The notes below the pieces were generated by a model that saw only the letters and a list, made by a program, of their open reading frames with translations, was not told the origin of the DNA and did not search any database. Of a stretch of 64,000 bases of DNA, positions 1 to 64,000 are shown in pieces. The stretch is from Desulfobacterales bacterium (lineage in GTDB: Bacteria; Desulfobacterota; Desulfobacteria; Desulfobacterales; G963662235): contig OY759308.1 of the NCBI GenBank assembly GCA_963662235.1, positions 2,043,545 through 2,107,544 of the forward strand, in the 5' to 3' direction. Numbering within the stretch: the first letter of the stretch is position 1; each line of letters opens with the position of its first letter. The position numbers and the translations under genes were made by a program.

Positions 1-3000
1 AAGGAGGTTCTCCAAAAAATGCATTTATTGTACTATCACTATAAAATACTTCTTGTGTACCTGTGCTATCTGGCACACCTGTAATTTGAAGTTTTGGATA
101 AATTATAATTGTAAATGGAGTAGTAGTAGCAATCGCATTATTAACATCTTTTGCTTTTATTATAATATTAGTGATTGTGCTATCTTCTAAAGGTGTTCCT
201 GATATTACGCCTGTTTGAGTGTTTAAGGTAAGACCACTATTGAGTGCTACATTCCCTACAAAATAGGTATAAGGGGGCTCGCCAAAAAATGCACTTATTG
301 TAGTGTCACTATAAAAAGCTGATACTGTTCCGGTACTATCAACACTACCTGTAATCTGAAGCTTTGGATAAATTATAATTGTAAATGGAGTAGTGCCAGC
401 TACTGCATTATTAATATCTTTTGCTTTTATTACTATATTAGTTACCGTATCTGCTAAGAGAGGTGTTCCTGATATTAAGCCTGTTTGAGTGTTTAAGGTA
501 AGTCCGCTATTTAACGCTACCTCTCCTACAAAATATGTATAAGGAGGCTCACCAAAAAATGCATTTATTGTGTCGTCACTATAAAAAGCATCAACTGTTC
601 CTGTACTATCTACATTACCTGTAATCTGAATCTTAGGATATATAATAATTGTAAATGGAGTAGTGCCAGCTACCGCATTATTAACATCTTTTACTTTTAT
701 TATTATATTAGTGATTGTGCCATCTAATAAAGGCGTGCCTGATATTACACCTGTTTGAGTGTTTAATGTAAGACCACTATTTAGTGCAATCTCCCCTACA
801 AAATATGTATAAGGTCTTTCGCCAAAAAATGCATTTATTGTACTATCACTATAAAAAACTTCTTGTGTACCTGTGCTATCTACATTTCCTGTAATTTGAA
901 GCTTGGGATAAATTATAATAGTAAATGGAGTTGTACCATCTACCGCATTATTAACATCTTTTGCTTTTATTATGATATTAGTGACTGTACTGTTCTGTAA
1001 AGGTGTACCTGATATTACGCCTGTTTGAGTGTTTAAGGTAAGGCCACTATTTAAATCTACATCCCCTACAAAATAGGTATAAGGGGGCTCACCAAAAAAT
1101 GCATTTATTGTAGTGTCACTATAAAAAGCTGAAACTGTTCCTGTACTATCTACACTACCTGTAATTTTAAGCTTTGGATAAATTACAATTGTAAATGGAG
1201 TGGTGATAGCTTCCGCATTATTAACATCTTTTACTTTTATTATAATATTAGTGATTGTGCTATTCTTTAAAGGCGTACCTGATATTAAACCAGTTTGAGT
1301 ATTTAATGTAAGACCGCTATTTAACACTACCCCCCATACAAAATAGGTATAAGGGGGCTCTCCAAAAAATGCGTTTATTGTAGTGTCACTATAAAAAGCT
1401 GAAACTGTTCCTGTGCTGTCTACATTTCCTGTAATTTGAAGCTTTGGATAAATTATAATTGTAAATGGAGTAGTCTCAGCTACGCACCTATTAACATCTT
1501 TTGCTTTTATTGTTATATTAGTGATTGTTCCATCTGATAAAGGCGTTCCTGATATTACGCCTGTTTGAGTATTTAATGTAAGACCACTATTTAATGTAAC
1601 CTCCCCTACAAAATATGTATATGGAGACTCGCCAGAAAATGCACTTATTGTGCTATCACTATAAAAAGCCGAAACTGTTCCTGTGCTATCTACATTTCCT
1701 GTAATTTGAAGTTTTGGATAAATTACAATTGTAAATGGAGTGGTGATAGCTTCCGCATTATTAACATCTTTAGCCTTTATTATAATATTAGTGACTGTAC
1801 TATCCTTTAAAGGCGTACCTGATATTAAACCAGTTTGAGAGTTTAAGGTTAGTCCACTATTTAACGCTACTCCCCATACAAAATATGTATAAGGAGGCTC
1901 GCCAAAAAATGCATTTATTGTACTATCACTATAAAAACCATTAACTGTTCCTGTACTATCAGCATTTCCTGTAATTTGAAGCTTTGGATAAATTATAATT
2001 GTAAATGGAGTTGTTTTGGCTGTTGCTCTATTAACATCTTTTACTTTTATTATAATATTAGTGACTGTGCTATTTTTTAAAGGTGTACCTGATATTAAAC
2101 CAGTTTGAGTATTTAATGTAAGACCGCTGTTTAACGCCACTTCCCCTACAAAATATGTATAAGGAGGCTCACCAAAAAATGCGTTTATTGTAGTGTCACT
2201 ATAAAAAGCCGATACTGTTCCTGTGCTATCTACATTACCTGTGATTTCAAGCTTGGGATAAATTATAATTGTAAATGGAGTTGTGTCTGCTACCGCATTA
2301 TTAACATCTTTTGCCTTGATTACGATATTAGTGATTGTGCTATCTTCTAAAGGTGTTCCTGATATTTCACCTGTTTGAGTGTTTAATGTAAGGCCACTAT
2401 TTAAATCTACATCCCCTACAAAATAGGTATAAGGAGGCTCACCAAAAAATGCATTTATTGTAGTGTCACTATAAAAAGCACCAACTGTCCCTGTAGTGTC
2501 AGCATCTCCTGTTATTTCGAGTTTTGGGTAAATGATAATCGTAAATGGAGTTGTACCTACTATTGTATCATTAACATCTTTTGCCTTGATTACGATATTA
2601 GTGATTGTGCTATCTTTTAAAGGTGTTCCTGATATTTCACCTGTTTGAGTGTTTAAGGTTAGTCCACTGTTTAAAGCTATATCCCCTACAAAATATGTGT
2701 AAGGAGCTTCTCCAAAAAATGCTTTTATTGTAGTGTCACTATAAAAAGCTGAAACTGTCCCTGTACTGTCTGGCTGACCTGTAATTTGAAGTTTTGGGTA
2801 AATTATAATTGTAAATGGAGTTGTGCCTGCTGTCGCTCTATTAACATCTTTAACTTTTATTATAATATTAGTGACTGTACCCTCTAATAAAGGTGTACCT
2901 GATATTGCACCTGTTTGAGTGTTTAATGTAAGACCGCTGTTTAAAGCCACATCTCCTACAAAATATGTGTAAGGAGGCTCGCCAAAAAATGCATTTATTG

Positions 3001-6000
3001 TAGTGTCACTATAAAAAGCTTCAACTGTTCCTGTACTGTCTACATTACCTGTAATTTGAAGCTTTGGATAAATTACAATTGTAAATGAAGTAGTGCTAGC
3101 TTCTGCATTATTAACATCTTTTGCTTTTATTATTATATTAGTGACTGTGCTATTCGAGAGAGGCGTTCCTGATATTTCGCCTGTTTGAGTGTTTAATGTA
3201 AGACCGCTGTTTAACGCCACTTCCCCTACAAAATAGGTATAAGGAGGCTCACCAAAAAATGCATTTATTGTTGTGTCACTATAAAAAGCCGAAACTGTTC
3301 CTGTGCTATCAACACTGCCTGTAATCTGAAGTTTAGGATAAATTAGAATCGTAAACGGTATACTTTCTGCTATGGCATTATTGACGTCTATCGCCTTTAT
3401 TATTAGATTAGTTACTGTAGAATCTTTTAAAGGTGTGCCAGATATTGCCCCTGTTTGAGTGTTTAATGTTAGTCCGCTATTTAACGCCACATCCCCCATA
3501 GAATATGTGTAAGGAGGCTCGCCAAATAAAGCTTTAATGTTATTATCACTATAAAAAGCTGAAACTGTTCCTGTACTATCAATATTTCCTATGATTTGAA
3601 GCTTTGGATAAATTATAATCGTAAATGGCGTTGTACCCGCTACGCACCTATTAACATCTATAGCTTTTATCACTATATTAGTGATTGTCCCCTCTGATAA
3701 AGGCGTTCCTGATATTAAGCCTGTTTGAGTGTTTAAGGTTAGCCCGCTGTTTAACGCTACATCTCCTACAAAATAGGTGTAAGGTAATTCGCCAGAAAAT
3801 GCATTTATTGTACTATCACTATAAAAAGCCGAAACTGTTCCTGTGCTATCAACACTGCCTGTAATTTCAAGCTTGGGATAAATTATAATAGTAAATGGAG
3901 TGGTCTCTGCTTTTGCATTATTAACATCTTTTGCTTTTATTACGATATTAGTAATTGTTCCATCTAATAAAGGCGTACCTGATATTACGCCTGTTTGAGT
4001 GTTTAATGTAAGACCACTATTTAACGCTACATCCCCTACAAAATATGTATAAGGGGGCTCGCCAAAAAATGCATTTATCGTACTGTCACTATAAAAACCA
4101 TTAACTGTTCCTGTACTGTCAGCATTTCCTGTAATTTGAAGCTTTGGATAAATTATAATCGTAAATGGAGTTGTTTCTGCTGTCGCTCTATTAACATCTT
4201 TTACTTTTATTATAATATTAGTGACTGTGCTATTTTCTGAAGGCGTTCCTGATATTACACCTGTTTGAGTATTTAAGGTTAATCCACTGTTTAAGGCTAC
4301 ACCTTCAATAAAATATGTATAAGGTTTTTCCCCAAAAAATGCATTTATTGTAGTGTCACTATAAAAAGCATCAACTGTTCCTGTACTATCAACACTGCCT
4401 GTAATTTGAAGCTTTGGATAAATTATAATCGTAAATGGCGTTGTACCCGCTACGCACCTATTAACATCTATAGCTTTTATTATAATATTAGTGATTGTTC
4501 CATCTGATAAAGGCGTTCCTGATATTGAGCCTGTTTGAGTGTTTAAGGTTAGCCCGCTGTTTAAAGCTACATCTCCTACAAAATATCTATAAGGTGACTC
4601 GCCAGAAAATGCATTTATTGTACTATCACTATAAAAAGCACCAACTGTTCCTGTGCTATCAACACTGCCTGTAATTTCAAGCTTAGGATAAATTATAATT
4701 GTAAATGGTGTAGTTTCTGCTTTTGCATTATTAACATCTTTTACTTTTATTATAATATTAGTTACTGTGCCTGATAGAAGAGGTGTACCAAACACATCAC
4801 CTGTTTGAGTGTTTAATGTAAGACCGCTGTTTAACGCTACACCTTCAATAAAATATGTATAAGGTGCCTCGCCAAAAAATGCATTTATCGTACTATCACT
4901 ATAAAAACCATTAACTGTTCCTGTACTGTCAGCATTTCCTGTAATTTGAAGCTTTGGATAAATTATAATCGTAAATGGTATAGTCTCTGCTATAGCATTA
5001 TTAACATCTTTTGCTTTTATTATTATATTAGTGATTGTACCATTTGATAAAGGCGTGCCTGATATTTCGCCTGTTTGAGTGTTTAATGTTAGACCGCTAT
5101 TTAAGGCTATATCCCCCATAAAATATGTGTAAGGGGGTTCGCCAAAAAATGCATTTATTGTAGTGTCACTATAAAAAGCTGAAACTGTGCCTGTGCTATC
5201 AACACTTCCTGTAATTTGAAGCTTTGGATAAATTACAATTGTAAATGGAGTAGTCCCCTCTACGCACCTATTAATATCTATAGCTTTTATCACTATATTA
5301 GTGATTGTAGCAGCTGATAGAGGAGTACCTGATATTAAACCTGTTAAAGTGTTTAAGGTTAGCCCGCTGTTTAACGCCACTTCTCCTACAAAATATCTAT
5401 AAGGTGACTCGCCAGAAAATGCGTTTATTGTACTATCACTATAAAAAGCACCAACTGTTCCTGTGCTATCTACACTGCCTGTGATTTCAAGCTTAGGATA
5501 AATTATAATTGTAAATGGTGTAGTTTCTGCTTTTGCATTATTAACATCTTTTACCTTTATTACGATATTAGTGATTGTGCCATTCTTTAAAGGCGTACCT
5601 GATATTACGCCTGTTTGAGTGTTTAATGTTAGACCACTATTTAACGCTACCTCCCCTACAAAATAGGTATAAGGGGGCTCGCCAAAAAATGCATTTATCG
5701 TACTATCACTATAAAAGCCATTAACTGTTCCTGTACTGTCAGCATTTCCTGTAATTTGAAGCTTTGGATAAATTATAATTGTAAATGGGGTTGTTTCTGC
5801 TTTAGCATTATTAACATCTTTTGCTTTGATTATAATATTAGTTACCGTATCTGCTAAGAGAGGCGTGCCTGATATTACGCCTGTTTGAGTGTTTAATGTA
5901 AGTCCACTATTTAACGCCACATTCCCTACAAAATATGTGTAAGGAGGCTCTCCAAAAAATGCGCTTATTGTAGTGTCACTATAAAAAGCATCTTTTGTAC

Positions 6001-6870
6001 CTGTACTATCAACACTTCCTGTAATTTGAAGCTTGGGATAAATTACAATTGTAAATGGCGTTGTGCCCGCTACGCACCTATTAACGTCTATAGCTTTTAT
6101 TATAATATTAGTGATTGTACCGTCCTGTGAAGGCGTACCTGTAATATCACCTGTTTGAGTGTTTAAGGTTAGTCCACTATGTAATGAAACAACATCTCCT
6201 ACAAAATATCTATAAGGTAACTCACCAGAAAATGCTTTTATTGTAGTGTCACTATAAAAAGCACCCTCTGTCCCTGTGCTATCAACACTGCCTGTGATTT
6301 GAAGCTTTGGATAAATTATAATTGTAAACGGTATACTTTCTGCTGTAGCATTATTAACATCTTTTACTTTTATTACTATATCAGTTACTGTACCTGCTAA
6401 ACGAGGTGTGCCTGATATTTTTCCTGTTGAAGTGTTTAATGTAAGACCGCTATTTAAGGCTCCCCCTCCCATAGAATATGTATAGGGACCTTCCCCGCCA
6501 ATAGCTTGAAGATTGCCATCACTATCACTATAGAAACCGTCAACTGTTCCCGTGCTGTCAGCACTTCCTGTAATTTGAAGCTTTGGGAAAATAATAATTG
6601 TAAATGGATTAGTCTCAGCTATCGCACCATTAACATCTTTTGCTTTTATTTTGATATCAGTGAATGTACCATCCTGTGAAGGCGTACCTGTAATCTTGCC
6701 TGTTGCAGGGTCTAATTTTAACCCGATAGGCAGTGGCACATCCCCTACAAAATATGCATAAGGAGACTCACCATCAAAAGCTTGAATAGTGCTGTCACTA
6801 TAAAAACCGTAAACTGTACTTCTATTATATGGCGACCCTGTAATTTGAAGTTTTGGATAAATTATTAATG
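1..6870 (-). repeat. Tandem array of 270-bp (90-codon) coding repeats inside the giant CDS
   Basis: The marker gtaaa(t/c)gg recurs at 111, 381, 651 ... 6051 (23 anchors, exactly 270 bp apart), then at 6324 (+273), 6600 (+276) and 6870 (+270). All offsets are multiples of 3. Confidence 0.95.
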
Positions 6871-9800
6871 TAAAAGGAGCTGATGAGATTGTTCTGCCAT
6901 TTTGATCAGTAATAGAGATAACAATATTGCTCACTGTACCATAAGTTGTAGGCGTACCAAAAACAGAACCAGCACTTAATCCAGCAGGTAAATTTTTGTT
7001 ACTAAATACATATGGAGTCTTACCTCCTGAAAAATTAGGGGAACTATTACTATAATAAGCACCTTGTGTTAACGTATTATCAGAATCGGCAGGAACTCCA
7101 CTAACTTTAAGCTTGGCATATATCGTCATTTTATATGCTGGAAGTTCTGCACTCCTATTTGATTGGTCTGTAGCTTTTATAATAATATCATCTGATGTTC
7201 CAGCTATACCTTCTTTAATAGTGCCCGATATTATACCTGTAGTGCTATTAATAACTAAATTTTTTGGTAAAGTACTGTTCTTATCAGAGTATGTAAAACT
7301 ATTACTACTATCCTCTGTAGCAAAACCTGTAGCCTTAATACCACTATAACTAAGTGAATCGCCCTCATAAGCTTCAAGAGGCGGAGAACCTGTAATACTT
7401 AGTTGATACACCTTAATGCTAATCGCAGAAGTAAGCTTATAATTACCCGCACTATCTACCACTTTAAATATTATACTATTAAATTCACCTTGTTTTTTGA
7501 GAGTTCCAGCAACCTGACCATTTGAATCTAAAGATAAACCTGTAGGCAAAATACCACTATACAATGAAAAAGTGTATGGAGATGTTCCGCCAGTAGCTAT
7601 TATGTTAAAAGTAGAATAAGTATATCCTACATAACCATACGCAGTGGCAGAAGGATTAAAAGAAACAGACAGTGCTGTAGTAGTAGTAGTCGAAGTAGAA
7701 GAACTACCATTCCCACTACTGGTAGTAGTAGCAGTTGTATCGGTTGAAGTAATAGCATCATCTTGAGATGTGCCTCCTAACCCATCAACTACAACAACAT
7801 CGTCACTATAGACATTATCATCTGGTATGATTATATAATTATCTTCTGCCCCTCCCTTAGCACCAACTTCAGTCACTTGTGGTGCTGATGTCGGACTTGC
7901 AGAAGGGGTACTCTCTTTAGTTTCAGGTTTTTTAGTAACATCATAAAAAGAGGTAGAAACTAACTCTTTACCAACACTATTTTTGCCTTTTACAGCTTTA
8001 ATTCTGATTAAAACATTCCCTTCAAACTCATCGGGAACACTAATTTTAAAACTATTACATCTACTCCAGCTAACACCACCATCTAAACTTTTCTCATATA
8101 GAGTAATATTTTTAAAACCATCTACAGGAGCAAATCTTAAATATCTTCCAGCTTCATTATGCTCTATCTCAATTGGAGCCAAAATGGCTTTGGTAAAAGG
8201 GTTGCTTTCAGTAATAGTCCCTTCGCCATTTGTATTCCTTATTGCACGTTTAACTAAAAAAACAGTGCCATCAATATTGCCAGCATCTATCGTATAGTTA
8301 CCCGTATCTTTCCAACTATTACCTTTATCAAGACTATATTTATAAAAATAGGGAGAATCACTTTTTGAAAGCGGTGCAAAAACAAGAGTATTTGTTTCAT
8401 CATCGACACTAACTATCTCTGGTCCATCAGGTTTATTAAGAAAAAGAGAAGATTTTGAAATAAGACCGTTTGTGTTTTTATCTTTCTTTGCTTTAACACG
8501 AATCTCAACAAAACGCGTATAATTACCAACATTTATCTTGTTGCTGGTAGCATCTTGCCAAGTTTTGTCATTACTAAACCTATATTGATATGATGCAGCG
8601 TCAGGATAATTCTTTAAAAATTTAAACTCTAATATATCCTTTTCATCATCCTCTTTTAAAATTTCTACGGTTTCAGGACAATCAAGACTGCTTTTCCGTA
8701 CTTCTACAGAAACAATATCAAAACTGCTTCTCTTTAAATTATCTAAAGCACTAACTTTAAAAACTAAACGTTTACTACTATTAAATTTTGGGGCTATAAA
8801 TGAACAAGATAGATTATTGCTTTCTTCTGAATTTAGCTCTACCAAATCGTCAGGGTCATCAAAGACTTGACTCCATATTGTCTGCACACTCTCTCCAGAA
8901 TTTAATCCTTTTTTATGTACAGCTTTTAGAACGACTTTAACGTCACTCTCTATCCCTGTTAAATTCTCTCCTGCACTTATATAATTATAATTAGTTACAT
9001 TTTTTAAACTTATAGAAGAGGGGTCGTCCTTTTTACTTTTCTTCTTATCTTCTTTTTTGTTTTTTTTGTTCTTCTCTTCCTTTTTCTTAGCATTATCAGA
9101 TAGTAACGACACATTATTAACATTAAGACCGCTCTTATTCCTTTTGTCATTTAAAACTCTATAAATAGACCTTGCAAGTTCTTGCTTAAGAATAAAATCG
9201 GTAATAATGGCTTTTTTGCCATCACGTTCAATGGATTTCATCAAAGTGTTAAAAAAATCTATTATGCAACTGCTTAAACTCTGTTTACCGTCATTTTGAT
9301 TAAGTGCATAGTCAGAAAAAGCATAAAGTAATACTCCATACTCTTTATTGCTATTTTTTGTGCTTTTTAAAGAAGGACTAAAAGGGTCATAAGGAATAGC
9401 GCTTACAACATTAAAACTTTCATCACTTGAAAACGCACTGGAAAAAAGAGTTACAGTCTCTTCTATGTTTTTTTGTCTAAACCCTCTTTCCATTGCAATA
9501 AGCTTTTGCACCACCAATTCAGTTAATGGCGTAACAGCTACAGAATCACCAGAAACAATGTTTGAAACAACTGAACGCAAAGAAAAATCAGCAGGTAAAA
9601 AATACTTCACACCTGATACAGCATCTACAATTCCATCAGGAAAAGTCGCTTCAATTAAAAATGGCTTGTTTGCATATTCAGGCGGCAAAGAAAGGAAAAA
9701 ACCTCCTTTCTTGTCTGTCATGGTTGTGGCATCCTCTTTTGTATCATATAAGAGCTTACCATCTCTTATGCCACGTATAGTAATGTTGGCGAGGTTGCCT

Positions 9801-10081
9801 TTACCAAAAGAGACTACACCACTAAAAAACAGTCTTTGTGGTTTTTTCTTCTTTTTGAGCGTTTTTGAACTGTTTTTTTTACTCGTTTTGTTTTTTTTTA
9901 AAGATTTATCGGAAATGGTTTTATCGTTTTTGGTTACAGAAGAAGTATTAGCAGAAGAATCTGCAGGTAGGGCATCACTTAAACTGATAACTAAAACAAC
10001 AAAACTAAATAAAGTGGAAATAAAAAGTTTATTAAATAGTTGATTTAATTTTATAAAATTTTTTTTGAGGGCACTATGCAT
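1..10081 (-). CDS. Giant secreted repeat protein (adhesin-like); 5' end complete, 3' end runs off the left window edge. N-terminal signal/anchor, beta-sandwich modules, Ser/Thr linker, then >=29 He_PIG / dystroglycan-type cadherin-like Ig repeats
   Basis: Hand translation from ATG at 10081..10079 (MHSALKKNFIKLNQLFNKLFISTLFSFVVLVISLSDA...) stayed open down to ~4970. The same phase still reads ...GTQEVFYSDSTINAFFGEPP at 2..61. It is missing from the ORF track because no stop lies in the window. Unit consensus: PFTIIIYPKLQITGSxDSTGTxxAFYSDxTINAFxGExPYTYFVGxVALNSGLTLNTQTGxISGTPLxxGTITNIxIKAKDVNNAxAET. Confidence 0.85.
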   Translation of the reverse strand, partial: MHSALKKNFIKLNQLFNKLFISTLFSFVVLVISLSDALPADSSANTSSVTKNDKTISDKSLKKNKTSKKNSSKTLKKKKKPQRLFFSGVVSFGKGNLANITIRGIRDGKLLYDTKEDATTMTDKKGGFFLSLPPEYANKPFLIEATFPDGIVDAVSGVKYFLPADFSLRSVVSNIVSGDSVAVTPLTELVVQKLIAMERGFRQKNIEETVTLFSSAFSSDESFNVVSAIPYDPFSPSLKSTKNSNKEYGVLLYAFSDYALNQNDGKQSLSSCIIDFFNTLMKSIERDGKKAIITDFILKQELARSIYRVLNDKRNKSGLNVNNVSLLSDNAKKKEEKNKKNKKEDKKKSKKDDPSSISLKNVTNYNYISAGENLTGIESDVKVVLKAVHKKGLNSGESVQTIWSQVFDDPDDLVELNSEESNNLSCSFIAPKFNSSKRLVFKVSALDNLKRSSFDIVSVEVRKSSLDCPETVEILKEDDEKDILEFKFLKNYPDAASYQYRFSNDKTWQDATSNKINVGNYTRFVEIRVKAKKDKNTNGLISKSSLFLNKPDGPEIVSVDDETNTLVFAPLSKSDSPYFYKYSLDKGNSWKDTGNYTIDAGNIDGTVFLVKRAIRNTNGEGTITESNPFTKAILAPIEIEHNEAGRYLRFAPVDGFKNITLYEKSLDGGVSWSRCNSFKISVPDEFEGNVLIRIKAVKGKNSVGKELVSTSFYDVTKKPETKESTPSASPTSAPQVTEVGAKGGAEDNYIIIPDDNVYSDDVVVVDGLGGTSQDDAITSTDTTATTTSSGNGSSSTSTTTTTALSVSFNPSATAYGYVGYTYSTFNIIATGGTSPYTFSLYSGILPTGLSLDSNGQVAGTLKKQGEFNSIIFKVVDSAGNYKLTSAISIKVYQLSITGSPPLEAYEGDSLSYSGIKATGFATEDSSNSFTYSDKNSTLPKNLVINSTTGIISGTIKEGIAGTSDDIIIKATDQSNRSAELPAYKMTIYAKLKVSGVPADSDNTLTQGAYYSNSSPNFSGGKTPYVFSNKNLPAGLSAGSVFGTPTTYGTVSNIVISITDQNGRTISSAPFTLIIYPKLQITGSPYNRSTVYGFYSDSTIQAFDGESPYAYFVGDVPLPIGLKLDPATGKITGTPSQDGTFTDIKIKAKDVNGAIAETNPFTIIIFPKLQITGSADSTGTVDGFYSDSDGNLQAIGGEGPYTYSMGGGALNSGLTLNTSTGKISGTPRLAGTVTDIVIKVKDVNNATAESIPFTIIIYPKLQITGSVDSTGTEGAFYSDTTIKAFSGELPYRYFVGDVVSLHSGLTLNTQTGDITGTPSQDGTITNIIIKAIDVNRCVAGTTPFTIVIYPKLQITGSVDSTGTKDAFYSDTTISAFFGEPPYTYFVGNVALNSGLTLNTQTGVISGTPLLADTVTNIIIKAKDVNNAKAETTPFTIIIYPKLQITGNADSTGTVNGFYSDSTINAFFGEPPYTYFVGEVALNSGLTLNTQTGVISGTPLKNGTITNIVIKVKDVNNAKAETTPFTIIIYPKLEITGSVDSTGTVGAFYSDSTINAFSGESPYRYFVGEVALNSGLTLNTLTGLISGTPLSAATITNIVIKAIDINRCVEGTTPFTIVIYPKLQITGSVDSTGTVSAFYSDTTINAFFGEPPYTYFMGDIALNSGLTLNTQTGEISGTPLSNGTITNIIIKAKDVNNAIAETIPFTIIIYPKLQITGNADSTGTVNGFYSDSTINAFFGEAPYTYFIEGVALNSGLTLNTQTGDVFGTPLLSGTVTNIIIKVKDVNNAKAETTPFTIIIYPKLEITGSVDSTGTVGAFYSDSTINAFSGESPYRYFVGDVALNSGLTLNTQTGSISGTPLSDGTITNIIIKAIDVNRCVAGTTPFTIIIYPKLQITGSVDSTGTVDAFYSDTTINAFFGEKPYTYFIEGVALNSGLTLNTQTGVISGTPSENSTVTNIIIKVKDVNRATAETTPFTIIIYPKLQITGNADSTGTVNGFYSDSTINAFFGEPPYTYFVGDVALNSGLTLNTQTGVISGTPLLDGTITNIVIKAKDVNNAKAETTPFTIIIYPKLEITGSVDSTGTVSAFYSDSTINAFSGELPYTYFVGDVALNSGLTLNTQTGLISGTPLSEGTITNIVIKAIDVNRCVAGTTPFTIIIYPKLQIIGNIDSTGTVSAFYSDNNIKALFGEPPYTYSMGDVALNSGLTLNTQTGAISGTPLKDSTVTNLIIKAIDVNNAIAESIPFTILIYPKLQITGSVDSTGTVSAFYSDTTINAFFGEPPYTYFVGEVALNSGLTLNTQTGEISGTPLSNSTVTNIIIKAKDVNNAEASTTSFTIVIYPKLQITGNVDSTGTVEAFYSDTTINAFFGEPPYTYFVGDVALNSGLTLNTQTGAISGTPLLEGTVTNIIIKVKDVNRATAGTTPFTIIIYPKLQITGQPDSTGTVSAFYSDTTIKAFFGEAPYTYFVGDIALNSGLTLNTQTGEISGTPLKDSTITNIVIKAKDVNDTIVGTTPFTIIIYPKLEITGDADTTGTVGAFYSDTTINAFFGEPPYTYFVGDVDLNSGLTLNTQTGEISGTPLEDSTITNIVIKAKDVNNAVADTTPFTIIIYPKLEITGNVDSTGTVSAFYSDTTINAFFGEPPYTYFVGEVALNSGLTLNTQTGLISGTPLKNSTVTNIIIKVKDVNRATAKTTPFTIIIYPKLQITGNADSTGTVNGFYSDSTINAFFGEPPYTYFVWGVALNSGLTLNSQTGLISGTPLKDSTVTNIIIKAKDVNNAEAITTPFTIVIYPKLQITGNVDSTGTVSAFYSDSTISAFSGESPYTYFVGEVTLNSGLTLNTQTGVISGTPLSDGTITNITIKAKDVNRCVAETTPFTIIIYPKLQITGNVDSTGTVSAFYSDTTINAFFGEPPYTYFVWGVVLNSGLTLNTQTGLISGTPLKNSTITNIIIKVKDVNNAEAITTPFTIVIYPKLKITGSVDSTGTVSAFYSDTTINAFFGEPPYTYFVGDVDLNSGLTLNTQTGVISGTPLQNSTVTNIIIKAKDVNNAVDGTTPFTIIIYPKLQITGNVDSTGTQEVFYSDSTINAFFGERPYTYFVGEIALNSGLTLNTQTGVISGTPLLDGTITNIIIKVKDVNNAVAGTTPFTIIIYPKIQITGNVDSTGTVDAFYSDDTINAFFGEPPYTYFVGEVALNSGLTLNTQTGLISGTPLLADTVTNIVIKAKDINNAVAGTTPFTIIIYPKLQITGSVDSTGTVSAFYSDTTISAFFGEPPYTYFVGNVALNSGLTLNTQTGVISGTPLEDSTITNIIIKAKDVNNAIATTTPFTIIIYPKLQITGVPDSTGTQEVFYSDSTINAFFGEPP
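3541..6320 (-). repeat. Higher-order 810-bp (three-unit, A-B-C) repeat within the 270-bp array
   Basis: Sub-type markers recur every 810 bp. Type A (tacgcaccta tta) follows anchors 3621/4431/5241/6051. Type B (gtaatttcaagctt.gg...ctgcttttgcatta) is at 3891/4701/5511. Type C (ccattaactgttcctgtactgtcagcatttcct) precedes 4161/4971/5781. Confidence 0.85.
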
Positions 10082-10357
10082 ATTTTTTATACAAATATCT
10101 TTATATAAAATTTAAAAAACCATTCTATGATACAAGAATAGCCTTATTACTTCATTAATTGAAATATGGGATATAATCTAATCTGAAATTCTTTAAAAAA
10201 TCTTCAAAAAAAACGTTCAAAGCTTGATTTTTTACAAACATATATAAAAACAATCAAGTCTTTATATATGTTTTTTTGCGGTTTTTTTGCTTTTTTTTAT
10301 CCTCTTTTTCTTCAAGCTATAAATTATAAATATTTTATCTGCAAAAAAAGTTAACCG

Positions 10358-10374
10358 AGACCTTTGCACATAGC
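10358..10374 (+). mobile_element. Solo terminus of the AGACCTTTGCACATA repeat family (copy A)
   Basis: agacctttgcacatagc, 276 nt upstream of the giant CDS start; followed by a G-rich run at 10381-10400. Confidence 0.6.
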
Positions 10375-10439
10375 ATTAACGAGGTGGGGTGGGGGGGAAG
10401 AATAGTTAATTTAGATTAATTAAAAAAATATAAAAAATA

Positions 10440-11042
10440 TCACTCTATTATTATGGAATCTGTTATAAAAGCTGGTATTTCTTTCTTATTTAACATTTTC
10501 ATAGCTTTGCTACCATTCGCCTCGTCTCTTGTTTTAAAAAAACCTATTTTAACTTTATAATAGTTATCTATATGCTCAATATGGATAGGCTCTCTTATAC
10601 TCGCTACCCTTCTAATTTTTTCGCCATACGCCTCAGCATCGCGCATAGTACCACCTGCTAAAACTTGAATAGAAAAAACTTTTTTCTTTTTACTTGCAGG
10701 CATAGAAGTTTCTTCCTCTTTCGTTTTTATATCTTCTGCTGGATTGTTTTCATCAATTTTTTCTTCATCTTTTTTTTTTTCATCTTTTTTTTCTCTTAAT
10801 CGCTTCCACAAATCTCCGCTGTCTTCAACAAAACTAACACTACTTTGTTTATTTCTAATTTGGTTAATAACATTTTCTGTTGTTGGCTCTATAGAACTTT
10901 TTTTATCGATATGGACACTACTTCTGCCATATAAAAAACCTATGAAGAACATTGCAACAGCCACAATAAAATAGTTTAAAAAAATTTTTGTTCTATTTTT
11001 ATCGTCATCAGTCTTAATCTTTTTTTTTATTATTTTAGCCAT
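10440..11042 (-). CDS. SPOR domain membrane protein
   Basis: N-terminal TM (IFLNYFIVAVAMFFIGFLY), Lys/Glu-rich linker, C-terminal SPOR-like pattern FSIQVLAGG...AEAYGEKIRR...YYKVKIGFFKTRDEANGSKAMKML. Confidence 0.7.
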   Translation of the reverse strand: MAKIIKKKIKTDDDKNRTKIFLNYFIVAVAMFFIGFLYGRSSVHIDKKSSIEPTTENVINQIRNKQSSVSFVEDSGDLWKRLREKKDEKKKDEEKIDENNPAEDIKTKEEETSMPASKKKKVFSIQVLAGGTMRDAEAYGEKIRRVASIREPIHIEHIDNYYKVKIGFFKTRDEANGSKAMKMLNKKEIPAFITDSIIIE

Positions 11043-11054
11043 TTTATAAAAAAC

Positions 11055-12695
11055 CTACATATTTAGAGGAGTAGAAACCTTTAACATATTAAGTCCATTA
11101 CCAACTATAATCTTAACTGCTGATATAAGATACAACCTCGCTAAAGAGAGCTCTTTATCATCAGATATAACTTTGTGTTTATTATAATAAGAATGAAAAG
11201 CAGATGACAACTCTATTAAATAGAATGTTATATGATGAACTTCCATTTTTTCGGCTGAAGTTTTTAAAACTTCAGGATATTCAATCATACATTTTATTAA
11301 ATCGATCTCTTCTTGCTCTTTAAGAAGCTTTGAAAAATTGTCTACCTTTTCAATTTGGAGCTTCAAATTCTCTTCTTCTGCCTTTTTTAAAATATTAGAT
11401 ATCCTTGCATAAACGTATTGCACATAATAAACAGGATTTTCACTATTTTTCTTTTTAGCAAGCTCCATATCAAAATCTATCGTACTCTCATGATGACGAG
11501 ATAAAAACAGAAATCTTGTAGCATCAATACCAACTTCAAGAATTAAATCTTTTAAAGTGATAAAATCCCCTTTTCTTTTAGACATAGATACAGGTTTTTT
11601 ATTTTTAAAAAGATTAACAAGCTGTATAAGCAAAACTTTTAAATTCTCTTTTTTGTTAAAAATACTAACTGCAGCCTTCATTCTATCAATATAACCATGA
11701 TGGTCTGCACCCCAAATATTTATAACCTCTTCAAAACCTCTTTTAAACTTATTCCGATGATATACAATGTCTGAAAAAAAATAGGTTATCTCTCCATTGC
11801 TTCGCTTTATTACCCTATCTTTTTCATCGCCAAACTCTTGAGACTTAAACCAAGTTGCTCCATCTTTTTCATAGATAAGCTTTTTTTTACTAAGCTCTGC
11901 AATAGTATCCAAAGCTTCATTGCTATTAAATAAAGCATCTTCACTAAACCAATTATTAAAATCGACATTTAATAAGTTTAAAGTCTTGCTTATATCTTTT
12001 ATAATTATTGCCATAGATTCTTTAGCAAAAAACTTTACTGCTTCATCTTTATTACCATCAAAAGAGGGAAGCTTTTTTGCTATATCTATTATATAATCGC
12101 CCTTATAACAACCTTCGGGGAAATCTACCTTTTCACCTTCAAGCTCTTTTTTTCTTAAAAAAACTGAAAGACCAAGATTTTCAACTTGCAGACCTCTATC
12201 ATTTAAATAATATTCTTTATAAACATCGAACCCAAGATAATTTAAAAGATTTGATAAAACATCTCCAAAAACAGCTCCTCTACCATGTCCTATATGTAAA
12301 GGTCCTGTAGGATTGGCACTGACAAACTCTATCATTATTTTTTTAGAATTGCCTATGTTCTGTTTGCCATAGTTTTTTTCTTTTATAAGAATCTCTTTTA
12401 AAAAAGATTGGAAGAGTTCTTGCTTTATAAAAAAATTCAAAAAACCTGCGCCTGCTATCTCTATTTTAGAGAAAATATTATGCTTATCTTCAATATCCTC
12501 TTTAAGTATCGTAGCTATCTCTTTAGGATTTTTTTTAAGGAGAGGAGCAAGAACCATAGAAATATTACAGGAAAAATCTCCAAATTTTTTATTTTTGGGT
12601 TTTTCTACACTAAATTTTTTTAAATTCTGTAATATTTCTTTTTTAAAAAGGGAGGCAATAGAGTCATCAACTATTTTAATAATATCATTTTTCAT
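11055..12695 (-). CDS. argS: Arginine--tRNA ligase
   Basis: 546 aa; class-I HIGH motif (SANPTGPLHIGHGRG), MSKRKG, DALR-type C-terminal anticodon-binding region. Confidence 0.95.
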   Translation of the reverse strand: MKNDIIKIVDDSIASLFKKEILQNLKKFSVEKPKNKKFGDFSCNISMVLAPLLKKNPKEIATILKEDIEDKHNIFSKIEIAGAGFLNFFIKQELFQSFLKEILIKEKNYGKQNIGNSKKIMIEFVSANPTGPLHIGHGRGAVFGDVLSNLLNYLGFDVYKEYYLNDRGLQVENLGLSVFLRKKELEGEKVDFPEGCYKGDYIIDIAKKLPSFDGNKDEAVKFFAKESMAIIIKDISKTLNLLNVDFNNWFSEDALFNSNEALDTIAELSKKKLIYEKDGATWFKSQEFGDEKDRVIKRSNGEITYFFSDIVYHRNKFKRGFEEVINIWGADHHGYIDRMKAAVSIFNKKENLKVLLIQLVNLFKNKKPVSMSKRKGDFITLKDLILEVGIDATRFLFLSRHHESTIDFDMELAKKKNSENPVYYVQYVYARISNILKKAEEENLKLQIEKVDNFSKLLKEQEEIDLIKCMIEYPEVLKTSAEKMEVHHITFYLIELSSAFHSYYNKHKVISDDKELSLARLYLISAVKIIVGNGLNMLKVSTPLNM

Positions 12696-12713
12696 TTATA
12701 AACAAATATAGGT

Positions 12714-13154
12714 TTAATCATCGTCGTCGTTTTTGGAACTATTGATAGATAAAATCTTTTTAGGTATATCCGCTGTATCCATTTCATCTTCAAGAAGAAG
12801 AGAATCTTCAATATCATCTATTTTTTCTTCCTCTTCTACAATCTCTTTCTTTATAAAATCTAAATCATCAAGAAACAACTCTTTAGGTTCTTGTTCTTCC
12901 ACTTTACTTTTAACATACTTCATAACATTTTCAGCAATGACTTTAATAAACTCATAAACAGGGAAAAAGTTGTCTGTTCTTATAAACTCGATTAACGAAT
13001 TAATATCTTTTTGTTTTACTAATTTTTTTACCTCTTCAATATCATAAGACTCTCTACATACTAAAGAATAAGATTCTCTTTCAAGTTGTGAATACTCTTC
13101 AAGTAACAACTCTTTTTTATCTTTATTTAATTGAATAATAAACTTTTGCTTCAT
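12714..13154 (-). CDS. Hypothetical acidic protein
   Basis: 146-aa ORF in operon orientation with a strongly acidic C-terminus (..EEEEKIDDIEDSLLLEDEMD..NDDDD); no family recognised. Confidence 0.5.
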   Translation of the reverse strand: MKQKFIIQLNKDKKELLLEEYSQLERESYSLVCRESYDIEEVKKLVKQKDINSLIEFIRTDNFFPVYEFIKVIAENVMKYVKSKVEEQEPKELFLDDLDFIKKEIVEEEEKIDDIEDSLLLEDEMDTADIPKKILSINSSKNDDDD

Positions 13155-13201
13155 AATGAAAAAATTCCTATTTCCTATTAATTAAAAAGTTAACGCTTGT
13201 G

Positions 13202-13232
13202 AGACCTTTGCACATACTGTTTTTTGTGAAAA
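13202..13232 (+). mobile_element. Truncated copy (B) of the repeat family: left terminus plus ~15 bp of internal sequence
   Basis: agacctttgcacatactgttttttgtgaaaaa matches the left end of the full copies; no convincing right terminus. Confidence 0.5.
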
Positions 13233-13245
13233 ACACACAAGACTT

Positions 13246-14040
13246 TTAATATTTTATAACTTCATACTCTTTTTTTAAACTGTTTAGTTTGTCTTTAACA
13301 ACCCCTTCTAACTTCGAATACTTTATCTCTTCTGCAATAGTATCTCTAACTTCATCTAAACTCTTCTTATCCTCTTTCTTATCTTCAAGTTTTATTATGT
13401 GATAACCAAAGTTTGTTTCAACAAGCCCTGCTATTTCACCCACTTTCATCTTAAGAACTGCATCTTCAAACTCTTTTACCATAGAGCCTAAACCGAACCA
13501 ACCAAGTGAGCCACCTTGTTTACCAGATGGGCATATAGATTTTTCTTCAGCAACTTTACTGAATAGACTTTCATCTTTTTTTATTTCATCAAGATATTTT
13601 TCTGCATCTTTTTTTTGCTCTTTTGAGAATAAAATATGACTCGCCTTCATTTGAAGAGTTGGTTTATACTTTTCAAGATAAACATCTTTTATCTCTTTTT
13701 CTGAAACCTTAATATTCTCCTTTATATAATCTACATAAACTGTGACTAAGATATCTTTTTTTAAAAGGTCCATTTTATTTATGAACTCTTCCTTTTTATC
13801 CATACCTTCTTTACTTGCAGCTTTATAAAAGAGTTCTCTCTCTATAAGCTTATTAATTAAAACATCTCTTGAAATATTAGGTCTTCGGTCGTCAGGTATA
13901 GAATCTAAAACATTCTGTAAATAGTCTTCAGTTATTTTAAAATCATCCACCTCTGCCAAAACCTTGCTGTTTGCACGTGAATCAACATTTAAAGCACACA
14001 TAATTAACCCCACAATAAAAAAAACATATATTTTTCTCAT
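13246..14040 (-). CDS. Parvulin-type peptidyl-prolyl cis-trans isomerase (PpiC/PrsA-like), secreted
   Basis: Signal peptide; parvulin core ASHILF...CPSGKQGGSLGWFGLGSMVKEFEDA...ETNFGYHIIKLE. Confidence 0.85.
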   Translation of the reverse strand: MRKIYVFFIVGLIMCALNVDSRANSKVLAEVDDFKITEDYLQNVLDSIPDDRRPNISRDVLINKLIERELFYKAASKEGMDKKEEFINKMDLLKKDILVTVYVDYIKENIKVSEKEIKDVYLEKYKPTLQMKASHILFSKEQKKDAEKYLDEIKKDESLFSKVAEEKSICPSGKQGGSLGWFGLGSMVKEFEDAVLKMKVGEIAGLVETNFGYHIIKLEDKKEDKKSLDEVRDTIAEEIKYSKLEGVVKDKLNSLKKEYEVIKY

Positions 14041-14084
14041 AACGAATTTCCCTTAAATAATTTTTTTTAAAAGAAAAAAATAAG

Positions 14085-14102
14085 AAATCTCTTGCACATA
14101 GC
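14085..14102 (+). repeat. Degenerate terminus-like motif of the repeat family
   Basis: aaatctcttgcacatagc; the 12-nt core cttgcacatagc resembles the termini of copies A and E. Confidence 0.35.
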
Positions 14103-14130
14103 TACATAAAGAACAACATAAAAAAAATCG

Positions 14131-14290
14131 AGACCTTTGCACATAATGTTTTTTATGAAAAAACAGTGTTTTTTCCGTAAAACATTAACCTTTGATAATT
14201 TTACAAAAACCTCTAAAACCCTTATAAAGACTTACACTTTTCTTTGCTTTTGTTTTGGGCTTGACGTATTAATATACTGCTACACCACAA
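14131..14290 (+). mobile_element. Long-form copy (C) of the repeat family; right terminus missing
   Basis: The left terminus agacctttgcacataatg, the shared internal core and the ~75-bp extra module (acttacacttttctttgcttttgttttgggcttgacgtattaatatactgctacaccacaaaa) align with copy I at 37444-37636. Confidence 0.8.
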
Positions 14291-14295
14291 AAATC

Positions 14296-15975
14296 TTACA
14301 AACCGTACTTTTCATTTAAAAGCGTACGCAACATACTTCTGTATGATAGGACATTAGGCTCTAATTGCACAGCTTTTTTTAAACAAATAATAGCCTCTTT
14401 TTTCTTACCAAGACGCAAATAAATAGTAGATAAAATATTATAATAATAAGCGGTGTTGTAAGGTTTTAGTTCAATTAGTTTTTTAAAATAATGTAAAGAG
14501 TTTATATACATTTTTTTGTTAAAATAGATAACTCCAAGGTTGTTAAGAGAGTTTATATGATTAGGATCCATTAAAAGAACATTTTCATAACTTTTAATCG
14601 CTTTTTCAAAATTGTTAATATTATCAAATGCTACCCCTAAGTTATAATGGGCTAAAATATTATTTCTATTCCCTTTAATTGCACTTTTAAAATATTCAAT
14701 AGCCTTATTATACTTTTTATTCCTTAAAAAATAGAAGCCGAGATTGTTATAAACAGTATAAGTCTTAGGATTTACATCTAAAACTCGCCTAAAAAGTATA
14801 AGCTCATTTTGCCAATATTGTACTTGAAAAAAACTTATAACGGTAAAAAAGATAATAATGAAAAAAGATACTATTTTTAAAATTAAATCCTTTTTGTAAA
14901 ATTTTTTAACTACAGCTTCTCCCCCCCAAACTATTAAAACAAAAATACCTATTAATGGGATATAAGAGTATCTATCAGCCATTCCTTGTTCTCCAACCTT
15001 AACAAGACCAATAACAGGCAATAGAGTTCCAATATAAAACGACCAAGACACAAAAAGGCAAGGTGCTTTTTTTATATATTTAATTCCTAAATAAAAAGGC
15101 ATTAAAAAAAATATTGAACACAAAACAAGTTGCAAAATAGAAATGTTTTGAGGAGATAGGTAAAAAACGGTCAAATCGAAGGGAAAGATAGCTTTTTTTA
15201 TATAAAGAAAATAAGATAGAAGTGCATTCTTAAATCTAAATAATAATGAATAATACTTCAAAGAAGCAACAGCTCCAAAGTTTTTTTGTGCAATTATTGT
15301 TATTATAGAAGAGAAAATAGTTAGTAAAAAAAAAGGCAACTTTTCGTATATTAATTTAAAAGATATTTTTCTCTTAAGCGGATAGTAATCAAGTAATAAA
15401 AAAATAAAAGGCATTGTAACCAACATAGATTTGGACATAAGACTCAATATAAATGAGAAAAGCGATATAAAATATCTTTTTAAGCTATTTGTTTTCGCAT
15501 AGTCCAAATAATAGTATATACAAAGAAAACCAAAAAAAGCACTAAGCAGGTCTTTTCTACCAGATATCCACGCTACAGATTCTATATGCATAGGATGAAT
15601 TGCAAAAAGAATTGCTACTAAAAAAGAGTTATAAACAGAACCTGTAAGTTTGCAGAAAAGAAAAAAAAGTAAAAGAGAGTTTAAAATATGAAAGAAAATA
15701 TTTGTTATATGATAGCTATGAACGTTAAGCCCGCTAATTTGATAATCAAAAAGATATAAAAGCCAAGTTACAGGATGCCAATTTGCTGCATAAGTAGATT
15801 TAAAAGCCCAAGAGATTCCTTCTAAAGTAAAACCTTTTTTAATATTTTCTATATTGTCGTGTATATGGGAAAAATCGTCATAAACAAAATTGTAATTATA
15901 AACCTGAAAGTAGATAATAAACGTAAAAGCTACAATTAAAAAACTTAAAACTATTTTCTTATTTTGAATAGACAT
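14296..15975 (-). CDS. Polytopic membrane protein with C-terminal TPR repeats (PMT_2/TMTC-like GT-C glycosyltransferase family)
   Basis: 559 aa; many N-terminal TM helices with an FVYDDFSHIHDN motif near TM1; C-terminal TPR units (YNNLGFYFLRNKKYNKAIEYFKSAI, HYNLGVAFDNINNFEKAIKSYENVL ...). Confidence 0.6.
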   Translation of the reverse strand: MSIQNKKIVLSFLIVAFTFIIYFQVYNYNFVYDDFSHIHDNIENIKKGFTLEGISWAFKSTYAANWHPVTWLLYLFDYQISGLNVHSYHITNIFFHILNSLLLFFLFCKLTGSVYNSFLVAILFAIHPMHIESVAWISGRKDLLSAFFGFLCIYYYLDYAKTNSLKRYFISLFSFILSLMSKSMLVTMPFIFLLLDYYPLKRKISFKLIYEKLPFFLLTIFSSIITIIAQKNFGAVASLKYYSLLFRFKNALLSYFLYIKKAIFPFDLTVFYLSPQNISILQLVLCSIFFLMPFYLGIKYIKKAPCLFVSWSFYIGTLLPVIGLVKVGEQGMADRYSYIPLIGIFVLIVWGGEAVVKKFYKKDLILKIVSFFIIIFFTVISFFQVQYWQNELILFRRVLDVNPKTYTVYNNLGFYFLRNKKYNKAIEYFKSAIKGNRNNILAHYNLGVAFDNINNFEKAIKSYENVLLMDPNHINSLNNLGVIYFNKKMYINSLHYFKKLIELKPYNTAYYYNILSTIYLRLGKKKEAIICLKKAVQLEPNVLSYRSMLRTLLNEKYGL

Positions 15976-16052
15976 AAAATAAATTTATGCTCGTTTTGAC
16001 AGATTAACAATAGAATTAATTCAATAAAAAGTATAAAACATCTTCTTATCTT

Positions 16053-16667
16053 TTACTGCTTCTTCTTACTTGCAAGAATTTCACATATCTCTGCGGCTTT
16101 TTCATTATCGACATAAGATAAGATTTTACTTGCTTTTTGAGCCTTCATTAAAAAAAAGATATCGGCGGCAATTTTAACATCCATATTACTAATTATCTTT
16201 GCAGAATCTTTTTCTTTCATTCTTGAATGGAACCTGACAAGCTTTGTTAATTTTTCTATTCTTTCTATCTCTTCTTTTTTAATTGCAAGTTCCTCTTCTT
16301 TCTTTGCCTTCTCTTTTTTACTCTCTTTTTTAATCTCTATAGCAAGAAGAATCTCATTAATTTTTTCATAATATTTTGCAACTTTTTGCAATTTTGTATC
16401 AATTTCGTCCTTTAAACTCTCAACCTTTGCTTTTTCTTCGTCTATTTTACGTTTCTCAATTTCAAGTTTTTTCTTCTCATTTTCTATATCATCTAATATC
16501 CCTTGAATAGATTCAGTCGATACAAATCTACCATTACGGACAACACTTTCAGTTGTTTCTTTATCATTCTCAATGCCTTCTGGCTCTTCCGTTTTTGCAA
16601 TAGAGCTTAATGAAAACATAAAAGTTATAAAAATTATACTAAATATAAATAGTCTTTTATACTCCAT
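16053..16667 (-). CDS. MotE-like flagellar protein (MgtE-N-like C-terminal domain)
   Basis: Signal/TM, coiled-coil E/K-rich middle, C-terminal ...SAKIISNMDVKIAADIFFLMKAQKASKILSYVDNEKAAEICEIL. It directly follows fliJ. The ATG at 16667 (MEYKRLFIF...) is preferred over the track start at 16694. Confidence 0.55.
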   Translation of the reverse strand: MEYKRLFIFSIIFITFMFSLSSIAKTEEPEGIENDKETTESVVRNGRFVSTESIQGILDDIENEKKKLEIEKRKIDEEKAKVESLKDEIDTKLQKVAKYYEKINEILLAIEIKKESKKEKAKKEEELAIKKEEIERIEKLTKLVRFHSRMKEKDSAKIISNMDVKIAADIFFLMKAQKASKILSYVDNEKAAEICEILASKKKQ

Positions 16668-17112
16668 ATTTCTCTTCTCTTGCCTTTTTAACAATAAGCA
16701 TCTCGTCTGCTTCTTTTTGTTCTAATTTAATCATATTGTTATAAAAAATCTTTTTTTTTCTCTCTTTAAATTTATCAACAACTTTTCTCTCTTTTTGCTT
16801 AGATAAAACTATCTGTTTTTTATTAAACACATCTTTTTCTAACTTAACACACTCTGCTTTTAGCAATTCTATATCGAAACTTAAACTTAAAAGATAATCG
16901 TTAAAAAAACTGTGATAATTACCATCAATCCCTTCTGATATGTTTTTACCAAAATCATCATTTAGCTTTAAATATTTATCCTGAAACTTAAGAGTTTCTT
17001 GCTCACAATCAGAAAGTTTTTTCATAGCAAGAGAAAGCTCTTGTTTCTTTTGCATCTCAATATGCTTTCTATAACGTAAAACAGGTTCAAGATTAAATTT
17101 AAATTTCTTCAT
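16657..17112 (-). CDS. fliJ: Flagellar export chaperone FliJ
   Basis: 151-aa coiled-coil protein beginning MKKFKFNLEPVLRYRKHIE..., located immediately after fliI. Confidence 0.65.
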   Translation of the reverse strand: MKKFKFNLEPVLRYRKHIEMQKKQELSLAMKKLSDCEQETLKFQDKYLKLNDDFGKNISEGIDGNYHSFFNDYLLSLSFDIELLKAECVKLEKDVFNKKQIVLSKQKERKVVDKFKERKKKIFYNNMIKLEQKEADEMLIVKKAREEKYGV

Positions 17113-17115
17113 ATC

Positions 17116-18462
17116 TTATTGCTTTTTCTTTTCTGCCCCTGTGTATATCTTTTCAAGTTCTTGCAAAGCATCATTGAAAAAAACTTTTTCTGTTATCCCT
17201 TGCTTTAAAAATGTATTTATTTTTGGCACAAATTTTTTCGCCTCATCTATTTTAGGGTCAGAACCATCAGTATAAGCACCTATAGCAATCATATCTTCAA
17301 CTTTTTTATAGGTTGCCAAAATCTCTATAGTTTTTTCTCTCAAACGAATATGTTTTTCAGAACTTACATCATTTATAACCCTGCTCACACTTGCAAGAAC
17401 ATCTATCGCAGGGTAATGCCCCATATTAGCAAGCTCTCTTGAAAGAACGATATGCCCATCTGTAATTGAACGTACTGTATCACCAACAGGGTCGTTCATA
17501 TCATCACCTTCTACAAGAACCGTATAGAGACCAGTTATACTTCCTTTATTTTGGACATAACCAGCTCTTTCTAACAACTTAGGTATCTGCAAGAAAAAAG
17601 AAGGCGTATAGCCTCTATTTGTAGGAGGCTCACCAGCAGCAAGCCCTATATCTCTTGATGACATTGCAAATCTTGTTATTGAATCCATAAGTAAAAGAAC
17701 GTTTTGACCTTGGTCTCTAAAATATTCAGCAATTGTTGTAGCGAGATAAGCACCTCGCATTCTTATAAGTGGCGACATATCTGAAGTAGCAGCAACAACT
17801 ACAGATTTTTTTAAACCTTCAGTCCCAAGAGTTTCTGTTACAAAATCTTTTACTTCTCTACCTCTTTCTCCAATCAAACCAATTACTACTACATCTGCTG
17901 TTGTATGCTTGGTTATCATACCCATAAGCACACTTTTCCCAACACCAGAACCTGCCATTATAGCAACTCTTTGTCCTCTACCAAGAGGTATCATAGTATT
18001 TATTGATGATATCCCAACATCTACAAACTCTTTAATAGGTTTTCTATCCATAGGATTTATATAATTTCCATATAGTGGATAGTAGGTGTCAGATTTAATA
18101 TAACCTTTATTATCTATTGGTTTGCCCATACCATCAACAACTCTACCAAGAAACTCTTCCCCTACTTGTACTTTAGGTCTGTTCCCTATAGGAAAAATTT
18201 TACTTCCTGGGCTAATGCCTTTTGTATCGCCATATGGCATAAGTAATACTCTATCATTCTTAAAGCCTACTACTTCAGCCATAATTTTATCTTTAAACTC
18301 GTTTTTGATAAAACATAAGTTGCCTACTCCCATACCGAGTCCTTCACCTTCTGCAATTAAGCCTACAACTCTAACTATTTTACCAACCATATTAATAGCG
18401 CTCGCTTTTTCTACTTCATTAAAATATTTATCCCATTCTATTTTTAAAGCACTGCTATCCAT
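17116..18462 (-). CDS. fliI: Flagellum-specific ATP synthase FliI
   Basis: 448 aa; Walker A GSGVGKS, F1/T3SS ATPase core (LLLMDSITRFA, PPTNRGYTPSFF). Confidence 0.95.
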   Translation of the reverse strand: MDSSALKIEWDKYFNEVEKASAINMVGKIVRVVGLIAEGEGLGMGVGNLCFIKNEFKDKIMAEVVGFKNDRVLLMPYGDTKGISPGSKIFPIGNRPKVQVGEEFLGRVVDGMGKPIDNKGYIKSDTYYPLYGNYINPMDRKPIKEFVDVGISSINTMIPLGRGQRVAIMAGSGVGKSVLMGMITKHTTADVVVIGLIGERGREVKDFVTETLGTEGLKKSVVVAATSDMSPLIRMRGAYLATTIAEYFRDQGQNVLLLMDSITRFAMSSRDIGLAAGEPPTNRGYTPSFFLQIPKLLERAGYVQNKGSITGLYTVLVEGDDMNDPVGDTVRSITDGHIVLSRELANMGHYPAIDVLASVSRVINDVSSEKHIRLREKTIEILATYKKVEDMIAIGAYTDGSDPKIDEAKKFVPKINTFLKQGITEKVFFNDALQELEKIYTGAEKKKQ

Positions 18463-18470
18463 TTTTTTAA

Positions 18471-19442
18471 TTAAATATTCCTCATTAAGCTATCTTTAAC
18501 AAGCTCGATTCTCTCTTCTACAGTTGTGTCTATTGTTCCAGATTTTGTTTCTATCCTGCAATCTCCTCTGTTAAGAGAAGGGTTCGGATTAAAACTAATT
18601 GTTTTGTTTTTATCTATCTCTTTAAAAAAATCTTCTTTTATAAGCTCAATATATTTATAATCTTCGGGACTAATTGAAACATTAACTTTATTAGCAGAGC
18701 TTTCTGGAACAGCTTTGAAAACATCTATAATAGTTTTTTTAATTATTTCGTTATCTGTCTCAAGTTTTGTATAGATAATTTTTTCAACTACCTTAAATAT
18801 CAAATCTAAAATCTTATTTTCATTGACAGAAACCATATCTTGCCAATGAGTTTCAAGTTTGGATAGAACATTAGATATCTGTTTTACAATATCGGCTGCT
18901 TTTTTTTGACCCTCTTCATACCCTTTTTCTTCACCTTCAAACAGTCCTTTATCAAGCCCTTCTTCTTTACCTTTGAAAAACCCCTCTTCCTTGCCTTTAT
19001 CGAATCCTTCTTTATAGCCCTCTTCCTTACCCTGTTCAAAACCTTCTTTTTTACCTCTTATAAAGCCGTTATCATATCCCTCTTTTAATTTTTGGTTGAC
19101 GTTCTCTTCTTCTTTTCTTCTCTCTTCATTCTTTAAAAAAATTTCTTTTTGCTTTCTTTGCTCTTCTTGTTTTAAAAGAATTTCTTTTTCATCTTGTACC
19201 GTTCGCTTTTTTTCTTGTTCCAATTCAGAACCCATTTTTTTTTCATCTGGCTCTTCTTTCTCCTCACGGCTGAAAAAATCTTTAAATTGATCGTCTTGAC
19301 GTTCTTGATCGTATAAAAAAACAGAAAAATCTTTTTTATAACTCTCTTTTTTTATATCTAATTCATTAAAAGTAAGAGGTAACCAATCATCATCTAATTT
19401 TTTATCTCTATTCTCTTGTTTTATAAATCTATCATCAAACAT
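18471..19442 (-). CDS. fliH: Flagellar assembly protein FliH
   Basis: Lies between fliG and fliI; E/K-rich N-terminus; long GxxxG repeat tract; C-terminal FliH/YscL-like region (..GDCRIETKSGTIDTTVEERIELV..). Confidence 0.75.
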   Translation of the reverse strand: MFDDRFIKQENRDKKLDDDWLPLTFNELDIKKESYKKDFSVFLYDQERQDDQFKDFFSREEKEEPDEKKMGSELEQEKKRTVQDEKEILLKQEEQRKQKEIFLKNEERRKEEENVNQKLKEGYDNGFIRGKKEGFEQGKEEGYKEGFDKGKEEGFFKGKEEGLDKGLFEGEEKGYEEGQKKAADIVKQISNVLSKLETHWQDMVSVNENKILDLIFKVVEKIIYTKLETDNEIIKKTIIDVFKAVPESSANKVNVSISPEDYKYIELIKEDFFKEIDKNKTISFNPNPSLNRGDCRIETKSGTIDTTVEERIELVKDSLMRNI

Positions 19443-19462
19443 ATTTATACTTCTTCAAAACG

Positions 19463-19478
19463 AGACCTTTACACATAA
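19463..19478 (+). mobile_element. Solo terminus (copy D) of the repeat family
   Basis: agacctttacacataa, 20 nt upstream of the fliH start codon. Confidence 0.55.
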
Positions 19479-19499
19479 ATAATATTTTGCAAAAAACCT

Positions 19500-20519
19500 T
19501 TAAATAAATACATCTTCAGGTCCTCTGCCTCTAATAACTATCTTTCCTTCAGCTTCAAGTCTTTTAGCTTCCTGTACAATAGCTTGTTGTGCTTCTTCAA
19601 CTTCACTTAAACGAACAGGACCCATATACGATATCTCTTCATCAATCATTTCTGCAGCTCTAGAAGAAAGATTTTGATAGATTTTCTCTTTCAACGAATC
19701 GCTTGTTGTCTTTAATGCATAAGCAAGCTGACTGTTATCAACTGCTTTAAGAAGCTCTTGTATAGCACTGTTATCAAGATTTTCTAAGTCATCAAATACG
19801 AACATTTGGTTTCTTACTTCTGTTGCAAGTTCTCCATCTTTTTCTTCCAAAGCACCAATAATAGATTCTTCTGTTAACTTATCGACAGAGTTTAAGATAT
19901 TTACAACGACAGGGATTCCTCCCATTTTACCTGCTCCTTGACGTAACATAGCCAGCTCCTTCTTTAATACTTCATCAACTTCAAAAATAATCTTTTCTGA
20001 AACTTCTCTAATATTTATAATTCTAAGAGCAATATCTCCCTGCTTATCTACAGGTATAGTCATCATAACTTCTGCAGCAACTTCAGGAGGAAGATAAGCC
20101 ATAATCATAGCTATAGTTTGAGGATGTTCTTTAATAATATGTCTTGCTATAACACTACTGCTAACATTTTTAGTCCAAGCAAAAGGTGCTTTTGCTCTAA
20201 GCTCAACCATATCTTTGTAAATCGATTCGACCTTATCTTCATCAAGAGCTTTAGACATAACACTTTTAACAAATTGAGAACCTTGAACTACAAAACTTCC
20301 TTCTTGCTCAAACTTTTGAATAAATTCTTGAGCAACAACTTCAAACACATGATCTGGAATTTTTTCTATATTTTCCATCTCTTCAGCAAGAGCACTAATT
20401 TCATAGTTTTCAAGTTTTGCAAAAATTTTTGTAGAGGTTTCTTCACCAAGTGATAGCAATAGAAGAGCAGCTTTTTCTCTTCCTTCTATCATATCAGCAT
20501 CTATTAATTGGTCATCCAT
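19500..20519 (-). CDS. fliG: Flagellar motor switch protein FliG
   Basis: 339 aa; FliG N/M/C architecture, including MFVFDDL and EISYMGPVRLSEVEEAQQAIV. Confidence 0.92.
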   Translation of the reverse strand: MDDQLIDADMIEGREKAALLLLSLGEETSTKIFAKLENYEISALAEEMENIEKIPDHVFEVVAQEFIQKFEQEGSFVVQGSQFVKSVMSKALDEDKVESIYKDMVELRAKAPFAWTKNVSSSVIARHIIKEHPQTIAMIMAYLPPEVAAEVMMTIPVDKQGDIALRIINIREVSEKIIFEVDEVLKKELAMLRQGAGKMGGIPVVVNILNSVDKLTEESIIGALEEKDGELATEVRNQMFVFDDLENLDNSAIQELLKAVDNSQLAYALKTTSDSLKEKIYQNLSSRAAEMIDEEISYMGPVRLSEVEEAQQAIVQEAKRLEAEGKIVIRGRGPEDVFI

Positions 20520-20561
20520 TTTTTTTTACCATTGTTTAATGTTTATTATATTTTAAGACTA

Positions 20562-22361
20562 TTACATCTCTTTTTCTTTTTTTGCTTGAATTTTTAGTTC
20601 TGTCTCTCTTAACCACTCTTTTATAATATTAACTGTCTTATCAAGGTCTAAAAATGAGTAGTACATAACCTTTTGTTTAAGAGGAAGTTCATTAAGATAA
20701 GCTTCTCTCTTTATCGAAGGCAACTGTTCAAAAAACAACATCTTCTCTTTGTTACTCATCTTAAGTAGGTAACTTAAACGTTCATCGGTAGTTAAGTTAT
20801 TAAAAAAATCGACCTGATTCATTTGTGACATACTTAAAAAGTCATCCAAAGAGACATCTGCTGGATTTAAAATAACTTTCTCATCGTGAATTTTAACAGG
20901 AGGGCTTTCTATTGTAGCTTTTACTTCTTTAATTGTCATAACAATAGGACGGAGTAAGAACATAAGTAACACAAAAATAAAGACAATATTAAAAAAACTT
21001 TTTCCATAATTTTTTAATACATATTCAAATGTAATACCTTCCTCAGTTGCTACATCAAGAAACTCTATAGAAGCAAAAGGGAAAGATTCAACAGAAACTT
21101 GGTCTCCTCTGTCTTCATTGAAACCCATAGCTTTTTTAACTACATCTTTAAACCTCTCCATCTCTTCTTTAGTTCGAGGTATATATTTCTTTACTTTACT
21201 TCCTTTTTTACTATTTTCATAAACATATTTACCATCAATAACAGCTGAAACAGAAAGTCTTTTTAAAACCGCCATAGGTTTTTTTGTTTTTCTGATTATT
21301 TTGCTTAACTCATAGTTAACGATATCATTCTTTTTAGCACCACTATCAATAGCTTCTTTACCTATACCAAACCCGCCGGGTGGAACTATTGGGTTTACAC
21401 TTGAAACTGTACCTACAGGACCAGTCTTTAATTCTGAATTTTCTCTTACACTTTTTTTACTTCTTACAAAAGGTGTATTTCTCTCTTCAGGGTCGAAAAT
21501 TTCTTCATCAGTTTTAACTTGACTTAAATCCATTTCCGATGTGACACGAACAATCGCTTTATCAAGACCTACTATCCTTTCAAGCATAGTTTGAATTCTT
21601 TTAGCGAGATTAATTTCAAAATTATTTTTATACTTAACTTGTGTTGCGATAAGGTTTTTATCTTTTAAAAGAAGCTCTTCTTCTTCTGTCATCTTTTTAT
21701 AAAGAGTTCTTCCTGTTGTATCTACAACTGTAATGAACTCTGGTTTAAGACTTTCAACAGAGTTAGCAACAAGATGCACGATACTTTGGACTTGGTCTTC
21801 TTTCAAATCTGACGAGAGCTTTAAAAGGACAGAAGCAGATGGTGGCTTAGTCTCTTCTACAAAAACAGAATCTTTAGGCATAACAATCATAACCTTTGCA
21901 GCAACAACCTCATCAAAACTTTTAATTGTTCTGACAAGCTCTCCCTGCAAAGCTCTTTGATGGTTTATTTGTTGAACAAAATTGGTAGTACCAAATTCGC
22001 TTTTATCAAAAATTTCATACCCGATAATTCCATCTTTAGGAAGACCAACTTCTGTAACCTCCAATCTTACTTTATAAACATCTTCTTTAGGTACAGAAAT
22101 AGAAAACTTATCTTGCACTTTCTTCTCTTCGTACAAAACCTTCTTAGATTTTAAGAGAGAGACTATAGCTTCTTTATCTTGCTTAGATAAATCACTAAAA
22201 AGAAGAGAATATTTGGTCTCATTTGTCAGATAAAATAACATAAAAATAGCAAATATTAAGACGCAAACTATAGAAAAAATTAATATTTTTCTCTTAGTCG
22301 GTATAGTGCTAAAATAATTTTGTATCTGTTTTATTATCGGATTTTTTTTATTTTCTTCCAT
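20562..22361 (-). CDS. fliF: Flagellar MS-ring protein FliF
   Basis: N-terminal TM, YscJ/FliF periplasmic domains, second TM (FFNIVFIFVLLMFLLRPIV), C-terminal FliG-binding tail. The ATG at 22361 (MEENKKNP..) is preferred over the TTG at 22394. Confidence 0.9.
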   Translation of the reverse strand: MEENKKNPIIKQIQNYFSTIPTKRKILIFSIVCVLIFAIFMLFYLTNETKYSLLFSDLSKQDKEAIVSLLKSKKVLYEEKKVQDKFSISVPKEDVYKVRLEVTEVGLPKDGIIGYEIFDKSEFGTTNFVQQINHQRALQGELVRTIKSFDEVVAAKVMIVMPKDSVFVEETKPPSASVLLKLSSDLKEDQVQSIVHLVANSVESLKPEFITVVDTTGRTLYKKMTEEEELLLKDKNLIATQVKYKNNFEINLAKRIQTMLERIVGLDKAIVRVTSEMDLSQVKTDEEIFDPEERNTPFVRSKKSVRENSELKTGPVGTVSSVNPIVPPGGFGIGKEAIDSGAKKNDIVNYELSKIIRKTKKPMAVLKRLSVSAVIDGKYVYENSKKGSKVKKYIPRTKEEMERFKDVVKKAMGFNEDRGDQVSVESFPFASIEFLDVATEEGITFEYVLKNYGKSFFNIVFIFVLLMFLLRPIVMTIKEVKATIESPPVKIHDEKVILNPADVSLDDFLSMSQMNQVDFFNNLTTDERLSYLLKMSNKEKMLFFEQLPSIKREAYLNELPLKQKVMYYSFLDLDKTVNIIKEWLRETELKIQAKKEKEM

Positions 22362-22476
22362 AAAAATTAACTTTTTGGTATCCTTTCCAATCAATTAATA
22401 AGTTGAAAGTTTAGCTCATAACTTTTTTTAAAACTTAAAAAACAGCTAAACAAAAAATAGTTCATTTCTAAACTTA

Positions 22477-22599
22477 AGACCTTGGCACATAGCTTAATTT
22501 TTTATAAGGTTTTTTTGAGGTTTTTGTAAAATTTTAAAAAAGCTAATATTTTACTCAAAACCACTATTTCCCCATAAAAAACATTATGTACAAAAGTCT
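22477..22599 (-). mobile_element. Full copy (E, 123 bp) of the repeat family, inverted relative to the other full copies, between fliE and fliF
   Basis: Termini agaccttggcacatagc ... cattatgtacaaaagtct. The internal sequence is the reverse complement of the core of copies F/I/K. Flanks are TAAACTTA / TAAAATTG (6/8 identical). Confidence 0.85.
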
Positions 22600-22898
22600 T
22601 AAAATTGCATACGATTAACTTCTTTATATGCATCTAAAAGTTTATTTCTAACTTGAGCAAAAAGTTTTAAAGTTACATCTGCTTCTTGCAAGTTTAACAT
22701 AGCTTCATGAATACCAAGTTCTCCACTTAAAACCTTTTCTGTAGACTCGTCACCAATAATCTGTCTTTCATTAACATTCTTTACTGCAACATCTAATCTT
22801 TCTGAAAAACTCGGAGACTCTAACGTCTTTGTCGATTTTAATGGGATACTATTTTTTACAGATGGTATAATATTGCTATTTGTATTTGTTATTTTCAT
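22599..22898 (-). CDS. fliE: Flagellar hook-basal body complex protein FliE
   Basis: 99 aa; C-terminal ...HEAMLNLQEADVTLKLFAQVRNKLLDAYKEVNRMQF; positioned after flgC. Confidence 0.85.
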   Translation of the reverse strand: MKITNTNSNIIPSVKNSIPLKSTKTLESPSFSERLDVAVKNVNERQIIGDESTEKVLSGELGIHEAMLNLQEADVTLKLFAQVRNKLLDAYKEVNRMQF

Positions 22899-22904
22899 AA
22901 TTTA

Positions 22905-23432
22905 CTATTTTCCTATTTCAAGAGCTTTATTAATCATAGCTTTTGTATTAGCTATTACAGCTGTATTAGCTTCATAAGAACGTCTTGCGACAATCATATC
23001 TGCCATTTCAGTAAGGTGGTCAACATTTGGCATAGCAACATAGCCTGTAATAGGGTCTGCATCTGGATGGCTAGGATTATAGACAAGCCTAAAATCTTCT
23101 TGAGATTCAACAATGTCTGTCACCTCTACACCAGCAAACTCTTTTTTAGGGTTCTTTTTTGCTTTCTCCTCATAAAGTATATCAAAATCTTCTTCTTTAA
23201 TAGGAGTGATTTCAATTTTTTTTCTTTTCCCATTTAAAACTTCTCTAAAATTATTCTGTGGTGGTAAATCTATCTTATTTTCATTTAATACAACCATTTT
23301 TCTTCTATAAGGAGTGCCGTCTTCTGTTCTTGTTGTTTCAGCATTTGCTAAATTTTCTGAAATAACATTTATTTTAGTTCTACTTGCCGACAAACCAGAA
23401 GCACTAATTTTCATAGAGTTTAAAAGATCCAT
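22905..23432 (-). CDS. flgC: Flagellar basal-body rod protein FlgC
   Basis: N-terminal SASGLSASRTKINVISENLANAETTRT and C-terminal RRSYEANTAVI rod-protein motifs; carries a ~40-aa basic insertion. Confidence 0.9.
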   Translation of the reverse strand: MDLLNSMKISASGLSASRTKINVISENLANAETTRTEDGTPYRRKMVVLNENKIDLPPQNNFREVLNGKRKKIEITPIKEEDFDILYEEKAKKNPKKEFAGVEVTDIVESQEDFRLVYNPSHPDADPITGYVAMPNVDHLTEMADMIVARRSYEANTAVIANTKAMINKALEIGK

Positions 23433-23857
23433 TATTTACCTCCCTCTGCAATACTATATTTTAACATAGACATCTTTCTTAAAAGCATCTCTGTCATAGT
23501 TTTATATTTAAGATTGTTCTCTGCAAGCTTAGTCATTTCTTTATCTATATCTACACTGTCTAAGTGATATTCATCGCTATCATCTTCTCTATAATTCTTT
23601 AAAGGGTCGTTATTATAATCTTCCAAACCATTAAAATGTTTACTGTTAGAAACCTTAATTTCCGCCTTTGGAGGATCTGCAAGAGCTTTTTTTAAAGCAT
23701 CTTGAAAATTAAGGTCTTTAGGCTTGTAACCAACAGTGTCTACATTAGCTATATTACTCGATATTAAATTCTGCTTTCTAGCCGAAATATTAAGCCCTTG
23801 TCCAAGAACATGATAAGTATCATTAAAAACGAGCGACTTAGAATATATATTAGACAT
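23432..23857 (-). CDS. flgB: Flagellar basal-body rod protein FlgB
   Basis: 141 aa; RKQNLISSNIANVDTVGYKPKDL rod motif; first gene after the sigma-54-type promoter. Confidence 0.85.
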   Translation of the reverse strand: MSNIYSKSLVFNDTYHVLGQGLNISARKQNLISSNIANVDTVGYKPKDLNFQDALKKALADPPKAEIKVSNSKHFNGLEDYNNDPLKNYREDDSDEYHLDSVDIDKEMTKLAENNLKYKTMTEMLLRKMSMLKYSIAEGGK

Positions 23858-23928
23858 AATAAAATACCTTAAAAATTAAGTAAACAAGCTGTATTCAGCT
23901 CAACAAAAAAAACTTCGGCAATGATTTT

Positions 23929-23944
23929 TGCAATATGCGTGCCC
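23929..23944 (-). promoter_or_regulatory. Sigma-54 (-24/-12) type promoter upstream of flgB
   Basis: The minus strand reads GGGCACGCATATTGCA (consensus TGGCACG-N4-TTGCW). It ends ~70 nt upstream of the flgB ATG and lies directly downstream of a sigma-54 activator gene. Confidence 0.7.
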
Positions 23945-24014
23945 AAAGAGACAATATATTTTGAAAAGATTAAGATAAGAAAAGTTGATTTGTTAAGAAT
24001 TAATATGGGAGTTA

Positions 24015-25376
24015 CTAAGAACTATTTGTTTCATTATACTCTTTAAGCTTGTTTCTAAGGGTTCTAACACTTATCCCAAGCAATTTAGAAGCTTTTGTCC
24101 TATTTCCTACTGTTTTATCGAGAGTGTTTAAAATTGCTTTTTTTTCAATTTCATAAAGAGAACCCACATCATCAAAGTTGGGGACAGATAATATACTCTG
24201 ACTTTCAGCCACTGTATTATCTTCATTATAAAGTAAAAGAGTATCACTCTCTATAGTATCGCCATCCGAGAATAAAATTGCTCTTCTTATAATATTTTCA
24301 AGCTCCCTTACATTCCCTTTAAAAGGATGCGAAGCCAATAAATCTATAGCTTCTTGGGTCAATTTACTGACACTCTTGTTATCAATTTTATTATATTTGT
24401 TTATAAAATATTCACAAAGAGGCTTAATATCGTCTCTTCTATGACGAAGAGGAATAATTTTAATCGGAACGACATTAAGTCTATAAAACAAATCTTCTCT
24501 GAACTCTTTGTTTGCTACACTCTCTTCTATATTTCTATTAGTTGTAGCAACAATTCTAACATCAACTGGAATAGTTTTAAGCCCTCCTATCCTTTCGAGT
24601 TCTCGCTCCTGTATAACACGAAGTATCTTAGCTTGAAGCTTATAGTCCATCTCAGTTATTTCATCTAAAAATATAGTGCCACCATCTGCAAACTCAAATT
24701 TACCAATTTTCTTTGAAGTAGCACCTGTAAACGATCCTTTCTCATGACCAAAAAGTTCACTTTCAAGAAGGTTTTCTGGCAAGACTGCACAATTGACTGC
24801 AACAAAATTGTTATCTTTTCTTTGGCTATTTTGATGTATAAAATTTGCTAAGAGCTCTTTGCCTGTACCACTTTCTCCCTGTATTAAAACAGAAGCATTA
24901 CTGTTAGAGACTTTTTTAACAATATCGAGCATCTTTAACATACTTTTATTTTTTGTTATTATCTCTTTTGAACCTTTTTGTGTTTTTAGTTCAGGCTCCT
25001 TACTATCCCTCTCTCCAAATACTCTTTCTAATGTTAAGCTAAGTTGTTCGGGAACAATGGGCTTTATAAAAAAATCGAGTGCTCCATTACGCATAGCATT
25101 AACAGCATTATCAACGGAAGGTCTTTCGGAAATGAATAAAACTTTTATCTCTTGGTTGTTTAAAAGGATTGTATTTAATAAATCAAAAGGCTCTATATCT
25201 TGAAGTTCAAAACTTACTATAAAAAGAAAAAAAGAGTTTTCTTTGATATATTTTATAGCATCAATACTATCTATTGCTGTAACTACACTAAACCCCCAGC
25301 TCTCTAAAAGATCTGAAATAAACTCTTTAGTTTTTACATCGTTTTCGAGTAAAAGGATTTTATTATTTGATTGCAT
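24015..25376 (-). CDS. Sigma-54-dependent transcriptional activator (NtrC family; candidate flagellar regulator)
   Basis: Receiver-like N-terminus; AAA+ sigma-54 interaction domain (GESGTGKE, ESELFGHEKGSFTGA); Fis-type HTH (NRTKASKLLGISVRTLRNKL). The track start at 25397 is a GTG inside repeat copy F; the first ATG (MQSNNK..) is at 25376. Confidence 0.9.
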   Translation of the reverse strand: MQSNNKILLLENDVKTKEFISDLLESWGFSVVTAIDSIDAIKYIKENSFFLFIVSFELQDIEPFDLLNTILLNNQEIKVLFISERPSVDNAVNAMRNGALDFFIKPIVPEQLSLTLERVFGERDSKEPELKTQKGSKEIITKNKSMLKMLDIVKKVSNSNASVLIQGESGTGKELLANFIHQNSQRKDNNFVAVNCAVLPENLLESELFGHEKGSFTGATSKKIGKFEFADGGTIFLDEITEMDYKLQAKILRVIQERELERIGGLKTIPVDVRIVATTNRNIEESVANKEFREDLFYRLNVVPIKIIPLRHRRDDIKPLCEYFINKYNKIDNKSVSKLTQEAIDLLASHPFKGNVRELENIIRRAILFSDGDTIESDTLLLYNEDNTVAESQSILSVPNFDDVGSLYEIEKKAILNTLDKTVGNRTKASKLLGISVRTLRNKLKEYNETNSS

Positions 25377-25385
25377 AATTTTTTG

Positions 25386-25499
25386 AGACCTTTGCACATA
25401 ATATTTTTTAAGAAAAAATAGTGGTTTTTTTGTAAATATTAACTTTTGACAATTTTACAAAAACCTCTAAAACCCTTATAAAGCTATGTGCAAAGGTCT
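25386..25499 (+). mobile_element. Full copy (F, 114 bp) of the repeat family
   Basis: agacctttgcacataat...ctatgtgcaaaggtct with 15-nt perfect terminal inverted repeats. Internal TTGACA / TTTACA ... TATAAA hexamers. The outer end lies 9 nt from the activator ATG. Confidence 0.9.
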
Positions 25500-25520
25500 T
25501 TTTTATAATTATTCTATTTT

Positions 25521-26375
25521 TTAAATTAAACACCCAACATAACTCACAAAATTATCCGATTTATGCTTGTCATAACTGGTTGAATAAGCAATAACCTCTG
25601 GCTTTTCATTAGTGAAGTTTTTGGCAAGAGATACCATACACGCAAGAGAACCAGAACAACAAGCATTTTTATACTTTTTAGCAATTTTTAAAATAAGTTT
25701 TTCATCTAAATTCAAAATAGCATCAATAATCTTTTTATCATTTTCCTCTTTTACAAACTCTAAAGCCTCTTTGGTGCTTTCTTTAATACAAAATCCATAA
25801 TCTTTCCCATAGTGCGTAAGGTCTGTAGAGGCTACTACACAAAAATTAATATTTTGTTTTTTAATAATACTTAAAAGATAATCGGCAATTTTAAAACAGT
25901 CGTTATTTGGCATTATACCTAATGATAATATTTTTGTATCGGGAAAGAAATATTTAATAAAAGGCAAATTAACTTCTATAGTATTATCAGGAATAAAATT
26001 GCTTTCATCCTCAACAATAAAATTGAACTTACTTAAAAGCTCTTGAGCCAACTCTTCATCTACACTTATATTGCCAAAAGGAGTTTCAAAAGCACCCTTA
26101 TTTGTAATGTATGGGAGAGAATTTTCCTGAAGATGCATCCCCATTATAATAAAAACATCGGGTTTTTTATTAAGACTTAAATTGTGAATAACATTGCAAG
26201 CAATAGAGCCTGAAAAATACCAGCCTGCATGAGGAACGACACCACCAACGATATTACTTCTACTGCATTTTTTATAATCTTTTAAATACTCTTTTATAAG
26301 TTTTTCACACTCATTAGATTTTGCAGGATACCAAGAACCCATAAATAAAGCTTTTCTTAATGACATTTGTTTCAC
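25521..26375 (-). CDS. MEMO1-family protein (AmmeMemoRadiSam system protein B-like)
   Basis: 284 aa; GSWYPA..., GGVVPHAGWYFSG (PHAGxxYSG signature), ASTDLTHYG. Confidence 0.7.
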   Translation of the reverse strand: MKQMSLRKALFMGSWYPAKSNECEKLIKEYLKDYKKCSRSNIVGGVVPHAGWYFSGSIACNVIHNLSLNKKPDVFIIMGMHLQENSLPYITNKGAFETPFGNISVDEELAQELLSKFNFIVEDESNFIPDNTIEVNLPFIKYFFPDTKILSLGIMPNNDCFKIADYLLSIIKKQNINFCVVASTDLTHYGKDYGFCIKESTKEALEFVKEENDKKIIDAILNLDEKLILKIAKKYKNACCSGSLACMVSLAKNFTNEKPEVIAYSTSYDKHKSDNFVSYVGCLI

Positions 26376-26415
26376 AACCCAAATAATGATAATAATTTGT
26401 ATAATATTAAGTTCG

Positions 26416-27189
26416 CTATTTTAAAAGCGTAACTCTATTGTAATCACCAAAAGGAGATTTATCTACAAAAAGAGAACAGTTGTAAACTCTTTCTAATATA
26501 TCTTTTTTAACAATATCTTTTGCCTCACCTATTTTCTCAATTTTACCTTTTTTCATTAAAAGAATTCTATCAGCATACATAGAAGCAAGATTTATATCGT
26601 GCAAAACCATTACGATTGTTATATTTTTTTTTAGACTTTTCATTAAGTTCATAATTTTCATTTTATGGAAAATATCTAATGTATTGGTAGGCTCATCTAA
26701 AAGCATAATTTCAGATTTTTGGCAAAATGCTCTTGCAATAGAAACCCTCTTTTGTTCCCCACTACTAAGCTCTTTAATTTTTTTATCTTTAAGCTTAAAC
26801 ACATCGAAATACTCCATCGAAGCATTAGCAATATTAATATCCTCTTTAGTTTCAAAGCCAAACATTGTATTAATATGAGGAAATCTGCCCAATAAAACGA
26901 ACTCTTCTACGGTGAAGGGTACATCACTAAAAGTTTTATGAGTAACAAAAGAGATTTTTTTTGATAAAAGCTTATTTGTATAATCGTAAGTTTTTTTACC
27001 AGATATAAAAACATTGCCATTTAAAGGTTTGAGTAAATTAGCAATAATTTTTAAAAGTGTAGTTTTACCTGAACCGTTAGGACCTATAATAATAAAAAAC
27101 TCTTTTTCGTTTATAGAAAAAGAGATATCCTCTAAAAACTTTTCTTTCTCATACTTGAAACTTATATTTTTTAACTCAACACTATACAT
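26416..27189 (-). CDS. ABC transporter ATP-binding protein (iron-siderophore/cobalamin FecE/BtuD type)
   Basis: Walker A GPNGSGKTT, signature LSSGEQKRV, Walker B MLLDEPT; adjacent to a FecCD-type permease. Confidence 0.85.
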   Translation of the reverse strand: MYSVELKNISFKYEKEKFLEDISFSINEKEFFIIIGPNGSGKTTLLKIIANLLKPLNGNVFISGKKTYDYTNKLLSKKISFVTHKTFSDVPFTVEEFVLLGRFPHINTMFGFETKEDINIANASMEYFDVFKLKDKKIKELSSGEQKRVSIARAFCQKSEIMLLDEPTNTLDIFHKMKIMNLMKSLKKNITIVMVLHDINLASMYADRILLMKKGKIEKIGEAKDIVKKDILERVYNCSLFVDKSPFGDYNRVTLLK

Positions 27190-27193
27190 TTTC

Positions 27194-28183
27194 TTAAATT
27201 TTATGATGTTTTTTAAGAAGAATTATAAAAACTGGTGCCCCTATCAAAGCAGTTATAACACCTGAAGGCATTTCACTTTCAGTAGGGATAATCCTTACCA
27301 AAGTGTCACAAAAAACCATATAAGAAGCACCCAAAAGAATAGATGCAGGTATAATAACTCTATTATCTGCCCCTAAGATTTTTCTTAAAATATGAGGAAT
27401 TAATAAACCTACAAAACCTAACAAACCACAAATAGCTACAGTATTACTAATCATAAAAGAAGTTATTACTAAAAGTACTATCTTTATTTTTTTAACATTT
27501 ACCCCCATAGTTTGTGCGGTATTTTCTCCTAAAAAAAATAGATTCATATACGAGGCAAAGAAAAAAATTATTATAAAACACGGTAAGTTACAAAAAAAAA
27601 TAGTATAAAAATTTTCGACGGTTAATGTCGATAAATCACCCATAAGCCACAATATAACATGATTTAGGCGGGCATCTTTCACAAAAGATATTATAAAGAG
27701 AATTATTGCCGAACAAAAAGCATTAATCATAACGCCTGTAAGAAGAATTGTTTTACTATCGAATCTGTTAAAAGAGAAGAGTAGAATAAAAAAAAGAGTT
27801 ACCATACCGCCTATAAAAGCCATACTACTAATCCAAGGAAAATAGGCTAAATTTAAAAGAATTCCTATAATTGCACCTACAGCAGAACCTCCTGAAATAC
27901 CGAGAATATAAGGCTCAGAAAGAGGATTTTTAAGAATGGTTTGGAAAACAACTCCACCAAGAGATAGAGAAGCCCCTACAACTGCTGCTGTTAAGATACG
28001 CGGGAGTCTTATTTTGAAAATAATAGTTTTTATAAAAGGAGAAAGGTTATCGCTACTGGAAAAAAGGCTCGTGAAAACATTAACTTGCCCGTTTAAAAGT
28101 GCAAAAAAGAAGACTAAAATGAAAACACAAAAAAGGATAAGGGATACCATCAAAATCTTTTTTATAATTTTCTTATTTTGCAA
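27194..28183 (-). CDS. FecCD/BtuC-family ABC transporter permease
   Basis: 329-aa polytopic protein; RLPRILTAAVVGASLSLGGVVFQTILKNPLSEPYILGISGG is typical of the FecCD family. Confidence 0.85.
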   Translation of the reverse strand: MQNKKIIKKILMVSLILFCVFILVFFFALLNGQVNVFTSLFSSSDNLSPFIKTIIFKIRLPRILTAAVVGASLSLGGVVFQTILKNPLSEPYILGISGGSAVGAIIGILLNLAYFPWISSMAFIGGMVTLFFILLFSFNRFDSKTILLTGVMINAFCSAIILFIISFVKDARLNHVILWLMGDLSTLTVENFYTIFFCNLPCFIIIFFFASYMNLFFLGENTAQTMGVNVKKIKIVLLVITSFMISNTVAICGLLGFVGLLIPHILRKILGADNRVIIPASILLGASYMVFCDTLVRIIPTESEMPSGVITALIGAPVFIILLKKHHKI

Positions 28184-28241
28184 CTTCCTCTATCCAAATT
28201 TTTTGTTTTGTTAAAAGTTAAAAACGAAAAGCAAAAAACCT

Positions 28242-29147
28242 TTAACTCGCATTATTTCGATGTAAATAGTTTTTCCACCTCATATCGACCCATTTTTGGA
28301 AATCTTCGATTTGCGAATCACTTATCTTATCAAAACGCTTTTGAGCTTTAATATATTCAGTTACATCTTTCTTTTTATTTTTTTCTGCCAAAAATTTACT
28401 TCTGCCTGTAAATTGAAACTTACCATCTTCGATTTCAAAAAGTACAGATACACCACAATCAACACTAAGTTTTGCAATCTTAACACTATGATTAATTGGG
28501 AAACCCCATCCGGGAGGGCAAGGAGTTAAAATATGCATAAATTTAGAACCTTTTATCCCTTTTGCTTTAACAAGCTTGTCATAAAGGTCTTTAGGGTAAG
28601 CTGGAGAAGAAGATGCAACATAAGAAACGTTATGTGCTTCTACTATTTTTATTATATCTTTTTGTGGCTCTAATTTTGTAAGAAAAGGAGTTGTTGAAGT
28701 TATTGCACCTAAAGGAGTAGCACTTGAACGCTGTGTGCCTGTATTCATATAACCTTCATTATTGTAGCATATAAAAATAAAATTTGTTTGTCTTTCAAGT
28801 GCACCGCTAAGTGCTTGCATTCCAATATCAAAAGTTCCACCATCTCCTGCAATTGCAACAACATTAGTGTCTTTATCTCTTTTTAAAGCTTTAAGAGCGG
28901 CTACAATCCCTGAAGCAGAAGCAGCACAGCTTGGAAACGTACAGTTAATTAAAGAAGCATCAACAGAAGAAATTGGATATAAACCATAAACAACAGTAAG
29001 ACAGCTTGCAGGTAAAGTGTAAATTACATTTTTCCCAAGAGCTTTAAGTACATATCTGTAGGCAAGTGCAAGAGAACACCCTTGGCATGCTCTATTCCCC
29101 GGTAATAAATATTCTTTTTTTTCTATTTTAAAAAGTTTGTCTGGCAT
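28242..29147 (-). CDS. porB: 2-oxoacid (pyruvate-type):ferredoxin oxidoreductase, beta (TPP-binding) subunit
   Basis: 301 aa; CQGC near the N-terminus; TPP motif GDGGTFDIGMQALSGALER..NNEGYMNTG; last gene of a gamma-delta-alpha-beta cluster. Confidence 0.8.
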   Translation of the reverse strand: MPDKLFKIEKKEYLLPGNRACQGCSLALAYRYVLKALGKNVIYTLPASCLTVVYGLYPISSVDASLINCTFPSCAASASGIVAALKALKRDKDTNVVAIAGDGGTFDIGMQALSGALERQTNFIFICYNNEGYMNTGTQRSSATPLGAITSTTPFLTKLEPQKDIIKIVEAHNVSYVASSSPAYPKDLYDKLVKAKGIKGSKFMHILTPCPPGWGFPINHSVKIAKLSVDCGVSVLFEIEDGKFQFTGRSKFLAEKNKKKDVTEYIKAQKRFDKISDSQIEDFQKWVDMRWKNYLHRNNAS

Positions 29148-29217
29148 ATTTTAACCTTTAATCAAATACAAAAGATTTATAGTTTTTCTAAAAAAAGATA
29201 GAGAATTATAAAACCTA

Positions 29218-30414
29218 TCAACAACCAAACCACTTAGTTTGATTTTTAAAATTTTTCTTCTTCATCTCTAAAAGTGCTTTTTTAACTTCTGAAGCTATAT
29301 CAGAAGGTTTCACGTCACGACCTCCAAGTCCTGCTATATAACTAAATAGAGGCGTTTTAATTCCGCCATCATAAAGAGCAGATTTGACCTCTGATGCCAC
29401 AATACCTTCAAAGCCATAACTTACAGCTTTTTCAAACACTATGATATACTTTTTATTTTTAAGAGCAGAGACTATCTCTTCTTTAGGAAATGGTCTAAAA
29501 CATCTTATACCGAGAACGCCCACCTTAATTTTTTCTTTTCTCAATAAATCGGCTGCCTCTTCTGACTCAGATGCAATAGAACCTATACCAATAATACAAA
29601 CTTCTGCATCCTTTGTATTATATTCCCATATAAGTCCTGCACTCTCTCTTTTAAAAAGCTTATTAAACTCATTGTTTATATTAAGAATAGTATCTTTAGA
29701 TGAGATAAGAGCTTCATTCAGTTTCTGACGAAGTTCCATATATCCATCACGTACGACACCTTTTGAGTCTTCTCGCTTCCAAGGGAAAACGACAGGATTA
29801 ACATTAATAGGCTCTTTTTTTGAAAAGGATAGATAAGGTTTATACGGAGGGAGAAACTTATCTACATCTTTTTCTTTAGGAATATCAACAGGCATCATAG
29901 TATGAGAAAGCAAAAAACCATCATAACAAACCATAACAGGCAAATAAGAAGTTTCCGCTATTTTATACGCTTGAATAACTGTATCAATAATCTCTTGGTT
30001 ATCTTTACAATAAAGTTGTATCCAGCCTGTATCTCTTTGTGAGAGAGAGTCTTGCTGGTCATTAAAGATTGTCCAAGGTGCACCTACTCCCCTGTTTACA
30101 CAACACATAACTATTGGAAGTCTCGAACCTGCTGCCCAATGAACTTGTTCGTGCATATAGAGAAGTCCATGTGAACTTGTCGAAGTAAAACTTCTTGCCC
30201 CAACTGTTGATGCAGAAATACAAACTGTAAGTGCAGAGTGTTCAGATTCGACTCTTACATATTCTGCTTTTAAATCTCCCGCTTCTACATATTGAGATAA
30301 AGTTTCTGTAACTGATGTTTGCGGAGTAATTGGATATGCTGAAATAACTTGCACTTTACAGATTTTAGCTCCAAGTGCTGCTGCACTATTGCCTGTAATT
30401 ATTTTCACACTCAT
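29218..30414 (-). CDS. porA: 2-oxoacid:ferredoxin oxidoreductase, alpha subunit
   Basis: MSVKIITGNSAAALGAKICKVQVISAYPITPQT... The ATG at 30414 overlaps the delta-subunit stop (ATGA). The track start at 30459 is an unlikely extension. Confidence 0.85.
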   Translation of the reverse strand: MSVKIITGNSAAALGAKICKVQVISAYPITPQTSVTETLSQYVEAGDLKAEYVRVESEHSALTVCISASTVGARSFTSTSSHGLLYMHEQVHWAAGSRLPIVMCCVNRGVGAPWTIFNDQQDSLSQRDTGWIQLYCKDNQEIIDTVIQAYKIAETSYLPVMVCYDGFLLSHTMMPVDIPKEKDVDKFLPPYKPYLSFSKKEPINVNPVVFPWKREDSKGVVRDGYMELRQKLNEALISSKDTILNINNEFNKLFKRESAGLIWEYNTKDAEVCIIGIGSIASESEEAADLLRKEKIKVGVLGIRCFRPFPKEEIVSALKNKKYIIVFEKAVSYGFEGIVASEVKSALYDGGIKTPLFSYIAGLGGRDVKPSDIASEVKKALLEMKKKNFKNQTKWFGC

Positions 30415-30701
30415 TTTTCCTTCTCCTCTGTTATCATAGTTATTGCAGAAGAAGGACATTCCTCAGCACAAATTCCACAACCTTTACAATATTCATAATC
30501 TATTTTAACAGGATTTTCAGGCAGAATAACGCCGTCTGGACAATAGAGCCAACACGCATAGCATACACTCTTTTTTTTTATAGCTGCAATACACTTTGTA
30601 TAATCAATTACAGGTCTAAGATCCCGCCAATCTCCTGTTTTACCTGCTTCCCCGATAGCAGGTCTTGAAATTGCACAAATATTATCATCACTTTTTGGCA
30701 T
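30411..30701 (-). CDS. porD: 2-oxoacid:ferredoxin oxidoreductase, delta (2x[4Fe-4S]) subunit
   Basis: 96 aa with two ferredoxin-type Cys clusters (C..C..C...CP and CKGCGICAEECP). Confidence 0.8.
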   Translation of the reverse strand: MPKSDDNICAISRPAIGEAGKTGDWRDLRPVIDYTKCIAAIKKKSVCYACWLYCPDGVILPENPVKIDYEYCKGCGICAEECPSSAITMITEEKEK

Positions 30702-30724
30702 ATTTTATCCTTTTAAAAAATTAA

Positions 30725-31282
30725 TTAAATAATGGTTTTCTCGTAAGCAGATTCTAAAGCCATAAGATTTGTTTTGTATGGTGCATCTTTAAATCTACTT
30801 GCCAATACTTTTTTAAGTGAATTAAGAGATATAACGCCCGACACTTTAGCAAAAGCACCAAGCATAGGAGAGTTAGTTATTAATTTACCATCTTTTACTA
30901 AATTTACATTTTTAGCAATGTTATTAGCATCACAAACAGCAACTTTATAAGCTTTAAGTTCTGCAAAATCTTTTGGGTTTCTGCTACTATTTATAAGTAA
31001 AGTGGTGCCCTTTTTAAAAATTTTCTTAGCATTAAAAACTGTAAGCAAAGAAGTATCTAAAAAGATTGCAAAATCGGGCTCCACAATTTGAGAAACTGTA
31101 CGAATTTTTTTCGAATCAATTCTTGTAGAAGCTGTAAGAGGTGCTCCTCTTCTTTCTGGGCCAAACTGCGGTGCTGATGTAACACCCTTAAAACCTTCAA
31201 CAAAAGATGCTTCCGCAAGAATTTGTGCCGCAATAACTAAGCCCTGACCTCCCCTGCCATACCAGGTTATATTATAAGCCAT
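30725..31282 (-). CDS. porG: 2-oxoacid:ferredoxin oxidoreductase, gamma subunit
   Basis: 185 aa; WYGRGGQGLVIAAQILAEA...ERRGAP is typical of the gamma subunit. Confidence 0.8.
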   Translation of the reverse strand: MAYNITWYGRGGQGLVIAAQILAEASFVEGFKGVTSAPQFGPERRGAPLTASTRIDSKKIRTVSQIVEPDFAIFLDTSLLTVFNAKKIFKKGTTLLINSSRNPKDFAELKAYKVAVCDANNIAKNVNLVKDGKLITNSPMLGAFAKVSGVISLNSLKKVLASRFKDAPYKTNLMALESAYEKTII

Positions 31283-31300
31283 TATACCGCCTTTTTATTG

Positions 31301-31329
31301 AAACTTTTGCACATTATGTACAAAGGTAT
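31301..31329. mobile_element. Minimal (29 bp) form (G) of the repeat family: two termini abutting
   Basis: aaacttttgcacattatgtacaaaggtat is a near-palindrome equal to left terminus plus right terminus with no internal core; 18 nt upstream of the porG ATG. Confidence 0.6.
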
Positions 31330-31504
31330 AGTTTACAAATGAAGAGTAAAAATGAAGTGTAAAGTATAATTAAACACACCATTTAGAAGTTTAACCAATT
31401 TTTTGGCACAATTATATTGTAAAACACAAGTTTTTTATGCAAAAAAAGAAAAACCAAAGCAAAATAAAGCTATAAGTCCTAACTAATTTAAACTGGAGGC
31501 AATA

Positions 31505-32377
31505 TTGAATTTTCAAGACATAATATTAAAACTTAACACCTTTTGGGGTAAAAAAGGCTGTCTTCTTATGCAACCATACGACATAGAAGTCGGAGCAGGT
31601 ACTTTCCATACAGCCACTTTTTTAAAAGCTTTAGGCCCTGAACCTTGGAATGTAGCTTATGTACAACCATCAAGAAGGCCCACTGATGGAAGATATGGCG
31701 AAAATCCAAATAGACTTCAGCACTATTTCCAATATCAAGTAATTTTAAAACCATCTCCTCTTAATGTGCAAGAAGAGTATCTTGAAAGTATGAAACAACT
31801 TGGAATAGATCCTCTTGAACACGATATAAGATTTGTAGAAGACGATTGGGAATCTCCAACACTTGGTGCATCAGGACTCGGCTGGGAAGTCTGGCTTGAT
31901 GGAATGGAAATAACTCAATTTACATATTTTCAAATAACAGGAGGCATAGAGCTTTCACCCATCTCTGTTGAGCTTACATATGGGCTGGAAAGAATTGCTA
32001 TGTATCTCCAAAATAAAGAAAATGTATACGATTTAAAATTTAATGACAAAATCACATATGGAGACATTTATAAAAAGCAAGAGTTTGAACAATCGACATA
32101 CAATTTTGAAATTGCAGATGTGGATATGCTTTTACGCTTGTTTAATATGTATGAAAAAGAGTCTAAAAACATAATAGAAAAAGGGCTCGTCATTCCTGCA
32201 TACGAATATTGTCTTAAATGTTCTCATATTTTTAATCTTCTTGATGCAAGGGGAGCTATAAGTGTAACTGAAAGAACTGGATACATAACAAGAGTAAGAA
32301 ATCTTGCAAGAGCTTGTTCTGTTGCATATTTTAAACAAAGAGAAAAAGAGGGTTTCCCTCTATTAAAAAAAGGTTAA
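31505..32377 (+). CDS. glyQ: Glycine--tRNA ligase alpha subunit
   Basis: [18 protein letters not shown]...[26 protein letters not shown]; TTG start 6 nt after GGAGG. Confidence 0.95.
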
Positions 32378-32379
32378 TT

Positions 32380-34428
32380 ATGAAACAATTTTTACTTGAA
32401 ATAGGATGTGAAGAGATACCAGCAGGTTATATAGAAAATTCTTTAACAGCATTAAAAAACAATTTAATAGATGAACTGAACAAAAACAAAATTTCTTTTT
32501 CCTCTATTAATAGTTATGCCACTCCAAGAAGACTCGCTTTGATAGCTTACGAAATGGCAGAGAGCCAAGAAGCTATAGAAGAAGAGTTCTCAGGACCTCC
32601 TAAAAAAATTGCTTTTGATAAAGATGGCAACCCTACAATTGCTGCAAAAAAGTTTGCTGAAAAAATAGGACTTTCATTAAAAGAGATAAAAATTAAAAAA
32701 ACAGAAAAAGGCGACTATCTGTTTGCTTCAATTAAGAAAAAACCTTTAAAAACAGAGGCTATCTTAACCCAAATTTTACCTCAAATAATACTGAAAACAC
32801 CTTTTCCAAAATCTATGAGATGGGGGAAAGATACCATAAGTTTTGCAAGACCTATCCAAACTGTTACATCCCTTTTAGACAAAAAAGTGTTAAAATTTAA
32901 AGTGGGACTTTTAGAGAGCAGTAATTTTGTCTTAGGGCACAGATTTATGGCAAATAAAAAAATAGTTATAACCTCTCCTAAAGAGTATATAAGCAAATTA
33001 AAAAAAGCTTTTGTAATTGCAGATATTCAAGAGAGAAAAGCTTTGGTAAAAAAAGAAATTTTAAACTGCACAAAAAAAATAGATGGCAATCTCTTAGAAG
33101 ACGAAAGCCTTTTAGATATTGTAACAAATCTTGTAGAGTATCCTTTTGCAATACTTGGCAACTTTGAAAAAAAATTCTTAAGCGTTCCTTCCGAAATTCC
33201 TATAACTGCAATGAGAGAACATCAAAAATATTTCAGTATAGTAAACAAACAAAATAAGCTTATGCCATACTTTGTTGCGATAAATAATAGTAAGGCAAAA
33301 GATATGGATTTAGTCAAAAAAGGACACGAAAGAGTTTTAAGGGCAAGACTTTCTGACGTAAAATTCTTTTACGAAACAGATAAAAAAAGCTCTCTTAATA
33401 CATTTAGAAACAAACTAAAAAAAGTTTTGTTTCAAGCACAGCTTGGAACAGTATACGATAAATCTTTAAGAATTGAAAAGCTTGCAAGTTTTATTCTGCT
33501 CAAAAACAATTTAAAAAAATATGAAAAAGATATTCAAAGGGCTGCTAAATTTTGTAAATGCGACCTTGTAAGTCAGGTAGTGATTGAATTTCCTAAGTTG
33601 CAAGGAGTTATAGGCGGAGCTTATGCAAACCTCGCTAAAGAAAAAAGAAACGTTTATGAAGCAATAAAAGAGCACTACCTTCCTATACATTCAGGCGGAG
33701 CTTTACCAGAAACAAAACTTGGAGCAATTTTAAGTATTGCAGACAAGATTGACACAATATGTGGCTGTTTTTCAATAAACCTTATCCCTACAGGCAATGA
33801 AGACCCTTATGCATTAAGAAGAAATGGAATAGGCATAATTCAAATTATAGAAAAACATAAACTTAATTTTTCTATTCAAGATGCAATCAAAAAAAGCTTA
33901 TCTCTTTACAGTAAAAAAGATTTTAATGAAATTGCAGATAAAGTTTACGATTTTCTTAAAAAAAGAATGCTTAACCTATTTGTTGAAGCAGGTTTTGAAA
34001 AAGATATCGTATCTTCTGCAATCAAAACAAACGATGATAATATTTTATCTTTAAAAAGAAAGATAGAAGCCTTTACATCTTTAAAAAAATTAAAGGGATT
34101 TGATGAGCTTCTATCTACATTTAAAAGGGTTTCAAATGTAGTCAAAAATCAAAAAATTAAGGCTGGCAAGATAAATGAAAAACTTTTCAACCAAAACGAA
34201 GAGAAACAACTTTTCAAAGAGTTCAAAAAGATAGAGAAAGAGGCCTTAAAATATACAAAAAAACAAGATTACGAAAAAGCCCTACGCGAAATAGCAAAGC
34301 TTAAACCCTTTGTAGATATTTTTTTTGATAATGTAATGGTTATGGCAGAAGACGAAAAAATTAAAACAAACAGAATAACTCTTTTAAAAAATATTATTGA
34401 ACTGTTTGAAACATTTGCAAAGTGGTAA
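32380..34428 (+). CDS. glyS: Glycine--tRNA ligase beta subunit
   Basis: 682 aa; MKQFLLEIGCEEIPAGY..ATPRRLA..; starts 2 nt after the glyQ stop. Confidence 0.95.
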   Translation: MKQFLLEIGCEEIPAGYIENSLTALKNNLIDELNKNKISFSSINSYATPRRLALIAYEMAESQEAIEEEFSGPPKKIAFDKDGNPTIAAKKFAEKIGLSLKEIKIKKTEKGDYLFASIKKKPLKTEAILTQILPQIILKTPFPKSMRWGKDTISFARPIQTVTSLLDKKVLKFKVGLLESSNFVLGHRFMANKKIVITSPKEYISKLKKAFVIADIQERKALVKKEILNCTKKIDGNLLEDESLLDIVTNLVEYPFAILGNFEKKFLSVPSEIPITAMREHQKYFSIVNKQNKLMPYFVAINNSKAKDMDLVKKGHERVLRARLSDVKFFYETDKKSSLNTFRNKLKKVLFQAQLGTVYDKSLRIEKLASFILLKNNLKKYEKDIQRAAKFCKCDLVSQVVIEFPKLQGVIGGAYANLAKEKRNVYEAIKEHYLPIHSGGALPETKLGAILSIADKIDTICGCFSINLIPTGNEDPYALRRNGIGIIQIIEKHKLNFSIQDAIKKSLSLYSKKDFNEIADKVYDFLKKRMLNLFVEAGFEKDIVSSAIKTNDDNILSLKRKIEAFTSLKKLKGFDELLSTFKRVSNVVKNQKIKAGKINEKLFNQNEEKQLFKEFKKIEKEALKYTKKQDYEKALREIAKLKPFVDIFFDNVMVMAEDEKIKTNRITLLKNIIELFETFAKW

Positions 34429-34444
34429 ATTTTTTTAGTCGCCG

Positions 34445-34734
34445 TAGGGGCGGGGTTGCCCCGCCATTTCAATATTCTGCCATTTCCGTATAATTTGTTT
34501 TTTTATTGGGCACGGCACGCCGTGCCCCTACCTTGTTCACCATTTCAATATAATTTTCTTACCATTTTGATATAAATTGTTTTACCGTTGGGCTACACGC
34601 ATTTCCTGATGATAATTCCATATTGATTTGATTAAATACCATAAAGATACAAAATCTTGTAGAGACAGGTCGCGACCTGTCTCTACGGGAAAATATAATT
34701 TTCAACACAAGGGCGGGTTTGGTCTAGTCCCTAC
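34445..34734. repeat. Cluster of GC-rich hairpins / palindromes with GTAGGGG / CCCCTAC-type flanks in an AT-rich spacer
   Basis: Hairpins at 34449-34465 (7 bp) and 34508-34527 (GGGCACGG-CACG-CCGTGCCC); a perfect 28-nt palindrome GTAGAGACAGGTCGCGACCTGTCTCTAC at 34669-34696; a weaker GGGCGGG...GTCCCTAC at 34711-34734. The motif ccatttcaatat recurs after hairpins 1 and 2. Confidence 0.8.
34447..34467 (+). terminator. Candidate intrinsic terminator of glyQS (GC hairpin 1)
   Basis: GGCGGGG-TTG-CCCCGCC (34449-34465) lies 20 nt after the glyS stop, but the following tract (atttcaatatt) is only weakly U-rich. Confidence 0.4.
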
Positions 34735-34747
34735 GGTTATGATTGCG

Positions 34748-34765
34748 AGATCTTTGCACATAATG
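34748..34765 (+). mobile_element. Solo terminus (copy H) of the repeat family
   Basis: agatctttgcacataatg, 49 nt upstream of the DUF4143 ATPase start. This is the only copy whose inner side faces the adjacent gene. Confidence 0.55.
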
Positions 34766-34814
34766 TTATTGTTTTAGCCTTGCAAATTTAATTTAAGATG
34801 TTAAATATGCAAGG

Positions 34815-35987
34815 ATGTATAAACGGACACTCAAACATAAAATCATCGAAAAACTAAAGCAGAACCCTGCTGTTGCAATTCTTGGACCTCGTCAGGTTGG
34901 CAAAACCACCCTCGCTTTAGAAATTGGTAAAAATATACCTTCTGTATATCTTGACCTTGAAAATTTGGAAGATTTGCAAAAACTGCAAGACCCTACACAC
35001 TATCTTGAACTCCATTCAGATAAACTTGTTATTTTAGACGAAATTCAGCGTTACCCTAATTTATTTATGTCTTTGCGTGGAGTTATCGATGCAAGAAGAA
35101 GAGAAGGCAGGGGCAACGGAAAATTTCTTGTGCTTGGCTCTGCTTCAAACGACCTTTTAAAACAAAGCTCTGAAAGCCTTGCAGGACGTATAAGCTATTT
35201 AGAACTTAGCGGACTTAAGCCTTATGAAATTAAAAGCAAAAACCATAAAGATATTGTTAAGCTTTGGATACGAGGAGGATTTCCCAACAGTTACCTTGCA
35301 TCTAATGATTTAATAAGTGATGAGTGGCGTAAAGATTTTATTAAAACATATTTAGAAAGAGATATACAAGCACTTGGCTCCAGAATCCCTGCTACAACGC
35401 TTATGAGATTTTGGACAATGCTGGCACACTCTCAAGGAGAGCTGTTTAATGCTTCAAAACTTGCAAGCTCCCTTGGAGTAGAAAGTGTTACAGTGAGTCG
35501 TTATTCAGATTTAATGGCAGACCTTTTGCTCGTTAGAAGATTAGAGCCTTGGTTTGGTAATATTAAAAAAAGATTAGTAAAATCTCCAAGAGTTTACATA
35601 AGAGACAGTGGAATTGTTCATACACTCCTTCAAATACCAAACTATGAAAAATTATTGGGTCATCCCATACTTGGGAAAAGCTGGGAAGGGTTTATAATTG
35701 AAAAAATTATCTCGAGCCTCCCTTCTGGTATAAATCCGTTTTTTTATAGAACTTCAGCAGGAGCAGAAATAGACTTAGTATTAGAGCTTGGACTGAATAA
35801 TTATTGGGCAATCGAAATTAAGCATAGCAAAACACCCTCTCTTCAAAAAGGCTTTCATATCGCTTGTGAAGATTTAAAGGTAAAACGCAAATTTGTTATT
35901 TATACAGGGGAAGAAGGTTTTTCGATTGGAAACAAAACAACTGCAACATCTCTTTTGCTTTTTTTAAAAGAGCTGAAAAATATTTAA
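34815..35987 (+). CDS. AAA+ ATPase (AAA_14 + DUF4143 architecture)
   Basis: 390 aa; Walker A GPRQVGKTT, Walker B VILDEIQ; the C-terminal half resembles a DUF4143 / restriction-endonuclease-like fold. Confidence 0.75.
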   Translation: MYKRTLKHKIIEKLKQNPAVAILGPRQVGKTTLALEIGKNIPSVYLDLENLEDLQKLQDPTHYLELHSDKLVILDEIQRYPNLFMSLRGVIDARRREGRGNGKFLVLGSASNDLLKQSSESLAGRISYLELSGLKPYEIKSKNHKDIVKLWIRGGFPNSYLASNDLISDEWRKDFIKTYLERDIQALGSRIPATTLMRFWTMLAHSQGELFNASKLASSLGVESVTVSRYSDLMADLLLVRRLEPWFGNIKKRLVKSPRVYIRDSGIVHTLLQIPNYEKLLGHPILGKSWEGFIIEKIISSLPSGINPFFYRTSAGAEIDLVLELGLNNYWAIEIKHSKTPSLQKGFHIACEDLKVKRKFVIYTGEEGFSIGNKTTATSLLLFLKELKNI

Positions 35988-36009
35988 TCACTCTAAAAAA
36001 AGAACTTAT

Positions 36010-36453
36010 CTATTTAAAAAAATTACAATCTTTTTTGTTTCTTTCAAAACGTGGTCTTTTGAAAAGATTATTTTCTATAAAGTTCAATCTTTCTTGTTTA
36101 TCCATCTTTTCAAGAGAATTTATGATTGCAGTATGAAACTTTTTTTGCCCCTTATCTTTCTCTTCGATAAGTTTATCAAACTTCTTTTCAACCAAATCTC
36201 TATCAAACGGCTCTTTTTTAAGTGCATCAGAAAGCTCTTTTCTTATCTCTCTTATAGCTTTTAAATGACTTTTAATTTCCGTATAGGAAGGCTTTGATAC
36301 AATAGACGAACAAGAAGACATTTTAAGTAAAGGGGGGGGAGGTGGTGGCATTATCCTATCGGGTTTTTTAGAAATAATTTGCACAAAAAAACCGATAAAA
36401 AACATATTTATAGAAACAGAAACAAACAATAGTACTTTAACTATATTTTTCAT
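36010..36453 (-). CDS. Periplasmic Spy/CpxP-like (heavy-metal-sensor type) protein with a poly-proline tract
   Basis: N-terminal TM/signal, MPPPPPPLL, helical Lys/Glu-rich body; third gene of the ECF sigma operon. Confidence 0.4.
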   Translation of the reverse strand: MKNIVKVLLFVSVSINMFFIGFFVQIISKKPDRIMPPPPPPLLKMSSCSSIVSKPSYTEIKSHLKAIREIRKELSDALKKEPFDRDLVEKKFDKLIEEKDKGQKKFHTAIINSLEKMDKQERLNFIENNLFKRPRFERNKKDCNFFK

Positions 36454-36459
36454 ATATAA

Positions 36460-36765
36460 CTATTCCCAAAACAGATAACTTATTTCAATTTTGTCGTTAA
36501 TTTCATTATAAGAAGAAGCATTTTGATTAAAGTAGCTCACTAAGAAACCACAAGTCGCAATAATTACAAAACAACAAGTTTGCAAAGCAACAACTTTAAA
36601 AGCATTAATATTAAAATCAAAAAAAGAAGTCAGTCTATTGATAAAACTTACTTTTTGCTTTCTATTTTTAGTCTCGTTTAAAATTGAGTTTAAAAGCTTA
36701 TCGCTTTTTATATTCTTAACTTTAACTGAATCTAAAATTTTATTTATATCGTCTAATCTTTCCAC
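36460..36765 (-). CDS. Putative anti-sigma factor (single TM)
   Basis: 101 aa; one TM (VVALQTCCFVIIATCGFLV); immediately downstream of the ECF sigma gene. Assigned by position only. Confidence 0.4.
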   Translation of the reverse strand: MERLDDINKILDSVKVKNIKSDKLLNSILNETKNRKQKVSFINRLTSFFDFNINAFKVVALQTCCFVIIATCGFLVSYFNQNASSYNEINDKIEISYLFWE

Positions 36766-36783
36766 TTCTCTTAAACCTTAAAA

Positions 36784-37317
36784 TTAAATACCATATTTTT
36801 TAAAACTCTTTTTAAGTTTTGTCTTAGCCCTAAATAGTAACGACTCAACAGCTTTTTCTTTTTTATTTAAAATTTTTGCTATCTCTTTGATTTTAAAATT
36901 TTCATAGTAAAAAAGTATTATAGCTGTTTTCTGAACTTCTTTAAGTGCCGTTATCTCTTGTTGAACAATCTTTGCCTCTTCTTTTTTAAAAAAATTATCA
37001 TCACTATATTGAGTCTCATCAATAATATCTATATCAACATCTAAAAAAGATTCTCTTTTTTTTCTTAAGTAATCTATACATTTATTTCTCAAAATTCTAT
37101 AAAACCAAGTTTTAAAACTCGCTTTTTTTTCATCCCATAATTGTGCCTTTTCCCAAACTTTCAAAAAAGAATCTTGGACGACTTCTTCTGCAATAGCTCG
37201 ATTATTTATAAGTCTTAAAGCTATTCTTGAGGAAATTTCTAAATATTTTTCTACAATAAGTTTAAAGGCGGAATGATTACCATTCTGAACACTTATCATC
37301 ATTTGTTCATCTGTCAT
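36784..37317 (-). CDS. ECF-type RNA polymerase sigma-70 factor
   Basis: 177 aa; region 2 (FKTWFYRILRNKCIDYLRKKR) and region 4 HTH (IKEIAKILNKKEKAVESLLFRAKTKLK). Confidence 0.85.
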   Translation of the reverse strand: MTDEQMMISVQNGNHSAFKLIVEKYLEISSRIALRLINNRAIAEEVVQDSFLKVWEKAQLWDEKKASFKTWFYRILRNKCIDYLRKKRESFLDVDIDIIDETQYSDDNFFKKEEAKIVQQEITALKEVQKTAIILFYYENFKIKEIAKILNKKEKAVESLLFRAKTKLKKSFKKYGI

Positions 37318-37443
37318 TATGTAGCCTTAAAACCTTGGAACTAAACTTTTTTTGATAGATAGAAGAAACCTATTATTATAAAGAGCCCTATTGTTTTTCT
37401 CTAAAATATATACAGATGATTATGACACTATCAGACATAATCA

Positions 37444-37636
37444 AGACCTTTGCACATAATATTTTTATGGAAAAATAATGTTTTTGAAAAAATATTAACT
37501 TTTGATATTTTTTTACCAAAACTTCTAAAACCCCTATAAAGACTTACGCTCTCTTTTGCTTTTATTTTGGGTTCGACGTATAAAAATACTACTTCACCAC
37601 AAAATAAAAACAAAATAGAGCTATGTGCAAAGGTCT
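37444..37636 (+). mobile_element. Archetypal long-form copy (I, 193 bp) of the repeat family with a perfect 8-bp flanking duplication
   Basis: Termini AGACCTTTGCACATA / TATGTGCAAAGGTCT (15/15 complementary). Flanked by CATAATCA at 37436-37443 and again at 37637-37644. Confidence 0.92.
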
Positions 37637-37672
37637 CATAATCATCTGCTATATTTAAATAAAGTGCAAAAA

Positions 37673-38104
37673 TTACCTTTTACTAAACCTTGGGCAATCT
37701 TTCACGCGTGGACAATCTGGAGCATTTCTATAGTAACCTACATCTTCAAACTCTTGTAAGGTAACTTTGCCGTCTTTATTTTTGTCCATTCTTGAAAATC
37801 TATTCGCTTTTCTCTTCGTTCTATGAGCTTCAAAAAACTCTTCTTGTGTTATAACCCCATCTTTATTTTGGTCTGCAAGATTAAAAAAATCGTCATGAAA
37901 TTTTTGGAACTCATCTTTTGAGATTTTCCCATCACTATTTGCATCAATATCAGCAAATAGATTACCTTTGACTTGCATATTCCTCCCTCTATCAGGAGGA
38001 GGGTTATCCATTCCCCTGCCTTGTCCTCTATTGCCATAAGCAAACGTAACAGCTACCGATAAAAAAATAAATAATAGTGTCGTAACAAAAACTTTTTTCT
38101 TCAT
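37673..38104 (-). CDS. Secreted EF-hand calcium-binding protein (three canonical loops)
   Basis: Signal peptide; loops DANSDGKISKDE, DQNKDGVITQEE, DKNKDGKVTLQE. Confidence 0.8.
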   Translation of the reverse strand: MKKKVFVTTLLFIFLSVAVTFAYGNRGQGRGMDNPPPDRGRNMQVKGNLFADIDANSDGKISKDEFQKFHDDFFNLADQNKDGVITQEEFFEAHRTKRKANRFSRMDKNKDGKVTLQEFEDVGYYRNAPDCPRVKDCPRFSKR

Positions 38105-38358
38105 TATCTTTAAAACTCCTTTAAATTTTTTTATTTAAGAATATCGGGTTTCCATAAATAAGTTTAACAAAAAACTTTATATTAATAGTTCTGATAAAAA
38201 TTTAAAAAAACAAAACCATATATAAAGTTTTGATAGGTTATACGTAAAGAAGAAAAAAATCCTTCTTTTTTTTAGAAAAAAATTTTTAATTGTTTGAAAG
38301 CAAGGTTAAATTGCAACAATTAAGATGTTAAAAAAATTATTGAAAGCACTTAACTCAA

Positions 38359-38381
38359 TATGTATAGTGCAATTATACATA
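38359..38381 (+). promoter_or_regulatory. Inverted repeat (candidate operator/promoter) upstream of the antitoxin gene
   Basis: TATGTATA-gtgcaat-TATACATA, 20 nt upstream of the ATG; followed by the SD-like AAGGGGGGG. Confidence 0.45.
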
Positions 38382-38400
38382 AAAAAAAGGGGGGGCGTAT

Positions 38401-38643
38401 ATGAAAGCAACTATTGTTGATTTAAGATATAAAATGAATGATGTACTTAAAGCTTTAGATAGAAATGAACAAGTAACCGTTTTTTATCGGGGAAAAGCTA
38501 AAGGAACTTTAATTCCATTAGGGAAAAAATCCCAATTAAAAATTTCCGAACATCCTTTTTTTGGTATGTCGTTAAGTAGCAATGAAAAAACCGTACAGGA
38601 TGTGATGGACGATTTAAGGAGCTCAAGATACGATGATATTTGA
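38401..38643 (+). CDS. Type II antitoxin (Phd/YefM-like)
   Basis: 80 aa; MKATIVDLRYKMNDVLKALDRNEQVTVFYRGKAKGTLIP; overlaps the downstream PIN gene by 11 nt. Confidence 0.7.
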   Translation: MKATIVDLRYKMNDVLKALDRNEQVTVFYRGKAKGTLIPLGKKSQLKISEHPFFGMSLSSNEKTVQDVMDDLRSSRYDDI

Positions 38644-39010
38644 TACAGATATTTTCATATGGGCACAAAAGGGTAATGAAAAAGCTGCAAAAATGCTGGA
38701 AAGCGATGATGAAAGATTCCTTTCCGTTCAAACATATATGGAACTTTTGCAATGTGCTAAAAATAAACTCCAACATAAATATATAAAAGATTTTATATCT
38801 TCTTTTGGCTTTACTGTCTTGCCACTAACAGAAAATATCGGTCATCGTGCATCAATTTATGTTGAAGAATACACTCTATCTTCAAATCTTAGAGCTGGCG
38901 ATGCAATAATCGCAGCCACCACTGTTGAAAACAGTTTAACCCTTGCTTCAAGCAATACAAAGCATTTTAAGGCTATTAAAGAGCTTCGATTAAAAACCTT
39001 CAAACCATAA
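38633..39010 (+). CDS. PIN-domain toxin (VapC-like)
   Basis: 125 aa; MIFDTDIFIW (N-terminal acidic residues), ..YMELLQ.., RAGDAIIAATT, SSNTKHF. Confidence 0.8.
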   Translation: MIFDTDIFIWAQKGNEKAAKMLESDDERFLSVQTYMELLQCAKNKLQHKYIKDFISSFGFTVLPLTENIGHRASIYVEEYTLSSNLRAGDAIIAATTVENSLTLASSNTKHFKAIKELRLKTFKP

Positions 39011-39025
39011 ACTGGAATTTTAAAT

Positions 39026-40318
39026 TTAAGAAGACTTAAGCTTTTTAATTTTATTCATATTTCTTACAGCACACATTTTTCCGCACATAGAACAAGTATC
39101 CTCAAGCTCAGGCTTTGAACTTTTGCGATACTCTTTGGCTTTTTTAGGATCTATAGCGAGCTTCATCATTGTTTTCCAATCTAAATTACCTCTCGCTTTT
39201 GACATATCGTTATCCCATTTTCTTTCGTTAGGATACTTAACAATATCGCCAGAGTGTGCTGCTATTCTGGTCGCAATAATACCTTCTTTTACATCATTAA
39301 GAGAAGGCAATCTTAAATGTTCCGCAGGTGTTACATAACATAAAAAATCGGCACCACTTGCAGATGCAATTGCTCCACCTATAGCACTTGTTATATGGTC
39401 ATAACCTGGAGCAATATCTGTAACTATAGGGCCTAAAACATAAAAAGGAGCACCGAGACAAAGTTTTTTTTGTAAGATAACGTTAGCCTTAATTTCATCA
39501 AGAGCCATATGACCAGGTCCTTCTATCATAACTTGAACATCTTTTTCCCAAGCTCTTTTTGTAAGCTCTGATAAAACTATTGTTTCTTGTACTTGAGCTA
39601 AATCTGTAGAATCGGCTATACTACCCGGTCTACATCCATCTCCCAAACTTAACGTAACATCATACTCTCTACAAAGTTTAAGAAGTTCATCATAATGCTC
39701 ATAAAAAGGGTTTTCTGCATTATTGTGTTCCATCCAAGAATATAAAAGAGAACCACCTCTTGAAACTATACTCGTTAGTCTATCACTATCTTTTATTCTT
39801 TTAACAGTTTGCTTGTTTAAACCTGCATGTATAGTTAAAAAATCTACTCCATCTTTTATATGAACTTTTACTACATCAAAAAACTCTTTTGCAGTAATAT
39901 CTTTTAATTTTCTATCATAAAAACCGACTGCATCATATATCGGTACTGTACCAATCATAACGGATGAAATATCGACAAGTTTTCTTCTAAACTCTCTTGT
40001 TTTACCAAAACAACTTAAGTCCATTATAGCGTCTGCTTTTAAGTCTATAGAGTGCTTAACTTTTTCAATCTCTTTATCAAGGTCTTTACAATCTTCTGAT
40101 ATACCTAAATTGACATTCACTTTTGTCGTCATTTTTTTGCCAATAGCTTTTGCTTTAAGGCTCTTATGGTTTTTATTGGCAGGAATTATAACTTGCCCCT
40201 CTGCAATAAGGCTTATAAGTTCTTTTTTAGTGATATTTTCGCTCTTTACTACATTTTCCATCTCTTTTGTGAAAACACCTTTTCTAGCCGCTTCCATTTG
40301 TGTTTTGTATTGTGTCAT
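39026..40318 (-). CDS. thiC: Phosphomethylpyrimidine synthase ThiC
   Basis: 430 aa; ...[21 protein letters not shown]..., C-terminal [12 protein letters not shown] Fe-S motif. Confidence 0.95.
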
Positions 40319-40327
40319 TTTAATATT

Positions 40328-41230
40328 TTATCCTATGGTCATCTTATGAAAAGCCTTATCTAAAGAGACTTCATCATAAAATATCTCTTCAAAATCGACT
40401 TCGTTTTTTATTTTTTCTACTATTTCGGAAGCACTGCTTTCTACTTCAAAAATATACCTTTTAAACGCTTCTTTGGGTGCAACGCTTAAAAAAGTTAAAC
40501 TTACCCCAATTAAGTTTTCTAATTTTTCCTTATCTTCTTCTTTAATTGTTATAATAAGCCTCTTTGTTTCATCGTACTTTTGCATATCTTTCAAACTTCC
40601 ATCAAGAAGCTTTTTGCCGTTTGATATAACAAAAACTCTATTACAAATAACTTTTACCTCTTCTAACAGATGGGTAGAAATTATTATCGCCTTATCTTTG
40701 CTTAACTCTTTTATAAGTTTTCTAAGTTCATTTCTTTGATTCGGATCTAAACCATCAGTAGGTTCATCAAGAAGAAGAATAGGAGGGTTGTGTATAATTG
40801 CTGCAGCAAAACTAACTCTACTTTTGTAACCTTTTGAAAGCGATTCAATGAGTTTATTTTGAGCTATCTCAAGACCAGCTAACTTAATAACTTTTTTAAC
40901 CTCTGTTTGAATATCTTTTAACTTATGTACTTCTGCTATGAAATTAAGATACTCTATTGTTGTCATATCTTGATAAAGTGGTGTCTCTTCAGGCATATAG
41001 CCAATCTTCTTTTTTAACTCTATATCGTCTGAATTAAACTTTTTTTCGTCTATAAAAATTTCGCCTTTATCTGGTTTTAAAAAACCAGCTATGCTTTTTA
41101 CTGTAGTAGTTTTGCCTGCACCGTTAGGACCTAAAAAACCTAATATATCGCCCTTTTGAACAGAAAAACTAATAGAGTCGACAGCTTTTACTTTACCAAA
41201 ATTTTTAGATAAATTCTCTACTCTTATCAT
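40328..41230 (-). CDS. ABC transporter ATP-binding protein (ABC-2/GldA-like); no adjacent permease
   Basis: Walker A GPNGAGKTTT, signature LSKGYKSRV, Walker B LLLDEPTDGLD. Confidence 0.85.
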   Translation of the reverse strand: MIRVENLSKNFGKVKAVDSISFSVQKGDILGFLGPNGAGKTTTVKSIAGFLKPDKGEIFIDEKKFNSDDIELKKKIGYMPEETPLYQDMTTIEYLNFIAEVHKLKDIQTEVKKVIKLAGLEIAQNKLIESLSKGYKSRVSFAAAIIHNPPILLLDEPTDGLDPNQRNELRKLIKELSKDKAIIISTHLLEEVKVICNRVFVISNGKKLLDGSLKDMQKYDETKRLIITIKEEDKEKLENLIGVSLTFLSVAPKEAFKRYIFEVESSASEIVEKIKNEVDFEEIFYDEVSLDKAFHKMTIG

Positions 41231-41283
41231 TTTTTTTCGCTCTATTTTTTAACAAACCGTAAACCATTTAAACGGTCTTTTCT

Positions 41284-41309
41284 CCCCCCTTCAAAGGGGG
41301 GCTGGGGGG
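41284..41309 (+). repeat. C6-loop-G6 hairpin plus G6 run (GC-element copy a)
   Basis: cccccc-ttcaaa-gggggg-ct-gggggg. Confidence 0.8.
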
Positions 41310-41322
41310 TAAAACTCTTTTG

Positions 41323-41442
41323 AGAGCTTTGCATATAATGTTTTTTTTTATGAAAAAAAATAGTAGTTTTTAATAAAATATCAATTTTTGATAATTTTAT
41401 AAAAGATTTAAAAAAACCCTATAAAGACTGAAGCTCTCTCTT
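41323..41442 (+). mobile_element. Left part of a long-form copy (J) of the repeat family, interrupted near the DUF559 gene 3' end
   Basis: agagctttgcatataatg..., shared core ...ccctataaagactgaagctctctctttc aligns with copy I as far as ~41440 and then diverges. Confidence 0.65.
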
Positions 41443-41443
41443 T

Positions 41444-41845
41444 CTATGTTGTTAATCTTTTAACAACATCTAATAAGTTACAATAAACACCTTCTAAATT
41501 ATTCATTACTTCACTATTCATATAACGAACTATTGTTAAACCATAATTTTCTAAATCTTTAGTTCGTTTTTGTTCATATTTTTCTAGCAAAGAATGTGAA
41601 TCGCCATCTAATTCAATAACTAAACCTAAACTGGCACAATAAAAATCTACAATATAATCTAATAATGGTTTTTGTCGTATAAATTTTAATCCTTTAAATT
41701 GCCTATTCCTTAAACATTCTAACCACAACTTATTTTCAACAGGGTTAGCTGATTTTCGGTTTTCTTGTGCTCTTTTAATTAAATCTTTACGATAAGGAAT
41801 AGCATTATGCGAATGCCGATGGTATAAAGATTTTTCTTTTTGCAT
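41444..41845 (-). CDS. DUF559 (Vsr-like endonuclease fold) domain protein
   Basis: 133 aa; ENKLWLECLRNRQFKGLKFIRQKPLLDYIVDFYCASLGLVIELDGDSH...RTKDLENYGLTIVRY matches the DUF559 pattern. Confidence 0.75.
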   Translation of the reverse strand: MQKEKSLYHRHSHNAIPYRKDLIKRAQENRKSANPVENKLWLECLRNRQFKGLKFIRQKPLLDYIVDFYCASLGLVIELDGDSHSLLEKYEQKRTKDLENYGLTIVRYMNSEVMNNLEGVYCNLLDVVKRLTT

Positions 41846-41894
41846 TTGTTATAAATTTTATTAATTTATAATTTTAAAATCTTTTAATTCTATT

Positions 41895-41936
41895 TTCGCC
41901 TTCGGCGAACCCCCTTAATCCCCCTTAAAAGGGGGA
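41895..41936 (-). repeat. GC-element copy b (small TTCGCC hairpin + C5 run + C5-loop-G5 hairpin), inverted relative to copy a
   Basis: ttcgccttcggcgaacccccttaatcccccttaaaaggggga. Its reverse complement is near-identical to 58083-58126. Confidence 0.85.
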
Positions 41937-42009
41937 GATAAGATAAAAAATCCACCCATTAAAAATGGCAAATTAAGATACAAACTATCAAATAAAAATA
42001 TTTTAAAAA

Positions 42010-42028
42010 CTTATGTGCAAAAACTCTT
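42010..42028 (+). mobile_element. Right-terminus-like motif of the repeat family
   Basis: cttatgtgcaaaaactct resembles the right terminus ctatgtgcaaaggtct and may pair with the left terminus at 41323. Confidence 0.4.
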
Positions 42029-42031
42029 AGT

Positions 42032-42664
42032 TTAAATCTCCAATATCTCTTCTATACTCTTTAAACTATTTATATGATAGTTCGATTTTAGCTCTCTATT
42101 ATTAAAAGCTACAAAAGCTACTTCAGCATTAAAAGCAGCTCTTTCATCTAAAAAAGAGTCTCCAATAAAAACAGCTTCTTTGGGGCTCAATTTGAAACTA
42201 TCTAAAACTTTTAAAAGAGGGTCAGGGGCAGGTTTAGGGTTTTCGACATCGTCTGCAGTTATAGTCAAATCGAACAAGTTTTCAAGATTATGCTCTTTTA
42301 AAACTTCTGGCATAGTATCACTGCGATTGGTTGCTATAGCTGTTTTGATACTTTTTTTCCTTATCTTTTTTAAAATAGATATGAGGTCTGGTTCTATAGG
42401 CATCTCTTTAATTAAAGCGTACTTATCTTTTTCTATCTCCTTTTTATACTCTAAAACCTCTTTTATATTTTCACCCTTAAAAAGATAGTATAAAGATTCC
42501 GATACAGTATGCATTTGAGAATAATCGGCTTCTTCTTTGGTCATCTCTCTTTTATTGAAATGCTTTAAAATTAAATTATAATACTTTGCATTTACTCCTC
42601 TTGTTTCAAACATTACGCCGTCACAATCGAATATAACTGCCTTTATATTATTAAGTTTCTGCAT
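42032..42664 (-). CDS. HAD-superfamily hydrolase (phosphoglycolate phosphatase-like)
   Basis: Motif I VIFDCDGVMFET, motif II IATNRS, motif III/IV KP..GDSFLDERAA. The ATG at 42664 is preferred because the track start at 42727 overlaps the upstream gene. Confidence 0.8.
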   Translation of the reverse strand: MQKLNNIKAVIFDCDGVMFETRGVNAKYYNLILKHFNKREMTKEEADYSQMHTVSESLYYLFKGENIKEVLEYKKEIEKDKYALIKEMPIEPDLISILKKIRKKSIKTAIATNRSDTMPEVLKEHNLENLFDLTITADDVENPKPAPDPLLKVLDSFKLSPKEAVFIGDSFLDERAAFNAEVAFVAFNNRELKSNYHINSLKSIEEILEI

Positions 42665-42677
42665 ATTAAAAAAAAAA

Positions 42678-43439
42678 TTAATCCTCTTTAGGTTTACTAA
42701 ATATATTACCCCAAACTCTAAGCTCAATTAGTGGCATAATTTCACTATCTGTCTCTATAATTAATTTTTCATAATATCTGCCAACTTTTTTAGCTCTATT
42801 TTTAATGACAACATAGCAAGATTTAACTCCCAACTCTTTTTCCCAATCTATCTTCTCACTTTTTTTATCTGGGACTGCAAGCAAACTATCTTCCCTTACT
42901 GTATTATCAATCATAACATCTATATTGTTACCGGGTTTCGCACTAATTTTCTTAACGTTAAAAACATATTCTGCTTCAGGAGTTATTTTTATAACTTGAG
43001 ATATCTCCTGCCCTACAGCGCCTATTAATCTTATCCTCGCAGGAGTAACACTATAAACTTTTTTTACTTTACCAAATATTTTAATAAAAAGTTTATTTTC
43101 GTCATTCGATTTAATTTCGATATTATGAGTTACTGTATTCCCACCTTCATAGCTTGTATCGACTTTTATGCCTATCTCTCCAACTTCTCCCGGCATAATA
43201 TTCTTTGAATAATTAGCGGTCATACATCCACATCCTGTAATTACTTCATAAATAATTAAAGGTGCTTTCCCTTTATTGACAATGATAAACTTTTTTTCGA
43301 CCAAACTCCCTTCCGGCACTGCTTCAAATTGATATTCAGTTTCAGGTAAAAAAGCTTTAGGTTTTTTCTGCAAATCTTCTGCAAACGCAAAAGAGACCAT
43401 TGAATAAAAAAACAAAAAAATAAGTGATATTTTCTTCAT
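42678..43439 (-). CDS. DUF1573 domain protein (secreted)
   Basis: Signal peptide; NKGKAPLIIYEVITGCGCMTANYSKNIMPGEVGEIGIKV matches the DUF1573 signature (..CGCT..PG..G.I). Confidence 0.6.
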   Translation of the reverse strand: MKKISLIFLFFYSMVSFAFAEDLQKKPKAFLPETEYQFEAVPEGSLVEKKFIIVNKGKAPLIIYEVITGCGCMTANYSKNIMPGEVGEIGIKVDTSYEGGNTVTHNIEIKSNDENKLFIKIFGKVKKVYSVTPARIRLIGAVGQEISQVIKITPEAEYVFNVKKISAKPGNNIDVMIDNTVREDSLLAVPDKKSEKIDWEKELGVKSCYVVIKNRAKKVGRYYEKLIIETDSEIMPLIELRVWGNIFSKPKED

Positions 43440-43629
43440 AACTATTATAAACCTTAATATTTAAATTGAGTTTCCTTTTTGTCTAATACTAAAAAATTAC
43501 TCTAAATTTTTTAGAAAAACTTTTCTTTAAAAACAATTAAAAAATCCTTTACAATAAAAGTGTTTGCACAATACTTAATTTTTTATACAAAAAATTCATT
43601 TTTAGTACAAAAATAAATAAAAAAAACTT

Positions 43630-45177
43630 ATGAAACACAAAACCTATATTATCCTTTTTTTCTTAATCTTTTTTACTCTTAAAAATATAACGCCTGTATA
43701 TTCTGGAGTTTCACAAGAAGAATTAATTTTTTTACCAATTAAAACAGAAACTTTAGATAAATTTGAAAAAGAATTTTATGAGGCTGTTTTTATAGAATCC
43801 CTTGCTAAAAAAAACACTGTTTATTCTGGACCCAAGGTGTTGGAAAAAATAGATAAGATAGGTAGTTCTAAACAAATATGTACAAGTAAAGACTGTTTAA
43901 GACAAGTCGCATTAGAGTTTAATGGATCACTTATAGGACAAGCTAAAATAGAAAAAGATAACCAAAATTTGTATACGATATCGTTTATAGTTAAAGATAT
44001 TTTTGAAGACAAAACTATATACAGTAAAACCTCCTTTTGTGATAATTGTAATAAGGCAGATATCTCACAAAAAATAAAAACACTATTTTTAAAAGAAGAG
44101 GAAAACGTTGATGCAGGAGTGTTAAATATAGAAACTGAACCTCAAAAAGCTATAATTACAATCTTTTCTAAAAACAAAGAAGTAAAAACAGAAATTTCAC
44201 CTTCCCTAATAAAGCTTAGACCTGACAATTATAAAGTTATTATAAAAAAAAACAAATACATCCCTTATGAGCAAGAAGTCCTTATCGAAAAAGGTAAAAT
44301 GAAAAATATAACTATTGAGCTAAAACAAATATTAGGGCGAATTTTAATAATTTCCGACGAAGACGGCGCTGATGTTTTTATAAATGGCGAAAAAAAAGGC
44401 ACAACACCTTATAAAACAAAAGAATTACCAGCAGGTGAATACGAAATAAAAGCACAAACTAAAAACAAATATGGCTATGAAAAAGTATTATTAGAAAAAA
44501 ATGGCGAAACCCAAAAGATACAAATTAAGCTAAAATCTAAAAAAGAAAAAATAATAAAAAAAGAGAGAAAGGATAGTGATTTTAATTTTAATTTTGGGAT
44601 AAATGGCAGACTTGATTTTTCTTATGATTTTGTAAAAACTGGGGATGAAAGAGAGCTTATAACACCATTTGGTACAGATTTAAGAATGTTTGTAGGACAA
44701 AAAAATGGAATCAATATCGGAATAGGTTACTTCATCGGAAGAGCTACTTACGACAAAATAAATACCAATCTTAGTTCTAATGAGTATGTTAGTGAAGGCG
44801 ATATAGATAAAAAAGAGATTAATTTTTATCTTGGCAAACATATCCAAAATAAAAACAATAGTTTTTATTGGTACCTATCGTACACAAATGAAGAACTTAC
44901 AGGCAAATACAAAATTGAAAACTCTAATATCAGAGATGAATATGAAACTGAAGTCAAAGGAGCAGGCATAGGAATAGGTTTTTGGACAGTATTGAATCAA
45001 AAAAGTTGTTTAGGTCAAAGTCTCTCTTACGGAGTAGATCTTAAATATTTAAAATATGAATATGAAAAATTTAAATACAAAAGCAAAAATTCATCAGAAG
45101 AACACAATATAGATATTAGTAATGAAGATGAACAAAATATTTTTGTATTAAGTATATTTACAGGAATTGCATTTTAA
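43630..45177 (+). CDS. Outer-membrane protein: FlgO/TolB-N-like N-domain + two PEGA domains + C-terminal beta-barrel-like region
   Basis: Signal peptide; PEGA-like segments (NIETEPQKAIITIF..., DGADVFINGEKKGTTPYKTKELPAGEYEIKA..GYE); C-terminal alternating aromatic pattern ending ...FTGIAF. Confidence 0.6.
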   Translation: MKHKTYIILFFLIFFTLKNITPVYSGVSQEELIFLPIKTETLDKFEKEFYEAVFIESLAKKNTVYSGPKVLEKIDKIGSSKQICTSKDCLRQVALEFNGSLIGQAKIEKDNQNLYTISFIVKDIFEDKTIYSKTSFCDNCNKADISQKIKTLFLKEEENVDAGVLNIETEPQKAIITIFSKNKEVKTEISPSLIKLRPDNYKVIIKKNKYIPYEQEVLIEKGKMKNITIELKQILGRILIISDEDGADVFINGEKKGTTPYKTKELPAGEYEIKAQTKNKYGYEKVLLEKNGETQKIQIKLKSKKEKIIKKERKDSDFNFNFGINGRLDFSYDFVKTGDERELITPFGTDLRMFVGQKNGINIGIGYFIGRATYDKINTNLSSNEYVSEGDIDKKEINFYLGKHIQNKNNSFYWYLSYTNEELTGKYKIENSNIRDEYETEVKGAGIGIGFWTVLNQKSCLGQSLSYGVDLKYLKYEYEKFKYKSKNSSEEHNIDISNEDEQNIFVLSIFTGIAF

Positions 45178-45180
45178 ACA

Positions 45181-46212
45181 ATGAAAATACTAAAAAGATT
45201 AAAAATATTATTTATTGTTTTTTTAATGTTTAATTTTAGCTGTGCTAAACAAACTATTTTTAAAAATAAGTGCAATGTAACTCAAAAAAAACCTAAATGG
45301 GCAAACAGCACTAATATGATAGAAATTCCTGGCTATTATGTCGGTGTTGGATATGCCGAAAATAAAAAATTTGAAGAGGCAAAATCAAAAGCTATAAGGA
45401 ACCTTTCAGAAAAAATATCTGCGGATATAAAAAGTGAAGGGGAAATATCGGAAGAACAAAAGTTAAATAGTTCTTTTAAAAAAGAAGCAAAATTTAAAAT
45501 AAATATAAGCTCCAATATTAAGCTTTATGATTTAAAACAAGATTCACAATGGATAGATGAAAACTGCAATGTTTGGGTAAGATTTAAAATAGAAAAAAAC
45601 ATTGCTCACAATATATTAAAATTTCAAGAAGCTGAAGATTTATATAAAATCGCAAAAGAGTCAAAAAATGGTTTAGAGACAAGAATAAGCAGCATTAAAA
45701 AAGCTTTAAATATTATTGAAACAATAGATTTTTCAACTCTTAGAACAAATAATAAAAAAAAATTTTACATAACGATTTATAGGAATCTAAAAGAAGATTT
45801 AGAGAAAATAATACAGGGAAGAGAAGTTGTATATTTTGTAAAATCACCTAATGAATCATTCAATAACTTATCAGAAGCTTTAATAGCTAAACTCATAAAC
45901 GATAATAAAGGTGGTTTATACGAAAAAAAAAACAACTGCGAAAAAATTGAAACTTGTTTTTTAATTGCAAGAGAAAATCTGGCAAAAAAAATGGTTATAG
46001 TTAAGATAGATTCTAAGATAAAGGATGACGGTATGCTTTGTATGGGCATTCTAAATATAGACATATATCCATACGATGTTAAAAGCGAAAAAATATTAAA
46101 AAAACCTTTTAATATAAATCGCAAACTTTTTTCTTATAACAAAAACTCTTTTAACTGGGAAAATACAATTAAAGAAGAGTTAACAAAAGAAGATGTTTTA
46201 TACACTTATTAA
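45181..46212 (+). CDS. LPP20/FlgP-like putative lipoprotein
   Basis: Signal sequence ending ..FNFSC; YYVGVGYAENKKFEEAKSKAIRNLSEKISADIKSEG resembles the LPP20 family; starts 3 nt after the upstream stop. Confidence 0.45.
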   Translation: MKILKRLKILFIVFLMFNFSCAKQTIFKNKCNVTQKKPKWANSTNMIEIPGYYVGVGYAENKKFEEAKSKAIRNLSEKISADIKSEGEISEEQKLNSSFKKEAKFKINISSNIKLYDLKQDSQWIDENCNVWVRFKIEKNIAHNILKFQEAEDLYKIAKESKNGLETRISSIKKALNIIETIDFSTLRTNNKKKFYITIYRNLKEDLEKIIQGREVVYFVKSPNESFNNLSEALIAKLINDNKGGLYEKKNNCEKIETCFLIARENLAKKMVIVKIDSKIKDDGMLCMGILNIDIYPYDVKSEKILKKPFNINRKLFSYNKNSFNWENTIKEELTKEDVLYTY

Positions 46213-46214
46213 AA

Positions 46215-46742
46215 ATGAAAAAAATAATATTTATAATAGCCATTTTTGCTTTAAGCAATTCATCCTGTGACAGCGGTTCATCAGCTGAAGATATAGCGCA
46301 AAATAACCCTGAAATTGGAACAACTAACAGCACTTATGCAACTGCTCTTGATAATTCGAATCTTACTTTTTCGTCAACTTCAGGGAATAATGCCAATTGG
46401 TGCACAACAACATCTCAATATTACGCAGGAGGAAGCTCATTAAGAAGTGGTTTAATTGGAAACTCTCAAACAAGCTGTATCCAAACAACAATTCCAAGAG
46501 CAGGAACTTTTAGCTTTTATTGGAAAGTCTCTTCCGAAAACTCTCGTGATTATTTGAAATTTTATTATAACAATTCTGTTCAAAATACTATTTCAGGAAC
46601 AACAAGTTGGGCACAAAAAACATATAATTATACGGGTTCTTATGCCGCCACATTAAAATGGTGTTATATTAAAGATTCTTCAATATCTCAAGGGAGTGAT
46701 GCTGGCTGGATTGATGATGTTCAGTTTACTGCTTCTAATTAA
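46215..46742 (+). CDS. Small secreted/lipo-protein with a jelly-roll (CUB/MAM-like) domain pattern
   Basis: Signal sequence ending ..SNSSC; ...GTFSFYWKVSSENSRDYLKFYYNN...WAQKTYNY..ATLKWCYIKDSSISQGSDAGWIDDVQF. Confidence 0.4.
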   Translation: MKKIIFIIAIFALSNSSCDSGSSAEDIAQNNPEIGTTNSTYATALDNSNLTFSSTSGNNANWCTTTSQYYAGGSSLRSGLIGNSQTSCIQTTIPRAGTFSFYWKVSSENSRDYLKFYYNNSVQNTISGTTSWAQKTYNYTGSYAATLKWCYIKDSSISQGSDAGWIDDVQFTASN

Positions 46743-46750
46743 ATAAGTTT

Positions 46751-47635
46751 CTAAAAATCGTATGGAGTTAGGCTTTCGAAGCCATTTTTTGTTACAAGAA
46801 GAGTTTGTTCAAATTGTGCTGAAAGAGAGCCATCTTTTGTTACAGCTGTCCAATTATCTTCTTTTATTATTACATCTTTTTTACCTAAATTAATCATAGG
46901 CTCTATGGTAAAAACCATATTTTCTACAAGCTTTATATCGTTTACGTTTGAAGCAAAGTGAACAACTTGTGGAGCTTCGTGAAAATCGAAACCCACTCCA
47001 TGCCCTACAAATTCTCTTACAACTGAACAGTTCTGACCTTTTGCATATTTTTCTATCTGTTTACCTATATCATTAACCATTGCGTTTTCTTTTACAGCTT
47101 CCATACCTATCTTTAAACACTCTCTTGACACATCAACTATTTTTTTTGCTTCTCTGCCCGGTTTCCCTACAAAAAAAGTTTTATTAGCATCAGCATAATA
47201 TCCATTCAATATAGGCGTTACATCTACGTTAACGATATCACCATCTTTTAATATTTCATCTCCTGGAATACCATGACAAATAACACTATTTACAGAAACA
47301 CATACACTTTTAGGAAAACCCTTGTAACCTAAAGGAGCACAAATTGCACCATTTTTAACTGTTAAATTATGGACTAAATCGTTTATCTCAATAGTTTTCA
47401 TACCTACATAAAGATTTTGCTCTACAAGGCGTAAACATTCGATTGCAAGCTTGCCCGCTTCCTTTATCCCTTCAATATCTTTTTTGCTTTTAAGTCTTAT
47501 GTTATAATTTCTTAAATAACGCTCTTTAACATCTTCATAACTGTTTTTTATCGATTTATTGAGACAGCATTTTTTATATTTTAAACCACTTCCACAAGGA
47601 CAAGGGGAGTTACGACCAATTTTGTTTACTATCAT
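46751..47635 (-). CDS. map: Type I methionine aminopeptidase with N-terminal SEC-C zinc-finger motif
   Basis: GRNSPCPCGSGLKYKKCC (SEC-C) followed by the MetAP core (VCHGIP, DIVNVDVT, FVGHGVG, EPM, EQT). Confidence 0.9.
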   Translation of the reverse strand: MIVNKIGRNSPCPCGSGLKYKKCCLNKSIKNSYEDVKERYLRNYNIRLKSKKDIEGIKEAGKLAIECLRLVEQNLYVGMKTIEINDLVHNLTVKNGAICAPLGYKGFPKSVCVSVNSVICHGIPGDEILKDGDIVNVDVTPILNGYYADANKTFFVGKPGREAKKIVDVSRECLKIGMEAVKENAMVNDIGKQIEKYAKGQNCSVVREFVGHGVGFDFHEAPQVVHFASNVNDIKLVENMVFTIEPMINLGKKDVIIKEDNWTAVTKDGSLSAQFEQTLLVTKNGFESLTPYDF

Positions 47636-47649
47636 AAGAAAAATATACT

Positions 47650-48162
47650 TTACTGTTTTTTATAAGATTTTAAAAATCTTATACATCTTTTAAGATTAGG
47701 CTTACTTAAAGCCACATCTCCATACAAAAATAAAACGCCATAAATACTATCCAATTTATCATCTATATTGCGACCTGTTTTTGACCAATAAAAATTACAC
47801 ATACTATTTGGGAAAGCCTCACTATTTATTGCTGGGAAAACACAATTGGGCGATATGATAGAAGAAAGTTCTTCAATCGTTGGCAATCGCCATTTTGCAT
47901 GCGACAATATCTTTTTTAATTCGTACCAATCCAACATAATAGGTTCACCTATGCATTTACCATTCTTATACTCTTGTCCAAAAGAACATTTTTGCCACAT
48001 AACATTAAGTTGCATATCACTCACAGTCCCATCTTGATTATCGATAAAACGTGTTTTCATCTCTTCTGCATTTTGTATTTTGCACCTTTTTAATTGATCT
48101 GAATAAGAAAAGTCATACAAAAATAAAATTACAGTTATTATTAGTAATGTTCTTTTAATCAT
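47650..48162 (-). CDS. DUF1566 (Lcl C-terminal-like) domain protein, secreted
   Basis: Signal peptide; ...NQDGTVSDMQLNVMWQKC...WRLPTIEELSSI matches the DUF1566 pattern. Confidence 0.6.
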   Translation of the reverse strand: MIKRTLLIITVILFLYDFSYSDQLKRCKIQNAEEMKTRFIDNQDGTVSDMQLNVMWQKCSFGQEYKNGKCIGEPIMLDWYELKKILSHAKWRLPTIEELSSIISPNCVFPAINSEAFPNSMCNFYWSKTGRNIDDKLDSIYGVLFLYGDVALSKPNLKRCIRFLKSYKKQ

Positions 48163-48179
48163 AATTGCTTACAATGGAA

Positions 48180-49604
48180 CTATGTATAAATATTTTTTAG
48201 ATAATTTTCTAAATTAGTTATAGATGCTTTCTGTTTTTCGTTTAATTCAATATTTTGTTTAATATCTTCTATCTCTTGAAAAGCTTTATCTTTCGTAAAC
48301 CTACTTTCACCCTTATAATCTTTAATATCTTTTGACTTTATATAGTTTATAAATTTATTAAACTCATTTTTTATGTTTTCGTTTAAACTCTCTTCATAAT
48401 TTCTTCCAAGAATACGTAGAACAAGAGATTTTAAATTTGGATTTTGAAACTCTTTTAAAACTTCCTGCTTTAAACTCGGCTTTGCTTGATGAAACTTTTT
48501 TATGTTATTTGCCTCTTTTTTAAAAATTGAATAAAAATTCAAGCTTTTTTCGTATAGCAGGGCATCTAAATCTAAGTTTGGAATCGCCTCATATTCATAC
48601 TCTAAATAGTAATTAACAATTTTTTCAAATAACTTTCTATTATCTAATATCCATTGTTTATTTTTACTTACAAGAGCCTGCCTCTCTTTAGAAATAGAAT
48701 CTAAAAATCTCGTTTTAGGATATAAAATTATTTCAGCATCTCCTATCTTTTTTCTTATAACATATAAACTATCTTTAAAATTACTCTCTTTTACTTCTTC
48801 TAAGTTTTCAATATCAAGTCTTAAACAAATCATTTGATTTTTATAAGCAAAAGATTTTCCAAGTAACAATACAGGAGCTTTATATCTGCTTTCATACCCA
48901 ATTCTATGCGAATGCAAAAGACCATACTTGTAATTTTTATTATCCATAGAAATAAAAACAGGAAGCTCTTCCATTCGCTCTATATCAATTTTTTTTTTGA
49001 AAAATGCTTCTATATAGTCCCAAGTCTCTTTATGATGATAAAATTTTCTTGCTATCTCAAGTGTAAGTTCTACATCAACCATAGCATCGTGAGTAGCTTT
49101 TTTCGTAAAATTATTAACTTCATTTAAGGAATCGAGTGAAAAACTGTTTTTAGTCCCATCAACACTATTCCAATTTAAAACATCATTTTTATATAAAAAA
49201 TAGAAAACGACAAACGGAAGCAAGTCCATTCTATAACTACCATTAGAATATTGGTGAGAATATGGGTCTAAAAGGTTTCTATAGAAACAAAATCTTATAA
49301 ATTCATCATCAAAAGCAAGAGAGTTGTAACCTATATTTATTCTATTCGGTTTATTAAAAAGAGTATAGATTTTTTTAATAGCCTCATATTCACAAAGACC
49401 ATCTTCGCTGTTTTTAATAGGAAGATTGTGTGTTAAAGCAGCATAAGGAGAAGGAATTATATCTTTTCTTAAATTTACTTTAATATTAAATCTTTCTATT
49501 TCATTTAACTTATCATCAACTAATATTGCTGCAAATTGTAAAATCTGATCAAAGGAGGGGTTTAGACCTGTGGTTTCTATATCATAAAAAAGGTATTCTT
49601 TCAT
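48180..49604 (-). CDS. sbcB: Exodeoxyribonuclease I
   Basis: 474 aa; DEDD exonuclease motifs (FYDIETTGLNPSFDQILQFAAI, YNSLAFDDEF, HDAMVDV) with an ExoI-type C-terminal extension. Confidence 0.8.
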   Translation of the reverse strand: MKEYLFYDIETTGLNPSFDQILQFAAILVDDKLNEIERFNIKVNLRKDIIPSPYAALTHNLPIKNSEDGLCEYEAIKKIYTLFNKPNRINIGYNSLAFDDEFIRFCFYRNLLDPYSHQYSNGSYRMDLLPFVVFYFLYKNDVLNWNSVDGTKNSFSLDSLNEVNNFTKKATHDAMVDVELTLEIARKFYHHKETWDYIEAFFKKKIDIERMEELPVFISMDNKNYKYGLLHSHRIGYESRYKAPVLLLGKSFAYKNQMICLRLDIENLEEVKESNFKDSLYVIRKKIGDAEIILYPKTRFLDSISKERQALVSKNKQWILDNRKLFEKIVNYYLEYEYEAIPNLDLDALLYEKSLNFYSIFKKEANNIKKFHQAKPSLKQEVLKEFQNPNLKSLVLRILGRNYEESLNENIKNEFNKFINYIKSKDIKDYKGESRFTKDKAFQEIEDIKQNIELNEKQKASITNLENYLKNIYT

Positions 49605-49625
49605 TAATAATAAGAAATGATTAAG

Positions 49626-49746
49626 AGACCTTTACACATACACATAGTTTTTTTATGAAAAAAGAGTGGTTTTGAAAAAATATTAACTTTTAGTAATTTT
49701 ACAAAAATCTCTAAAAACTCTAATATAGAGCCATATGTAAAGGTCT
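49626..49746 (+). mobile_element. Full copy (K, 121 bp) of the repeat family
   Basis: agacctttacacata...catatgtaaaggtct; flanks TGATTAAG (49618-49625) / TGATTAAA (49747-49754), 7/8 identical; outer end 21 nt from the sbcB ATG. Confidence 0.9.
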
Positions 49747-49830
49747 TGATTAAATTAAGAGCTTTTTTACTACAAAGAAAGTAAAAAAAGCAGTAAGTTA
49801 AAAAAAAATTTAATATAAAAAAATTGAATT

Positions 49831-50226
49831 TTATCTTTTTGAGAATTGGAATTTTGCTCTTGCTTTTCTTTGACCATATTTTTTTCTCTCTTTAACTCTA
49901 TCGTCTCTTTTAATTAAACCAGCTTTTTTAAGAGGAGAGCGTAAATTTTCGTCAAATTCAATAAGAGCTTTTGCTATACCAAGACTTACAGCATTTGCTT
50001 GTCCAATGATACCGCCTCCGAATGTAGATACATTAACATCAACTTTATTGATATTTTCTGTTATACTAAGAGGAGTTGTAATAATTTTTTGCATAGTGAT
50101 AGTTGGAAAATATTCTTTAATATCTTTTTTGTTAACAGTAATTTTTCCTACGCCACTACCAATCCAAGTTTTTGCAACAGCACTTTTTCTCTTACCTGTT
50201 GCATAAAATGTGTTTTTTTTTGCCAT
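49831..50226 (-). CDS. rpsI: 30S ribosomal protein S9
   Basis: 131 aa ending ...RKARAKFQFSKR. Confidence 0.95.
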   Translation of the reverse strand: MAKKNTFYATGKRKSAVAKTWIGSGVGKITVNKKDIKEYFPTITMQKIITTPLSITENINKVDVNVSTFGGGIIGQANAVSLGIAKALIEFDENLRSPLKKAGLIKRDDRVKERKKYGQRKARAKFQFSKR

Positions 50227-50266
50227 TATAAATAAGTATCTCCAAAAAAATTCTTTATACTAAATT

Positions 50267-50707
50267 TTAATTTATTGTTATTAATTCTGGGTTTTGTGGT
50301 TGATGTGGATGCTCTTCACCAACATAAACTTTTAATTTTTTATTTAATTTTCTACCAAGCGTGTTTTTAGGTAACATTCCTTGAACAGCAAAATATATCA
50401 AACTTTCAGGGCTTTTTGCATGAAGTTTTTCGGCTGTAATCTCTTTAAGTCCACCCATATAGCCACTATGTCTATAATAGATTTTATTCTTCCACTTTCT
50501 GCCTGTAAGTTTTATTTTATCTGCATTGATAACTACTATTGAATCGCCTGTGTCATTATGACTTGTATATTCTACTTTATGCTTGCCGAGTATCATTTTT
50601 GCTATAAAACTTGCAAGCCTACCTAAAACAAGCCCATCTGCATCTATCAAATACCAATTGTTTGGTACTTCTTCTCTTTTTTTACTGATTGTAAATTTTG
50701 TAAACAT
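50267..50707 (-). CDS. rplM: 50S ribosomal protein L13
   Basis: ...WYLIDADGLVLGRLASFIAKMILGKHK.... The ATG at 50707 is preferred; the track start at 50728 is a TTG. Confidence 0.95.
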   Translation of the reverse strand: MFTKFTISKKREEVPNNWYLIDADGLVLGRLASFIAKMILGKHKVEYTSHNDTGDSIVVINADKIKLTGRKWKNKIYYRHSGYMGGLKEITAEKLHAKSPESLIYFAVQGMLPKNTLGRKLNKKLKVYVGEEHPHQPQNPELITIN

Positions 50708-50736
50708 AATTAAATATTTAAACTCCAACTTATATG

Positions 50737-50809
50737 AGACCTTTGCACATAATGTTTTTTATGAAAAAATAGTGGGTTTTTTGTGAAAAAATATTATATG
50801 CAAAGATCT
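50737..50809 (+). mobile_element. Short-form copy (L, 73 bp) of the repeat family
   Basis: agacctttgcacataatgttttttatgaaaaaatagtggg...tatatgcaaagatct; flanks CTTATATG / CTTATTTT (6/8); 29 nt upstream of the rplM ATG. Confidence 0.85.
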
Positions 50810-50833
50810 CTTATTTTTATAAAACCCTACTTT

Positions 50834-51748
50834 CTATGTTAAATTACATTTGAATGTCAAGCTATCTATTCGTTTTTCTAAAATTTTATCGTAAGAAAAG
50901 TTTTTTAATTTTAAAAAGTCTATCGTATCGTCTTGCAGTGCATCTTGCGGTATTAGACCAACAATCTCGCTACTAATAATTTCTACCCTACTTTTTTGAG
51001 CCTCTTTTTGTATAATTTTAAAAACATCTAAAAGGGAAGTTTTTTTATAATTTGTAAGGTTCATCGAAATTTGAGAAATATTCCTAAGAGGCAATTTGAG
51101 CCCTATCGCTTTACAAAAAGGCAAGCCACCACTTGAAAAACGAATTTTTTTTGCTATTTTTTTTGCCACTTCAAACGCACTTATTTTTAAGTTTACGTTA
51201 AAAGCAATTAAAGGTGCCCTAACACCCACAGCAGTTATTCCAGCAGTAGGATGAAGTTTTTTACCAAAATCGGGTATAAACTCTTTTTGCTTAATCTTAT
51301 CTTGCATATTTTCAAACTCTCCACGCCTTAAATCTGCTAAATTAACTCTTCCCTTCTTGATAGATGAATATTCGTATAAAAAAATTGGAAGATTATAAAG
51401 TTTGAAAATTTTTTGTCCTAAAATTTTGGAAAATTCTACCGCTTCTTTACGTGTAATGTTTTTTATAGGCACAAAAGGTAGGACATCAATAACGCCCATT
51501 CGAGGGTGAATACCTTTGTGTTTGTTTAAATCAATTAACTCAATAGCTTTTTTAATAAATTTTAATATTATTTTTTCTATCTCATTAATCTCGCCTACTA
51601 TAGTAAAAACAGTCCTGTTATGATCTGCATCACAATCTATATTGAGTAATTTAACAAGATTACTCTCTTTAAAAACTTCTGCTATTTTATCTATTTTTTC
51701 TTTATCCCTACCTTCACTTATGTTAGGGATAGTTTCAATCAGTTTCAT
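50834..51748 (-). CDS. Glutamate formimidoyltransferase
   Basis: 304 aa; IPNISEGRD, DADHNRTVFT, GIHPRMGVIDVLPFVP. Confidence 0.75.
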   Translation of the reverse strand: MKLIETIPNISEGRDKEKIDKIAEVFKESNLVKLLNIDCDADHNRTVFTIVGEINEIEKIILKFIKKAIELIDLNKHKGIHPRMGVIDVLPFVPIKNITRKEAVEFSKILGQKIFKLYNLPIFLYEYSSIKKGRVNLADLRRGEFENMQDKIKQKEFIPDFGKKLHPTAGITAVGVRAPLIAFNVNLKISAFEVAKKIAKKIRFSSGGLPFCKAIGLKLPLRNISQISMNLTNYKKTSLLDVFKIIQKEAQKSRVEIISSEIVGLIPQDALQDDTIDFLKLKNFSYDKILEKRIDSLTFKCNLT

Positions 51749-53543
51749 TTTTTAAACTAAAATAATACCCAATTAACTTCATAGCAATTTCTGCTGCTTT
51801 AACGTTTCTATACTCGCCATGTTCTACAACAACATAGATTGCAACTTCTGGCTCTCCTTTTGAAGGGGCATAAGCAACAAAAGAAGAGTGTGCAAAAAGG
51901 TGTCTCTTGGCTTTAATTTGGTTGTTATCATTACTTACAACTTGAGCAGTACCTGTTTTACCACTTATATTAAAAGGAGTACGATATGAATAGGCTGTGC
52001 CTTTTGGGCTATTTACAACTCTCCATAAGCTCTTTTTCAATATATTTATAGTCTTCGGTTTTAATTTTATATTTTTTTGGGAGTATGAATTTTGAAATAA
52101 AACTTTGCCATCTTTTCCCACTATTGACTTTACTATAGTAGGTTTTACAAACACTCCATCGTTTGCTATGGCAGAAATAAGAGAAAGCATTTGTATTGGC
52201 GTGGCAAGATTATAACCCTGACCTATAGAAACAGAAATGGTATCACCAAGATACCAAGATTTTTTTTTTACTGCCTTTTTCCACGCTTTAGTCGGCACCA
52301 AGCCTTCGTTCTCGCCTTCTATATCAATGCCTGTTATCTCACCAAACCCTAATAACTTTGCATACTTTGCAATTTTATTAACTCCTAACCTTTTGCCAAC
52401 TTCATAAAAAAAAATATCACAAGATTCAGTAAGAGCATCAACTATATTGACAACACCATGACCTTCTTGTTTCCAACACTTGAATTTTCTTTTGCCATAA
52501 ATTTTAGAGCCTCTACAAACGACAAGAAAATTTTCGTCTATAACGCCCTCTTCAAGTGCTGCTATTGCCAATACTATTTTATATATAGAAGCAGGAGGAT
52601 ATAAACCCTGCACAGGTTTATTAAACATAGGACGATTTTTATCTTTTATAAGCTTCTGCCATTTTGAATGAGACATAAAGCCAGAAAGCTTATTTAAATC
52701 AAAACTTGGATAACTTGCTAAAGTTAAGATTTCACCACTTTTGGGATTCATAACAATTACTGCCCCGGGGTTGTCTCCCATAAGCTCGTTGCTTTTTGCT
52801 TGTAGTTTTGCATCGATTGTAAGGTGAATATCAGCACCTGAAACAGGATTAACTGTTTTGATTTTTCTTACAATTTCTCCTTTTACATCAACCTCAAACT
52901 CTATCTCTCCTTTTTTACCTCTTAATAAAGCATCTTCTTGTTTTTCTAAACCCGCTTTCCCAATTATAGCATTTATATCCATTCCTTTTTTTTCTTTTAA
53001 CTCTTCAGGGCTTATAATACCAACATAACCAAGCAAGTGAGGTGCCAAATAAGAATCTTTATAATAACGTACAGGGCTTATATCTATTTTAACACCTGGT
53101 AAATCGAGTTTATTGTTTTCAACTATACTAAGAGTTCTTATATCGATATCATCATTAAGGACGATTTTACCATACGCTTTTCTTCTTATTCTCTTTTTTG
53201 CAATTATATCTAATAGTTCCACCTCAGGCAAACCTGTATATAAAGATAGTTTATGAATTGTTTCTTTGTATGGTTTAGCATCTTCAAGAATTATAGAGAG
53301 TTCAAACGATGGTCTATTACTTACAATGAAAAGCCCATTTTTATCAAATATATCACCTCTTGCTGCAAAAAGTTTCTGTTTTCTTATACAATTTTTTTCT
53401 GATTTTATCTTGTAAGTTTTTCCATTGATGATTTGAAGATAGAAAAGACGAAAAAAGATAATAGCAAATGCAAACAATATGATAAAAAATGCAAATCTAA
53501 CTCTTGTATGGTGCCAATTTGCATTAACTCTTAAATAAGACAT
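51735..53543 (-). CDS. mrdA: Penicillin-binding protein 2 (elongasome transpeptidase)
   Basis: 602 aa; N-terminal TM, dimerisation domain, transpeptidase motifs SIYK (SxxK), SCD-region, KTGTAQ. Confidence 0.85.
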   Translation of the reverse strand: MSYLRVNANWHHTRVRFAFFIILFAFAIIFFRLFYLQIINGKTYKIKSEKNCIRKQKLFAARGDIFDKNGLFIVSNRPSFELSIILEDAKPYKETIHKLSLYTGLPEVELLDIIAKKRIRRKAYGKIVLNDDIDIRTLSIVENNKLDLPGVKIDISPVRYYKDSYLAPHLLGYVGIISPEELKEKKGMDINAIIGKAGLEKQEDALLRGKKGEIEFEVDVKGEIVRKIKTVNPVSGADIHLTIDAKLQAKSNELMGDNPGAVIVMNPKSGEILTLASYPSFDLNKLSGFMSHSKWQKLIKDKNRPMFNKPVQGLYPPASIYKIVLAIAALEEGVIDENFLVVCRGSKIYGKRKFKCWKQEGHGVVNIVDALTESCDIFFYEVGKRLGVNKIAKYAKLLGFGEITGIDIEGENEGLVPTKAWKKAVKKKSWYLGDTISVSIGQGYNLATPIQMLSLISAIANDGVFVKPTIVKSIVGKDGKVLFQNSYSQKNIKLKPKTINILKKSLWRVVNSPKGTAYSYRTPFNISGKTGTAQVVSNDNNQIKAKRHLFAHSSFVAYAPSKGEPEVAIYVVVEHGEYRNVKAAEIAMKLIGYYFSLKNETD

Positions 53544-54042
53544 TTCTTCTAATATAAAAAAATAGTTTATCTGTTCTCTCTTTTAATACGTAAATAAAAG
53601 AGAACATAAAATATGAAGTTACAACACCCCACAACAACTGTTTTAAAATTCCAGCATATATAAAATCCCAAACAACACGCTCTGGATAAATAACTTTGAA
53701 AACGAACGCAAAAATTAAATTTTCAAAAATTATAGATATTAGAAAAATTAAGATAACAGTGACTTTTTTTTCAAGTATTCTACGAAAAGAGTTAATAAAA
53801 ACAAAAACCCAAAAATATGTAGTTAAATAGATACCGAAAGGTGCGATTGATATCGCTTCTACTAAGATAGCTATGAAAGTTAAAAAAAATAACGATTTAG
53901 CATTAGAATAGTCGTAACTGATATAGATAACAGCTATTAGCATAATATCATAAAAGTTATGAAAACAAAAAAAGTTCGGCAAGATGACCGTTTTTAAAAC
54001 AATAAAAAAAAGAATAAGTATTAAATTAAAGATATAATCCAT
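53524..54042 (-). CDS. MreD-like rod-shape membrane protein
   Basis: 172-aa polytopic protein immediately upstream of and overlapping mrdA. The call rests mostly on position. Confidence 0.4.
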   Translation of the reverse strand: MDYIFNLILILFFIVLKTVILPNFFCFHNFYDIMLIAVIYISYDYSNAKSLFFLTFIAILVEAISIAPFGIYLTTYFWVFVFINSFRRILEKKVTVILIFLISIIFENLIFAFVFKVIYPERVVWDFIYAGILKQLLWGVVTSYFMFSFIYVLKERTDKLFFYIRRNVLFKS

Positions 54043-54047
54043 TAATT

Positions 54048-56069
54048 TTATTCCTTATCGAACTTTAAAAAACTCATTACAAAACTTCCCCTACCTTGCG
54101 AAAGAGACCTTACAGTTGTGGAATAGCCAAACATCTTTGAAAGAGGCAAAATAGCTTTTACAACCTGCATATCAACCTTCGTCTCAACATTTTCTATTTT
54201 ACCACCTTTAGAGTTTATATCGCCCAAAATATCCCCTATAAATTTTTCAGGAACAAAAATTTCAACAGACATAATAGGTTCTAAATGAAATGGTAAGCCT
54301 AAAGGCAAAGCTTCTTTTACTGCCATATTTGAAGCAACCGAAAAAGCGAGCTCGGAAGAGTTTTCATTAAACTCCATATCTAAAATAGTAACCTCTATAT
54401 CTACAACAGGATACCCCATAATAGAGCCACTTCCAAAAGCATCGTTAACTCCATTTTTTACAGCCTGAATAAAATTCTCAGGGGTAGTATCGTCTTTAAG
54501 TTTAAAATTAAAACTTATACCTTCTCCTCTTTTTGCAGGACTTAAGGTCAATGAAACTTTAGCATAATGTTTTTTACCATTTATATCTTTATCAAAAACT
54601 ACCGAAGCTTTTGAGCTTTTTTCTATCGTCTCTCTAAAAACGACTTGAGGCTTACCTATGTTAACATTAGTCTTAAACTCTTTGAGCATTCTGCTTATTA
54701 TTACTTCAAGATGAAGCTCTCCCATACCAGATAAGATAGTCTGCCCTGTGTCTTCATCTGTTCTTATTTTTAATGTAGGGTCTTCTATTATAAACTTTTC
54801 AATAACTTCATTTAATTTTTCTTGATCTGAAATAGTCTTAGGCTCTATCGCTATAGATATAACAGGTTCATAAGAGCTTATTTTTTCAAGTAAAATAGGC
54901 TCTTGTTCACTTCCCAGAGTATCTCCTGTAGAGCTAAGCTTTAGCCCCATAACACCTACTATATCTCCTTTTTTTGCCTCTTTTATTCGCTCTTTTTTAT
55001 TCGCATGCATTTTAAAAATACGAGCCACTTTTTCTTTCTTACCTAAAGAGACATTATATACCGTACCACCTTCATCAAAACTCCCACTATAAACTCTTAC
55101 AAAAGATATTTTTCTGCCCTCTATCATAGAAACTTTAAAAACGAGTGCAAGAAGAGAAGAGTCTTTAGGAGTAAACAAAATCTTTTTATCGTCTCCTGGA
55201 ACGATTCCACTCATTTGTCCAATTTCTAAAGGACTGGGCAGGAAATCTACTATGGCATCAAGAAGCGGTTGCACTCCTTTATTTTTTAACGCTGAACCAC
55301 AAAAAACAGGTACTAAATCAAAATTTTGAACACATTTTCTTATAGCCTCTTTTATTGCACTTACTTCTATCTCTTTTTCTGCAAGATAATCTTCCATTAT
55401 TTTATCATCAAAATCGGCAAGCGTTTCTAAAAGAGTGTTGCGATATTGATGTGCATTTCCCAAATGTTCCTCTTCTATCTCTTTTTCTATTATATTAAGC
55501 CCAGAGCCTTTTTCTTCCCAAAAAAGCTGTTTCATAGAAATAAGGTCAATAATACTGTTAAAATTCTCTTCCATACCAACAGGAAGTTGCATAATTATTG
55601 GAGTTGCTTTTAGTTTTTCCTTTATCTCTTTTGCCACCTTAAAAAAATCGGCACCTATTCTATCCATTTTATTAACAAAAGCGATACGGGGAACTTTATA
55701 TTTATTGGCTTGCCTCCAGACTGTTTCAGATTGAGGTTCAACACCTCCAACTCCACAAAATACACAAACTGCACCATCAAGAACCCTTAAAGACCTTTCG
55801 ACTTCTATAGTAAAATCGACATGACCTGGAGTATCTATAATTTGTATAACATTGTTTTTCCACATACAGCTTGTAACAGCTGAAGTGATTGTTATACCTC
55901 TTTCCTGCTCATCACTCATCCAATCCATAACAGCTTCGCCATTATGAACTTCACCTATTTTATGCGATATACCTGTATAAAACAGTATCCTTTCAGTAAC
56001 AGTAGTTTTACCAGCATCAATATGTGCCATTATGCCGATATTTCTTAATTTTTGTATAGGAAGTTTCAT
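54048..56069 (-). CDS. fusA: Elongation factor G family GTPase (outside an rpsL-rpsG-tuf context, so possibly the EF-G2 paralogue)
   Basis: 673 aa; G1 [10 protein letters not shown]3 DTPGHVDF, G4 NKMD; EF-G domains II-V. Confidence 0.85.
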
Positions 56070-57043
56070 TTTTTTATAAGCTCTTTTGCAGCCTCCATAG
56101 CAAAATATGTAAGTATAATGTCTGCCCCTGCTCTTTTTATTGACGTAAGAGTTTCTAACATAACTTTTTTGCCATCTATTAAATTGTGTTTTGCTGCAGT
56201 CTTAATCATAGCATATTCACCACTTACATTATAAGCTGCAACTGGATAACCGGTCTCTTCTTTAACTCTAAAAATTATATCAAGATAAGGCATAGCAGGC
56301 TTTACCATTAATATATCTGCTCCCTCTTCTATATCTAACATACTTTCTCTTATCGCTTCTTTTACATTAGCAGGATCCATCTGGTACGATTTTCTATCTC
56401 CAAATTGAGGTGCAGATTGTGCAGCATCTCTAAAAGGTCCATAAAAGCTTGAGCAATATTTAACAGCATACGACATTATAGAAACATCATTAAAATTATT
56501 TTCATCAAGAGCATCGCGAATAGCAAAAACTCTACCATCCATCATATCAGATGGGGCAACAATATCTGCTCCTGCCTCAGAATGAGAAAGAGCTATTTGG
56601 GCAAGAGTCTCAATAGTTGAATCGTTATCTATCTTATCGCCATCTAAAAAACCGCAATGACCACTATTTGTATATTGGCAAAGACAAACATCGGTAATGA
56701 TAAGAAAATTAAAGTTTTTATTTTTTATCTCTCTAATAGCTTTTTGGACAATACCATCTTTTTTATAAGCACTGCTCCCTTTATCATCTTTCGTATCGGG
56801 AACACCAAAAAGTATGATAGCAGGAATTTTTAAAGCCTCTACCTCTTTAAGCTCTTTTAGGAGCATATCGATAGAAAAACTAAACTGCCCTTCAAGACTT
56901 TTAATTGGCTCTTTGATTTTCTTCCCTTCAACTACAAAAAAAGGCATAACTAAATCGTTTATATCTAAAACAGTTTCCCTTACAAGCCTTCTGAAATTTT
57001 GGTTCTGTCTTAATCTTCTTGGTCTATAATTCGGAAAAAACAT
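56066..57043 (-). CDS. hemB: Porphobilinogen synthase (delta-aminolevulinate dehydratase), Zn type
   Basis: RPRRLR; Cys-rich site [14 protein letters not shown]; active-site [10 protein letters not shown]. Confidence 0.92.
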
Positions 57044-57054
57044 ATTAATATCCT

Positions 57055-57771
57055 TTAATTTTTAACTGCTAATTTTTTAAATTCATTTATGTAAAATTTA
57101 ACTAAATCTAAATCTTTCTTAACTGTTATTTTGATATTAAAAGGATTAGATAAAATTAACTTCACTTTACAATCTTTATTTTCACATAACGAAGCATCAT
57201 CTGTTGCCTTAATATTATTTTTTTTTGCAACTTTATATGCATTTTCTATTAAACTAAACTTAAATGTTTGAGGCGTTTTTGCAACATACATATCTTCTCT
57301 ATCGATAGTTTTTTCAATAAAAGATGAGATAGAGGCTTTTTTTACAGTTTCAAATATAGGAGAAGCTAAAATTGCACCTCCATACTTTTCCGCTTTTTTT
57401 ACCAGCTCTATTATCTCTTCTTTTAACACAAACGGTCTCACTCCATCGTGTATGATAAGAGTTATATTGTCTGCATCTTCTTTAAACACCTCTCTTACTT
57501 TTAAAATACCATTATAGACTGAAGATTGTCTACTATCTCCTCCCTCTGTAAAAAAGAGTTGCTTGTTTAGTTCTTTGGGTACTTTTTCTTTAAAAAAAGG
57601 GATATCATCTTTTGGCAAGACAAGCACAATTGCATCTATAACTTTTATATTAAAACAAAGCAAAGTATGAGACAAAATCGGCATATTATCTATTTCAAGA
57701 TACTGTTTGGAGACACTCCCTCCCATTCTCTCTCCGCTTCCGCCTGCGGTTATTAATGCAACTCTTTTCAT
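57055..57771 (-). CDS. ispD: 2-C-methyl-D-erythritol 4-phosphate cytidylyltransferase
   Basis: ALITAGGSGERMG...KQYLEI...; 238 aa. Confidence 0.85.
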   Translation of the reverse strand: MKRVALITAGGSGERMGGSVSKQYLEIDNMPILSHTLLCFNIKVIDAIVLVLPKDDIPFFKEKVPKELNKQLFFTEGGDSRQSSVYNGILKVREVFKEDADNITLIIHDGVRPFVLKEEIIELVKKAEKYGGAILASPIFETVKKASISSFIEKTIDREDMYVAKTPQTFKFSLIENAYKVAKKNNIKATDDASLCENKDCKVKLILSNPFNIKITVKKDLDLVKFYINEFKKLAVKN

Positions 57772-57793
57772 TATAATAAATTAAAATATTTAA

Positions 57794-57821
57794 CCCCCCT
57801 ATCCCCCCTTAAAAAGGGGGG
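57794..57821 (-). repeat. GC-element copy c (C6 run + C6-loop-G6 hairpin)
   Basis: cccccc-tat-cccccc-ttaaaaa-gggggg, inverted relative to copy d. Confidence 0.8.
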
Positions 57822-57880
57822 AACTCTATTTTTAATTTTTAAGGGTTATTCTATTTTTATACCTTTTTTTAAAATATTTA

Positions 57881-57908
57881 AATTCCACTTTCTTTTTCAA
57901 GTGGAATT
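57881..57908. other. 10-bp stem hairpin (possible terminator of the upstream minus-strand operon)
   Basis: AATTCCACTT-tctttttc-AAGTGGAATT. T-rich on the plus-strand side; on the minus-strand side the trailing sequence is only partly U-rich. Confidence 0.3.
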
Positions 57909-57924
57909 TATTTCGTTTATTTTC

Positions 57925-58092
57925 ATTTTTAAAGGTTAGTTTTTTCTTATCTCTCTTTTAAGGGTTTGGTTTTTTCTTATCTCCCCCTTTTAAGGGTTTG
58001 GTTGTTTTTCTTATCTCCCCTTTTTAAGGGTTTGTTGTTTTTCTTATCTCCCACTTTTAAGGGTTTGGTTGTTTTTCTTATCTCCCCCTTTT
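57925..58092 (+). repeat. Tandem repeat, ~5 units of 32-34 bp (consensus TAAGGGTTTGGTTGTTTTTCTTATCTCCCCCTTT)
   Basis: taaggg starts at 57959, 57991, 58025, 58058 and 58092, with a degenerate taaagg at 57930. Each unit reproduces the left arm and loop of the terminal hairpin. Confidence 0.9.
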
Positions 58093-58126
58093 AAGGGGGA
58101 TTAAGGGGGTTCGCCGAAAGGCGAAA
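58083..58126 (+). repeat. GC-element copy d (C5-loop-G5 hairpin + G5 run + TTCGCC-GAAA-GGCGAA hairpin)
   Basis: tcccccttttaagggggattaagggggttcgccgaaaggcgaa is the reverse complement of 41895-41936 apart from loop length. Confidence 0.85.
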
Positions 58127-58152
58127 GGCAAAAGCAACCTCAAAAAAACTTA

Positions 58153-58791
58153 CTACAATATAAATTGATGAATTTTTACTACCACTTGATTTAGAGCGTT
58201 TGAAAAACTTTTTTTAAACACAAAAAAGTCCAAAGAAAATAAAATCATAAAAAGCAAAATAGCAATAAAGTATCTTTTTCTTTTACTGATTTTTAATTTT
58301 AAAAAAAATGGCAAGGTTAAAGCTTTTCCCAAAGAAAAGGGAGGCAGAGGCAATAATAAATTATAAACACAAAAAGTTAAATTTGTTATAAGTAAAATGT
58401 TTAAAACTTTCTCATCTGCTAAAGCAGGAGAAAATTTAACTGCCATATAGAGAATAGAGCTTACAATATTTGCAAACAAAAAGTTAGCAATGGGACCTGC
58501 AAGATGAATTATAAAAATATGTTTTTTTTTCATTTCATCGTAATTAATTTGGCTCCCTCTCGCAAAACCAAAGCCAAAGAAAAAGAAAAGAAAGAACGAA
58601 AAAATATCGGAATGGGAAAGAGGATTAAATGAAAAAGCTCTTTTATTCTTTTTAACATCACTTCCAAATGACATAGCTACATAATTTTTAGCTTCAGCAT
58701 TCACCATACTTGCTACCATAAAAGATAGTATAGCTATAATAATATTATCTACCGCTAAATTGTAAAAAGGGATATAAGGTATTGTAAACAT
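58153..58791 (-). CDS. Site-2 protease (M50, COG1994-type) homologue with degenerate catalytic motifs
   Basis: Family pattern ...FNPLSHSD...GFGFARG...IHLAGPIANFLFA... is present, but NAEAK replaces HExxH and PFSLG replaces PLDGG. Confidence 0.5.
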   Translation of the reverse strand: MFTIPYIPFYNLAVDNIIIAILSFMVASMVNAEAKNYVAMSFGSDVKKNKRAFSFNPLSHSDIFSFFLFFFFGFGFARGSQINYDEMKKKHIFIIHLAGPIANFLFANIVSSILYMAVKFSPALADEKVLNILLITNLTFCVYNLLLPLPPFSLGKALTLPFFLKLKISKRKRYFIAILLFMILFSLDFFVFKKSFSNALNQVVVKIHQFIL

Positions 58792-58810
58792 AATTTTTGC
58801 CGATTTCTTT

Positions 58811-60514
58811 CTAAAGATTTTTGGTTATATCTTTTGCTTCCTTAATTAAAGCTTTATAATTTTTTTCAAGGGATACTCCGCTATATTTTGCTTCATCTAT
58901 TCTTTTTAAAAAATCTATTACTTTTTTTACTACGTTTTCATCTTTTTTAGTTAACAATATCTTTGCTACTTCCTCATAACTTAAGTTCTCTCCTCTTTGA
59001 TTGCTGGTAGCAAGTATCGAATAGATAACGTAATTATATAAATTTGTTAAAAAAGCATCGTTAAACTTTTTAGCATCTTTAAGAGAAAGCAACGCTTTTT
59101 GTTGCATAAGTTGTTTGTCATTGAGCTTTCTTCTAAAAATCAAAAAATAAACTTTCAAGATAAGAAAAAGCATAATGGGGACAAGCAGGGCAAAAATAAA
59201 CTCTTTTAATAAAAGAGGAGATTCATTCTCTATGGCTAACTCTTTTTTTATAGGTAAAATATCTTTTTTAAGATACTTAACTTTTTTTTTAACTAATGGA
59301 GCACTAATAGTTGCACCATCATCGTTTCCTTTACTTAATGATTTTTCCCCCTTTTCTACAACAATCTTGATAGGTAAACTTTCAAGAAGTTTATACCTTT
59401 TTTCTACAATATCAAAAAAACTTAACTTTATAGGCTCTATTTCATAGCTTCCCTCTTTAAGAGGAACAATAGCAAAACGAAAAGTTTTTTTACCAGAAAA
59501 CCCTGCTTCAGTAAGATTTATCTCCTCTTCTGGTTTATCTTTATAAATTTTAAACGAATCGGACAGCTTAACATCTAAGCTATCACAATCCATTAAGTTA
59601 CCCACACCTTCAACTTCGACAGATAACGTTGCAGACTCCTCTTGTTTTATTCTCTTTTTGTCTATGGTAACATTAAGACCAATTCTTCCTACTATGTTCG
59701 AAAAATTTTCGTAATTAAGCTTAGGAAGCTCTTTGATATTAATATTTAAATCTTTAGCTTGAAGAACACGCTTTTTAAGCCTAACTCCACCAAAAAAAAA
59801 TGGGTCGTTAAAAAAAGAGTTTGTGTTATTCCCTTGCATAACTACGCCAAAAGATAAAACACCACCTTGAATATTCACCTTGCCAGACTTAATAGGTATT
59901 AAAACATATTTAAGCTCGGTAACATTAAAAAGCATACCTTCTATTTGGGTTCTATAAAACTTATCTGGTTTAATAGGTTTTGCGATAAAATTTTCAAAAT
60001 TTGGTGGCTGAAAATTCAAATCGCTAATTTCAACTCTATTATAAATTTTAAAACTATATACAATTTGCTCATTTAAAAAAGGGGAGTTATTTGATATTGA
60101 ACTATCTACAAAAACTTCATTGTTACCTGTGACTTTAGTTTTATTTTTTGTAACAACAATAGTGATTTTATTTGTAAACTTATCTTTTACTTTAATCGGC
60201 GGTATAGTAAATTTGCCTATCTGTTTCGGTATCAAGATATAACTAAAAAAAACTTCCTTAGAATATTTATTGTTTATTATTTTTACACTGGAAGTTCTTC
60301 CCTGCTCAATAACTTCAAAGTGGCTTTTAAGATTAGACATCTCAATTGATGAGTTTTCGTCCTCAAGCACAATAGTAAGATTTATAGATTCACCTATTGC
60401 CACCTGATTTCTATCTACAAAAGCTCTAACCTCAGCAAACAAGAGATTAAACGAACTAAGAAGAAAAAGTGATAAAAAAATCGATATAGTTATATATTTT
60501 CGTATATTTCTCAT
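58811..60514 (-). CDS. BatD-family (aerotolerance-operon type) membrane protein
   Basis: 567 aa; signal peptide, VDRNQVAIGESINLTIVLE-type beta-rich ectodomain repeats, one TM near residue 440, cytoplasmic helical tail. Confidence 0.5.
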   Translation of the reverse strand: MRNIRKYITISIFLSLFLLSSFNLLFAEVRAFVDRNQVAIGESINLTIVLEDENSSIEMSNLKSHFEVIEQGRTSSVKIINNKYSKEVFFSYILIPKQIGKFTIPPIKVKDKFTNKITIVVTKNKTKVTGNNEVFVDSSISNNSPFLNEQIVYSFKIYNRVEISDLNFQPPNFENFIAKPIKPDKFYRTQIEGMLFNVTELKYVLIPIKSGKVNIQGGVLSFGVVMQGNNTNSFFNDPFFFGGVRLKKRVLQAKDLNINIKELPKLNYENFSNIVGRIGLNVTIDKKRIKQEESATLSVEVEGVGNLMDCDSLDVKLSDSFKIYKDKPEEEINLTEAGFSGKKTFRFAIVPLKEGSYEIEPIKLSFFDIVEKRYKLLESLPIKIVVEKGEKSLSKGNDDGATISAPLVKKKVKYLKKDILPIKKELAIENESPLLLKEFIFALLVPIMLFLILKVYFLIFRRKLNDKQLMQQKALLSLKDAKKFNDAFLTNLYNYVIYSILATSNQRGENLSYEEVAKILLTKKDENVVKKVIDFLKRIDEAKYSGVSLEKNYKALIKEAKDITKNL

Positions 60515-60853
60515 TCTATTTATAAATAATTTTAAATAATTAATTTTAATTCAAGACGACTTGAAACCTACTTAAGATAAGTTAAATGGCTTAAATAACA
60601 ATGTAAAACAAGTATGTAAAAAATCTAAAAATTTCAGAGATAAAATTTAGAAAAATAATTAAACATTTTGCCACTTAATTTAGAAGCAAACAAAATAGCA
60701 ATTTTAACTAATATAAGTAGAAATACAATAAATAAATATTCGCTTAAAAAATTAAAAAGAATAGTGGGTGTATTGTTATAGCACACCGCATTTGATAGGA
60801 ATTATAGAAATTAAAAAATCTTATTTTGGGATAAAAAGACCCAAACAAGTTTG

Positions 60854-61215
60854 CTAATAAAAAAACCTGTTCACTAAAGTTAAGGCAGGAGCTAAAATAG
60901 TAAATGCAGTACCAATGGCAACAAAACCTCCTCCTACTAATCCAGTCACTCCAAAAATAGCAGTTTTTTACCAACACTCTTAACTCCTTTAACAATATTT
61001 TTCGTTCCTTCTCCCAATTCGTCCGTAGCAGCGAGAGAGGCACGGTATTGCATAACGCACAAAAGTTGTCGGAGCACTTCAAATCTGCGGAGGACAAATT
61101 GCAATTGCACAAGATTTAAAAAACCAAGTGTTTCATTCTGAAAGCGGTAGGGTTTGAGTTGACCTAAAATAGAAATAATAAAAAGAGACTTAAAATTTTT
61201 GTTTAGATTAATCAT
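60854..61215 (-). pseudogene. Short ORF interrupted at an A6 run; a -1 shift joins it to a glycine-zipper hydrophobic tail
   Basis: Frame 0 (61215..60946): MINLNKNF...AATDELGEGTKNIVKGVKSVGKK then LLFLE-stop. After a -1 shift at GGT AAA AAA C (60972..60963) it reads TAIFGVTGLVGGGFVAIGTAFTILAPALTLVNRFFY-stop (stop at 60856..60854). Confidence 0.35.
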
Positions 61216-61432
61216 TCTTATTTTTCTCTAATCTTTTAAATTTTACACCATATTTCTTTTCTCTTTGCCATTGATACAATTTATCTAATCCTAAAGCACT
61301 ATCTCTCTTAATAGACAGACAAACTATCAAAATCATAGCCATACTTTTAAGTAAATAACCTAAAGTACTACTATTAGGTTTATATATCATTATAAACCCT
61401 ATCAAAAAAAAACATATTATATCATATATCAT
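61208..61432 (-). CDS. Small two-TM protein, candidate immunity/partner of the upstream exoprotein C-terminal domain
   Basis: 74 aa; TM1 IICFFLIGFIMIY, TM2 LGYLLKSMAMILIVCLSI, basic tail; starts 11 nt after the exoprotein stop. Confidence 0.5.
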   Translation of the reverse strand: MIYDIICFFLIGFIMIYKPNSSTLGYLLKSMAMILIVCLSIKRDSALGLDKLYQWQREKKYGVKFKRLEKNKND

Positions 61433-61443
61433 AAAGTTTTCCT

Positions 61444-64000
61444 TTATTCATAATCATAAGCATCTATAGATTGATTCTTAATTTCGTCTAGAATAGGATT
61501 AGGTATTTTTATAGAACTTTTTAAAACTTCTTTAGCAGCTTTTTCATAAAGTTTTTTGGGAGGTTCGTCATTGTAAAAAATCAATTCAATAGAATTAGAT
61601 GCTAAAAAAACACTTCCAGCAATTATTTTACCATTAAGAGTTGGTGCTACTTTAGTCGCCACTAATAAAGATGTAGTTGATATAGCTTTTAAATAATCTC
61701 TTTCTAAATTTGTATAATGTTCCTCTAACTGTTTCATAGTCTCGGTATCGTTCTGTTTTTTAGCTTTTAAATAATTTGTATCTAAATATTCTAAAACTTT
61801 TTGATCAACCTCATCATAACTATAACTCTCTGCTAATTTAGTATTAGTGTTCAAAAGTGTACTATTAAAATTATTTTCTCTCCATTCGTCTGTAGTTGTT
61901 GCCTCTGTGCCAAGCCCAGCATAAGAAAGCTCTTTAGATAGAGCATCATCTCCTTTTGATCCCATAAGATTTGCAAAATCTTCCCCACGGATTATTCCAT
62001 CGGCTTTGTCCTTTTCATGAGAAATTTCATGATTGAGAATATAAGAATCTGATTTATCATTAGAGTCCTCTGCTTTATTTAAAAATACATTATGGTCGTT
62101 TTTGTCTTTGGGATCCATCCCAGCAGAATTGCCAGCAACTTTATCTTTATTTTCTGAAAGGTATAATTTAACCTGAGCATAAGGAATGTTAAGCTCTTTA
62201 GCTATATATTGTGCTTGTAAATTCCTCGCTGCTTGCTGTTCTTCAGGACTTGCATTCGGATCAGTTAAAATCTTGGCGACATCAGGGTGCTTTTTTACAA
62301 AGTCTGTTGCTGCATTTTGTCTCGCAAAACTCTGACCAACATAATCCAATGCACTGTCATTATCGTTCTCATCCAAAGCTTTTTTAACTCCCTCTACTAC
62401 AGTCTCAACTCTGTCACCTATCCTTTGACCTTCATGCTTTATCTCTTTTGCAGTATCAATAGGATTAAGAAGTGCATTAACCGAAGCCTTATCTGCTTCA
62501 ATAGTTACATCTGTATCTTTTACTTTAATTTGAGCATTTGCCATATCTCTATTTAAGTCAGAAAGATCTTTATCAGAATCGTTTCTAACTGTAATCGTGC
62601 CCTGACCAATTGTACTTTTGTTGACTTGTGTTTTATTTTGTAAATCAGCTTTGACATTGTAGTTCGAACTTGATCCTGCATTTGCTCCTGTCGAAGAATG
62701 TGCACTTATACCTCCATTCAATCCTATCATCTTGTTCTTATCTCTAATATCAGAATATCCTAAATCGCCTGTATCTAAACTTAACTTATCTGTCTTTGAA
62801 TAAATATCTGCTCCTTTTAAGGTAGTTTTGTTTGCAACATAAATATTAACATTGCCACCTCCAGAAATGGAGCTTTTTTCATTTACCCACTTACTATCTC
62901 CTCTTGAAATACCTGCATTAATTCCACCAGAAATAGATTGGCTGCTAGAATCCTTCTCTTCAACTTTACTATAAGAAAAATTAACACCAAGACTCATACT
63001 TTTGCTTTTACTCGTATCTTGAAGAGAAACAACTTTTAAATCTCCGCCTACATCTAAATTTACATTTTCGGTGGCTTTTACAACTCCGCCCTCTATTGTA
63101 GTATCCTTTGTGCTTTTGATTGTTATGTTTTTACCGCCAATGTGAGAGTTGGCATAACTTGCATTTTTATTTTTGTTTTGAGACATATCAAAGCTAAAGT
63201 CTTGGGTTGCCTCAGATGCTGTAGAATACTTAAACTGATAATTTGCATACTGTGTTTCATTTGAAGAAGATGAGCTGTTTCTTGCGGCTGCAATAGCAAC
63301 ATCTTCTGCTTCAATTCCTATATCTTCAGAAGCATTTATATCACTGCCAGTTATAGATGCGGTTTTACCTGCTTTAATTGTAATATTTTTAGCACTAAGG
63401 TTAGAACCCTTTGCCTTAACAATTTCACTTTCAGTCTTTTGTATTAGTGCATCAACATCAAGAGTTACATCCCCTGTAAAACCTAATGTCCCATTTGTTT
63501 TGCTAAGCCCTACTACTTCTTGATTAAGTTTTAAAGTTTTTGCTTCAACTGAAGATGCAAGCATTCCTATACTTGCTATATAAAATGCCTCATCCTCTTT
63601 CATATCATCGTAATCTTCTTTAGAGATAAGACCTTTTTTATAATTAGATTTTGCTGTACTTAAATCATCTTTATATTTGCTGTAAGCTTCTTTAGTCTCT
63701 TTTAATTTCTTGGTCGTCTCTTTTAAAGACTTGGCTGCATTGTAAACATTAGATGCTTGATGACTTACTCCTACTGAAAGCTCTGCTTTGCCATGAATTT
63801 CTTCTTTTTGACTTTTAGTTTTTTCTTCAGCATACGTAATCTCTACATTCTCTTTGGCATCAAGAGTTATATCTCCTGTAGATGCAACATCAGAACCCTT
63901 AATTACTATATTCTTTTCACTTACTGCATCCCAACCCTCTTCACCTATTTTTAAATCACTACCTTTTTGAGTAGTTTGGCTGTTTTTCTCTTTTGTTTTA
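61444..64000 (-). CDS. Large TPS-type exoprotein (filamentous haemagglutinin / CdiA-like), 5' end beyond the right window edge; C-terminal region with an HExxH motif
   Basis: The reading frame is open from 63999 to the stop at 61444 (KTKEKNSQTTQKGSDLKIGEEGWDAVSEKNIVIKGSDVASTGDITLDAKENVEI...). The track Met at 63603 is internal. FHA-like beta-helix repeats (NITIKAGKTASITGSDI, GGKNITIKSTKDTTIEGG, GGNVNIYVANKTTLKGADI), ..DLNRDMANAQ.., then a non-repetitive C-terminus with LNHEISHEKD. Confidence 0.8.
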   Translation of the reverse strand, partial: KTKEKNSQTTQKGSDLKIGEEGWDAVSEKNIVIKGSDVASTGDITLDAKENVEITYAEEKTKSQKEEIHGKAELSVGVSHQASNVYNAAKSLKETTKKLKETKEAYSKYKDDLSTAKSNYKKGLISKEDYDDMKEDEAFYIASIGMLASSVEAKTLKLNQEVVGLSKTNGTLGFTGDVTLDVDALIQKTESEIVKAKGSNLSAKNITIKAGKTASITGSDINASEDIGIEAEDVAIAAARNSSSSSNETQYANYQFKYSTASEATQDFSFDMSQNKNKNASYANSHIGGKNITIKSTKDTTIEGGVVKATENVNLDVGGDLKVVSLQDTSKSKSMSLGVNFSYSKVEEKDSSSQSISGGINAGISRGDSKWVNEKSSISGGGNVNIYVANKTTLKGADIYSKTDKLSLDTGDLGYSDIRDKNKMIGLNGGISAHSSTGANAGSSSNYNVKADLQNKTQVNKSTIGQGTITVRNDSDKDLSDLNRDMANAQIKVKDTDVTIEADKASVNALLNPIDTAKEIKHEGQRIGDRVETVVEGVKKALDENDNDSALDYVGQSFARQNAATDFVKKHPDVAKILTDPNASPEEQQAARNLQAQYIAKELNIPYAQVKLYLSENKDKVAGNSAGMDPKDKNDHNVFLNKAEDSNDKSDSYILNHEISHEKDKADGIIRGEDFANLMGSKGDDALSKELSYAGLGTEATTTDEWRENNFNSTLLNTNTKLAESYSYDEVDQKVLEYLDTNYLKAKKQNDTETMKQLEEHYTNLERDYLKAISTTSLLVATKVAPTLNGKIIAGSVFLASNSIELIFYNDEPPKKLYEKAAKEVLKSSIKIPNPILDEIKNQSIDAYDYE

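Follow-up and report, generated by a model that had tools for sequence, protein, structure and literature searches.

A giant Desulfobacterales gene with an in-register array of Ig-like domains whose units probably exchange short sequence patches

Giant repetitive surface proteins are common and poorly understood, and for few of them have close strains been compared unit by unit. In the Staphylococcus aureus adhesin SraP, cadherin-like modules build a stem from which a ligand-binding module protrudes. The ice-binding adhesin of Marinomonas primoryensis is a type I-secreted RTX adhesin. Surface variation by gene conversion is known from pilE/pilS, vlsE and msp2, where short patches of pre-existing variants are copied in register into an expressed gene. 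Region II of the M. primoryensis adhesin is described as ~120 tandem Ig-like repeats, identical copies of 104 residues that act as an extender (PMC4083281). The window analysed here, 64,000 nt of a Desulfobacterales genome (contig OY759308.1, positions 2,043,545 to 2,107,544), contains the 5′ part of a gene for a giant protein of an ordinary kind, a repetitive surface fibre of a known class. Our main reading, to which we assign a probability of roughly 0.7, is that this stretch codes for the N-proximal stalk of a giant fibre protein, probably located at the cell surface, whose units exchange patches by gene conversion.

The gene and all of its features lie on the minus strand. Its frame begins with an ATG at position 10081, downstream of a stop at 10112–10114, and runs for 3,360 codons without a stop to position 1 and past the window edge (1..10081). 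The first residues (9974..10081) comprise a basic stretch and then a hydrophobic segment at residues ~19–35, read from the translation, which together look like a Sec-type signal peptide or membrane anchor. A unique N-terminal region follows, to residue 802 (7676..9973), with a Lys-rich linker and about four ~75-residue ‘Y.YS.D.G..W’ repeats; an A9 tract lies at 9891–9899. Pfam, including a relaxed scan, gave no family above threshold for this region, and the only homologues found for it were P0001 (35% identity) and P0133, two metagenomic proteins; an AlphaFold2 model of residues 81–480 from a two-sequence alignment was unusable (pLDDT 41.5). Next come three divergent He_PIG domains (residues 803–1074; 6860..7675; Pfam PF05345, 72.9 bits over three stretches), which are 31–38% identical to the array units, and three transitional units of 91 residues (residues 1075–1347; 6041..6859). 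The array proper consists of 22 complete units, u03–u24, of exactly 270 bp (90 residues) each, with one He_PIG Ig-like domain per unit (101..6040), and a partial unit of 33 residues cut by the window edge (1..100). The array continues past the window edge, which makes 23 units a minimum; the window contains at least 28 He_PIG domains in this single ORF. Units u04–u11 (3611..5770) form a weak three-unit (810 bp) higher-order repeat, with identities of 84.9% at lag 3 and 83.9% at lag 6 compared to ~82% at other lags; the most alike pairs, u04/u10 and u08/u11, are 94% identical. Two antisense ORFs (7983–8297 and 9465–10043) fall inside the giant frame and were taken as spurious, and an Rfam scan of the window found no RNA family.

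A sequence-only reading of this window had proposed that a marker, GTAAAYGG, recurs at 111 + 270n for n = 0–22. The marker is present at each of these positions except n = 11 (position 3081), where the sequence is GTAAATGA, with one mismatch. The window contains 24 copies of the marker against 2.7 expected, a number reached in none of 100 shuffled sequences. The deviant promoter-proximal spacing described in the same reading (+273, +276, then +270 to 6870) corresponds to the three transitional units and was recovered as described, the marker at 6870 being GTAAAAGG, also with one mismatch. Consistent with this register, Tandem Repeats Finder reported a repeat at 1–6879 with a period of 270, 25.4 copies, 80% matches and 1% indels. 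Given that the minus-strand frame has no stop between 10081 and 1, there is no frame-breaking indel, as had been claimed.

The units are 74–94% identical at the DNA level, with a mean difference of ~18%, and the longest exact stretch common to two units is 83 bp. Codon-position entropies in the unit alignment are 0.25, 0.27 and 0.71 for first, second and third positions, the third being about three times the others. A 19-mer that had been called near-invariant is exact in 9 units, has one mismatch or none in 18, and has no more than three mismatches in 25. All of the peptide variants quoted earlier were found (EG, KD, VN, VG and VS; SQD, LLA, LKN, LSA and LSN; AKAE, CVAG and AIAE), and the proposed clustering of substitutions holds: 44 of the 90 amino-acid columns are invariant, compared to 31 under uniform spread and a maximum of 42 in 10,000 simulations. 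The index of dispersion of substitutions, 1.86, lies above the 99.9th percentile of the simulations (1.58), and 48% of pairwise amino-acid differences sit in 11 columns. Rate heterogeneity of such degree is expected of any folded domain.

Pfam assigns He_PIG (PF05345), not Cadherin; the matches in this gene scored 48.7, 53.6 (array units) and 72.9 bits (the three divergent domains) against a gathering cut-off of 24, and the units share the motif L-x-x-G-L-x-L...G-x-I-S-G-T-P with this family. An AlphaFold2 model of two units is all-beta, with a pLDDT of 94.3; when it was compared to the PDB using Foldseek, the top hits were 4m00 and 4m03, cadherin-like modules of SraP, with cadherins and protocadherins ranking next. 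Thus, one 270-bp unit corresponds to one 90-residue He_PIG domain, with a predicted cadherin-like Ig fold, and the register is exact since every unit has to remain complete, in frame and able to fold as a domain. Most of the invariant residues D11, D22, E31, N44, N50, D75 and N77 are located in predicted loops, and D22 closes a short strand; we regard all seven as candidate calcium ligands only.

Comparison of the units with one another gave a dS of 0.56 (range 0.13–1.07), a dN of 0.118 and a dN/dS of 0.21. The combination of high dS and low dN/dS indicates that purifying selection on the protein maintains the scaffold, and that recent homogenisation of the DNA does not. The units are old: more than half of their synonymous sites differ, and homogenisation is not under way. 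Purifying selection is strong (dN/dS ~0.1) at hydrophobic core positions and at the Gly, Pro, Asp and Asn residues that form turns, whereas a dozen positions, mostly in predicted loops, are close to neutral; dN/dS is 0.12 for the 79 ordinary codons and 0.88, pooled, for the 11 hypervariable codons. Nine of the 11 most variable codons are in predicted loops (Fisher p = 0.049, marginal), and the remaining two occupy alternate positions on a short strand. The earlier description of diversified surface loops is plausible, although weakly tested: the pooled dN/dS of the hypervariable codons, 0.88 between units and 0.56 between strains, never exceeds 1. Relaxed constraint would explain these values as well as diversification would, and positive selection is not demonstrated.

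The same reading had described the pattern as concerted evolution of a scaffold. What stands of this is a long-timescale signature and patchy exchange; what does not stand is recent homogenisation of the DNA. Amino-acid identity among the window units averages 81.8% (minimum 64.4%), compared to a mean of 44.4% and a maximum of 52.2% between window units and those of P0133, such that every within-window pair is closer. Greater identity within an array than between lineages is one hallmark of concerted evolution, although independent amplification would give the same pattern. Ongoing homogenisation, on the other hand, would be marked by low dS between units; dS is 0.56, and the positional orthologues u09–u15 are 97–99% identical in two strains, while paralogous units are ~82% identical.

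These two strains are represented by the window and by an orthologue in a sister strain (ENA ERZ21862600 contig_2, at about 240–58,783), for which the gene call is 19,513 residues (58.5 kb) with an intact frame. The two arrays are collinear over 24 units, with equal unit counts and only two single-codon indels; the third transitional unit has 90 residues in the sister strain and 91 in the window, and one unit of the sister locus has 89. The locus had been suggested to be prone to changes in length, but no such change was seen between the two strains over the 24 comparable positions. Nonetheless, the arrays differ by 7.7%, compared to ~1% in the flanks (97.6–99.8% identical), and between-strain dS is 0.225 for the array, compared to 0.059 for the gene's own unique N-terminal region. 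Raised divergence occurs in two blocks, at 4000..6499 (87–95% identity in 500-bp bins) and 500..2499 (84–94% identity), separated by a conserved block at 2500–3999 with ~98% identity to the sister strain; positional orthologues that are 97–99% identical are u09–u15 and u23. We conclude that, in two strains ~1% apart, an array of 90-residue Ig domains can hold its unit number, register and unit identity, and nonetheless outpace its flanks in divergence several-fold, probably by re-using variants of sister units.

Several observations bear on how such re-use would arise. A homoplasy (PHI-type) test of the units gave 0.888, compared to 0.959 ± 0.02 after permutation, with none of 2,000 permutations as low, and the nearest-neighbour unit shifts from one third of a unit to another. 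Differences between the strains are patchy, in that 47% of the gaps between neighbouring differences are ≤3 nt, compared to 21% expected. Among the 37 multi-site patches, 18 carry a sister haplotype that is repeated without change in another of the visible units, against a null mean of 10.9 and a maximum of 17 in 500 draws; this recurrence is significant, although the null is high. Unit u19 is 95.6% identical to u11 in the sister strain and 86% identical to it in the window. The recurrence of haplotypes, together with the blocks and patches, points to in-register gene conversion between units without length change. Units would trade short in-register patches, and occasionally whole units, in this way; variants that already exist would thereby be reshuffled among array positions, and such exchange could make the array diverge several-fold (~seven-fold) faster than its flanks while unit number stays constant. 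Import of divergent alleles from other strains could yield the same block pattern.

Such import is part of an alternative in which the units have only diverged, through ancient duplications and independent purifying selection with no exchange, and the strain blocks are homologous alleles from more distant strains. This explanation would account for the high between-unit dS and for the individuality that u09–u15 and u23 have kept between strains, and it is helped by the allele-reuse statistic being a weak discriminator: both alleles pre-exist in other units for 91% of strain differences, and for 83% in the conserved units. However, it does not predict the mosaicism among units of one genome that the homoplasy test detects, the recurrence of patch haplotypes in other units beyond independent-site expectation, or the near copy of u11 at u19 of the sister strain, and every within-array unit pair is more identical than between-genus pairs. 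We consider divergence without exchange quite unlikely. An artefact of assembly or polishing, in which array length, unit order or patches reflect collapsed or expanded repeats or mis-mapped paralogous reads, is far less probable still. Tandem repeats are known to cause assembly errors, the two short-read Logan contigs each end 192 nt into the gene, and the sister contig stops ~240 nt past it; yet two independent assemblies are collinear unit by unit over 24 units with conserved units 97–99% identical, reads place uniquely because units differ by ~18% and share at most 83 bp exactly, and the frame is intact over 10 kb in the window and 58.5 kb in the sister strain.

A third explanation accepts exchange and makes it adaptive: the array would be a self-templated library whose loop ‘cassettes’ are shuffled under diversifying selection (for example, escape from phage, predator or host recognition), with the hypervariable codons positively selected. 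At eight codons (17, 62, 82, 80, 55, 32, 64 and 63), nonsynonymous diversity exceeds the synonymous diversity of the array as a whole (ratios 1.07–1.64), but the hypervariable codons were picked post hoc for their variability, and simple dN/dS tests are invalidated by recombination. Between the strains, 53% of nonsynonymous differences fall in 12% of codons and whole loop patches are exchanged, yet neither pooled dN/dS is above 1. The hypervariable codons are flanked by invariant blocks of DNA, although at just 9–19 nt these are short for homologous recombination, and the ~40 scanned ORFs include no dedicated recombinase or reverse transcriptase. We regard adaptive diversification as doubtful. 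An equally tentative extension is that the ~200-unit array serves as its own cassette library, invariant DNA beside the loop codons guiding in-register micro-conversions that would produce a strain-specific mosaic with number, frame and fold fixed. If true, this would be combinatorial surface variation with the donor in the same ORF, a new route to surface variation. A diversity-generating retroelement was rejected: the scanned ORFs contain no reverse transcriptase, and it is paralogous units that differ from one another, not a template and a variable region.

Returning to the reading of the gene as an N-proximal stalk with patch exchange, a long run of tandem stalk domains within one ORF is characteristic of fibrillar adhesins and giant repetitive surface proteins, and is what the gene encodes. 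Function and localisation are deduced from architecture only, because the window excludes ~85% of the array along with the C-terminus and whatever anchor or ligand-binding domain the protein may have. The array would serve as a long extender or adhesive fibre; with ~200 domains of ~4 nm each, as in the sister strain, its length could approach a micrometre. Within the 54 kb that adjoin the gene at its 5′ end, the ORFs include no secretion-system genes, and specifically no type I secretion set (ABC transporter, membrane fusion protein and TolC-like protein); ABC proteins there are limited to an importer pair of the iron-siderophore type and a stand-alone ATPase. At 58.5 kb, the gene takes up ~3% of a ~2 Mb genome, and probably dominates the surface biology of the organism. 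The lineage is deep-branching, judging from its glycyl-tRNA synthetase beta subunit, for which the nearest relatives outside its own group, in Desulfobacterales-type MAGs, are only 48–50% identical.

Proteins with He_PIG arrays have the same motif and Ig-like fold as the window units, and are plentiful in public data, with hundreds of proteins of multiple thousands of residues and 10–47 domains. A profile search with the units matched 738 representative proteins at E ≤ 1e-30, many of them thousands of residues long, with 10–47 matched stretches. However, the longest among the 150 best-scoring profile matches has 7,396 residues, compared to 19,513 for the orthologue, and the unit subfamily is isolated within the family: two units used as queries in a word-indexed protein search retrieved just two matches, both weak (35–40% identical). 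Neither the unique N-terminal region nor the unit alignment found a match when scanned against GTDB genome contigs. The closest relatives in architecture are the metagenomic P0133 and P0001 (the latter labelled ‘MAG Alphaproteobacteria bacterium’), which have the same order of a basic and hydrophobic N-terminus, a Lys-rich linker, ‘Y.YS.D.G..W’ repeats, divergent He_PIG domains and a ‘YPKL...FTIII’ array. P0133 likewise has a three-unit higher-order period. Its units are 35–52% identical to the window units and are 89–92 residues long, indicating that an exact 90-residue register is not a rule of the family.

Among characterised proteins, SraP is the closest in structure (Foldseek E = 1e-9, 24% identity), but it has two cadherin-like modules, not hundreds, and is a serine-rich-repeat protein of a Gram-positive bacterium. 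The M. primoryensis adhesin resembles the present protein in being a giant surface protein that gains its length from tandem Ig-like domains of ~100 residues. Its Region II repeats belong to another domain family and are described as identical (PMC4083281), whereas the window units are ~82% identical with a dS of 0.56. The pattern of evolution seen here contrasts with the model of identical repeats and variable copy number that applies to some adhesins. The proposed exchange is most like that of pilE/pilS, vlsE and msp2, in that short patches of existing variants would be copied in register within a surface-protein gene. Unlike in those systems, there is no evidence of high-frequency or programmed switching, the events being ones that separate strains ~1% apart, and donors and recipients would be units of one ORF, with no silent cassettes.

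Tandem Repeats Finder returned a single array at 1–6879: the period is 270, the copy number 25.4, and matches and indels amount to 80% and 1%. The marker GTAAAYGG occurs 24 times in the window against 2.7 expected; its positions follow 111+270n with one exception at n=11 (position 3081), where the sequence is GTAAATGA, and beyond that run the spacing is +273, +276 and then +270 to 6870, where it reads GTAAAAGG. The array is coding on the minus strand, and one open frame of 3,360 codons with no stops extends from the ATG at 10081 to window base 1. The sequence-only reading was therefore correct in describing a 270-bp repeat and in claiming that no unit carries a frame-breaking indel. The giant protein encoded by this minus-strand frame begins with an N-terminus that is basic and hydrophobic. 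A unique region then runs as far as residue 802, and after it come three Ig-like domains of divergent sequence (residues 803–1074), three 91-residue units (residues 1075–1347), 22 units of exactly 90 residues each (u03 to u24; residues 1348–3327, window 6040–101) and the start of a further unit, interrupted by the window edge.

About four repeats of ~75 residues (window 7676–8640, minus strand; residues about 480–800) share the signature 'Y.YS.D.G..W ... V.IR.KA'. They are also kept in two distant metagenomic relatives, P0001 and P0133, and match Pfam only below threshold (CHB_HEX_C, 18.5 bits). An A9 homopolymer lies at 9891–9899 (minus strand), 180 nt inside the ORF at codons about 61–64, and L001 and L003, two Logan contigs assembled independently from short reads, both stop right after it, at 9890. 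Slipped-strand mispairing at this tract may cause phase variation, or the assemblies may simply break there.

The units match the Pfam family He_PIG (PF05345, 'putative Ig domain') at 49–73 bits, with a cut-off of 24. An AlphaFold2 model of two consecutive units, for which the window's own units formed the alignment, is all-beta (pLDDT 94.3, pTM 0.81). Among PDB structures, Foldseek places it closest to the cadherin-like modules of SraP, a staphylococcal adhesin (4m00 and 4m03; 24% identity at E about 1e-9); next come cadherins, protocadherins and further proteins with tandem Ig domains. Each 270-bp unit is therefore a single structural domain, and this accounts for the strict register.

DNA identity between pairs of the 22 units is 74–94% (mean about 82%), entropy at codon positions 1, 2 and 3 is 0.25, 0.27 and 0.71, and between-unit dS is 0.56 (range 0.13–1.07), with dN 0.118 and dN/dS 0.21 (Nei–Gojobori). 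Substitutions do cluster, as had been claimed from the sequence: among the 90 amino-acid columns, 44 do not vary, where a uniform spread would leave 31 (simulated maximum 42, n=10,000), and 48% of pairwise amino-acid differences fall in 11 columns (9, 17, 23, 32, 40, 55, 62, 63, 64, 80 and 82). The clustering is thus real, and it is what a folded domain should show when its core is constrained and its loops are free. Nine of the 11 variable columns lie in loops of the model (Fisher p=0.049); the other two, 80 and 82, alternate along a short strand. Pooled dN/dS is 0.88 in the variable columns versus 0.12 in the remaining 79, and at eight single codons, chosen post hoc, nonsynonymous diversity exceeds array-wide synonymous diversity (ratios 1.07–1.64). 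The suggestion of diversified surface loops is plausible, but positive selection is not demonstrated. We conclude that purifying selection for an Ig-like domain able to fold maintains the scaffold, and that most variable sites are loop positions where constraint is relaxed and diversification is possible but not demonstrable.

Synonymous diversity is very uneven across the unit, ranging at four-fold sites from 0 at T15, P60 and T67 to 0.68 at G46. Invariant DNA blocks at unit codons 13–15, 19–21, 60, 67–68, 77 and 86–90 (window 101–6040) border hypervariable codons, and within them further codons are fixed in 22/22 units. Codon bias, local conversion sweeps or DNA-level selection may each underlie these blocks.

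Looking up the adjacent SPOR-domain protein by exact match located the same locus in a sister strain, on contig_2 (1,604,105 bp) of ENA assembly ERZ21862600. The orthologue there is called at 19,513 residues (58.5 kb), of which the first 3,214 are covered by locus L002 (L002:10962-20603); by arithmetic from the coordinates, about 240 nt separate its end from the start of contig_2. The window is also matched by two short-read Logan contigs, at 100% for SRR34447573 and 99.96% for SRR34447553. The window and the sister strain are collinear, and the protein alignment contains no more than two indels, each of one codon: in the sister strain, the unit that spans residues 1257–1347 (91 residues) has 90, and u05 has 89. 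Unit number is equal across the 24 comparable positions, so the changes in length to which the locus was suggested to be prone are not seen.

Two window stretches have no sister-strain counterpart: 34579–35995, containing an AAA_14/DUF4143 ATPase gene (34815–35987), and 43493–46742, a three-gene plus-strand block including a PEGA-domain protein (43630–46742). A 195-nt element at 37444–37638, single-copy in this part of the window, has two copies in opposite orientations at a further sister-strain locus (L004:12199-12393 and 15191-15383), on either side of a sigma-70/Metal_resist gene cluster.

Flanking DNA is 97.6–99.8% identical between the strains (500-bp bins), whereas two array blocks (window 4000–6499 and 500–2499) are at 84–95%, with the block between them at about 98%. 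Strain-to-strain dS and dN are 0.059 and 0.007 in the unique N-terminal part of the giant gene, and 0.225 and 0.042 in the array. The differences are patchy. Units u09–u15 and u23 are 97–99% identical to their positional counterparts, and u05 and u17–u21 only 83–88%, barely more than random paralogue pairs. Units u19 and u11 are 95.6% identical in the sister strain and 86% in the window.

For 91% of the 432 strain differences, both alleles are present at the same column in other units; we dropped this figure as evidence of conversion, since it is 83% in the conserved units that served as an internal control and mostly reflects which changes are tolerated. A haplotype test, which is more informative, used 37 patches, each of at least four clustered differences, and a null in which sites were drawn independently from the same column pools (500 draws). 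With only about a tenth of likely donors visible, the sister haplotype was found exactly in another visible unit for 18 of the 37 patches (null mean 10.9, maximum 17). Within the window, a PHI-type homoplasy statistic is 0.888, against 0.959 ± 0.02 when permuted (0/2,000 permutations as low), and the closest relative of a unit differs among its three thirds. The units thus do not vary independently of one another. Sub-unit patches common to several units can also be seen by eye, for example an RCV cassette in u05, u08, u11 and u19 and an LLADTV patch in u03 and u23. The longest exact run common to two units is 83 bp; 107 runs reach 30 bp and none reaches 100 bp, in keeping with short conversion tracts and no change in unit number. 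Identity is slightly raised at lag 3 (84.9%) and lag 6 (83.9%), owing to a three-unit higher-order repeat in u04–u11 (window 3611–5770). Taken together, the haplotype test, the block-wise divergence, the mosaicism within one genome and the u19/u11 case indicate that the excess divergence of the array most likely reflects in-register gene conversion between units. Import of alleles from more distant strains might also produce the block-wise divergence. We conclude that recombination in the array is visible as patchy exchange between units and not as length change.

The window lies in ordinary chromosome, with genes for arginyl- and glycyl-tRNA synthetases, flagellar fliF/G/H/I, a sigma-54 activator, pyruvate:ferredoxin oxidoreductase, thiC, EF-G and PBP2, along with a few for other surface proteins. 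Products that may belong to the surface or envelope are encoded on the minus strand: a Fil_haemagg_2 repeat protein (61444–63603), BatD (58811–60514), an Lcl_C domain protein (47650–48162) and a DUF1573/HYDIN-like Ig protein (42678–43439). Neither type I secretion genes nor a reverse transcriptase were found among the scanned ORFs of the window, and Rfam gave no match in it. Its GC content is about 30%. Outside the organism's own group, the nearest GlyS belongs to MAGs of Desulfobacterales or 'Pseudomonadota' and is only 48–50% identical, indicating a deep lineage.

A profile search with the unit against 1.84 billion representative proteins gave 12,411 matches with a cut-off of E≤0.001 and 738 with one of E≤1e-30; many are proteins thousands of residues long with 10–47 matched domains each. 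One of these matches, P0133, shares the entire architecture of the giant protein, down to the N-terminal region and the 'FTIIIYPKL' junction between units, but its units are 89–92 residues long and cycle in threes; the exact 90-residue register is therefore not a family rule. A three-unit higher-order repeat is also seen independently in P0133, with unit lengths cycling 89, 90, 92. P0133 units are 57.7% identical to each other and 35–52% identical to window units, which are at least 64% identical among themselves. Higher identity within than between lineages is the classical signature of concerted evolution or independent amplification over a long timescale. Concerted evolution of the scaffold, as first proposed, is accordingly only partly supported: this signature and the patchy exchange between units agree with it, but the high synonymous divergence between units shows that their DNA is not kept uniform, and the 19-mer described as near-invariant is exact in only 9 units. 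The giant protein is a giant He_PIG fibre protein, a kind already known, and is noteworthy for its size and for a strain comparison that reveals how its array evolves.

Follow-up and report, generated by a model that had tools for sequence, protein, structure and literature searches.

Three-unit periodicity and probable exchange between units in the He_PIG domain array of a giant Desulfobacterales gene

The window analysed here, a stretch of 64,000 nucleotides from contig OY759308.1 of a Desulfobacterales bacterium (GCA_963662235.1), carries the 5' part of a giant gene that exits the window at its left end and encodes at least 3,360 amino acids within it. In the sister strain, which is the lineage's one close sequenced relative, the syntenic gene starts at the same ATG and has been called at 19,513 amino acids (58.5 kb). 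For annotation this means that what presents itself as a "repeat array" is a single gene extending far past the window; the coding nature and the minus strand of the array had been missed in an earlier sequence-only reading of this DNA. The encoded protein begins with a signal-peptide-like N-terminus, continues with a non-repeat region of ~810 amino acids and then runs into He_PIG domains. The main features are as follows.

2..10081, minus strand: 5' part of the giant gene, 3,360 codons, a single open frame from the ATG at 10081 to position 2
10082..10439, minus strand: upstream intergenic region between a SPOR-domain gene and the giant gene, 358 nt
9032..9835, minus strand: head domain, amino acids 83-350, a beta-sandwich and then a helical bundle (AF2 model)
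2..7120, minus strand: He_PIG array, 27 units of 90 amino acids (270 bp), from TRF, unit parsing and Pfam
6860-7120, 101-370 and 2-100, minus strand: the ends of the array, namely its first unit u1, unit u26 and the partial unit u27

The N-terminus, MHSALKKNF...LFISTLFSFVVLVISLSDA, resembles a Sec signal peptide as read from the translation without a predictor. The head domain that follows is modelled with confidence by AF2 (pLDDT 92.7, pTM 0.88), matches no Pfam family and finds its best, weak PDB match in the PgcA non-heme domain 9i0d (E 2.7e-5, target-normalised TM-score 0.42). It has 23 weak relatives, and the consensus of their alignment opens with a lipoprotein-like LxACGGGG motif. A search of GTDB species representatives with the N-terminal 900 amino acids returned no relative with an orthologous array, and the protein search with the N-terminal region found a single partial homolog outside both strains (35% identity), located on a MAG contig that stops short of the array. 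The best matches of GlyS reach at most 50% identity and come from Desulfobacterales and Pseudomonadota MAGs.

Upstream of the giant gene, the 358-nt intergenic region is 100% identical across four independent sequences; the neighbouring genes differ by 0.4-1.9%. A consensus scan of this upstream region for sigma-70 promoters and terminators found none, and scans of the window with Rfam models and for tRNAs gave no matches. A poly-C tract upstream was considered as a phase-variation switch and rejected, since it has the same length in four sequences. A scan of 33 flanking ORFs over 54 kb upstream gave no match to any type I secretion (T1SS) family. Judged from its sequence, the giant protein is probably Sec-exported, surface-exposed and fibrillar-adhesin-like, and it is its surface location and adhesive function that we infer. 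We flag it as the product of a very large, almost homolog-free gene for a putative surface protein.

TRF places a 270-bp array at 1-6879 with 25.4 copies and 80% matches, in agreement with the 270-bp units of the sequence-only reading, and each marker string named there recurs with exact 810-bp spacing at the positions given. The units belong to the He_PIG family (PF05345) by both HMM score (458.7 bits, gathering cut-off 24, in 25 stretches, E 1.3e-140) and fold, the AF2 model of units u10-u12 (pLDDT 93.7, pTM 0.80) being all-beta with three Ig/cadherin-like beta-sandwiches. The top Foldseek matches of this model are the EC arrays of CELSR1 and protocadherins, SraP and titin I67-I69 (E 1e-13 to 1e-9). 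Just upstream of the array, at ~7121-7645, there are apparently two divergent He_PIG-like domains, seen in the translation and in the Pfam best stretch at amino acids 901-986 and standing outside the unit parsing.

Adjacent units share 71-86% protein identity (mean 80%), and DNA identity between units is ~82%. A dN/dS of ~0.21, both among units and between strains, indicates purifying selection on the array. When a three-unit block was used as protein query, the best match outside both strains had 41% identity, and JGI metagenomes yielded no match either to a repeat-unit profile or to the exact DNA string of u3. The 27 units in the window stand for perhaps ~200 in total, so that the visible array is probably about the first eighth of a far longer one.

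The higher-order organisation of this array lies in units u4-u13. Units three apart in this region are more alike than adjacent ones, and more so than expected by chance: at lags 1 and 2, identity is 80.8% and 81.2%, compared to 87.5% and 87.8% at lags 3 and 6 (p=4e-4 for the lag-3 excess when unit order is shuffled). Autocorrelation within 3541-6320 agrees, lags of 270 and 540 giving 0.78 and 0.784 and lags of 810 and 1620 giving 0.835 and 0.811, and bears out the proposal that units 810 bp apart resemble each other more closely than neighbours do. The five longest exact in-phase repeats (83, 77, 71, 62 and 62 nt) are all found at lags of 810 or 1620, and the longest three span domain borders; at 83 nt, the first is also the longest exact repeat in the array. 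In units u14-u26, period 3 was not detected (p=0.35), nor was any other period. The units fall into the following types, in which X denotes the generic unit at the third position.

3611..6313, minus strand: higher-order repeat region, units u4-u13, A-X-B-A-X-B-A-X-B-A in protein order (lag-3 identity, tree and exact runs)
6041..6313, minus strand: type A unit u4, with NRCV and a single Cys (tree and signature residues)
5231-5500, 4421-4690 and 3611-3880, minus strand: the other type A units u7, u10 and u13 (tree)
1451-1720, minus strand: isolated A-like unit u21
5501..5770, minus strand: type B unit u6, with NADSTGTVNG at its start and NNAKAE near its end (tree and identity)
4691-4960, 3881-4150 and 1721-1990, minus strand: the other type B units u9 and u12 and the B-like unit u20
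5771..6040, minus strand: third-position unit X, u5, generic and consensus-like
4961-5230 and 4151-4420, minus strand: the other X units u8 and u11

How far these positions form true classes differs between them: A clusters, B does so in part, and the third position is at background. Units u4, u7, u10 and u13 are monophyletic with 90% bootstrap, carry the signature residues S29, I74, R78 and C79 and, in a joint tree with the units of the relative (r1, r2 and so on, numbered as ours), form a clade that takes in r4, r7 and r10 (81%). The cysteines of A and A-like units are found at amino acids 1336, 1606, 1876, 2146 and 2866. Type B is less uniform, with u6 and u12 forming a 94% bootstrap pair of 93.7% identity and u9 being 87% identical to both, yet grouping with u3 in the tree. 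The X units share 81.5-84.8% identity among themselves, which is the background level, are scattered in the tree and have no marker; their counterparts in the relative (r5, r8, r19 and r22) show greater coherence, with 87-91.5% identity. Synonymous divergence within types is dS 0.13-0.49 for A, 0.21-0.39 for B and 0.45-0.62 for X, with a background of 0.57. The X unit would nonetheless have been part of the original block, as suggested by its contiguity with the other two, by exact runs reaching 18 nt into X and by its higher coherence in the relative.

The three strictly alternating sub-types of the sequence-only reading are thus recovered by the unit tree for A, partly for B and not for the third class. 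The marker strings themselves are where they had been reported: TACGCACCTATTA at 3641, 4451, 5261 and 6071, and again at 1481; CTGCTTTTGCATTA at 3907, 4717 and 5527; and a 33-mer at 4098, 4908 and 5718, with a further copy at 1938 that has one mismatch. However, the latter two, which had been taken to mark separate types "B" and "C", lie in one and the same domain unit (u12, u9 and u6), at its C-terminal and N-terminal ends, respectively. Similarly, the peptide KLEITG that had been assigned to type B sits in the A unit and is also found in u18 and u19. The description of the distal part of the array was accurate in that an A-like unit (1451-1720) and a B-like unit (1721-1990) stand there on their own and that a 540-bp-related pair is present (u20 and u22, 90% identical).

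Comparison with the sister strain shows that this layout is shared. The type string A.BA.BA.BA......BA and the number of units are identical over the first 25 units of both strains, and the period-3 layout is replicated in the relative (p=0.001). The flanking genes differ between the strains by a dS of 0.02-0.08, so that the shared layout and unit count mean that the blocks predate the split of the two strains. The sequence of the units is conserved to very different degrees: the N-terminal region and u1-u3 are 98-99.6% identical to the relative, and two segments stand out as divergent.

4421..6313, minus strand: divergent segment 1, units 4-10, 85-94% positional identity to the relative
641..2530, minus strand: divergent segment 2, units 18-24 with the isolated B-A pair, 82.6-93% positional identity

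Between strains, units 4-10 have a dS of 0.29 compared to the 0.02-0.08 of flanking genes. Several units of the relative match a unit at another position best, as r21 is 97.8% identical to u13, r9 94% to u6, r19 92.2% to u8 and r20 91.9% to u9; for the pairs r9-u6, r21-u13 and r20-u9, the unit type agrees. Within the divergent units, 266 of 1007 third positions that vary among paralogs (26%) differ between the strains, against 4 of 252 degenerate third positions without variation among paralogs (1.6%), and 399 of the 422 strain differences (~95%) are to a base found at that column in another unit. Individual patches can be followed as well: u9 bears the IEG patch of u11 at a place where r9, u6 and u12 are alike, and r10 bears the GVPD patch of u27. 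This reuse of bases in ~95% of cases indicates gene conversion between units.

We consider it likely, with a probability of roughly 0.7, that an old duplication of a three-domain block was subsequently both eroded and maintained by gene conversion between units. An 810-bp block of three domains (A-X-B) would have been duplicated in tandem by unequal recombination, before the two known strains diverged. Short-patch, homology-dependent conversion between units, preferentially of the same type, would have followed; the direction of conversion and the bias towards the same type are drawn from a handful of cases in a comparison of two genomes without an outgroup. Such conversion would keep A near A and B near B, closer than neighbours are, while letting the consensus-like X unit merge into the pool of ordinary units. 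It would also speed the divergence of units 4-10 and 18-24 between strains severalfold over that of the flanks and leave their number and type order unchanged. The lag-3 excess seems better explained by such continuing conversion, mostly within types, on top of an old block duplication. Donors of conversion and additional periodic blocks might be located beyond the window. With sequence turnover by exchange between units, similarity between repeats is no clock for the time of their duplication.

It is possible, though we think it rather unlikely, that selection keeps the period-3 order because type A, which recurs as every third domain and is alone in the array in bearing a Cys, does something specific, with periodic disulfide cross-linking or ligand contacts as possible roles comparable to the super-repeats of the titin A-band. 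The residues S29, I74, R78 and C79 are kept by all A units in either strain in the face of heavy patch conversion, the cysteines are spaced by exactly 270 amino acids, type order has stayed constant between strains while the sequence turned over by 6-15%, and the A units have a dN/dS of 0.16-0.32. However, the periodicity involves 10 of the 27 visible units, with units 14-19 and 22-26 being free of A or B types, r7 retains little of the A signature beyond R78 and the cysteine, and the non-A unit r18 has gained a cysteine. Selection of this kind can coexist with block duplication and conversion.

Alternatively, the divergence of units 4-10 and 18-24 might stem from allelic import of segments of ~2 kb whose source would be a third and more divergent lineage, to which we give a low probability. 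Divergence is indeed confined to two contiguous segments of ~1.9 kb each with fairly sharp edges, units 11-17 are at background, and long recombination tracts have been reported from other giant surface-protein genes (PMC12863079). Yet import would be expected to raise paralog-invariant synonymous sites, which stay at their 1.6% against 26% at paralog-variable ones, and ~95% of the differences have a template inside the visible array, including particular patches with exact donors in the same genome. The near-identity of r21 to the other strain's u13 (97.8%) also argues against it. Even if import had occurred, the variation would still stem from exchange between units, then in the donor.

The sequence-only reading had proposed recent amplification of a three-domain block rather than of single domains. 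The block itself is borne out by the exact repeats at lags 810 and 1620; its recency is not, and young duplicates as the source of the 810-bp copies now seem very improbable. The exact 810-bp spacing of markers, the higher identity at lag 810 than at lags 270 and 540 and the longest exact runs at lag 810 across unit borders would all fit young duplicates. Against this stand the same-type dS of 0.13-0.49 with a third unit at background (0.45-0.62), exact repeats of just 83 nt at most and a layout and unit count identical in a strain whose flanking genes differ by a dS of 0.02-0.08. Chance resemblance or an assembly artefact is hardly credible even though repeat arrays are easily mis-assembled and two short-read (Logan) contigs end 192 nt into the gene, given permutation p values of 4e-4 and 0.001, the 90% bootstrap, agreement of unit count and type order in two independent megabase-scale assemblies, units ~18% apart with exact repeats of at most 83 nt and an ORF that is uninterrupted across the 10 kb seen here and has a called length of 58.5 kb in the relative.

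If old block duplication with ongoing conversion is right, the evolution of this long Ig-like stalk would be one in which the layout is frozen and the sequence is renewed by exchange among the stalk's own units. A further, quite tentative idea is that the ~200 He_PIG paralogs serve as a built-in cassette library from which segmental conversion rapidly re-assorts loop variants in units 4-10 and 18-24. This would amount to antigenic or ligand-specificity variation with donors inside the same gene, at fixed domain number and type order, in a deep-branching lineage of two genomes.

The giant protein can be compared with fibrillar adhesin-like proteins (Monzon et al. 2021, PMC8286594) in its distinct N-terminal head and its putative, Sec-like signal peptide. 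Like them and He_PIG cadherin-like proteins it also has a long tandem Ig-like stalk, modelled as beads on a string and comprising at least 27 He_PIG units. No adhesive domain was assigned to the head, which is without Pfam match and has a weak likeness to the PgcA fold, and the size is extreme, with 19,513 amino acids called in the sister strain; this is still well below the giants of more than 30,000 amino acids predicted by West-Roberts et al. 2023 (10.1101/2023.11.21.568195). RTX adhesins secreted by T1SS, of the LapA, SiiE or MpIBP type, are without Sec signal and have a retention module at the N-terminus, an RTX/T1SS signal at the C-terminus and a T1SS operon next to the gene. A Sec-like signal is seen here and no T1SS family in the scanned upstream ORFs, with the C-terminus, any anchor and the downstream flank of the giant gene falling beyond the window.

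Periscope Proteins such as SasG, Rib and Sgo_0707 have stalks of variable length built from high-identity repeats (Whelan et al. 2021, PMC8201768) and have been screened for by tandem repeats of >50 amino acids with at least 80% identity (PMC8201768). With 90-aa units and a mean adjacent protein identity of 80%, our array is a borderline case within these limits, and it resembles Periscope Proteins in its structured tandem domains with ~80% identity between neighbours, compared to <50% as is usual in multidomain proteins. It differs in its DNA identity of ~82% with a longest exact repeat of 83 nt and in showing no length variation, as unit number and register are equal through unit 25 in the two strains. 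At least in the visible part, it is the content of units that varies here and not the length of the stalk.

A higher likeness between units n apart than between neighbours, due to duplication of a multi-unit block, is shared with the super-repeats of titin and nebulin and with the higher-order repeats of satellites, here with n=3 and ~3.3 copies. Compared to these, ours is a short and eroded bacterial case in which two of three positions are still distinct, and its similarities are probably shaped by gene conversion and thus keep no simple record of duplication age. In Apilactobacillus, genes for giant surface proteins have a dS 4-8 times as high as that of their flanks, which has been put down to short recombination events within the genes (PMC12863079). 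The giant genes of Apilactobacillus kunkeei (PMC12863079) and the one described here have in common that a very large gene for an extracellular protein diverges between strains with a dS several times that of its flanks, but domain family and lineage are different and exchange is here traced to paralogs of the same array. Patch exchange between repeats is an ordinary evolutionary route for such genes.

The 810-bp periodicity at 3541-6320 reflects a three-domain higher-order repeat, old and by now partly eroded, in the stalk of a giant adhesin-like gene; gene conversion between units probably keeps it moving. The underlying 270-bp array (window 1-6879; 25.4 copies with 80% matches in Tandem Repeats Finder) is coding on the minus strand, where a single open frame of 3,360 codons runs from an ATG at 10081 to position 2 and leaves the window. 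Elsewhere the window carries ordinary chromosomal genes.

Features of the window
2-10081, minus: window part of the giant gene, a single open frame running off the window
First element of its protein: signal-peptide-like N-terminus (MHSALKKNF...VISLSDA)
Second element, after this start: Lys/Ser-rich stretch
9032-9835, minus: head region of ~270 aa, following the Lys/Ser-rich stretch
Between head and He_PIG repeats: more non-repeat modules and a Ser/Thr-rich linker
Stalk: He_PIG repeats (PF05345, "putative Ig domain"; 458.7 bits over 25 stretches, Pfam)
58811-60514: BatD-family gene, near the haemagglutinin-repeat ORF
61444-63603, minus: another adhesin-like gene, whose 719-aa ORF carries filamentous haemagglutinin repeats (Fil_haemagg_2, E 2.4e-25)
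Ordinary genes, first set: SPOR-domain gene, argS, PPIase, TPR protein, fliJ-I-H-G-F-E with rod genes, sigma-54 regulator
Ordinary genes, second set: PFOR subunits, glyS (32380-34428), thiC, ABC transporters, PBP2, EF-G, hemB, ispD

Parsed in the register YPKLQITG, the array comprises units u1 (6860-7120) to u26 (101-370), numbered in protein order, plus a partial u27, and each of u5-u26 is exactly 90 codons long. An AlphaFold model of u10-u12 consists of three beta-sandwiches (pLDDT 93.7, pTM 0.80). In the PDB it most resembles tandem cadherin EC arrays, the cadherin-like modules of SraP, and titin Ig domains. The dN/dS of ~0.21 between units indicates a real gene under purifying selection, so two opposite-strand ORFs that sit within it (7983-8297, plus, 104 aa, and 9465-10043, plus, 192 aa) are most likely spurious. 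Three modules of ~95 aa with the pattern Y-x-Y-(R/K/S)...W...(I/V)R(V/I)KA lie between head and stalk (approximately 7787-8647, minus); their sole family match, to CHB_HEX_C, is weak (E 0.005), and the same modules are present, apparently in more copies, in P0001, a MAG homolog of the N-terminal region.

Within 3541-6320, all marker strings of the sequence-only reading lie where it had placed them, at exact 810-bp spacing. Over this interval, base-level autocorrelation rises from 0.78 (lag 270) and 0.784 (lag 540) to 0.835 at lag 810, and stands at 0.811 for lag 1620. Among u4-u13, mean DNA identity is 80.8% for neighbours (lag 1) and 81.2% for lag 2, but 87.5% for lag 3 and 87.8% for lag 6. 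Units 810 bp apart are thus indeed more alike than neighbours (lag-3 excess p=4e-4 under shuffling of unit order, u4-u13). The five longest exact in-phase repeats of the whole array (83, 77, 71, 62, and 62 nt) all fall at lag 810 or 1620, and the three longest cross unit borders. Together with the lag-3 excess, these repeats establish that the periodicity is real and acts at the level of multi-unit blocks. No periodicity was found in units 14-26 (p=0.35), where the predicted looser elements are in place: an A-like unit (1451-1720), a B-like unit (1721-1990), and the u20/u22 pair with 90% identity.

The strict alternation of three unit types holds only in part. In a neighbour-joining tree, type A (u4, u7, u10, and u13) is monophyletic with 90% bootstrap, while type B is partial (u6 and u12 pair at 94%, u9 groups with u3) and the third-position units u5, u8, and u11 scatter, with within-class identities of 81.5-84.8% that equal the background. 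What had been read as separate "B" markers (3907, 4717, 5527) and "C" markers (4098, 4908, 5718) share one domain, being the C- and N-terminal ends, respectively, of u12, u9, and u6; KLEITG, taken as a mark of type B, sits in the A unit and is also carried by u18 and u19. Within the window array, Cys occurs only in type A domains, at aa 1336, 1606, 1876, and 2146, exactly 270 aa apart, and then at 2866. A functional role for the period-3 order is possible.

A sister strain was located via a cluster mate of the adjoining TPR protein on a 1.6-Mb ENA contig and then via an identical SPOR protein (L083 and L084; ERZ21862600 contig_2). The syntenic gene there has the same start ATG and a called length of 19,513 aa (~58.5 kb; L083:15896 onward, L084:10962 onward), and by coordinate arithmetic its end lies ~240 nt from the contig's first nucleotide; if the remainder also consists of He_PIG repeats, the giant gene would hold ~200 domains. 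Two Logan contigs of the same organism (L001 and L085; SRR34447573 and SRR34447553) both stop exactly 192 nt into the gene, at a Lys-rich (poly-A) stretch, so that short-read data fail to assemble it.

This related genome is the decisive evidence against recent amplification of a three-domain block, a proposal of which the block duplication stands and the recent date does not. Already in the window, A units differ from each other at a dS of 0.13-0.49, B units at 0.21-0.39, and third-position units at 0.45-0.62, the mean over all pairs being 0.57; no exact repeat in the array exceeds 83 nt. Flanking genes of the two strains are 98.1-99.6% identical (dS 0.02-0.08). The relative's protein is readable for its first 3,214 aa, corresponding to units r1-r25, and through unit 25 the unit count and register are equal in both strains. 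Signature residues of A and B give the same type string, A.BA.BA.BA......BA, in both, and r4-r13 also have a lag-3 excess (0.877 versus 0.821, p=0.001). Both the three-domain blocks and the lone B-A pair at units 20-21 are therefore older than the strain split.

Divergence between the strains is uneven along the gene.

Nucleotide identity between strains
N-terminal region and u1-u3: 98-99.6%
u4-u9: 85-92%
u10: 94%
u11-u17: 96.7-99.3%
u18: 91.5%
u19-u23: 82.6-87.8%
u24: 93%
u25: 99%

Units 4-10 have a dS of 0.29 (~6x flanking) and a dN of 0.061 (~10x or more flanking). Nearly all between-strain differences in the divergent units (399/422) correspond to the base found at the same column of another window unit, and they are clustered in patches, some of them with visible donors: in u9, the IEG patch of u11 stands at a place where r9, u6, and u12 are alike, and the GVPD patch of u27 recurs in r10. 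Several units of the relative match a window unit of their own type elsewhere in the array better than the one at the same position (r9 with u6, 94% versus 88%; r21 with u13, 97.8% versus 84.8%; r20 with u9, 91.9% versus 82.6%). Read from sequence, this pattern is the apparent signature of gene conversion between units, mostly within type, that alters content and leaves unit number unchanged. The comparison is one of two genomes without an outgroup, and the two divergent segments of ~1.9 kb may instead have been imported from a third lineage, with inter-unit shuffling then having occurred in the donor. Accumulated point mutation is ruled out as the source of the excess, since in divergent units only 4/252 (1.6%) of the degenerate third positions with no variation among paralogs differ between strains, compared to 266/1007 (26%) of the third positions variable among paralogs.

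Gene conversion would also account for the third unit's lack of class identity in the window genome, as a consensus-like unit has many potential donors; in the relative, r5, r8, r19, and r22 are still alike (87-91.5%). The A signature survives in both strains, although r7 has lost most of it, keeping R78 and the Cys. A non-A unit, r18 (L084:18507-18776), reads NNCVAG where u18 (2261-2530) reads NNAVAD. This Cys gain and the loss in r7 suggest that patch exchange carries the Cys-bearing loop from one unit to another. The gene has an Ig-like stalk with period-3 domain types over domains 4-13 that are kept between strains, and its locally accelerated turnover reuses the bases of other units. We propose that unequal recombination duplicated an A-X-B block (X, third-position unit), that homology-dependent short-patch conversion both maintains and erodes the period-3 pattern, and that the protein would be exported through Sec and displayed as a surface fibre.

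No Pfam family was found for the head domain. Its 23 weak relatives have an alignment consensus that opens with a lipoprotein-like LxACGGGG motif, and its confident model (pLDDT 92.7) combines a beta-sandwich with a helical bundle. Only two PDB entries match at E ≤ 0.001: the non-heme domain of PgcA, an extracellular cytochrome of Geobacter (9i0d; E 2.7e-5, with a target-normalised TM-score of 0.42), and, more weakly, Lig v 1 (6yoa, 8.6e-4). Upstream of the gene lie 358 nt (10082-10439) with 100% identity across the window, sister strain, and both Logan contigs, including a C7-A-C4 tract of constant length, whereas neighbouring genes differ by 0.4-1.9%. Such conservation suggests that this is a regulatory region under constraint or a 5' leader; it contains no recognisable sigma-70 consensus.

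GlyS is 96% identical to that of the sister strain and at most 50% to all else (MAGs of Desulfobacterales/Pseudomonadota), and the lineage, with a G+C content of ~30% and flagellar and PFOR genes, is without close relatives in collections beyond this one sister genome. For the N-terminus of the giant gene, the sole homolog comes from a MAG labelled Alphaproteobacteria. Searches of GTDB representatives and JGI metagenomes yielded no related arrays, and the closest repeat homologs are 41% identical. The gene is more notable than its periodicity, given a called length of 19,513 aa, near absence of homologs, a deep lineage, and conversion hot segments.

As predicted from sequence, and with its C-terminus outside the window, the architecture of the window protein fits fibrillar adhesin-like proteins (PMC8286594). 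The screen used for Periscope Proteins asks for repeats of more than 50 aa that are 80% or more identical (PMC8201768). The window protein passes this screen only at the border (mean adjacent identity 80%) and differs in the defining repeat-number variation, the two strains being equal over the 25 units of the visible part. Super-repeats are classical in titin. Giant surface-protein genes of Apilactobacillus have raised dS from short intragenic recombination (PMC12863079). Given both precedents, the window array belongs to known kinds and is no new kind.

Follow-up and report, generated by a model that had tools for sequence, protein, structure and literature searches.

Bacterial MITEs whose GAGACCTTTGCA ends are of IS5 type have been described before, the closest being BrickBuilt and MITEPgRS of Porphyromonas gingivalis and ATR (AT-rich repeat) of Neisseria meningitidis, which are tied to ISPg1/ISPg9 and ISNme1 (PMC4596501). 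The published IS5-family ends begin GAGACC (ISNme1 GAGACCTTTGCAAAA, ISPg1 GAGACCATTGCA, BrickBuilt MITE GAGACCTTTGCA), and the target duplications of ISPg elements are 2-9 bp long (PMC4596501).

We analysed a 64,000-nt stretch of DNA (the window) from a Desulfobacterales bacterium, in which an earlier note had recognised a MITE-like repeat family from the letters alone. Like BrickBuilt, MITEPgRS and ATR, this family is short, AT-rich, non-coding and intergenic, has copies in the tens and short variable target duplications at sites filled or empty by strain, is assigned to a parent through its terminal repeat only, and is identical to them over the first 12 nt of its ends. Unlike them, it has unrelated internal sequence without an internal minisatellite, is locally much denser (about one copy per 4-5 kb sampled), resides in an uncultured host of ~30% GC whose FliF is closest to that of Desulfobacteraceae (46% identity), and has a putative parent insertion sequence, none being co-resident in the ~95 kb examined.

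Correia (Neisseria), RUP (Streptococcus pneumoniae) and ERIC (enterobacteria), to which the family had been likened, resemble it in style as small intergenic inverted-repeat elements with co-transcribed hairpins, but not through any sequence relationship. Correia and RUP duplicate TA, RUP being mobilised by IS630-Spn1, and their ends and parent families differ, whereas the duplications found here are varied and 5-6 nt long. Unlike REP/REPIN sequences, which are 20-40-nt palindromes without target duplication that go with a RAYT IS200-like gene, the copies here measure 73-195 nt and have target duplications, and no RAYT (IS200-like) gene was found in the window.

A dense family of intergenic repeats with common termini

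The motif AGACCTTTGCACATA at no more than 2 mismatches matched 16 places in the window on both strands, all of them intergenic, compared with 0.24 on average, and never more than 3, in shuffled sequence. Alignment and an nhmmer profile, which defined membership in the window, revealed a shared core of ~100 nt, extended in a long class (193 nt) by a ~75-nt hairpin module, indicating that the proposed family and its size classes are real. Copies measure 73-195 nt, or 284 nt with a nested module, and contain no ORF. We identified ~17 copies or remnants across ~75 kb. Within the window, the stretches at 1-10 kb and 51-64 kb yielded no additional copies. Two further copies lie in the 10 kb beyond it in the sister strain (ENA ERZ21862600 contig_2, 97-99% identical to the window), so the family extends past the window. 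The features of the window are as follows, the ranges in brackets being those confirmed by nhmmer and alignment.

10357..10372, + strand: solo terminus of right-end type, GAGACCTTTGCACATAGC, an exact motif match ~270 nt upstream of a giant repeat-protein gene (giant ORF start near 10,111)
13201..13245, + strand: truncated copy, left terminus and ~30 nt of core, aligning to the family left end and running up to the stop codon of gene 13246-14040
14085..14101, + strand: degenerate right-end-type terminus AAATCTCTTGCACATAGC, read from the sequence, weak and below profile length, 30 nt from copy F
14130..14290, + strand: long-class copy F, left terminus, core and hairpin module (14131-14290, E = 3.5e-43), its right terminus missing at the junction with the stop codon of gene 14296-15975; identical in the sister strain
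19462..19495, + strand: remnant in the fliG-fliH gap, from sister-strain comparison and alignment
22476..22600, - strand: full copy E (123 + 2 nt) in the fliE-fliF gap, inverted relative to most copies (22599-22487, inverted); flanking 6-mers AAACTT and AAAATT match at 5/6 positions
25385..25500, + strand: full short-class copy A, 116 nt including terminal bases (25386-25491), 10 nt upstream of the ATG of a sigma-54 response regulator
31301..31329, no strand: 29-nt palindrome in the divergent por/glyQ gap, from motif match and sequence reading
34570..34586, no strand: empty site ATATAAATTGTTTTACC, where the sister strain has copy I
34747..34775, + strand: solo left-end-type terminus upstream of a DUF4143 ATPase gene, conserved in the sister strain
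37443..37637, + strand: full long-class copy B, 193 + 2 nt (37444-37636, E = 6e-44), with perfect flanking repeat ATAATC, or CATAATCA with the terminal base taken as flank
38169..38186, no strand: empty site AAAAAACTTTATATTAAT, where the sister strain has copy H
41322..41443, + strand: copy G, reaching from the left terminus through the core into the beginning of the hairpin module (41323-41446, E = 6.9e-21), breaking off at the stop codon of a DUF559 gene
42013..42028, - strand: possible diverged terminus TATGTGCAAAAACTCT, inner 10 nt only
49625..49747, + strand: full copy C, 121 + 2 nt (49626-49733), between rpsI and an exonuclease gene, with perfect flanking repeat GATTAA
50736..50810, + strand: mini copy D, 73 + 2 nt (50737-50827), just upstream of rplM

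All copies lie between ORFs, as the earlier note had stated, the copy at 22477-22599 overlapping the end of the fliE stop codon by one or two bases. Some are inside operons (fliE-fliF, fliG-fliH), contexts are unrelated, and the spacing to the downstream start codon ranges from 9 to 127 nt. The copy at 22477-22599 is indeed inverted, but the picture of a single inverted copy was incomplete, because re-scoring by left- or right-end type (by eye, with sister-strain-only copies counted) gave an orientation of ~10:5; the bias relative to genes is not significant.

The full terminus is a 15-16-nt inverted repeat, GAGACCTTTGCACATA, which is perfect in copies A and B. The terminal motif first reported was correct but too short, the true end being one base longer (R-AGACC..., usually GAGACC). 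In predicted folds the ends pair with each other, and the RNA folds of the copies are very stable (z = -4 to -9): copy B is predicted to fold into a long hairpin in which the hairpin module is nested (z = -8.8), and copy D reaches z = -8.0. The stems are AT-rich and formed simply by pairing of the inverted ends.

Target duplications, strain differences and decay

Perfect direct repeats of at least 5 nt flank seven of the nine full copies, compared with 1% of random flank pairs (P ~4e-13), and these repeats are varied and 5-6 nt long (ATAATC, GATTAA, ACTTT, AAATT). Comparison of occupied and empty orthologous intergenic regions, as the earlier note had proposed, showed that presence or absence differs at four sites between the window and the sister strain, with exact element boundaries at every polymorphic site. 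Copies A (25386-25499) and D (50737-50809) are absent from the sister strain; at the copy A site the window is 122 nt longer (116 + 6), and the empty site reads GCATAA-TTTTCT-AATTATTC. Two long-class copies of 195 nt are present only in the sister strain, copy I (inverted, 96% identical to copy B) at 34570..34586 with AAATT on both sides, and copy H at 38169..38186 with ACTTT on both sides. The corresponding empty sites in the window each hold a single copy of the repeat, and the difference of 200 nt is accounted for without mismatch as 195 + 5 nt. The fliE-fliF gap of a relative with 72% FliF identity is also empty (46 nt), and no motif was found in a more distant relative (51% FliF identity, 61% GC). 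Terminal inverted repeats, flanking direct repeats, presence/absence differences and matching empty sites bear out the non-autonomous, MITE-like character first proposed. Taken together with the many copies, their mobility, their short length and the lack of a transposase gene, these are among the properties by which MITEs are defined.

Copies also decay by deletion. The fliG-fliH gap of the sister strain is 50 nt longer than that of the window, the difference being a left terminus plus core; the terminus at 19463, first taken as solo, is a remnant, but in origin an internal-deletion derivative of the longer sister-strain copy. Several other class assignments changed on closer reading. The 29-nt palindrome at 31301-31329, a weak hairpin also present in the sister strain, is not a minimal form of the element but two diverged termini placed end to end. 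The mini copy at 50737-50809 belongs to the family, yet is not an ordinary full copy, as it has left-end-type sequence at both ends. The right terminus proposed at 42010-42028 matches over its inner 10 nt (TATGTGCAAA) and not over the remainder, which makes it weak, and its tie to copy G is unproven. Copy J of the sister strain has a GC-rich module adjoining a true terminus.

Terminal relationship to the IS5 family

The copies very probably constitute a non-autonomous DNA transposon mobilised by an IS5-family transposase encoded elsewhere. The first 12 nt of GAGACCTTTGCACATA are the published IS5-family ends (12/12 against both ISNme1 and BrickBuilt), and the match to the left end of IS5-family insertion sequences from several lineages extends to 15/15 terminal bases. 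Multi-copy elements that interrupt Cloacimonadota assemblies at contig ends carry this 15-mer as their left end, and so do complete 1320-1370-bp Cloacimonadota insertion sequences from metagenome bins, whose transposase scored 140.7 bits against the NCBIfam IS5-family model NF033581 (cut-off 140). Such insertion sequences from Cloacimonadota and anaerobes that occur with them (L046 2858-4177 and L054 6-1375, for example) share 14-15 nt of left end with the MITE, (A)AGACCTTTGCACATA/C, and, as in the MITE, have a TTGACAA(A)TTT motif ~50-60 nt inward. Unlike the MITE, they are autonomous, 1.3 kb long and encode a 346-352-aa DUF772 + DDE_Tnp_1 transposase; only ~10 nt of their right end match the MITE (AGACCTTTGC), and their hosts belong to other phyla. 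Similarity beyond the 15-16-nt end is marginal, extending over the first 60-75 nt (nhmmer E = 0.017-0.4; subterminal shuffle z = 2.5-4.8, in low-complexity sequence). No clear target duplication was found on the three insertion-sequence copies with both flanks (L046, L064, L066), which are possibly old or chimeric.

In the window, tblastn found no DDE transposase, in agreement with the earlier note, and no transposase of IS5 type was detected in ~95 kb of the species' DNA (window and sister strain), so a parent element in this genome is putative. The 2.13-Mb and 1.60-Mb contigs of the species carried none of the 120 best homologues of the Cloacimonadota transposase. The suggested search for a full-length insertion sequence with the same termini thus yielded a left end in Cloacimonadota and none in the ~95 kb of this species. 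An exact-pattern scan for the terminus with its subterminal sequence gave no match in species-representative genomes and three in JGI metagenomes, all unrelated. Among viral contigs, two matches were ends of the IS5-family insertion sequences already seen in the genome scan, the others being unrelated; plasmid sequences gave no match to the family, and a literature search for the 15-mer found none.

We infer an IS5-family transposase that acts in trans and is present in the genome. It would recognise both ends of an element built from an AT-rich non-coding core of ~100 nt between 16-nt terminal inverted repeats (GAGACCTTTGCACATA), cut the element out or copy it, and insert it into AT-rich intergenic spacers with duplication of a 5-6 bp target; assigning the variable terminal base to the flank would make this duplication read as 7-8 bp. 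Copies would then decay through truncation and internal deletion between short repeats, leaving the apparently solo termini.

Mobilisation by a transposase of another family that makes 8-bp duplications (for example, ISL3, IS6 or IS256), with the shared terminus convergent, seems improbable. It would account for the perfect 8-bp repeat of copy B and the 7/8 match of copy C that appear when the variable base next to AGACC is taken as flank, and the IS5-type gene was not found in this species in either the ~95 kb or the best 120 homologues. Canonical E. coli IS5 makes 4-bp duplications. However, IS5-family ends begin GAGACC (PMC4596501), so the variable base is part of the element, and the two clean empty sites then fit 195 + 5 nt; an ISL3 or IS6 parent, considered from the apparent 8-bp duplication, was dropped on these grounds. 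The identity of 15/15 terminal bases with IS5-family insertion sequences of several lineages also argues against convergence.

Other readings of the sites and biological meaning

We also considered, at a similarly low level of confidence, whether the element excises by cut-and-paste, leaving a footprint, and reinserts repeatedly at the same spots near start codons. The idea of a footprint relates to the D-less allele of the sister strain, which is not a simple empty site but keeps both flanking repeats with AA between them; a third allele of this site, sought through RplM, is not on record. The idea of a return relates to three further observations: in the relative with 72% FliF identity the same sigma-54 regulator gene is preceded, at a distance of 10 nt, by a terminus-like motif (3 mismatches), a 99% identical strain is empty at that site, and the repeats flanking D differ between strains identically on both sides. 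If true, this would be a MITE with reversible, site-selective insertion and a possible switch on neighbouring genes such as the flagellar regulator and rplM.

It is very improbable that the copies are fixed functional sites, such as an operator palindrome, a message-stabilising or processing RNA hairpin or a REP-like sequence. Although the copies are all intergenic, some within operons, with very stable RNA folds, and the terminus-like motif of the 72%-FliF relative lies upstream of the same gene, the spacing to the downstream start codon is variable, the two strains, though 97-99% identical, differ at four sites that show flanking duplications, and the stems are AT-rich inverted ends. Promoter- and terminator-like signals are not in excess, with 67 sigma-70 promoters found versus 69.7 expected and seven intrinsic terminators versus 5.6, neither consistently placed in the elements, and Rfam gave no match at gathering score in the whole window. 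A sigma-54 promoter was rejected by eye, since the motif contains TTGCA but no correctly spaced TGGCAC and lies on the wrong strand relative to the genes.

Least probable is spread by recombination, segmental duplication or homologous exchange of diverged alleles: imported alleles might explain why the repeats beside copies A and D diverge from the sister strain beyond the 1-3% background, but element boundaries are exact at all polymorphic sites, short target duplications are the signature of transposition, and copies occur in unrelated contexts and both orientations.

The family is dense and recently active, and conceptually not new; the general understanding of MITEs is unchanged by it. It is a clean, well-documented example from an uncultured and little-known low-GC lineage (genome ~2.1 Mb), in which insertion and loss are ongoing between near-identical strains, partly inside flagellar and ribosomal-protein gene clusters. 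Short-read assemblies of the organism break because contigs end inside copies, and the copies are usable as strain-typing markers. The common terminus, which ties the family to an IS5 group distributed over anaerobic-digester phyla, hints that the parent insertion sequence may have spread between phyla.

A single repeat family and its exact ends

When AGACCTTTGCACATA was searched in the 64-kb window with at most 2 mismatches, 16 sites were found, compared with a mean of 0.24 and a maximum of 3 in dinucleotide-preserving shuffles, and these positions matched the motif sites reported in the earlier note. Sequence reading, copy alignment and a profile scan all identified one family, which has a 15-16-nt end and a core, AT-rich and about 100 nt long; a long class carries an additional segment of about 75 nt with its own hairpin. 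The family profile, built from nine copies, detected seven substantial copies in the window, and none at 1-10 kb, which is occupied by a giant repeat-protein gene, or at 51-64 kb. All copies lie between ORFs in a mostly minus-strand gene array (argS, fliE-F-G-H-I, flgBC, a sigma-54 response regulator gene, glyQS and rplM-rpsI, among others), and over the roughly 75 kb sampled a copy or remnant occurs about every 4-5 kb. Identity among copies ranged from 77% to 96%, so that young and old copies coexist in the family. Orientation was about 10:5, by our own count of left-end versus right-end sequence types.

The base directly outside AGACC was always a purine, and the base outside GGTCT was almost always a pyrimidine. 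When these outer bases were taken as flank, copy B (37444-37636) showed a perfect 8-bp repeat, and most other copies mismatched exactly there. When they were assigned to the element (GAGACC...GGTCTC), perfect 5- or 6-bp repeats flanked six copies, two clean empty sites fitted without mismatch as 195 + 5 nt, and copy A fitted as 116 + 6 nt. Since the ends of IS5-family elements as published start with GAGACC (PMC4596501, Table 2), we counted the outer base within the element, and took GAGACCTTTGCACATA as the MITE end and 5-6 bp as the length of the target duplication.

Filled and empty sites between strains

The host has a GC content of about 30%, and its FliF shares at most 46-48% identity with named Desulfobacteraceae proteins. 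For comparison we used a sister strain (ENA ERZ21862600 contig_2, 1.6 Mb) whose DNA is 97-99% identical to the window; three loci read from it (L006, L068 and L069) span window 10.6-60.5 kb plus about 10 kb beyond. The second comparison was L002, a 5-kb contig of a relative (ENA ERZ23491059) with 72% FliF identity.

Flanking repeats were examined in nine full copies, five in the window and four present only in the sister strain, by taking the longest exact repeat common to the left and right flanks with an offset of 0-1 nt allowed. A repeat of at least 5 nt was found in seven of the nine, against 1% of random flank pairs from the window (binomial P ~4e-13). Moreover, the comparison of occupied and empty orthologous gaps that the earlier note had proposed revealed filled/empty differences between the window and the sister strain at four sites.

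Copies that differ between the window and the sister strain
Copy A: 25386-25499, 10 nt upstream of the regulator ATG; absent from the sister strain, the window being exactly 122 nt longer
Copy D: 50737-50809, close upstream of rplM; missing in the sister strain
Copy H: long class, in the sister strain; window 38169-38186 reads AAAAAACTTTATATT; filled allele +200 nt, with ACTTT on both sides
Copy I: long class, inverted, in the sister strain; window 34570-34586 reads ATATAAATTGTTTT; filled allele +200 nt, with AAATT on both sides

The same comparison yielded a deeper empty site in the relative with 72% FliF identity, whose fliE-fliF gap is 46 nt, compared with 204 nt including copy E (22477-22599, inverted) in the window. 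Confinement of the motif to the window, which the earlier note had held would speak against a mobile element, was not observed: copies J and K, both full, lie in the 10 kb of sister-strain DNA past the window, and the family therefore extends beyond it. That the family is currently active is notable.

Decay was also observed. At the fliG-fliH gap the sister strain carries 50 nt more, continuing into the family core, and the window allele has lost these 50 nt between two TATTTT repeats; the 'solo' terminus at 19463 in this gap is thus a remnant.

Some sites showed a more complex history. The sister allele lacking copy D keeps both flanking repeats, with AA in place of the 75-nt element, and both repeats start with C in the sister strain and with T in the window. 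The site is not virgin: rather than simply empty, it resembles the footprint left by an excision, or else a spot where insertion followed a separate course. Each of the two hexamers flanking copy A differs, at the same position, from the single hexamer of the sister strain. The L002 contig begins 33 nt inside an end-like motif with 3 mismatches, 10 nt upstream of the same regulator gene, as a repeat there would cause; the chance of such a motif in a 5-kb sequence is about 13% (25/200 shuffles). Taken together, these oddities are compatible with insertion having recurred at these sites. In both this organism and the relative, short-read contigs start or stop a few nt inside MITE ends (L001 at copy F, 14131-14290; L002 at the regulator gene), indicating that the family fragments assemblies.

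The link to IS5-family insertion sequences

No transposase was detected by tblastn in the window or the sister-strain loci read. We then scanned one genome per species with the end, extended by a single base on either side. Among the matches listed, a large group lay 35-55 nt from contig ends in Cloacimonadota bins and had subterminal sequence in common; such clustering near contig ends is the pattern of a multi-copy insertion sequence in short-read assemblies. One of these contigs encodes the beginning of a DUF772-domain transposase. Through transposase homologues, complete elements were identified at two loci, L046 (2858-4177, 1320 bp) and L054 (6-1375, 1370 bp), whose left end is AGACCTTTGCACATA/C, whose right end matches over about 10 nt and whose transposase has 346-352 aa (348 aa in L054). 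The catalytic part of this transposase scored 140.7 bits against the NCBIfam IS5-family model NF033581 (cut-off 140), and its nearest annotated plasmid relatives, at 31-37% identity, are labelled IS5-family.

In the literature, GAGACCTTTGCA is the end of the IS5-family element ISNme1, close variants end ISPg1/ISPg9, the same sequence is given as the end of the MITEs BrickBuilt and MITEPgRS, and the Neisseria ATR element is proposed to derive from ISNme1 (PMC4596501). Because the insertion-sequence ends and, independently, the literature share the MITE end sequence, the link to the IS5 family through that sequence is well supported. Past the end, similarity between the MITEs and the insertion sequences amounted to marginal matches. 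None of the best 120 transposase homologues, as candidates for a parent element, lay on contigs of this species. No target duplication was visible on the insertion-sequence copies read, which are possibly old or chimeric.

A Correia, RUP, ERIC or REP element was ruled out by differing ends and duplications. The window family works like the IS5-type MITEs of Porphyromonas and Neisseria and, by its ends, belongs with them. The earlier note's description and its non-autonomous, MITE-like reading were essentially right, given the flanking repeats, the filled and empty sites and the lack of a detected transposase. IS5-type bacterial MITEs have already been described. What is new in this family is the internal sequence; the host belongs to a little-known lineage, and the local density is notable.

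Neighbouring features and possible effects on the cell

The window begins with a single minus-strand ORF of at least 3370 aa (1-10111), open at the left edge. It contains about 25 tandem 270-bp (90-aa) units, 75-90% identical in DNA, with motifs including PKLQITG and GL.LD..TG.I.GTP, and its product looks like a giant surface protein of Ig-like repeats. A second repeat family, GC-rich within the AT-rich genome, reads TTTTCGCCTTCGGCGAACCCCCTTAATCCCCCTTAAAAGGGGGAGATAAG.

Copies of the GC-rich repeat
41892-41945, window
58021-58126, window, inverted
about 12365-12420, sister-strain locus L069, reverse complement

One copy adjoins a DUF559 gene and another is nested in sister-strain MITE copy J; G-runs at 10380-10400 and 41270-41310 may be kin of these repeats. 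The DUF559 gene (41444-41845, minus; very-short-patch-repair-like endonuclease fold, Pfam E = 6e-30) is flanked by truncated MITE copy G (41323-41442) and by the GC-rich module with a terminus-like motif, an arrangement that could represent a composite or captured gene.

Perfect GC-rich hairpins (34430-34745; e.g. GTAGAGACAGGTCGCGACCTGTCTCTAC and GGGCACGGCACGCCGTGCCC) form an array in which they alternate with recurring CCATTTCAATAT(A/T) motifs; the array is situated downstream of glyS and upstream of a DUF4143 ATPase gene. In the sister strain this array is longer and differs, and the ATPase gene survives only as a remnant. A 3.25-kb segment (43492-46744) with three plus-strand genes of 515, 343 and 175 aa, whose products have signal-peptide or lipoprotein-like N-termini, is precisely missing in the sister strain, which has a 3-nt junction in its place. 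A small toxin-antitoxin-like pair (~38300-39020; an 80-aa ORF and a 125-aa PIN-domain protein) accounts for about 710 nt inserted in the window compared with the sister strain. Past the BatD gene, window 60535-64000 and L069 are not alignable: the window encodes a 719-aa repeat-rich, Ser/Asn-rich protein resembling an adhesin or toxin C-terminal region, and in its place the sister strain carries genes for VWA/TPR, PBP1 and Rnf.

As for the MITEs themselves, promoter-like and terminator-like matches were not in excess, no Rfam match was obtained, and no sign of cargo was found. Their predicted folds were very stable (z = -4 to -9), and in these models the stability is a simple product of the inverted ends and a palindromic module. 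The distance from MITE to next start codon was 9 to 127 nt. Transcription of copies within operons would give long AT-rich hairpins, with a possible effect on message processing.

Follow-up and report, generated by a model that had tools for sequence, protein, structure and literature searches.

Does the 8-mer CATAATCA, which occurs at positions 37436-37443 of the 64-kb stretch of DNA analysed here (the window) and again at 37637-37644, mark the insertion of the 193-bp element that it brackets (37444-37636), and if so, what kind of element was inserted and what moved it? A preliminary description of the window had read this perfect 8-mer, around an element with 15-nt inverted termini, as a target-site duplication and had listed weaker near-repeats of the same geometry at 49618/49747, 50729/50810 and 22469/22600; all of these are present in the sequence as it quoted them. 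Our analysis indicates, with a probability of roughly 0.88, that the 193-bp element is one copy of a family of non-coding type II MITEs with IS5-type ends that has been recently mobile in the species.

A family of intergenic repeats with common inverted ends

The flagged element, copy C (37444-37636, plus strand; the long form, with a 193-bp core), begins with the terminal inverted repeat AGACCTTTGCACATA at 37444-37458 on the plus strand (the AT end, continuing ATAAT...) and closes with its exact reverse complement at 37622-37636 on the minus strand (the GC end, preceded by ...TAGAGC), each terminus adjoining a CATAATCA repeat. The base 5' of the left terminus is A (37443), where most copies have G, and on the right side the next base, C (37637), completes GGTCTC. 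The element is flanked by an EF-hand gene, whose stop is at 37673, and an ECF sigma gene, whose start is at 37317, and its coding content consists only of spurious ORFs of at most 60 aa with TTG or ATG starts. No promoter-like site was found inside copy C on the gene strand. The terminus contains TTGCA, but a reading as a sigma-54 promoter was dismissed, since it would place the -24 GG in the variable flank; a search for an outward sigma-70 promoter at the terminus gave nothing convincing on the gene strand.

The 15-mer AGACCTTTGCACATA has 20 matches with at most three mismatches in the window against 2.27 expected, a number reached by none of 100 shuffles. The family comprises 12 loci in the 64 kb, all intergenic and non-coding, which have common ends and a common body and measure 73, 114-123 or 193 bp, in addition to truncated remnants. 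Two distinguishable ends emerge from the alignment, an AT end reading AGACCTTTGCACATA-ATGTTTTTTATGAAAAAATAGTGG... and a GC end reading ...TTTTACAAAAACCTCTAAAACCCTTATAAAGC-TATGTGCAAAGGTCT; the 15-nt inverted ends are perfect in copies B and C and carry one to three mismatches in A, D and E. In 10 of the 12 window copies, AGACC at the AT end is preceded by G, a base that therefore belongs to the element, and the terminus pattern with the extra outer base is written (G)AGACCTTTGCA. The GC end is bordered on its outer side by T or C. None of the copies fully contains an ORF of 80 aa or more. The copies fold as long hairpins (z = -4 to -9), neither tRNA genes (ARAGORN) nor Rfam families at the gathering threshold were detected in the window, and a permissive Rfam search of the family returned only hairpin-like sub-threshold matches, on both strands.

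Complete copies other than C are found in several intergenic regions, some of them also in a closely related strain described below. Copy A (22477-22599, minus strand, 123 bp) lies in the opposite orientation between fliE and fliF in both strains. Copy B (25386-25499, plus strand, 114 bp) separates a Memo-like gene from a sigma-54 activator and is present in the window only; an over-extended GTG-start ORF call at 24015-25397 (GVG...) runs 12 nt into it. Copy D (49626-49746, plus strand) is located downstream of rpsI in both strains and is 121 bp long in the window and 114 bp in the relative. Copy E (50737-50809, plus strand, 73 bp), a near-perfect palindrome of two AT ends present in the window only, sits 30 nt upstream of the rplM start codon. 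The orientation relative to transcription is the same in seven of nine copies, which is not significant.

The remaining loci are partial. Copy F (31301-31329), found in both strains, is a 29-bp palindrome of two degenerate termini in direct contact, probably what remained of a copy that had lost its interior. A truncated long-form copy at 14131-14295 (plus strand), which abuts the stop codon of a TPR gene, retains the left terminus, the body and most of a 79-nt module described below and has no right terminus, and another truncated copy at 41323-41443 (plus strand, both strains) has a left terminus with two mismatches and the body, again with no right terminus. In both strains there is also a remnant consisting of the left terminus only, in a 91-nt spacer (13202-13245, plus strand), a solo GC-end terminus between convergent genes (10358-10372, plus strand), and a degenerate short copy or remnant upstream of a DUF4143 ATPase gene (34748-34814, plus strand). 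At the remnant between fliG and fliH (19463-19498, plus strand), the window has a 50-nt internal deletion between TATTTT repeats relative to the other strain, which shows how "solo" ends arise.

The long form is distinguished by a 79-nt module, delimited by alignment and folding at 37542-37620 in copy C, whose arms at 37548-37569 and 37600-37621 form a hairpin with a 22-bp stem, the second arm ending one base past the module. This module is common to copy C, to the copy at 14131 and to two copies found only in the relative (G and H), and is missing in the 114-123-bp forms.

Insertion polymorphism between closely related strains

An L13 homolog, together with three proteins of the window that have identical counterparts in the other strain, led to a close relative. 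Its 1.6-Mb contig (ENA ERZ21862600 contig_2; loci L125, L126, L128 and L270) aligns to window positions 2708-60535 (~58 kb) at 97-99% identity. Both strains have orthologous copies A, C, D and F and orthologous remnants, copy C with the same flanks, and 4 of the 14 loci in the union of both strains differ, copies B and E being present only in the window and copies G and H only in the relative.

At three of the four polymorphic loci (B, G and H), the occupied site can be compared with an element-free site and shows a short duplication, whereas the E locus is footprint-like. For copy B, the relative has the empty site GCATAATTTTCTAATTATTC and the window reads GCATAATTTTTTG[114 bp]TTTTTATAATTATTC, a net gain of 122 nt (114 + 8); the fifth base of the duplication is T on the left, A on the right and C in the relative's empty allele. 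This copy had been dismissed in the preliminary description as not convincing and is here a proven insertion. The site of copy G is empty in the window, where the target ACTTT lies at 38174-38178 in the sequence AAAAAACTTTATATT, and occupied in the relative by a 193-bp long form, AAAAAACTTT-G[core]T-ACTTTATATT, with a net gain of 200 nt. Likewise, the target AAATT(G) of copy H lies at 34574-34579 of the window in the sequence ATATAAATTGTTTT, and the relative reads ATATAAATTG[core]AAAATTGTTTT, again with a 193-bp long form and a net gain of 200 nt. Copy H and the flagged copy C share 96.4% identity, indicating that the subfamily to which C belongs transposed recently. The empty sites that the preliminary description had proposed to seek in related strains therefore exist, in the relative for B and in the window for G and H.

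The E locus has a different structure. The relative reads CCAA-ACTATATA-ACTATTTT-TAT, with both 8-mers kept and no element, and the window reads CCAA-CTTATATG-[E]-CTTATTTT-TAT, so that the total flank length is identical in the two strains. The relative's site looks like an excision footprint, in which a 6-bp duplication is followed by 2 nt and by the 6-bp duplication again. To our knowledge, excision footprints have rarely been documented for bacterial IS or MITEs. At this locus, however, the two 8-mers show the same strain difference (CT versus AC), a pattern not predicted if one shared insertion had later excised; alternatives are that two different alleles each received an insertion of their own at this position, or that a templated conversion took place.

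Length of the target duplication

The near-repeats around the window copies other than C are TGATTAAG / TGATTAAA for copy D (49618 / 49747), CTTATATG / CTTATTTT for copy E (50729 / 50810), TAAACTTA / TAAAATTG for copy A (22469 / 22600) and ATTTTTTG / TTTTTATA for copy B (around 25386-25499). For seven independent insertions taken together (five in the window, two in the relative), we counted 39 matches in 56 positions in the 8-nt frame as compared with 17.8 +/- 3.6 in AT-rich control pairs, and none of 20000 AT-rich controls or flank derangements reached 39. Among these seven insertions, flanking 8-mers thus match far more often than controls do, the comparison on which the preliminary description had staked its case. 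Together with the strain polymorphism and its empty sites and with the IS described below that has the same 15-nt end, this bears out its proposal that the family arose by transposition.

The matches are not evenly distributed over the 8-nt frame, with 27/30 at positions 2-7 and only 5/10 at positions 1 and 8, so that the mismatches lie next to the junctions. When one extra base is added to the 15-nt core at each end (the 16-nt frame), the repeats become AATTTT / AAGTTT for copy A (5/6), TTTTTT / TTTTAT for B (5/6), ATAATC / ATAATC for C (6/6), GATTAA / GATTAA for D (6/6, a perfect 6-bp duplication), TTATAT / TTATTT for E (5/6), ACTTT / ACTTT for G (5/5) and AATTT / AATTT for H (5/5), in total 37 matches in 40 positions. 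Copy H could equally well be read with 6 bp, AAATTG, since the terminal base of the element and the next base of the target are the same. Measured from the 15-nt core, the net gains over the sequenced empty sites are +8 for B, +7 for G and +7 for H. The best-supported reading of these sequences is that the target duplication is probably 6 bp in copies A-E and 5 bp in G and H, and not 8 bp. Duplication length would on this count not be uniform across the family (5 versus 6).

The perfect 8-mer at copy C is then best read as a 6-bp duplication, ATAATC (37437-37442 on the left and 37638-37643 on the right), lengthened by terminal bases of the element, A...C, that match the neighbouring target bases. 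Two of the eight matches would thus probably be coincidental, and we estimate the chance of such a coincidence at roughly 0.05-0.1. Alternatively, copy C may have arisen through a single 8-bp stagger with loss of the terminal bases, a history that the data do not separate from the 6-bp reading.

Parent IS family

Published ends of IS5-family elements, listed in Table 2 of PMC4596501, are GAGACCTTTGCAAAA for ISNme1, the proposed parent of the Neisseria ATR MITE, GAGACCATTGCA for ISPg1 and GAGACTGTTGCA for ISPg4, and the end of the BrickBuilt MITE is given there as GAGACCTTCGCA. The terminus of the present family, (G)AGACCTTTGCACATA, falls in the GAGACC(T/A)TTGCA class, the IS5-family GAGACCTTTGCA of ISNme1 and ISPg1 (PMC4596501), and these published ends confirm that it begins with the extra G, one base outside the 15-mer. 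In the literature, the terminus also matched an oligonucleotide table from P. gingivalis, a candidate that was discarded as coincidental, the matching stretch being part of an artificial tail.

A scan of metagenomes with the 16-mer GAGACCTTTGCACATA returned 120 loci, mostly chance matches, of which L133, L151 and L139 were informative. L133 has a pair of inverted termini, separated by 1.37 kb, and between them an ORF of 351 aa with the domains PF05598 (DUF772) and PF01609 (DDE_Tnp_1). Against the IS5-family transposase model NF033581, whose cutoff is 140, this ORF reaches 239.7 bits. Homologs of this transposase at 70-71% identity are encoded in a 1372-bp IS (L260-L269), whose left end is AGACCTTTGCACATA, identical to the MITE terminus at 15 of 15 nt and present in at least eight different flanks. 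Similarity between this IS and the MITE ends at the terminus, and the family is therefore a type II MITE. The two other loci are L151, a 181-bp MITE with GAGACC...GGTCTC ends and GAACT on both sides on an unrelated contig of 50% GC, and L139, a contig with an outward-facing terminus at either end. A scan of viral contigs with the 15-mer gave 41 single matches, which is chance level, and the sole inverted pair (L089) bounds no transposase.

An IS with matching termini, for which the preliminary description had suggested a search, therefore does exist, as the 1372-bp IS in other metagenomes with its IS5-family DDE transposase. A DDE_Tnp_1-type transposase between such termini was seen only in these foreign copies: the 64-kb window has no transposase gene, and no homolog of the matching IS transposase was found on the 2.13-Mb source contig or on the 1.6-Mb contig of the relative. 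Nor did a 23-nt left-end pattern match anything in genome or metagenome contig collections, and loci related by GlyS came only from relatives of at most 49% identity, mostly Desulfobacterales MAGs, with no synteny.

The IS copies also offer a comparison of duplication lengths. Most of the short-read contigs that carry the matching IS have inconsistent flanks, probably because short-read assemblies across the repeat are chimeric, and only two copies were usable. One is a 47%-identical IS relative on a large, reliably assembled contig (L272), which has a 4-bp duplication, AACT, in the homologous frame; the other, L260, fits a 4-bp duplication, TTGA, only in the 15-nt core frame. Four base pairs is also the typical duplication length of the IS5 subgroup in ISfinder, and the 5-6 bp of the MITE departs from it as well as from L272 and L260.

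Copy C and a terminator-like hairpin

Deleting copy C and one repeat (201 nt) from positions 37413-37648 on the minus strand joins CAGATGATTATG-ACACTATCAGA-CATAATCA to TCTG and rebuilds the disrupted target as CAGATGATTATG-N11-CATAATCATCTG, a perfect hairpin with a 12-bp stem that is followed on the transcribed (minus) strand by the T-rich TATATATTTTAG and folds at -21.3 kcal/mol (z = -5.3). By this reconstruction, the insertion of copy C interrupted one arm of a terminator-like hairpin that lies downstream of the EF-hand gene and upstream of the ECF sigma operon. In a distant relative with a sigma factor 66% identical (L083), the spacer between the corresponding EF-hand and sigma genes measures 52 nt, as compared with 355 nt here. 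Short-read contigs of the same strain as the window (Logan SRR34447573) break inside the element.

Proposed mechanism and alternatives

The family is small and lacks a transposase gene, has terminal inverted repeats and a target duplication checked against empty sites, and occurs as dispersed, strain-polymorphic copies, as MITEs do. The mobilising enzyme is predicted to be an IS5-family DDE transposase that would be supplied in trans and would bind both inverted ends. It would then either cut out or copy the element, which would be joined at staggered nicks to intergenic DNA that is AT-rich and often palindromic. The target duplication of 5-6 bp would arise when the stagger is repaired, and copies would afterwards decay by internal deletion, as observed at the fliG-fliH remnant. 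Points against this reading are that neither the window nor the homolog search of the source and relative contigs yielded a transposase, that L272 and L260 point to 4 bp, that the duplication length varies between copies, that copy C fits a perfect 8-bp repeat, that the relative's E locus is more complex than a plain empty site, and that the duplication of copy B differs from the empty allele at one position.

Some of these same observations favour a MITE with true 15-nt termini that was moved by an IS of an 8-bp-duplicating family (e.g., IS6, ISL3, IS1595 or IS66), with the 8-bp repeats at other copies having decayed: the repeat at copy C is perfect (8/8), the net gain at copy B is the core plus 8, and the relative's E site has two tandem 8-mers. 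The terminus also bears what we take to be a loose resemblance to IS6-type ends (GG..CTGTTGCAAA). Yet the mismatches concentrate at positions 1 and 8 (5/10 matches, versus 27/30 at positions 2-7), and the two youngest insertions with sequenced empty sites, G and H, gained the core plus 7. The outer G is kept in 10 of the 12 copies and is hence the element's own, the 15-nt identity is to an IS whose transposase passes the IS5-family model, and the first 12 nt match published IS5-family ends (PMC4596501). We therefore consider an 8-bp-duplicating parent quite improbable, and the claim in the preliminary description that the duplication narrows the parent to such families is not supported. Far less credible still is the idea that these are host-maintained intergenic palindromes, either REP/BIME-like or a repeated operator or terminator, which spread by recombination and whose flanks resemble each other by chance in AT-rich DNA. 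Every copy is intergenic, the copies fold as long hairpins, and the prevailing orientation with respect to transcription, though not significant, would suit this idea, but it is already contradicted by the discrete presence or absence of copies between strains, with target duplications and intact empty sites. Flank repeats far above AT-rich controls, ends identical to those of a transposase-bearing IS, and length variation through internal deletions, as in decaying mobile DNA, also argue against it.

An IS5-type MITE could in addition carry functional cargo, with the 79-nt hairpin of the long form acting as a small RNA, terminator or attenuator and rewiring the ECF sigma, rplM-rpsI and flagellar operons. 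Consistent with this, the module is conserved in C, G, H and the copy at 14131 and has a 22-bp stem, it is the long form that has been active recently (H and probably G), and copies lie inside operons and just upstream of start codons. However, the hairpin corresponds to no Rfam family, the sub-threshold matches being hairpin-like and on both strands, copy C has no promoter-like site on the gene strand, and conservation of the module may merely reflect young age, so that we regard a cargo function as unlikely. Rather unlikely, too, is a more far-reaching joint reading, according to which the family would be active now, both excising and inserting, the relative's E site would be a true footprint, hairpin or palindromic targets would be preferred, the 79-nt hairpin would be functional cargo that alters neighbouring operons, and the transposase might be absent or distant, with the copies being cross-mobilised.

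Relation to known repeat families

The closest published parallel is the ATR element of Neisseria meningitidis, a type II MITE related to ISNme1, with which the present family has in common the first 12 nt of the terminus, GAGACCTTTGCA (PMC4596501), as well as an AT-rich, intergenic and non-coding character, resemblance to an IS at the termini only, and a copy number in the tens. The body sequences are unrelated, however, and the host here is flagellated and has ~30% GC, its best GlyS and L13 matches being Desulfobacterota-like at only 45-73% identity. In P. gingivalis, BrickBuilt, MITEPgRS and the IS5-family ISPg1 and ISPg4 have the same class of terminus (GAGACCTTCGCA, GAGACCATTGCA). BrickBuilt also resembles the present family in its asymmetric "leader" and "tail" halves and in strain-specific filled and empty sites with a short duplication, but is larger and contains a minisatellite in place of the 79-nt hairpin module, and the duplication at the one proven site, of BrickBuilt_4, is 4 bp (GAAA) as compared with 5-6 bp here (PMC4596501).

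The 1372-bp IS5-family IS (L133, L250-L269; e.g., GCA_035912275.1 JAMIKX010000093.1), with its left end identical to the MITE terminus, differs from the MITE in encoding a transposase of 348-351 aa and in having nothing in common with it past the terminus. Its flanking bases are A...T as compared with G...T/C in the MITE, and one end of the L133 copy, GAGACCTTTGCACATAG, matches the GC end of the MITE over 17 nt. Among eukaryotes, the Tourist and mPing MITEs of the PIF-Harbinger superfamily, relatives of IS5, are likewise short, non-coding elements with termini that the transposase binds, and an IS5-like DDE enzyme acting in trans inserts them at AT-rich sites; they make a 3-bp TAA/TTA duplication and their excision is usually precise. 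Correia (NEMIS) elements have a TA duplication and 26-nt termini of the TATAGTGGATTAA type, both different from the termini and the 5-6-bp duplication found here. REP and BIME palindromes, which measure ~35 nt and have neither a duplication nor discrete strain-specific insertions, do not fit copies of 73-193 bp with duplications and empty sites.

Significance

The family accounts for the dense intergenic repeats of this DNA, with 12 loci in 64 kb, which would extrapolate to a few hundred copies in the 2.1-Mb genome if the window is representative, and it explains why short-read assemblies of the source organism break at these points. Four insertion differences in ~58 kb between strains that are 97-99% identical make it a sensitive marker for strain typing and imply that a transposase is active now or was so recently. 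Judging from their positions, copies within the flagellar operon, 30 nt ahead of the rplM start codon and in the terminator-like hairpin by the ECF sigma operon could affect expression of the neighbouring genes. The understanding of transposition itself is unchanged, as IS5-type MITEs with this terminus have already been described in Neisseria and Porphyromonas. The family is thus an ordinary kind of bacterial repeat, notable for its recent activity, its insertion into a hairpin and its footprint-like site.

Gene content differing between the two strains

Several differences in gene content separate the window from its close relative (ENA ERZ21862600 contig_2). At 38305-39020, the window encodes a PIN-domain toxin with a small ORF upstream, forming a vapBC-like pair (38401-39010) that is replaced by approximately 30 nt in the relative, which is 97-99% identical to the window; copy G of the miniature transposon (MITE) family, which is found only in the relative, lies approximately 130 nt from this site. 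A 3.25-kb block (43492-46744), located on the strand opposite to the neighbouring genes and missing from the relative with clean junctions, contains genes for a PEGA-domain protein (43630-45177) and an LPP20-like lipoprotein (45181-46212), as well as a 175-aa ORF. In addition, a DUF4143/AAA_14 ATPase gene (34815-35987, within the region 34580-35994) is present in the window only. The relative's spacer matching this region (L126 13269-13911) contains MITE copy H along with approximately 470 nt that include several perfect GC-rich palindromes (e.g., GGGGCGTATAGCTATACGCCCC), conspicuous against a genome of 30% GC. One such palindrome, GTAGAGACAGGTCGCGACCTGTCTCTAC, is common to both strains and is found at approximately 34655-34682 of the window.

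Other repeats

A second intergenic repeat family, unrelated to the MITE family and also present in the relative, is represented by 98-nt inverted copies that are 80% identical (CCCTTAAAAGGGGGAGATAAG..., 41901-41998 and 58021-58118). The first 6900 nt of the window (1-6900) comprise approximately 25 tandem repeats of a 270-nt (90 aa) unit with a mutual identity of 75-90%, and are a portion of a giant gene whose called product in the close relative is 19,513 aa (L270 13074 onward).

A remnant, a footprint-like site and a possible relic of the MITE family

Members of the MITE family interrupt the flagellar operon flgB-flgC-fliE-fliF-fliG-fliH at two points. The remnant between fliG and fliH (19463-19498) is 50 nt shorter than its counterpart in the relative (L128, reverse complement, 6815-6900), owing to a deletion between TATTTT repeats. 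At the site of copy E (window 50729-50817, L125 9947-10000), the relative lacks the element and retains both flanking 8-mers in tandem, each departing from the window's 8-mers at the same two bases. The relative's site resembles an excision footprint, a reading that accounts for it only in part. Finally, in copy F two degenerate MITE termini meet directly to form a 29-bp palindrome (31301-31329, AAACTTTTGCACAT|TATGTACAAAGGTAT) in the spacer that separates glyQ from the divergently transcribed POR gamma subunit gene. This palindrome is kept in both strains and is possibly a relic left after near-precise loss of an element.
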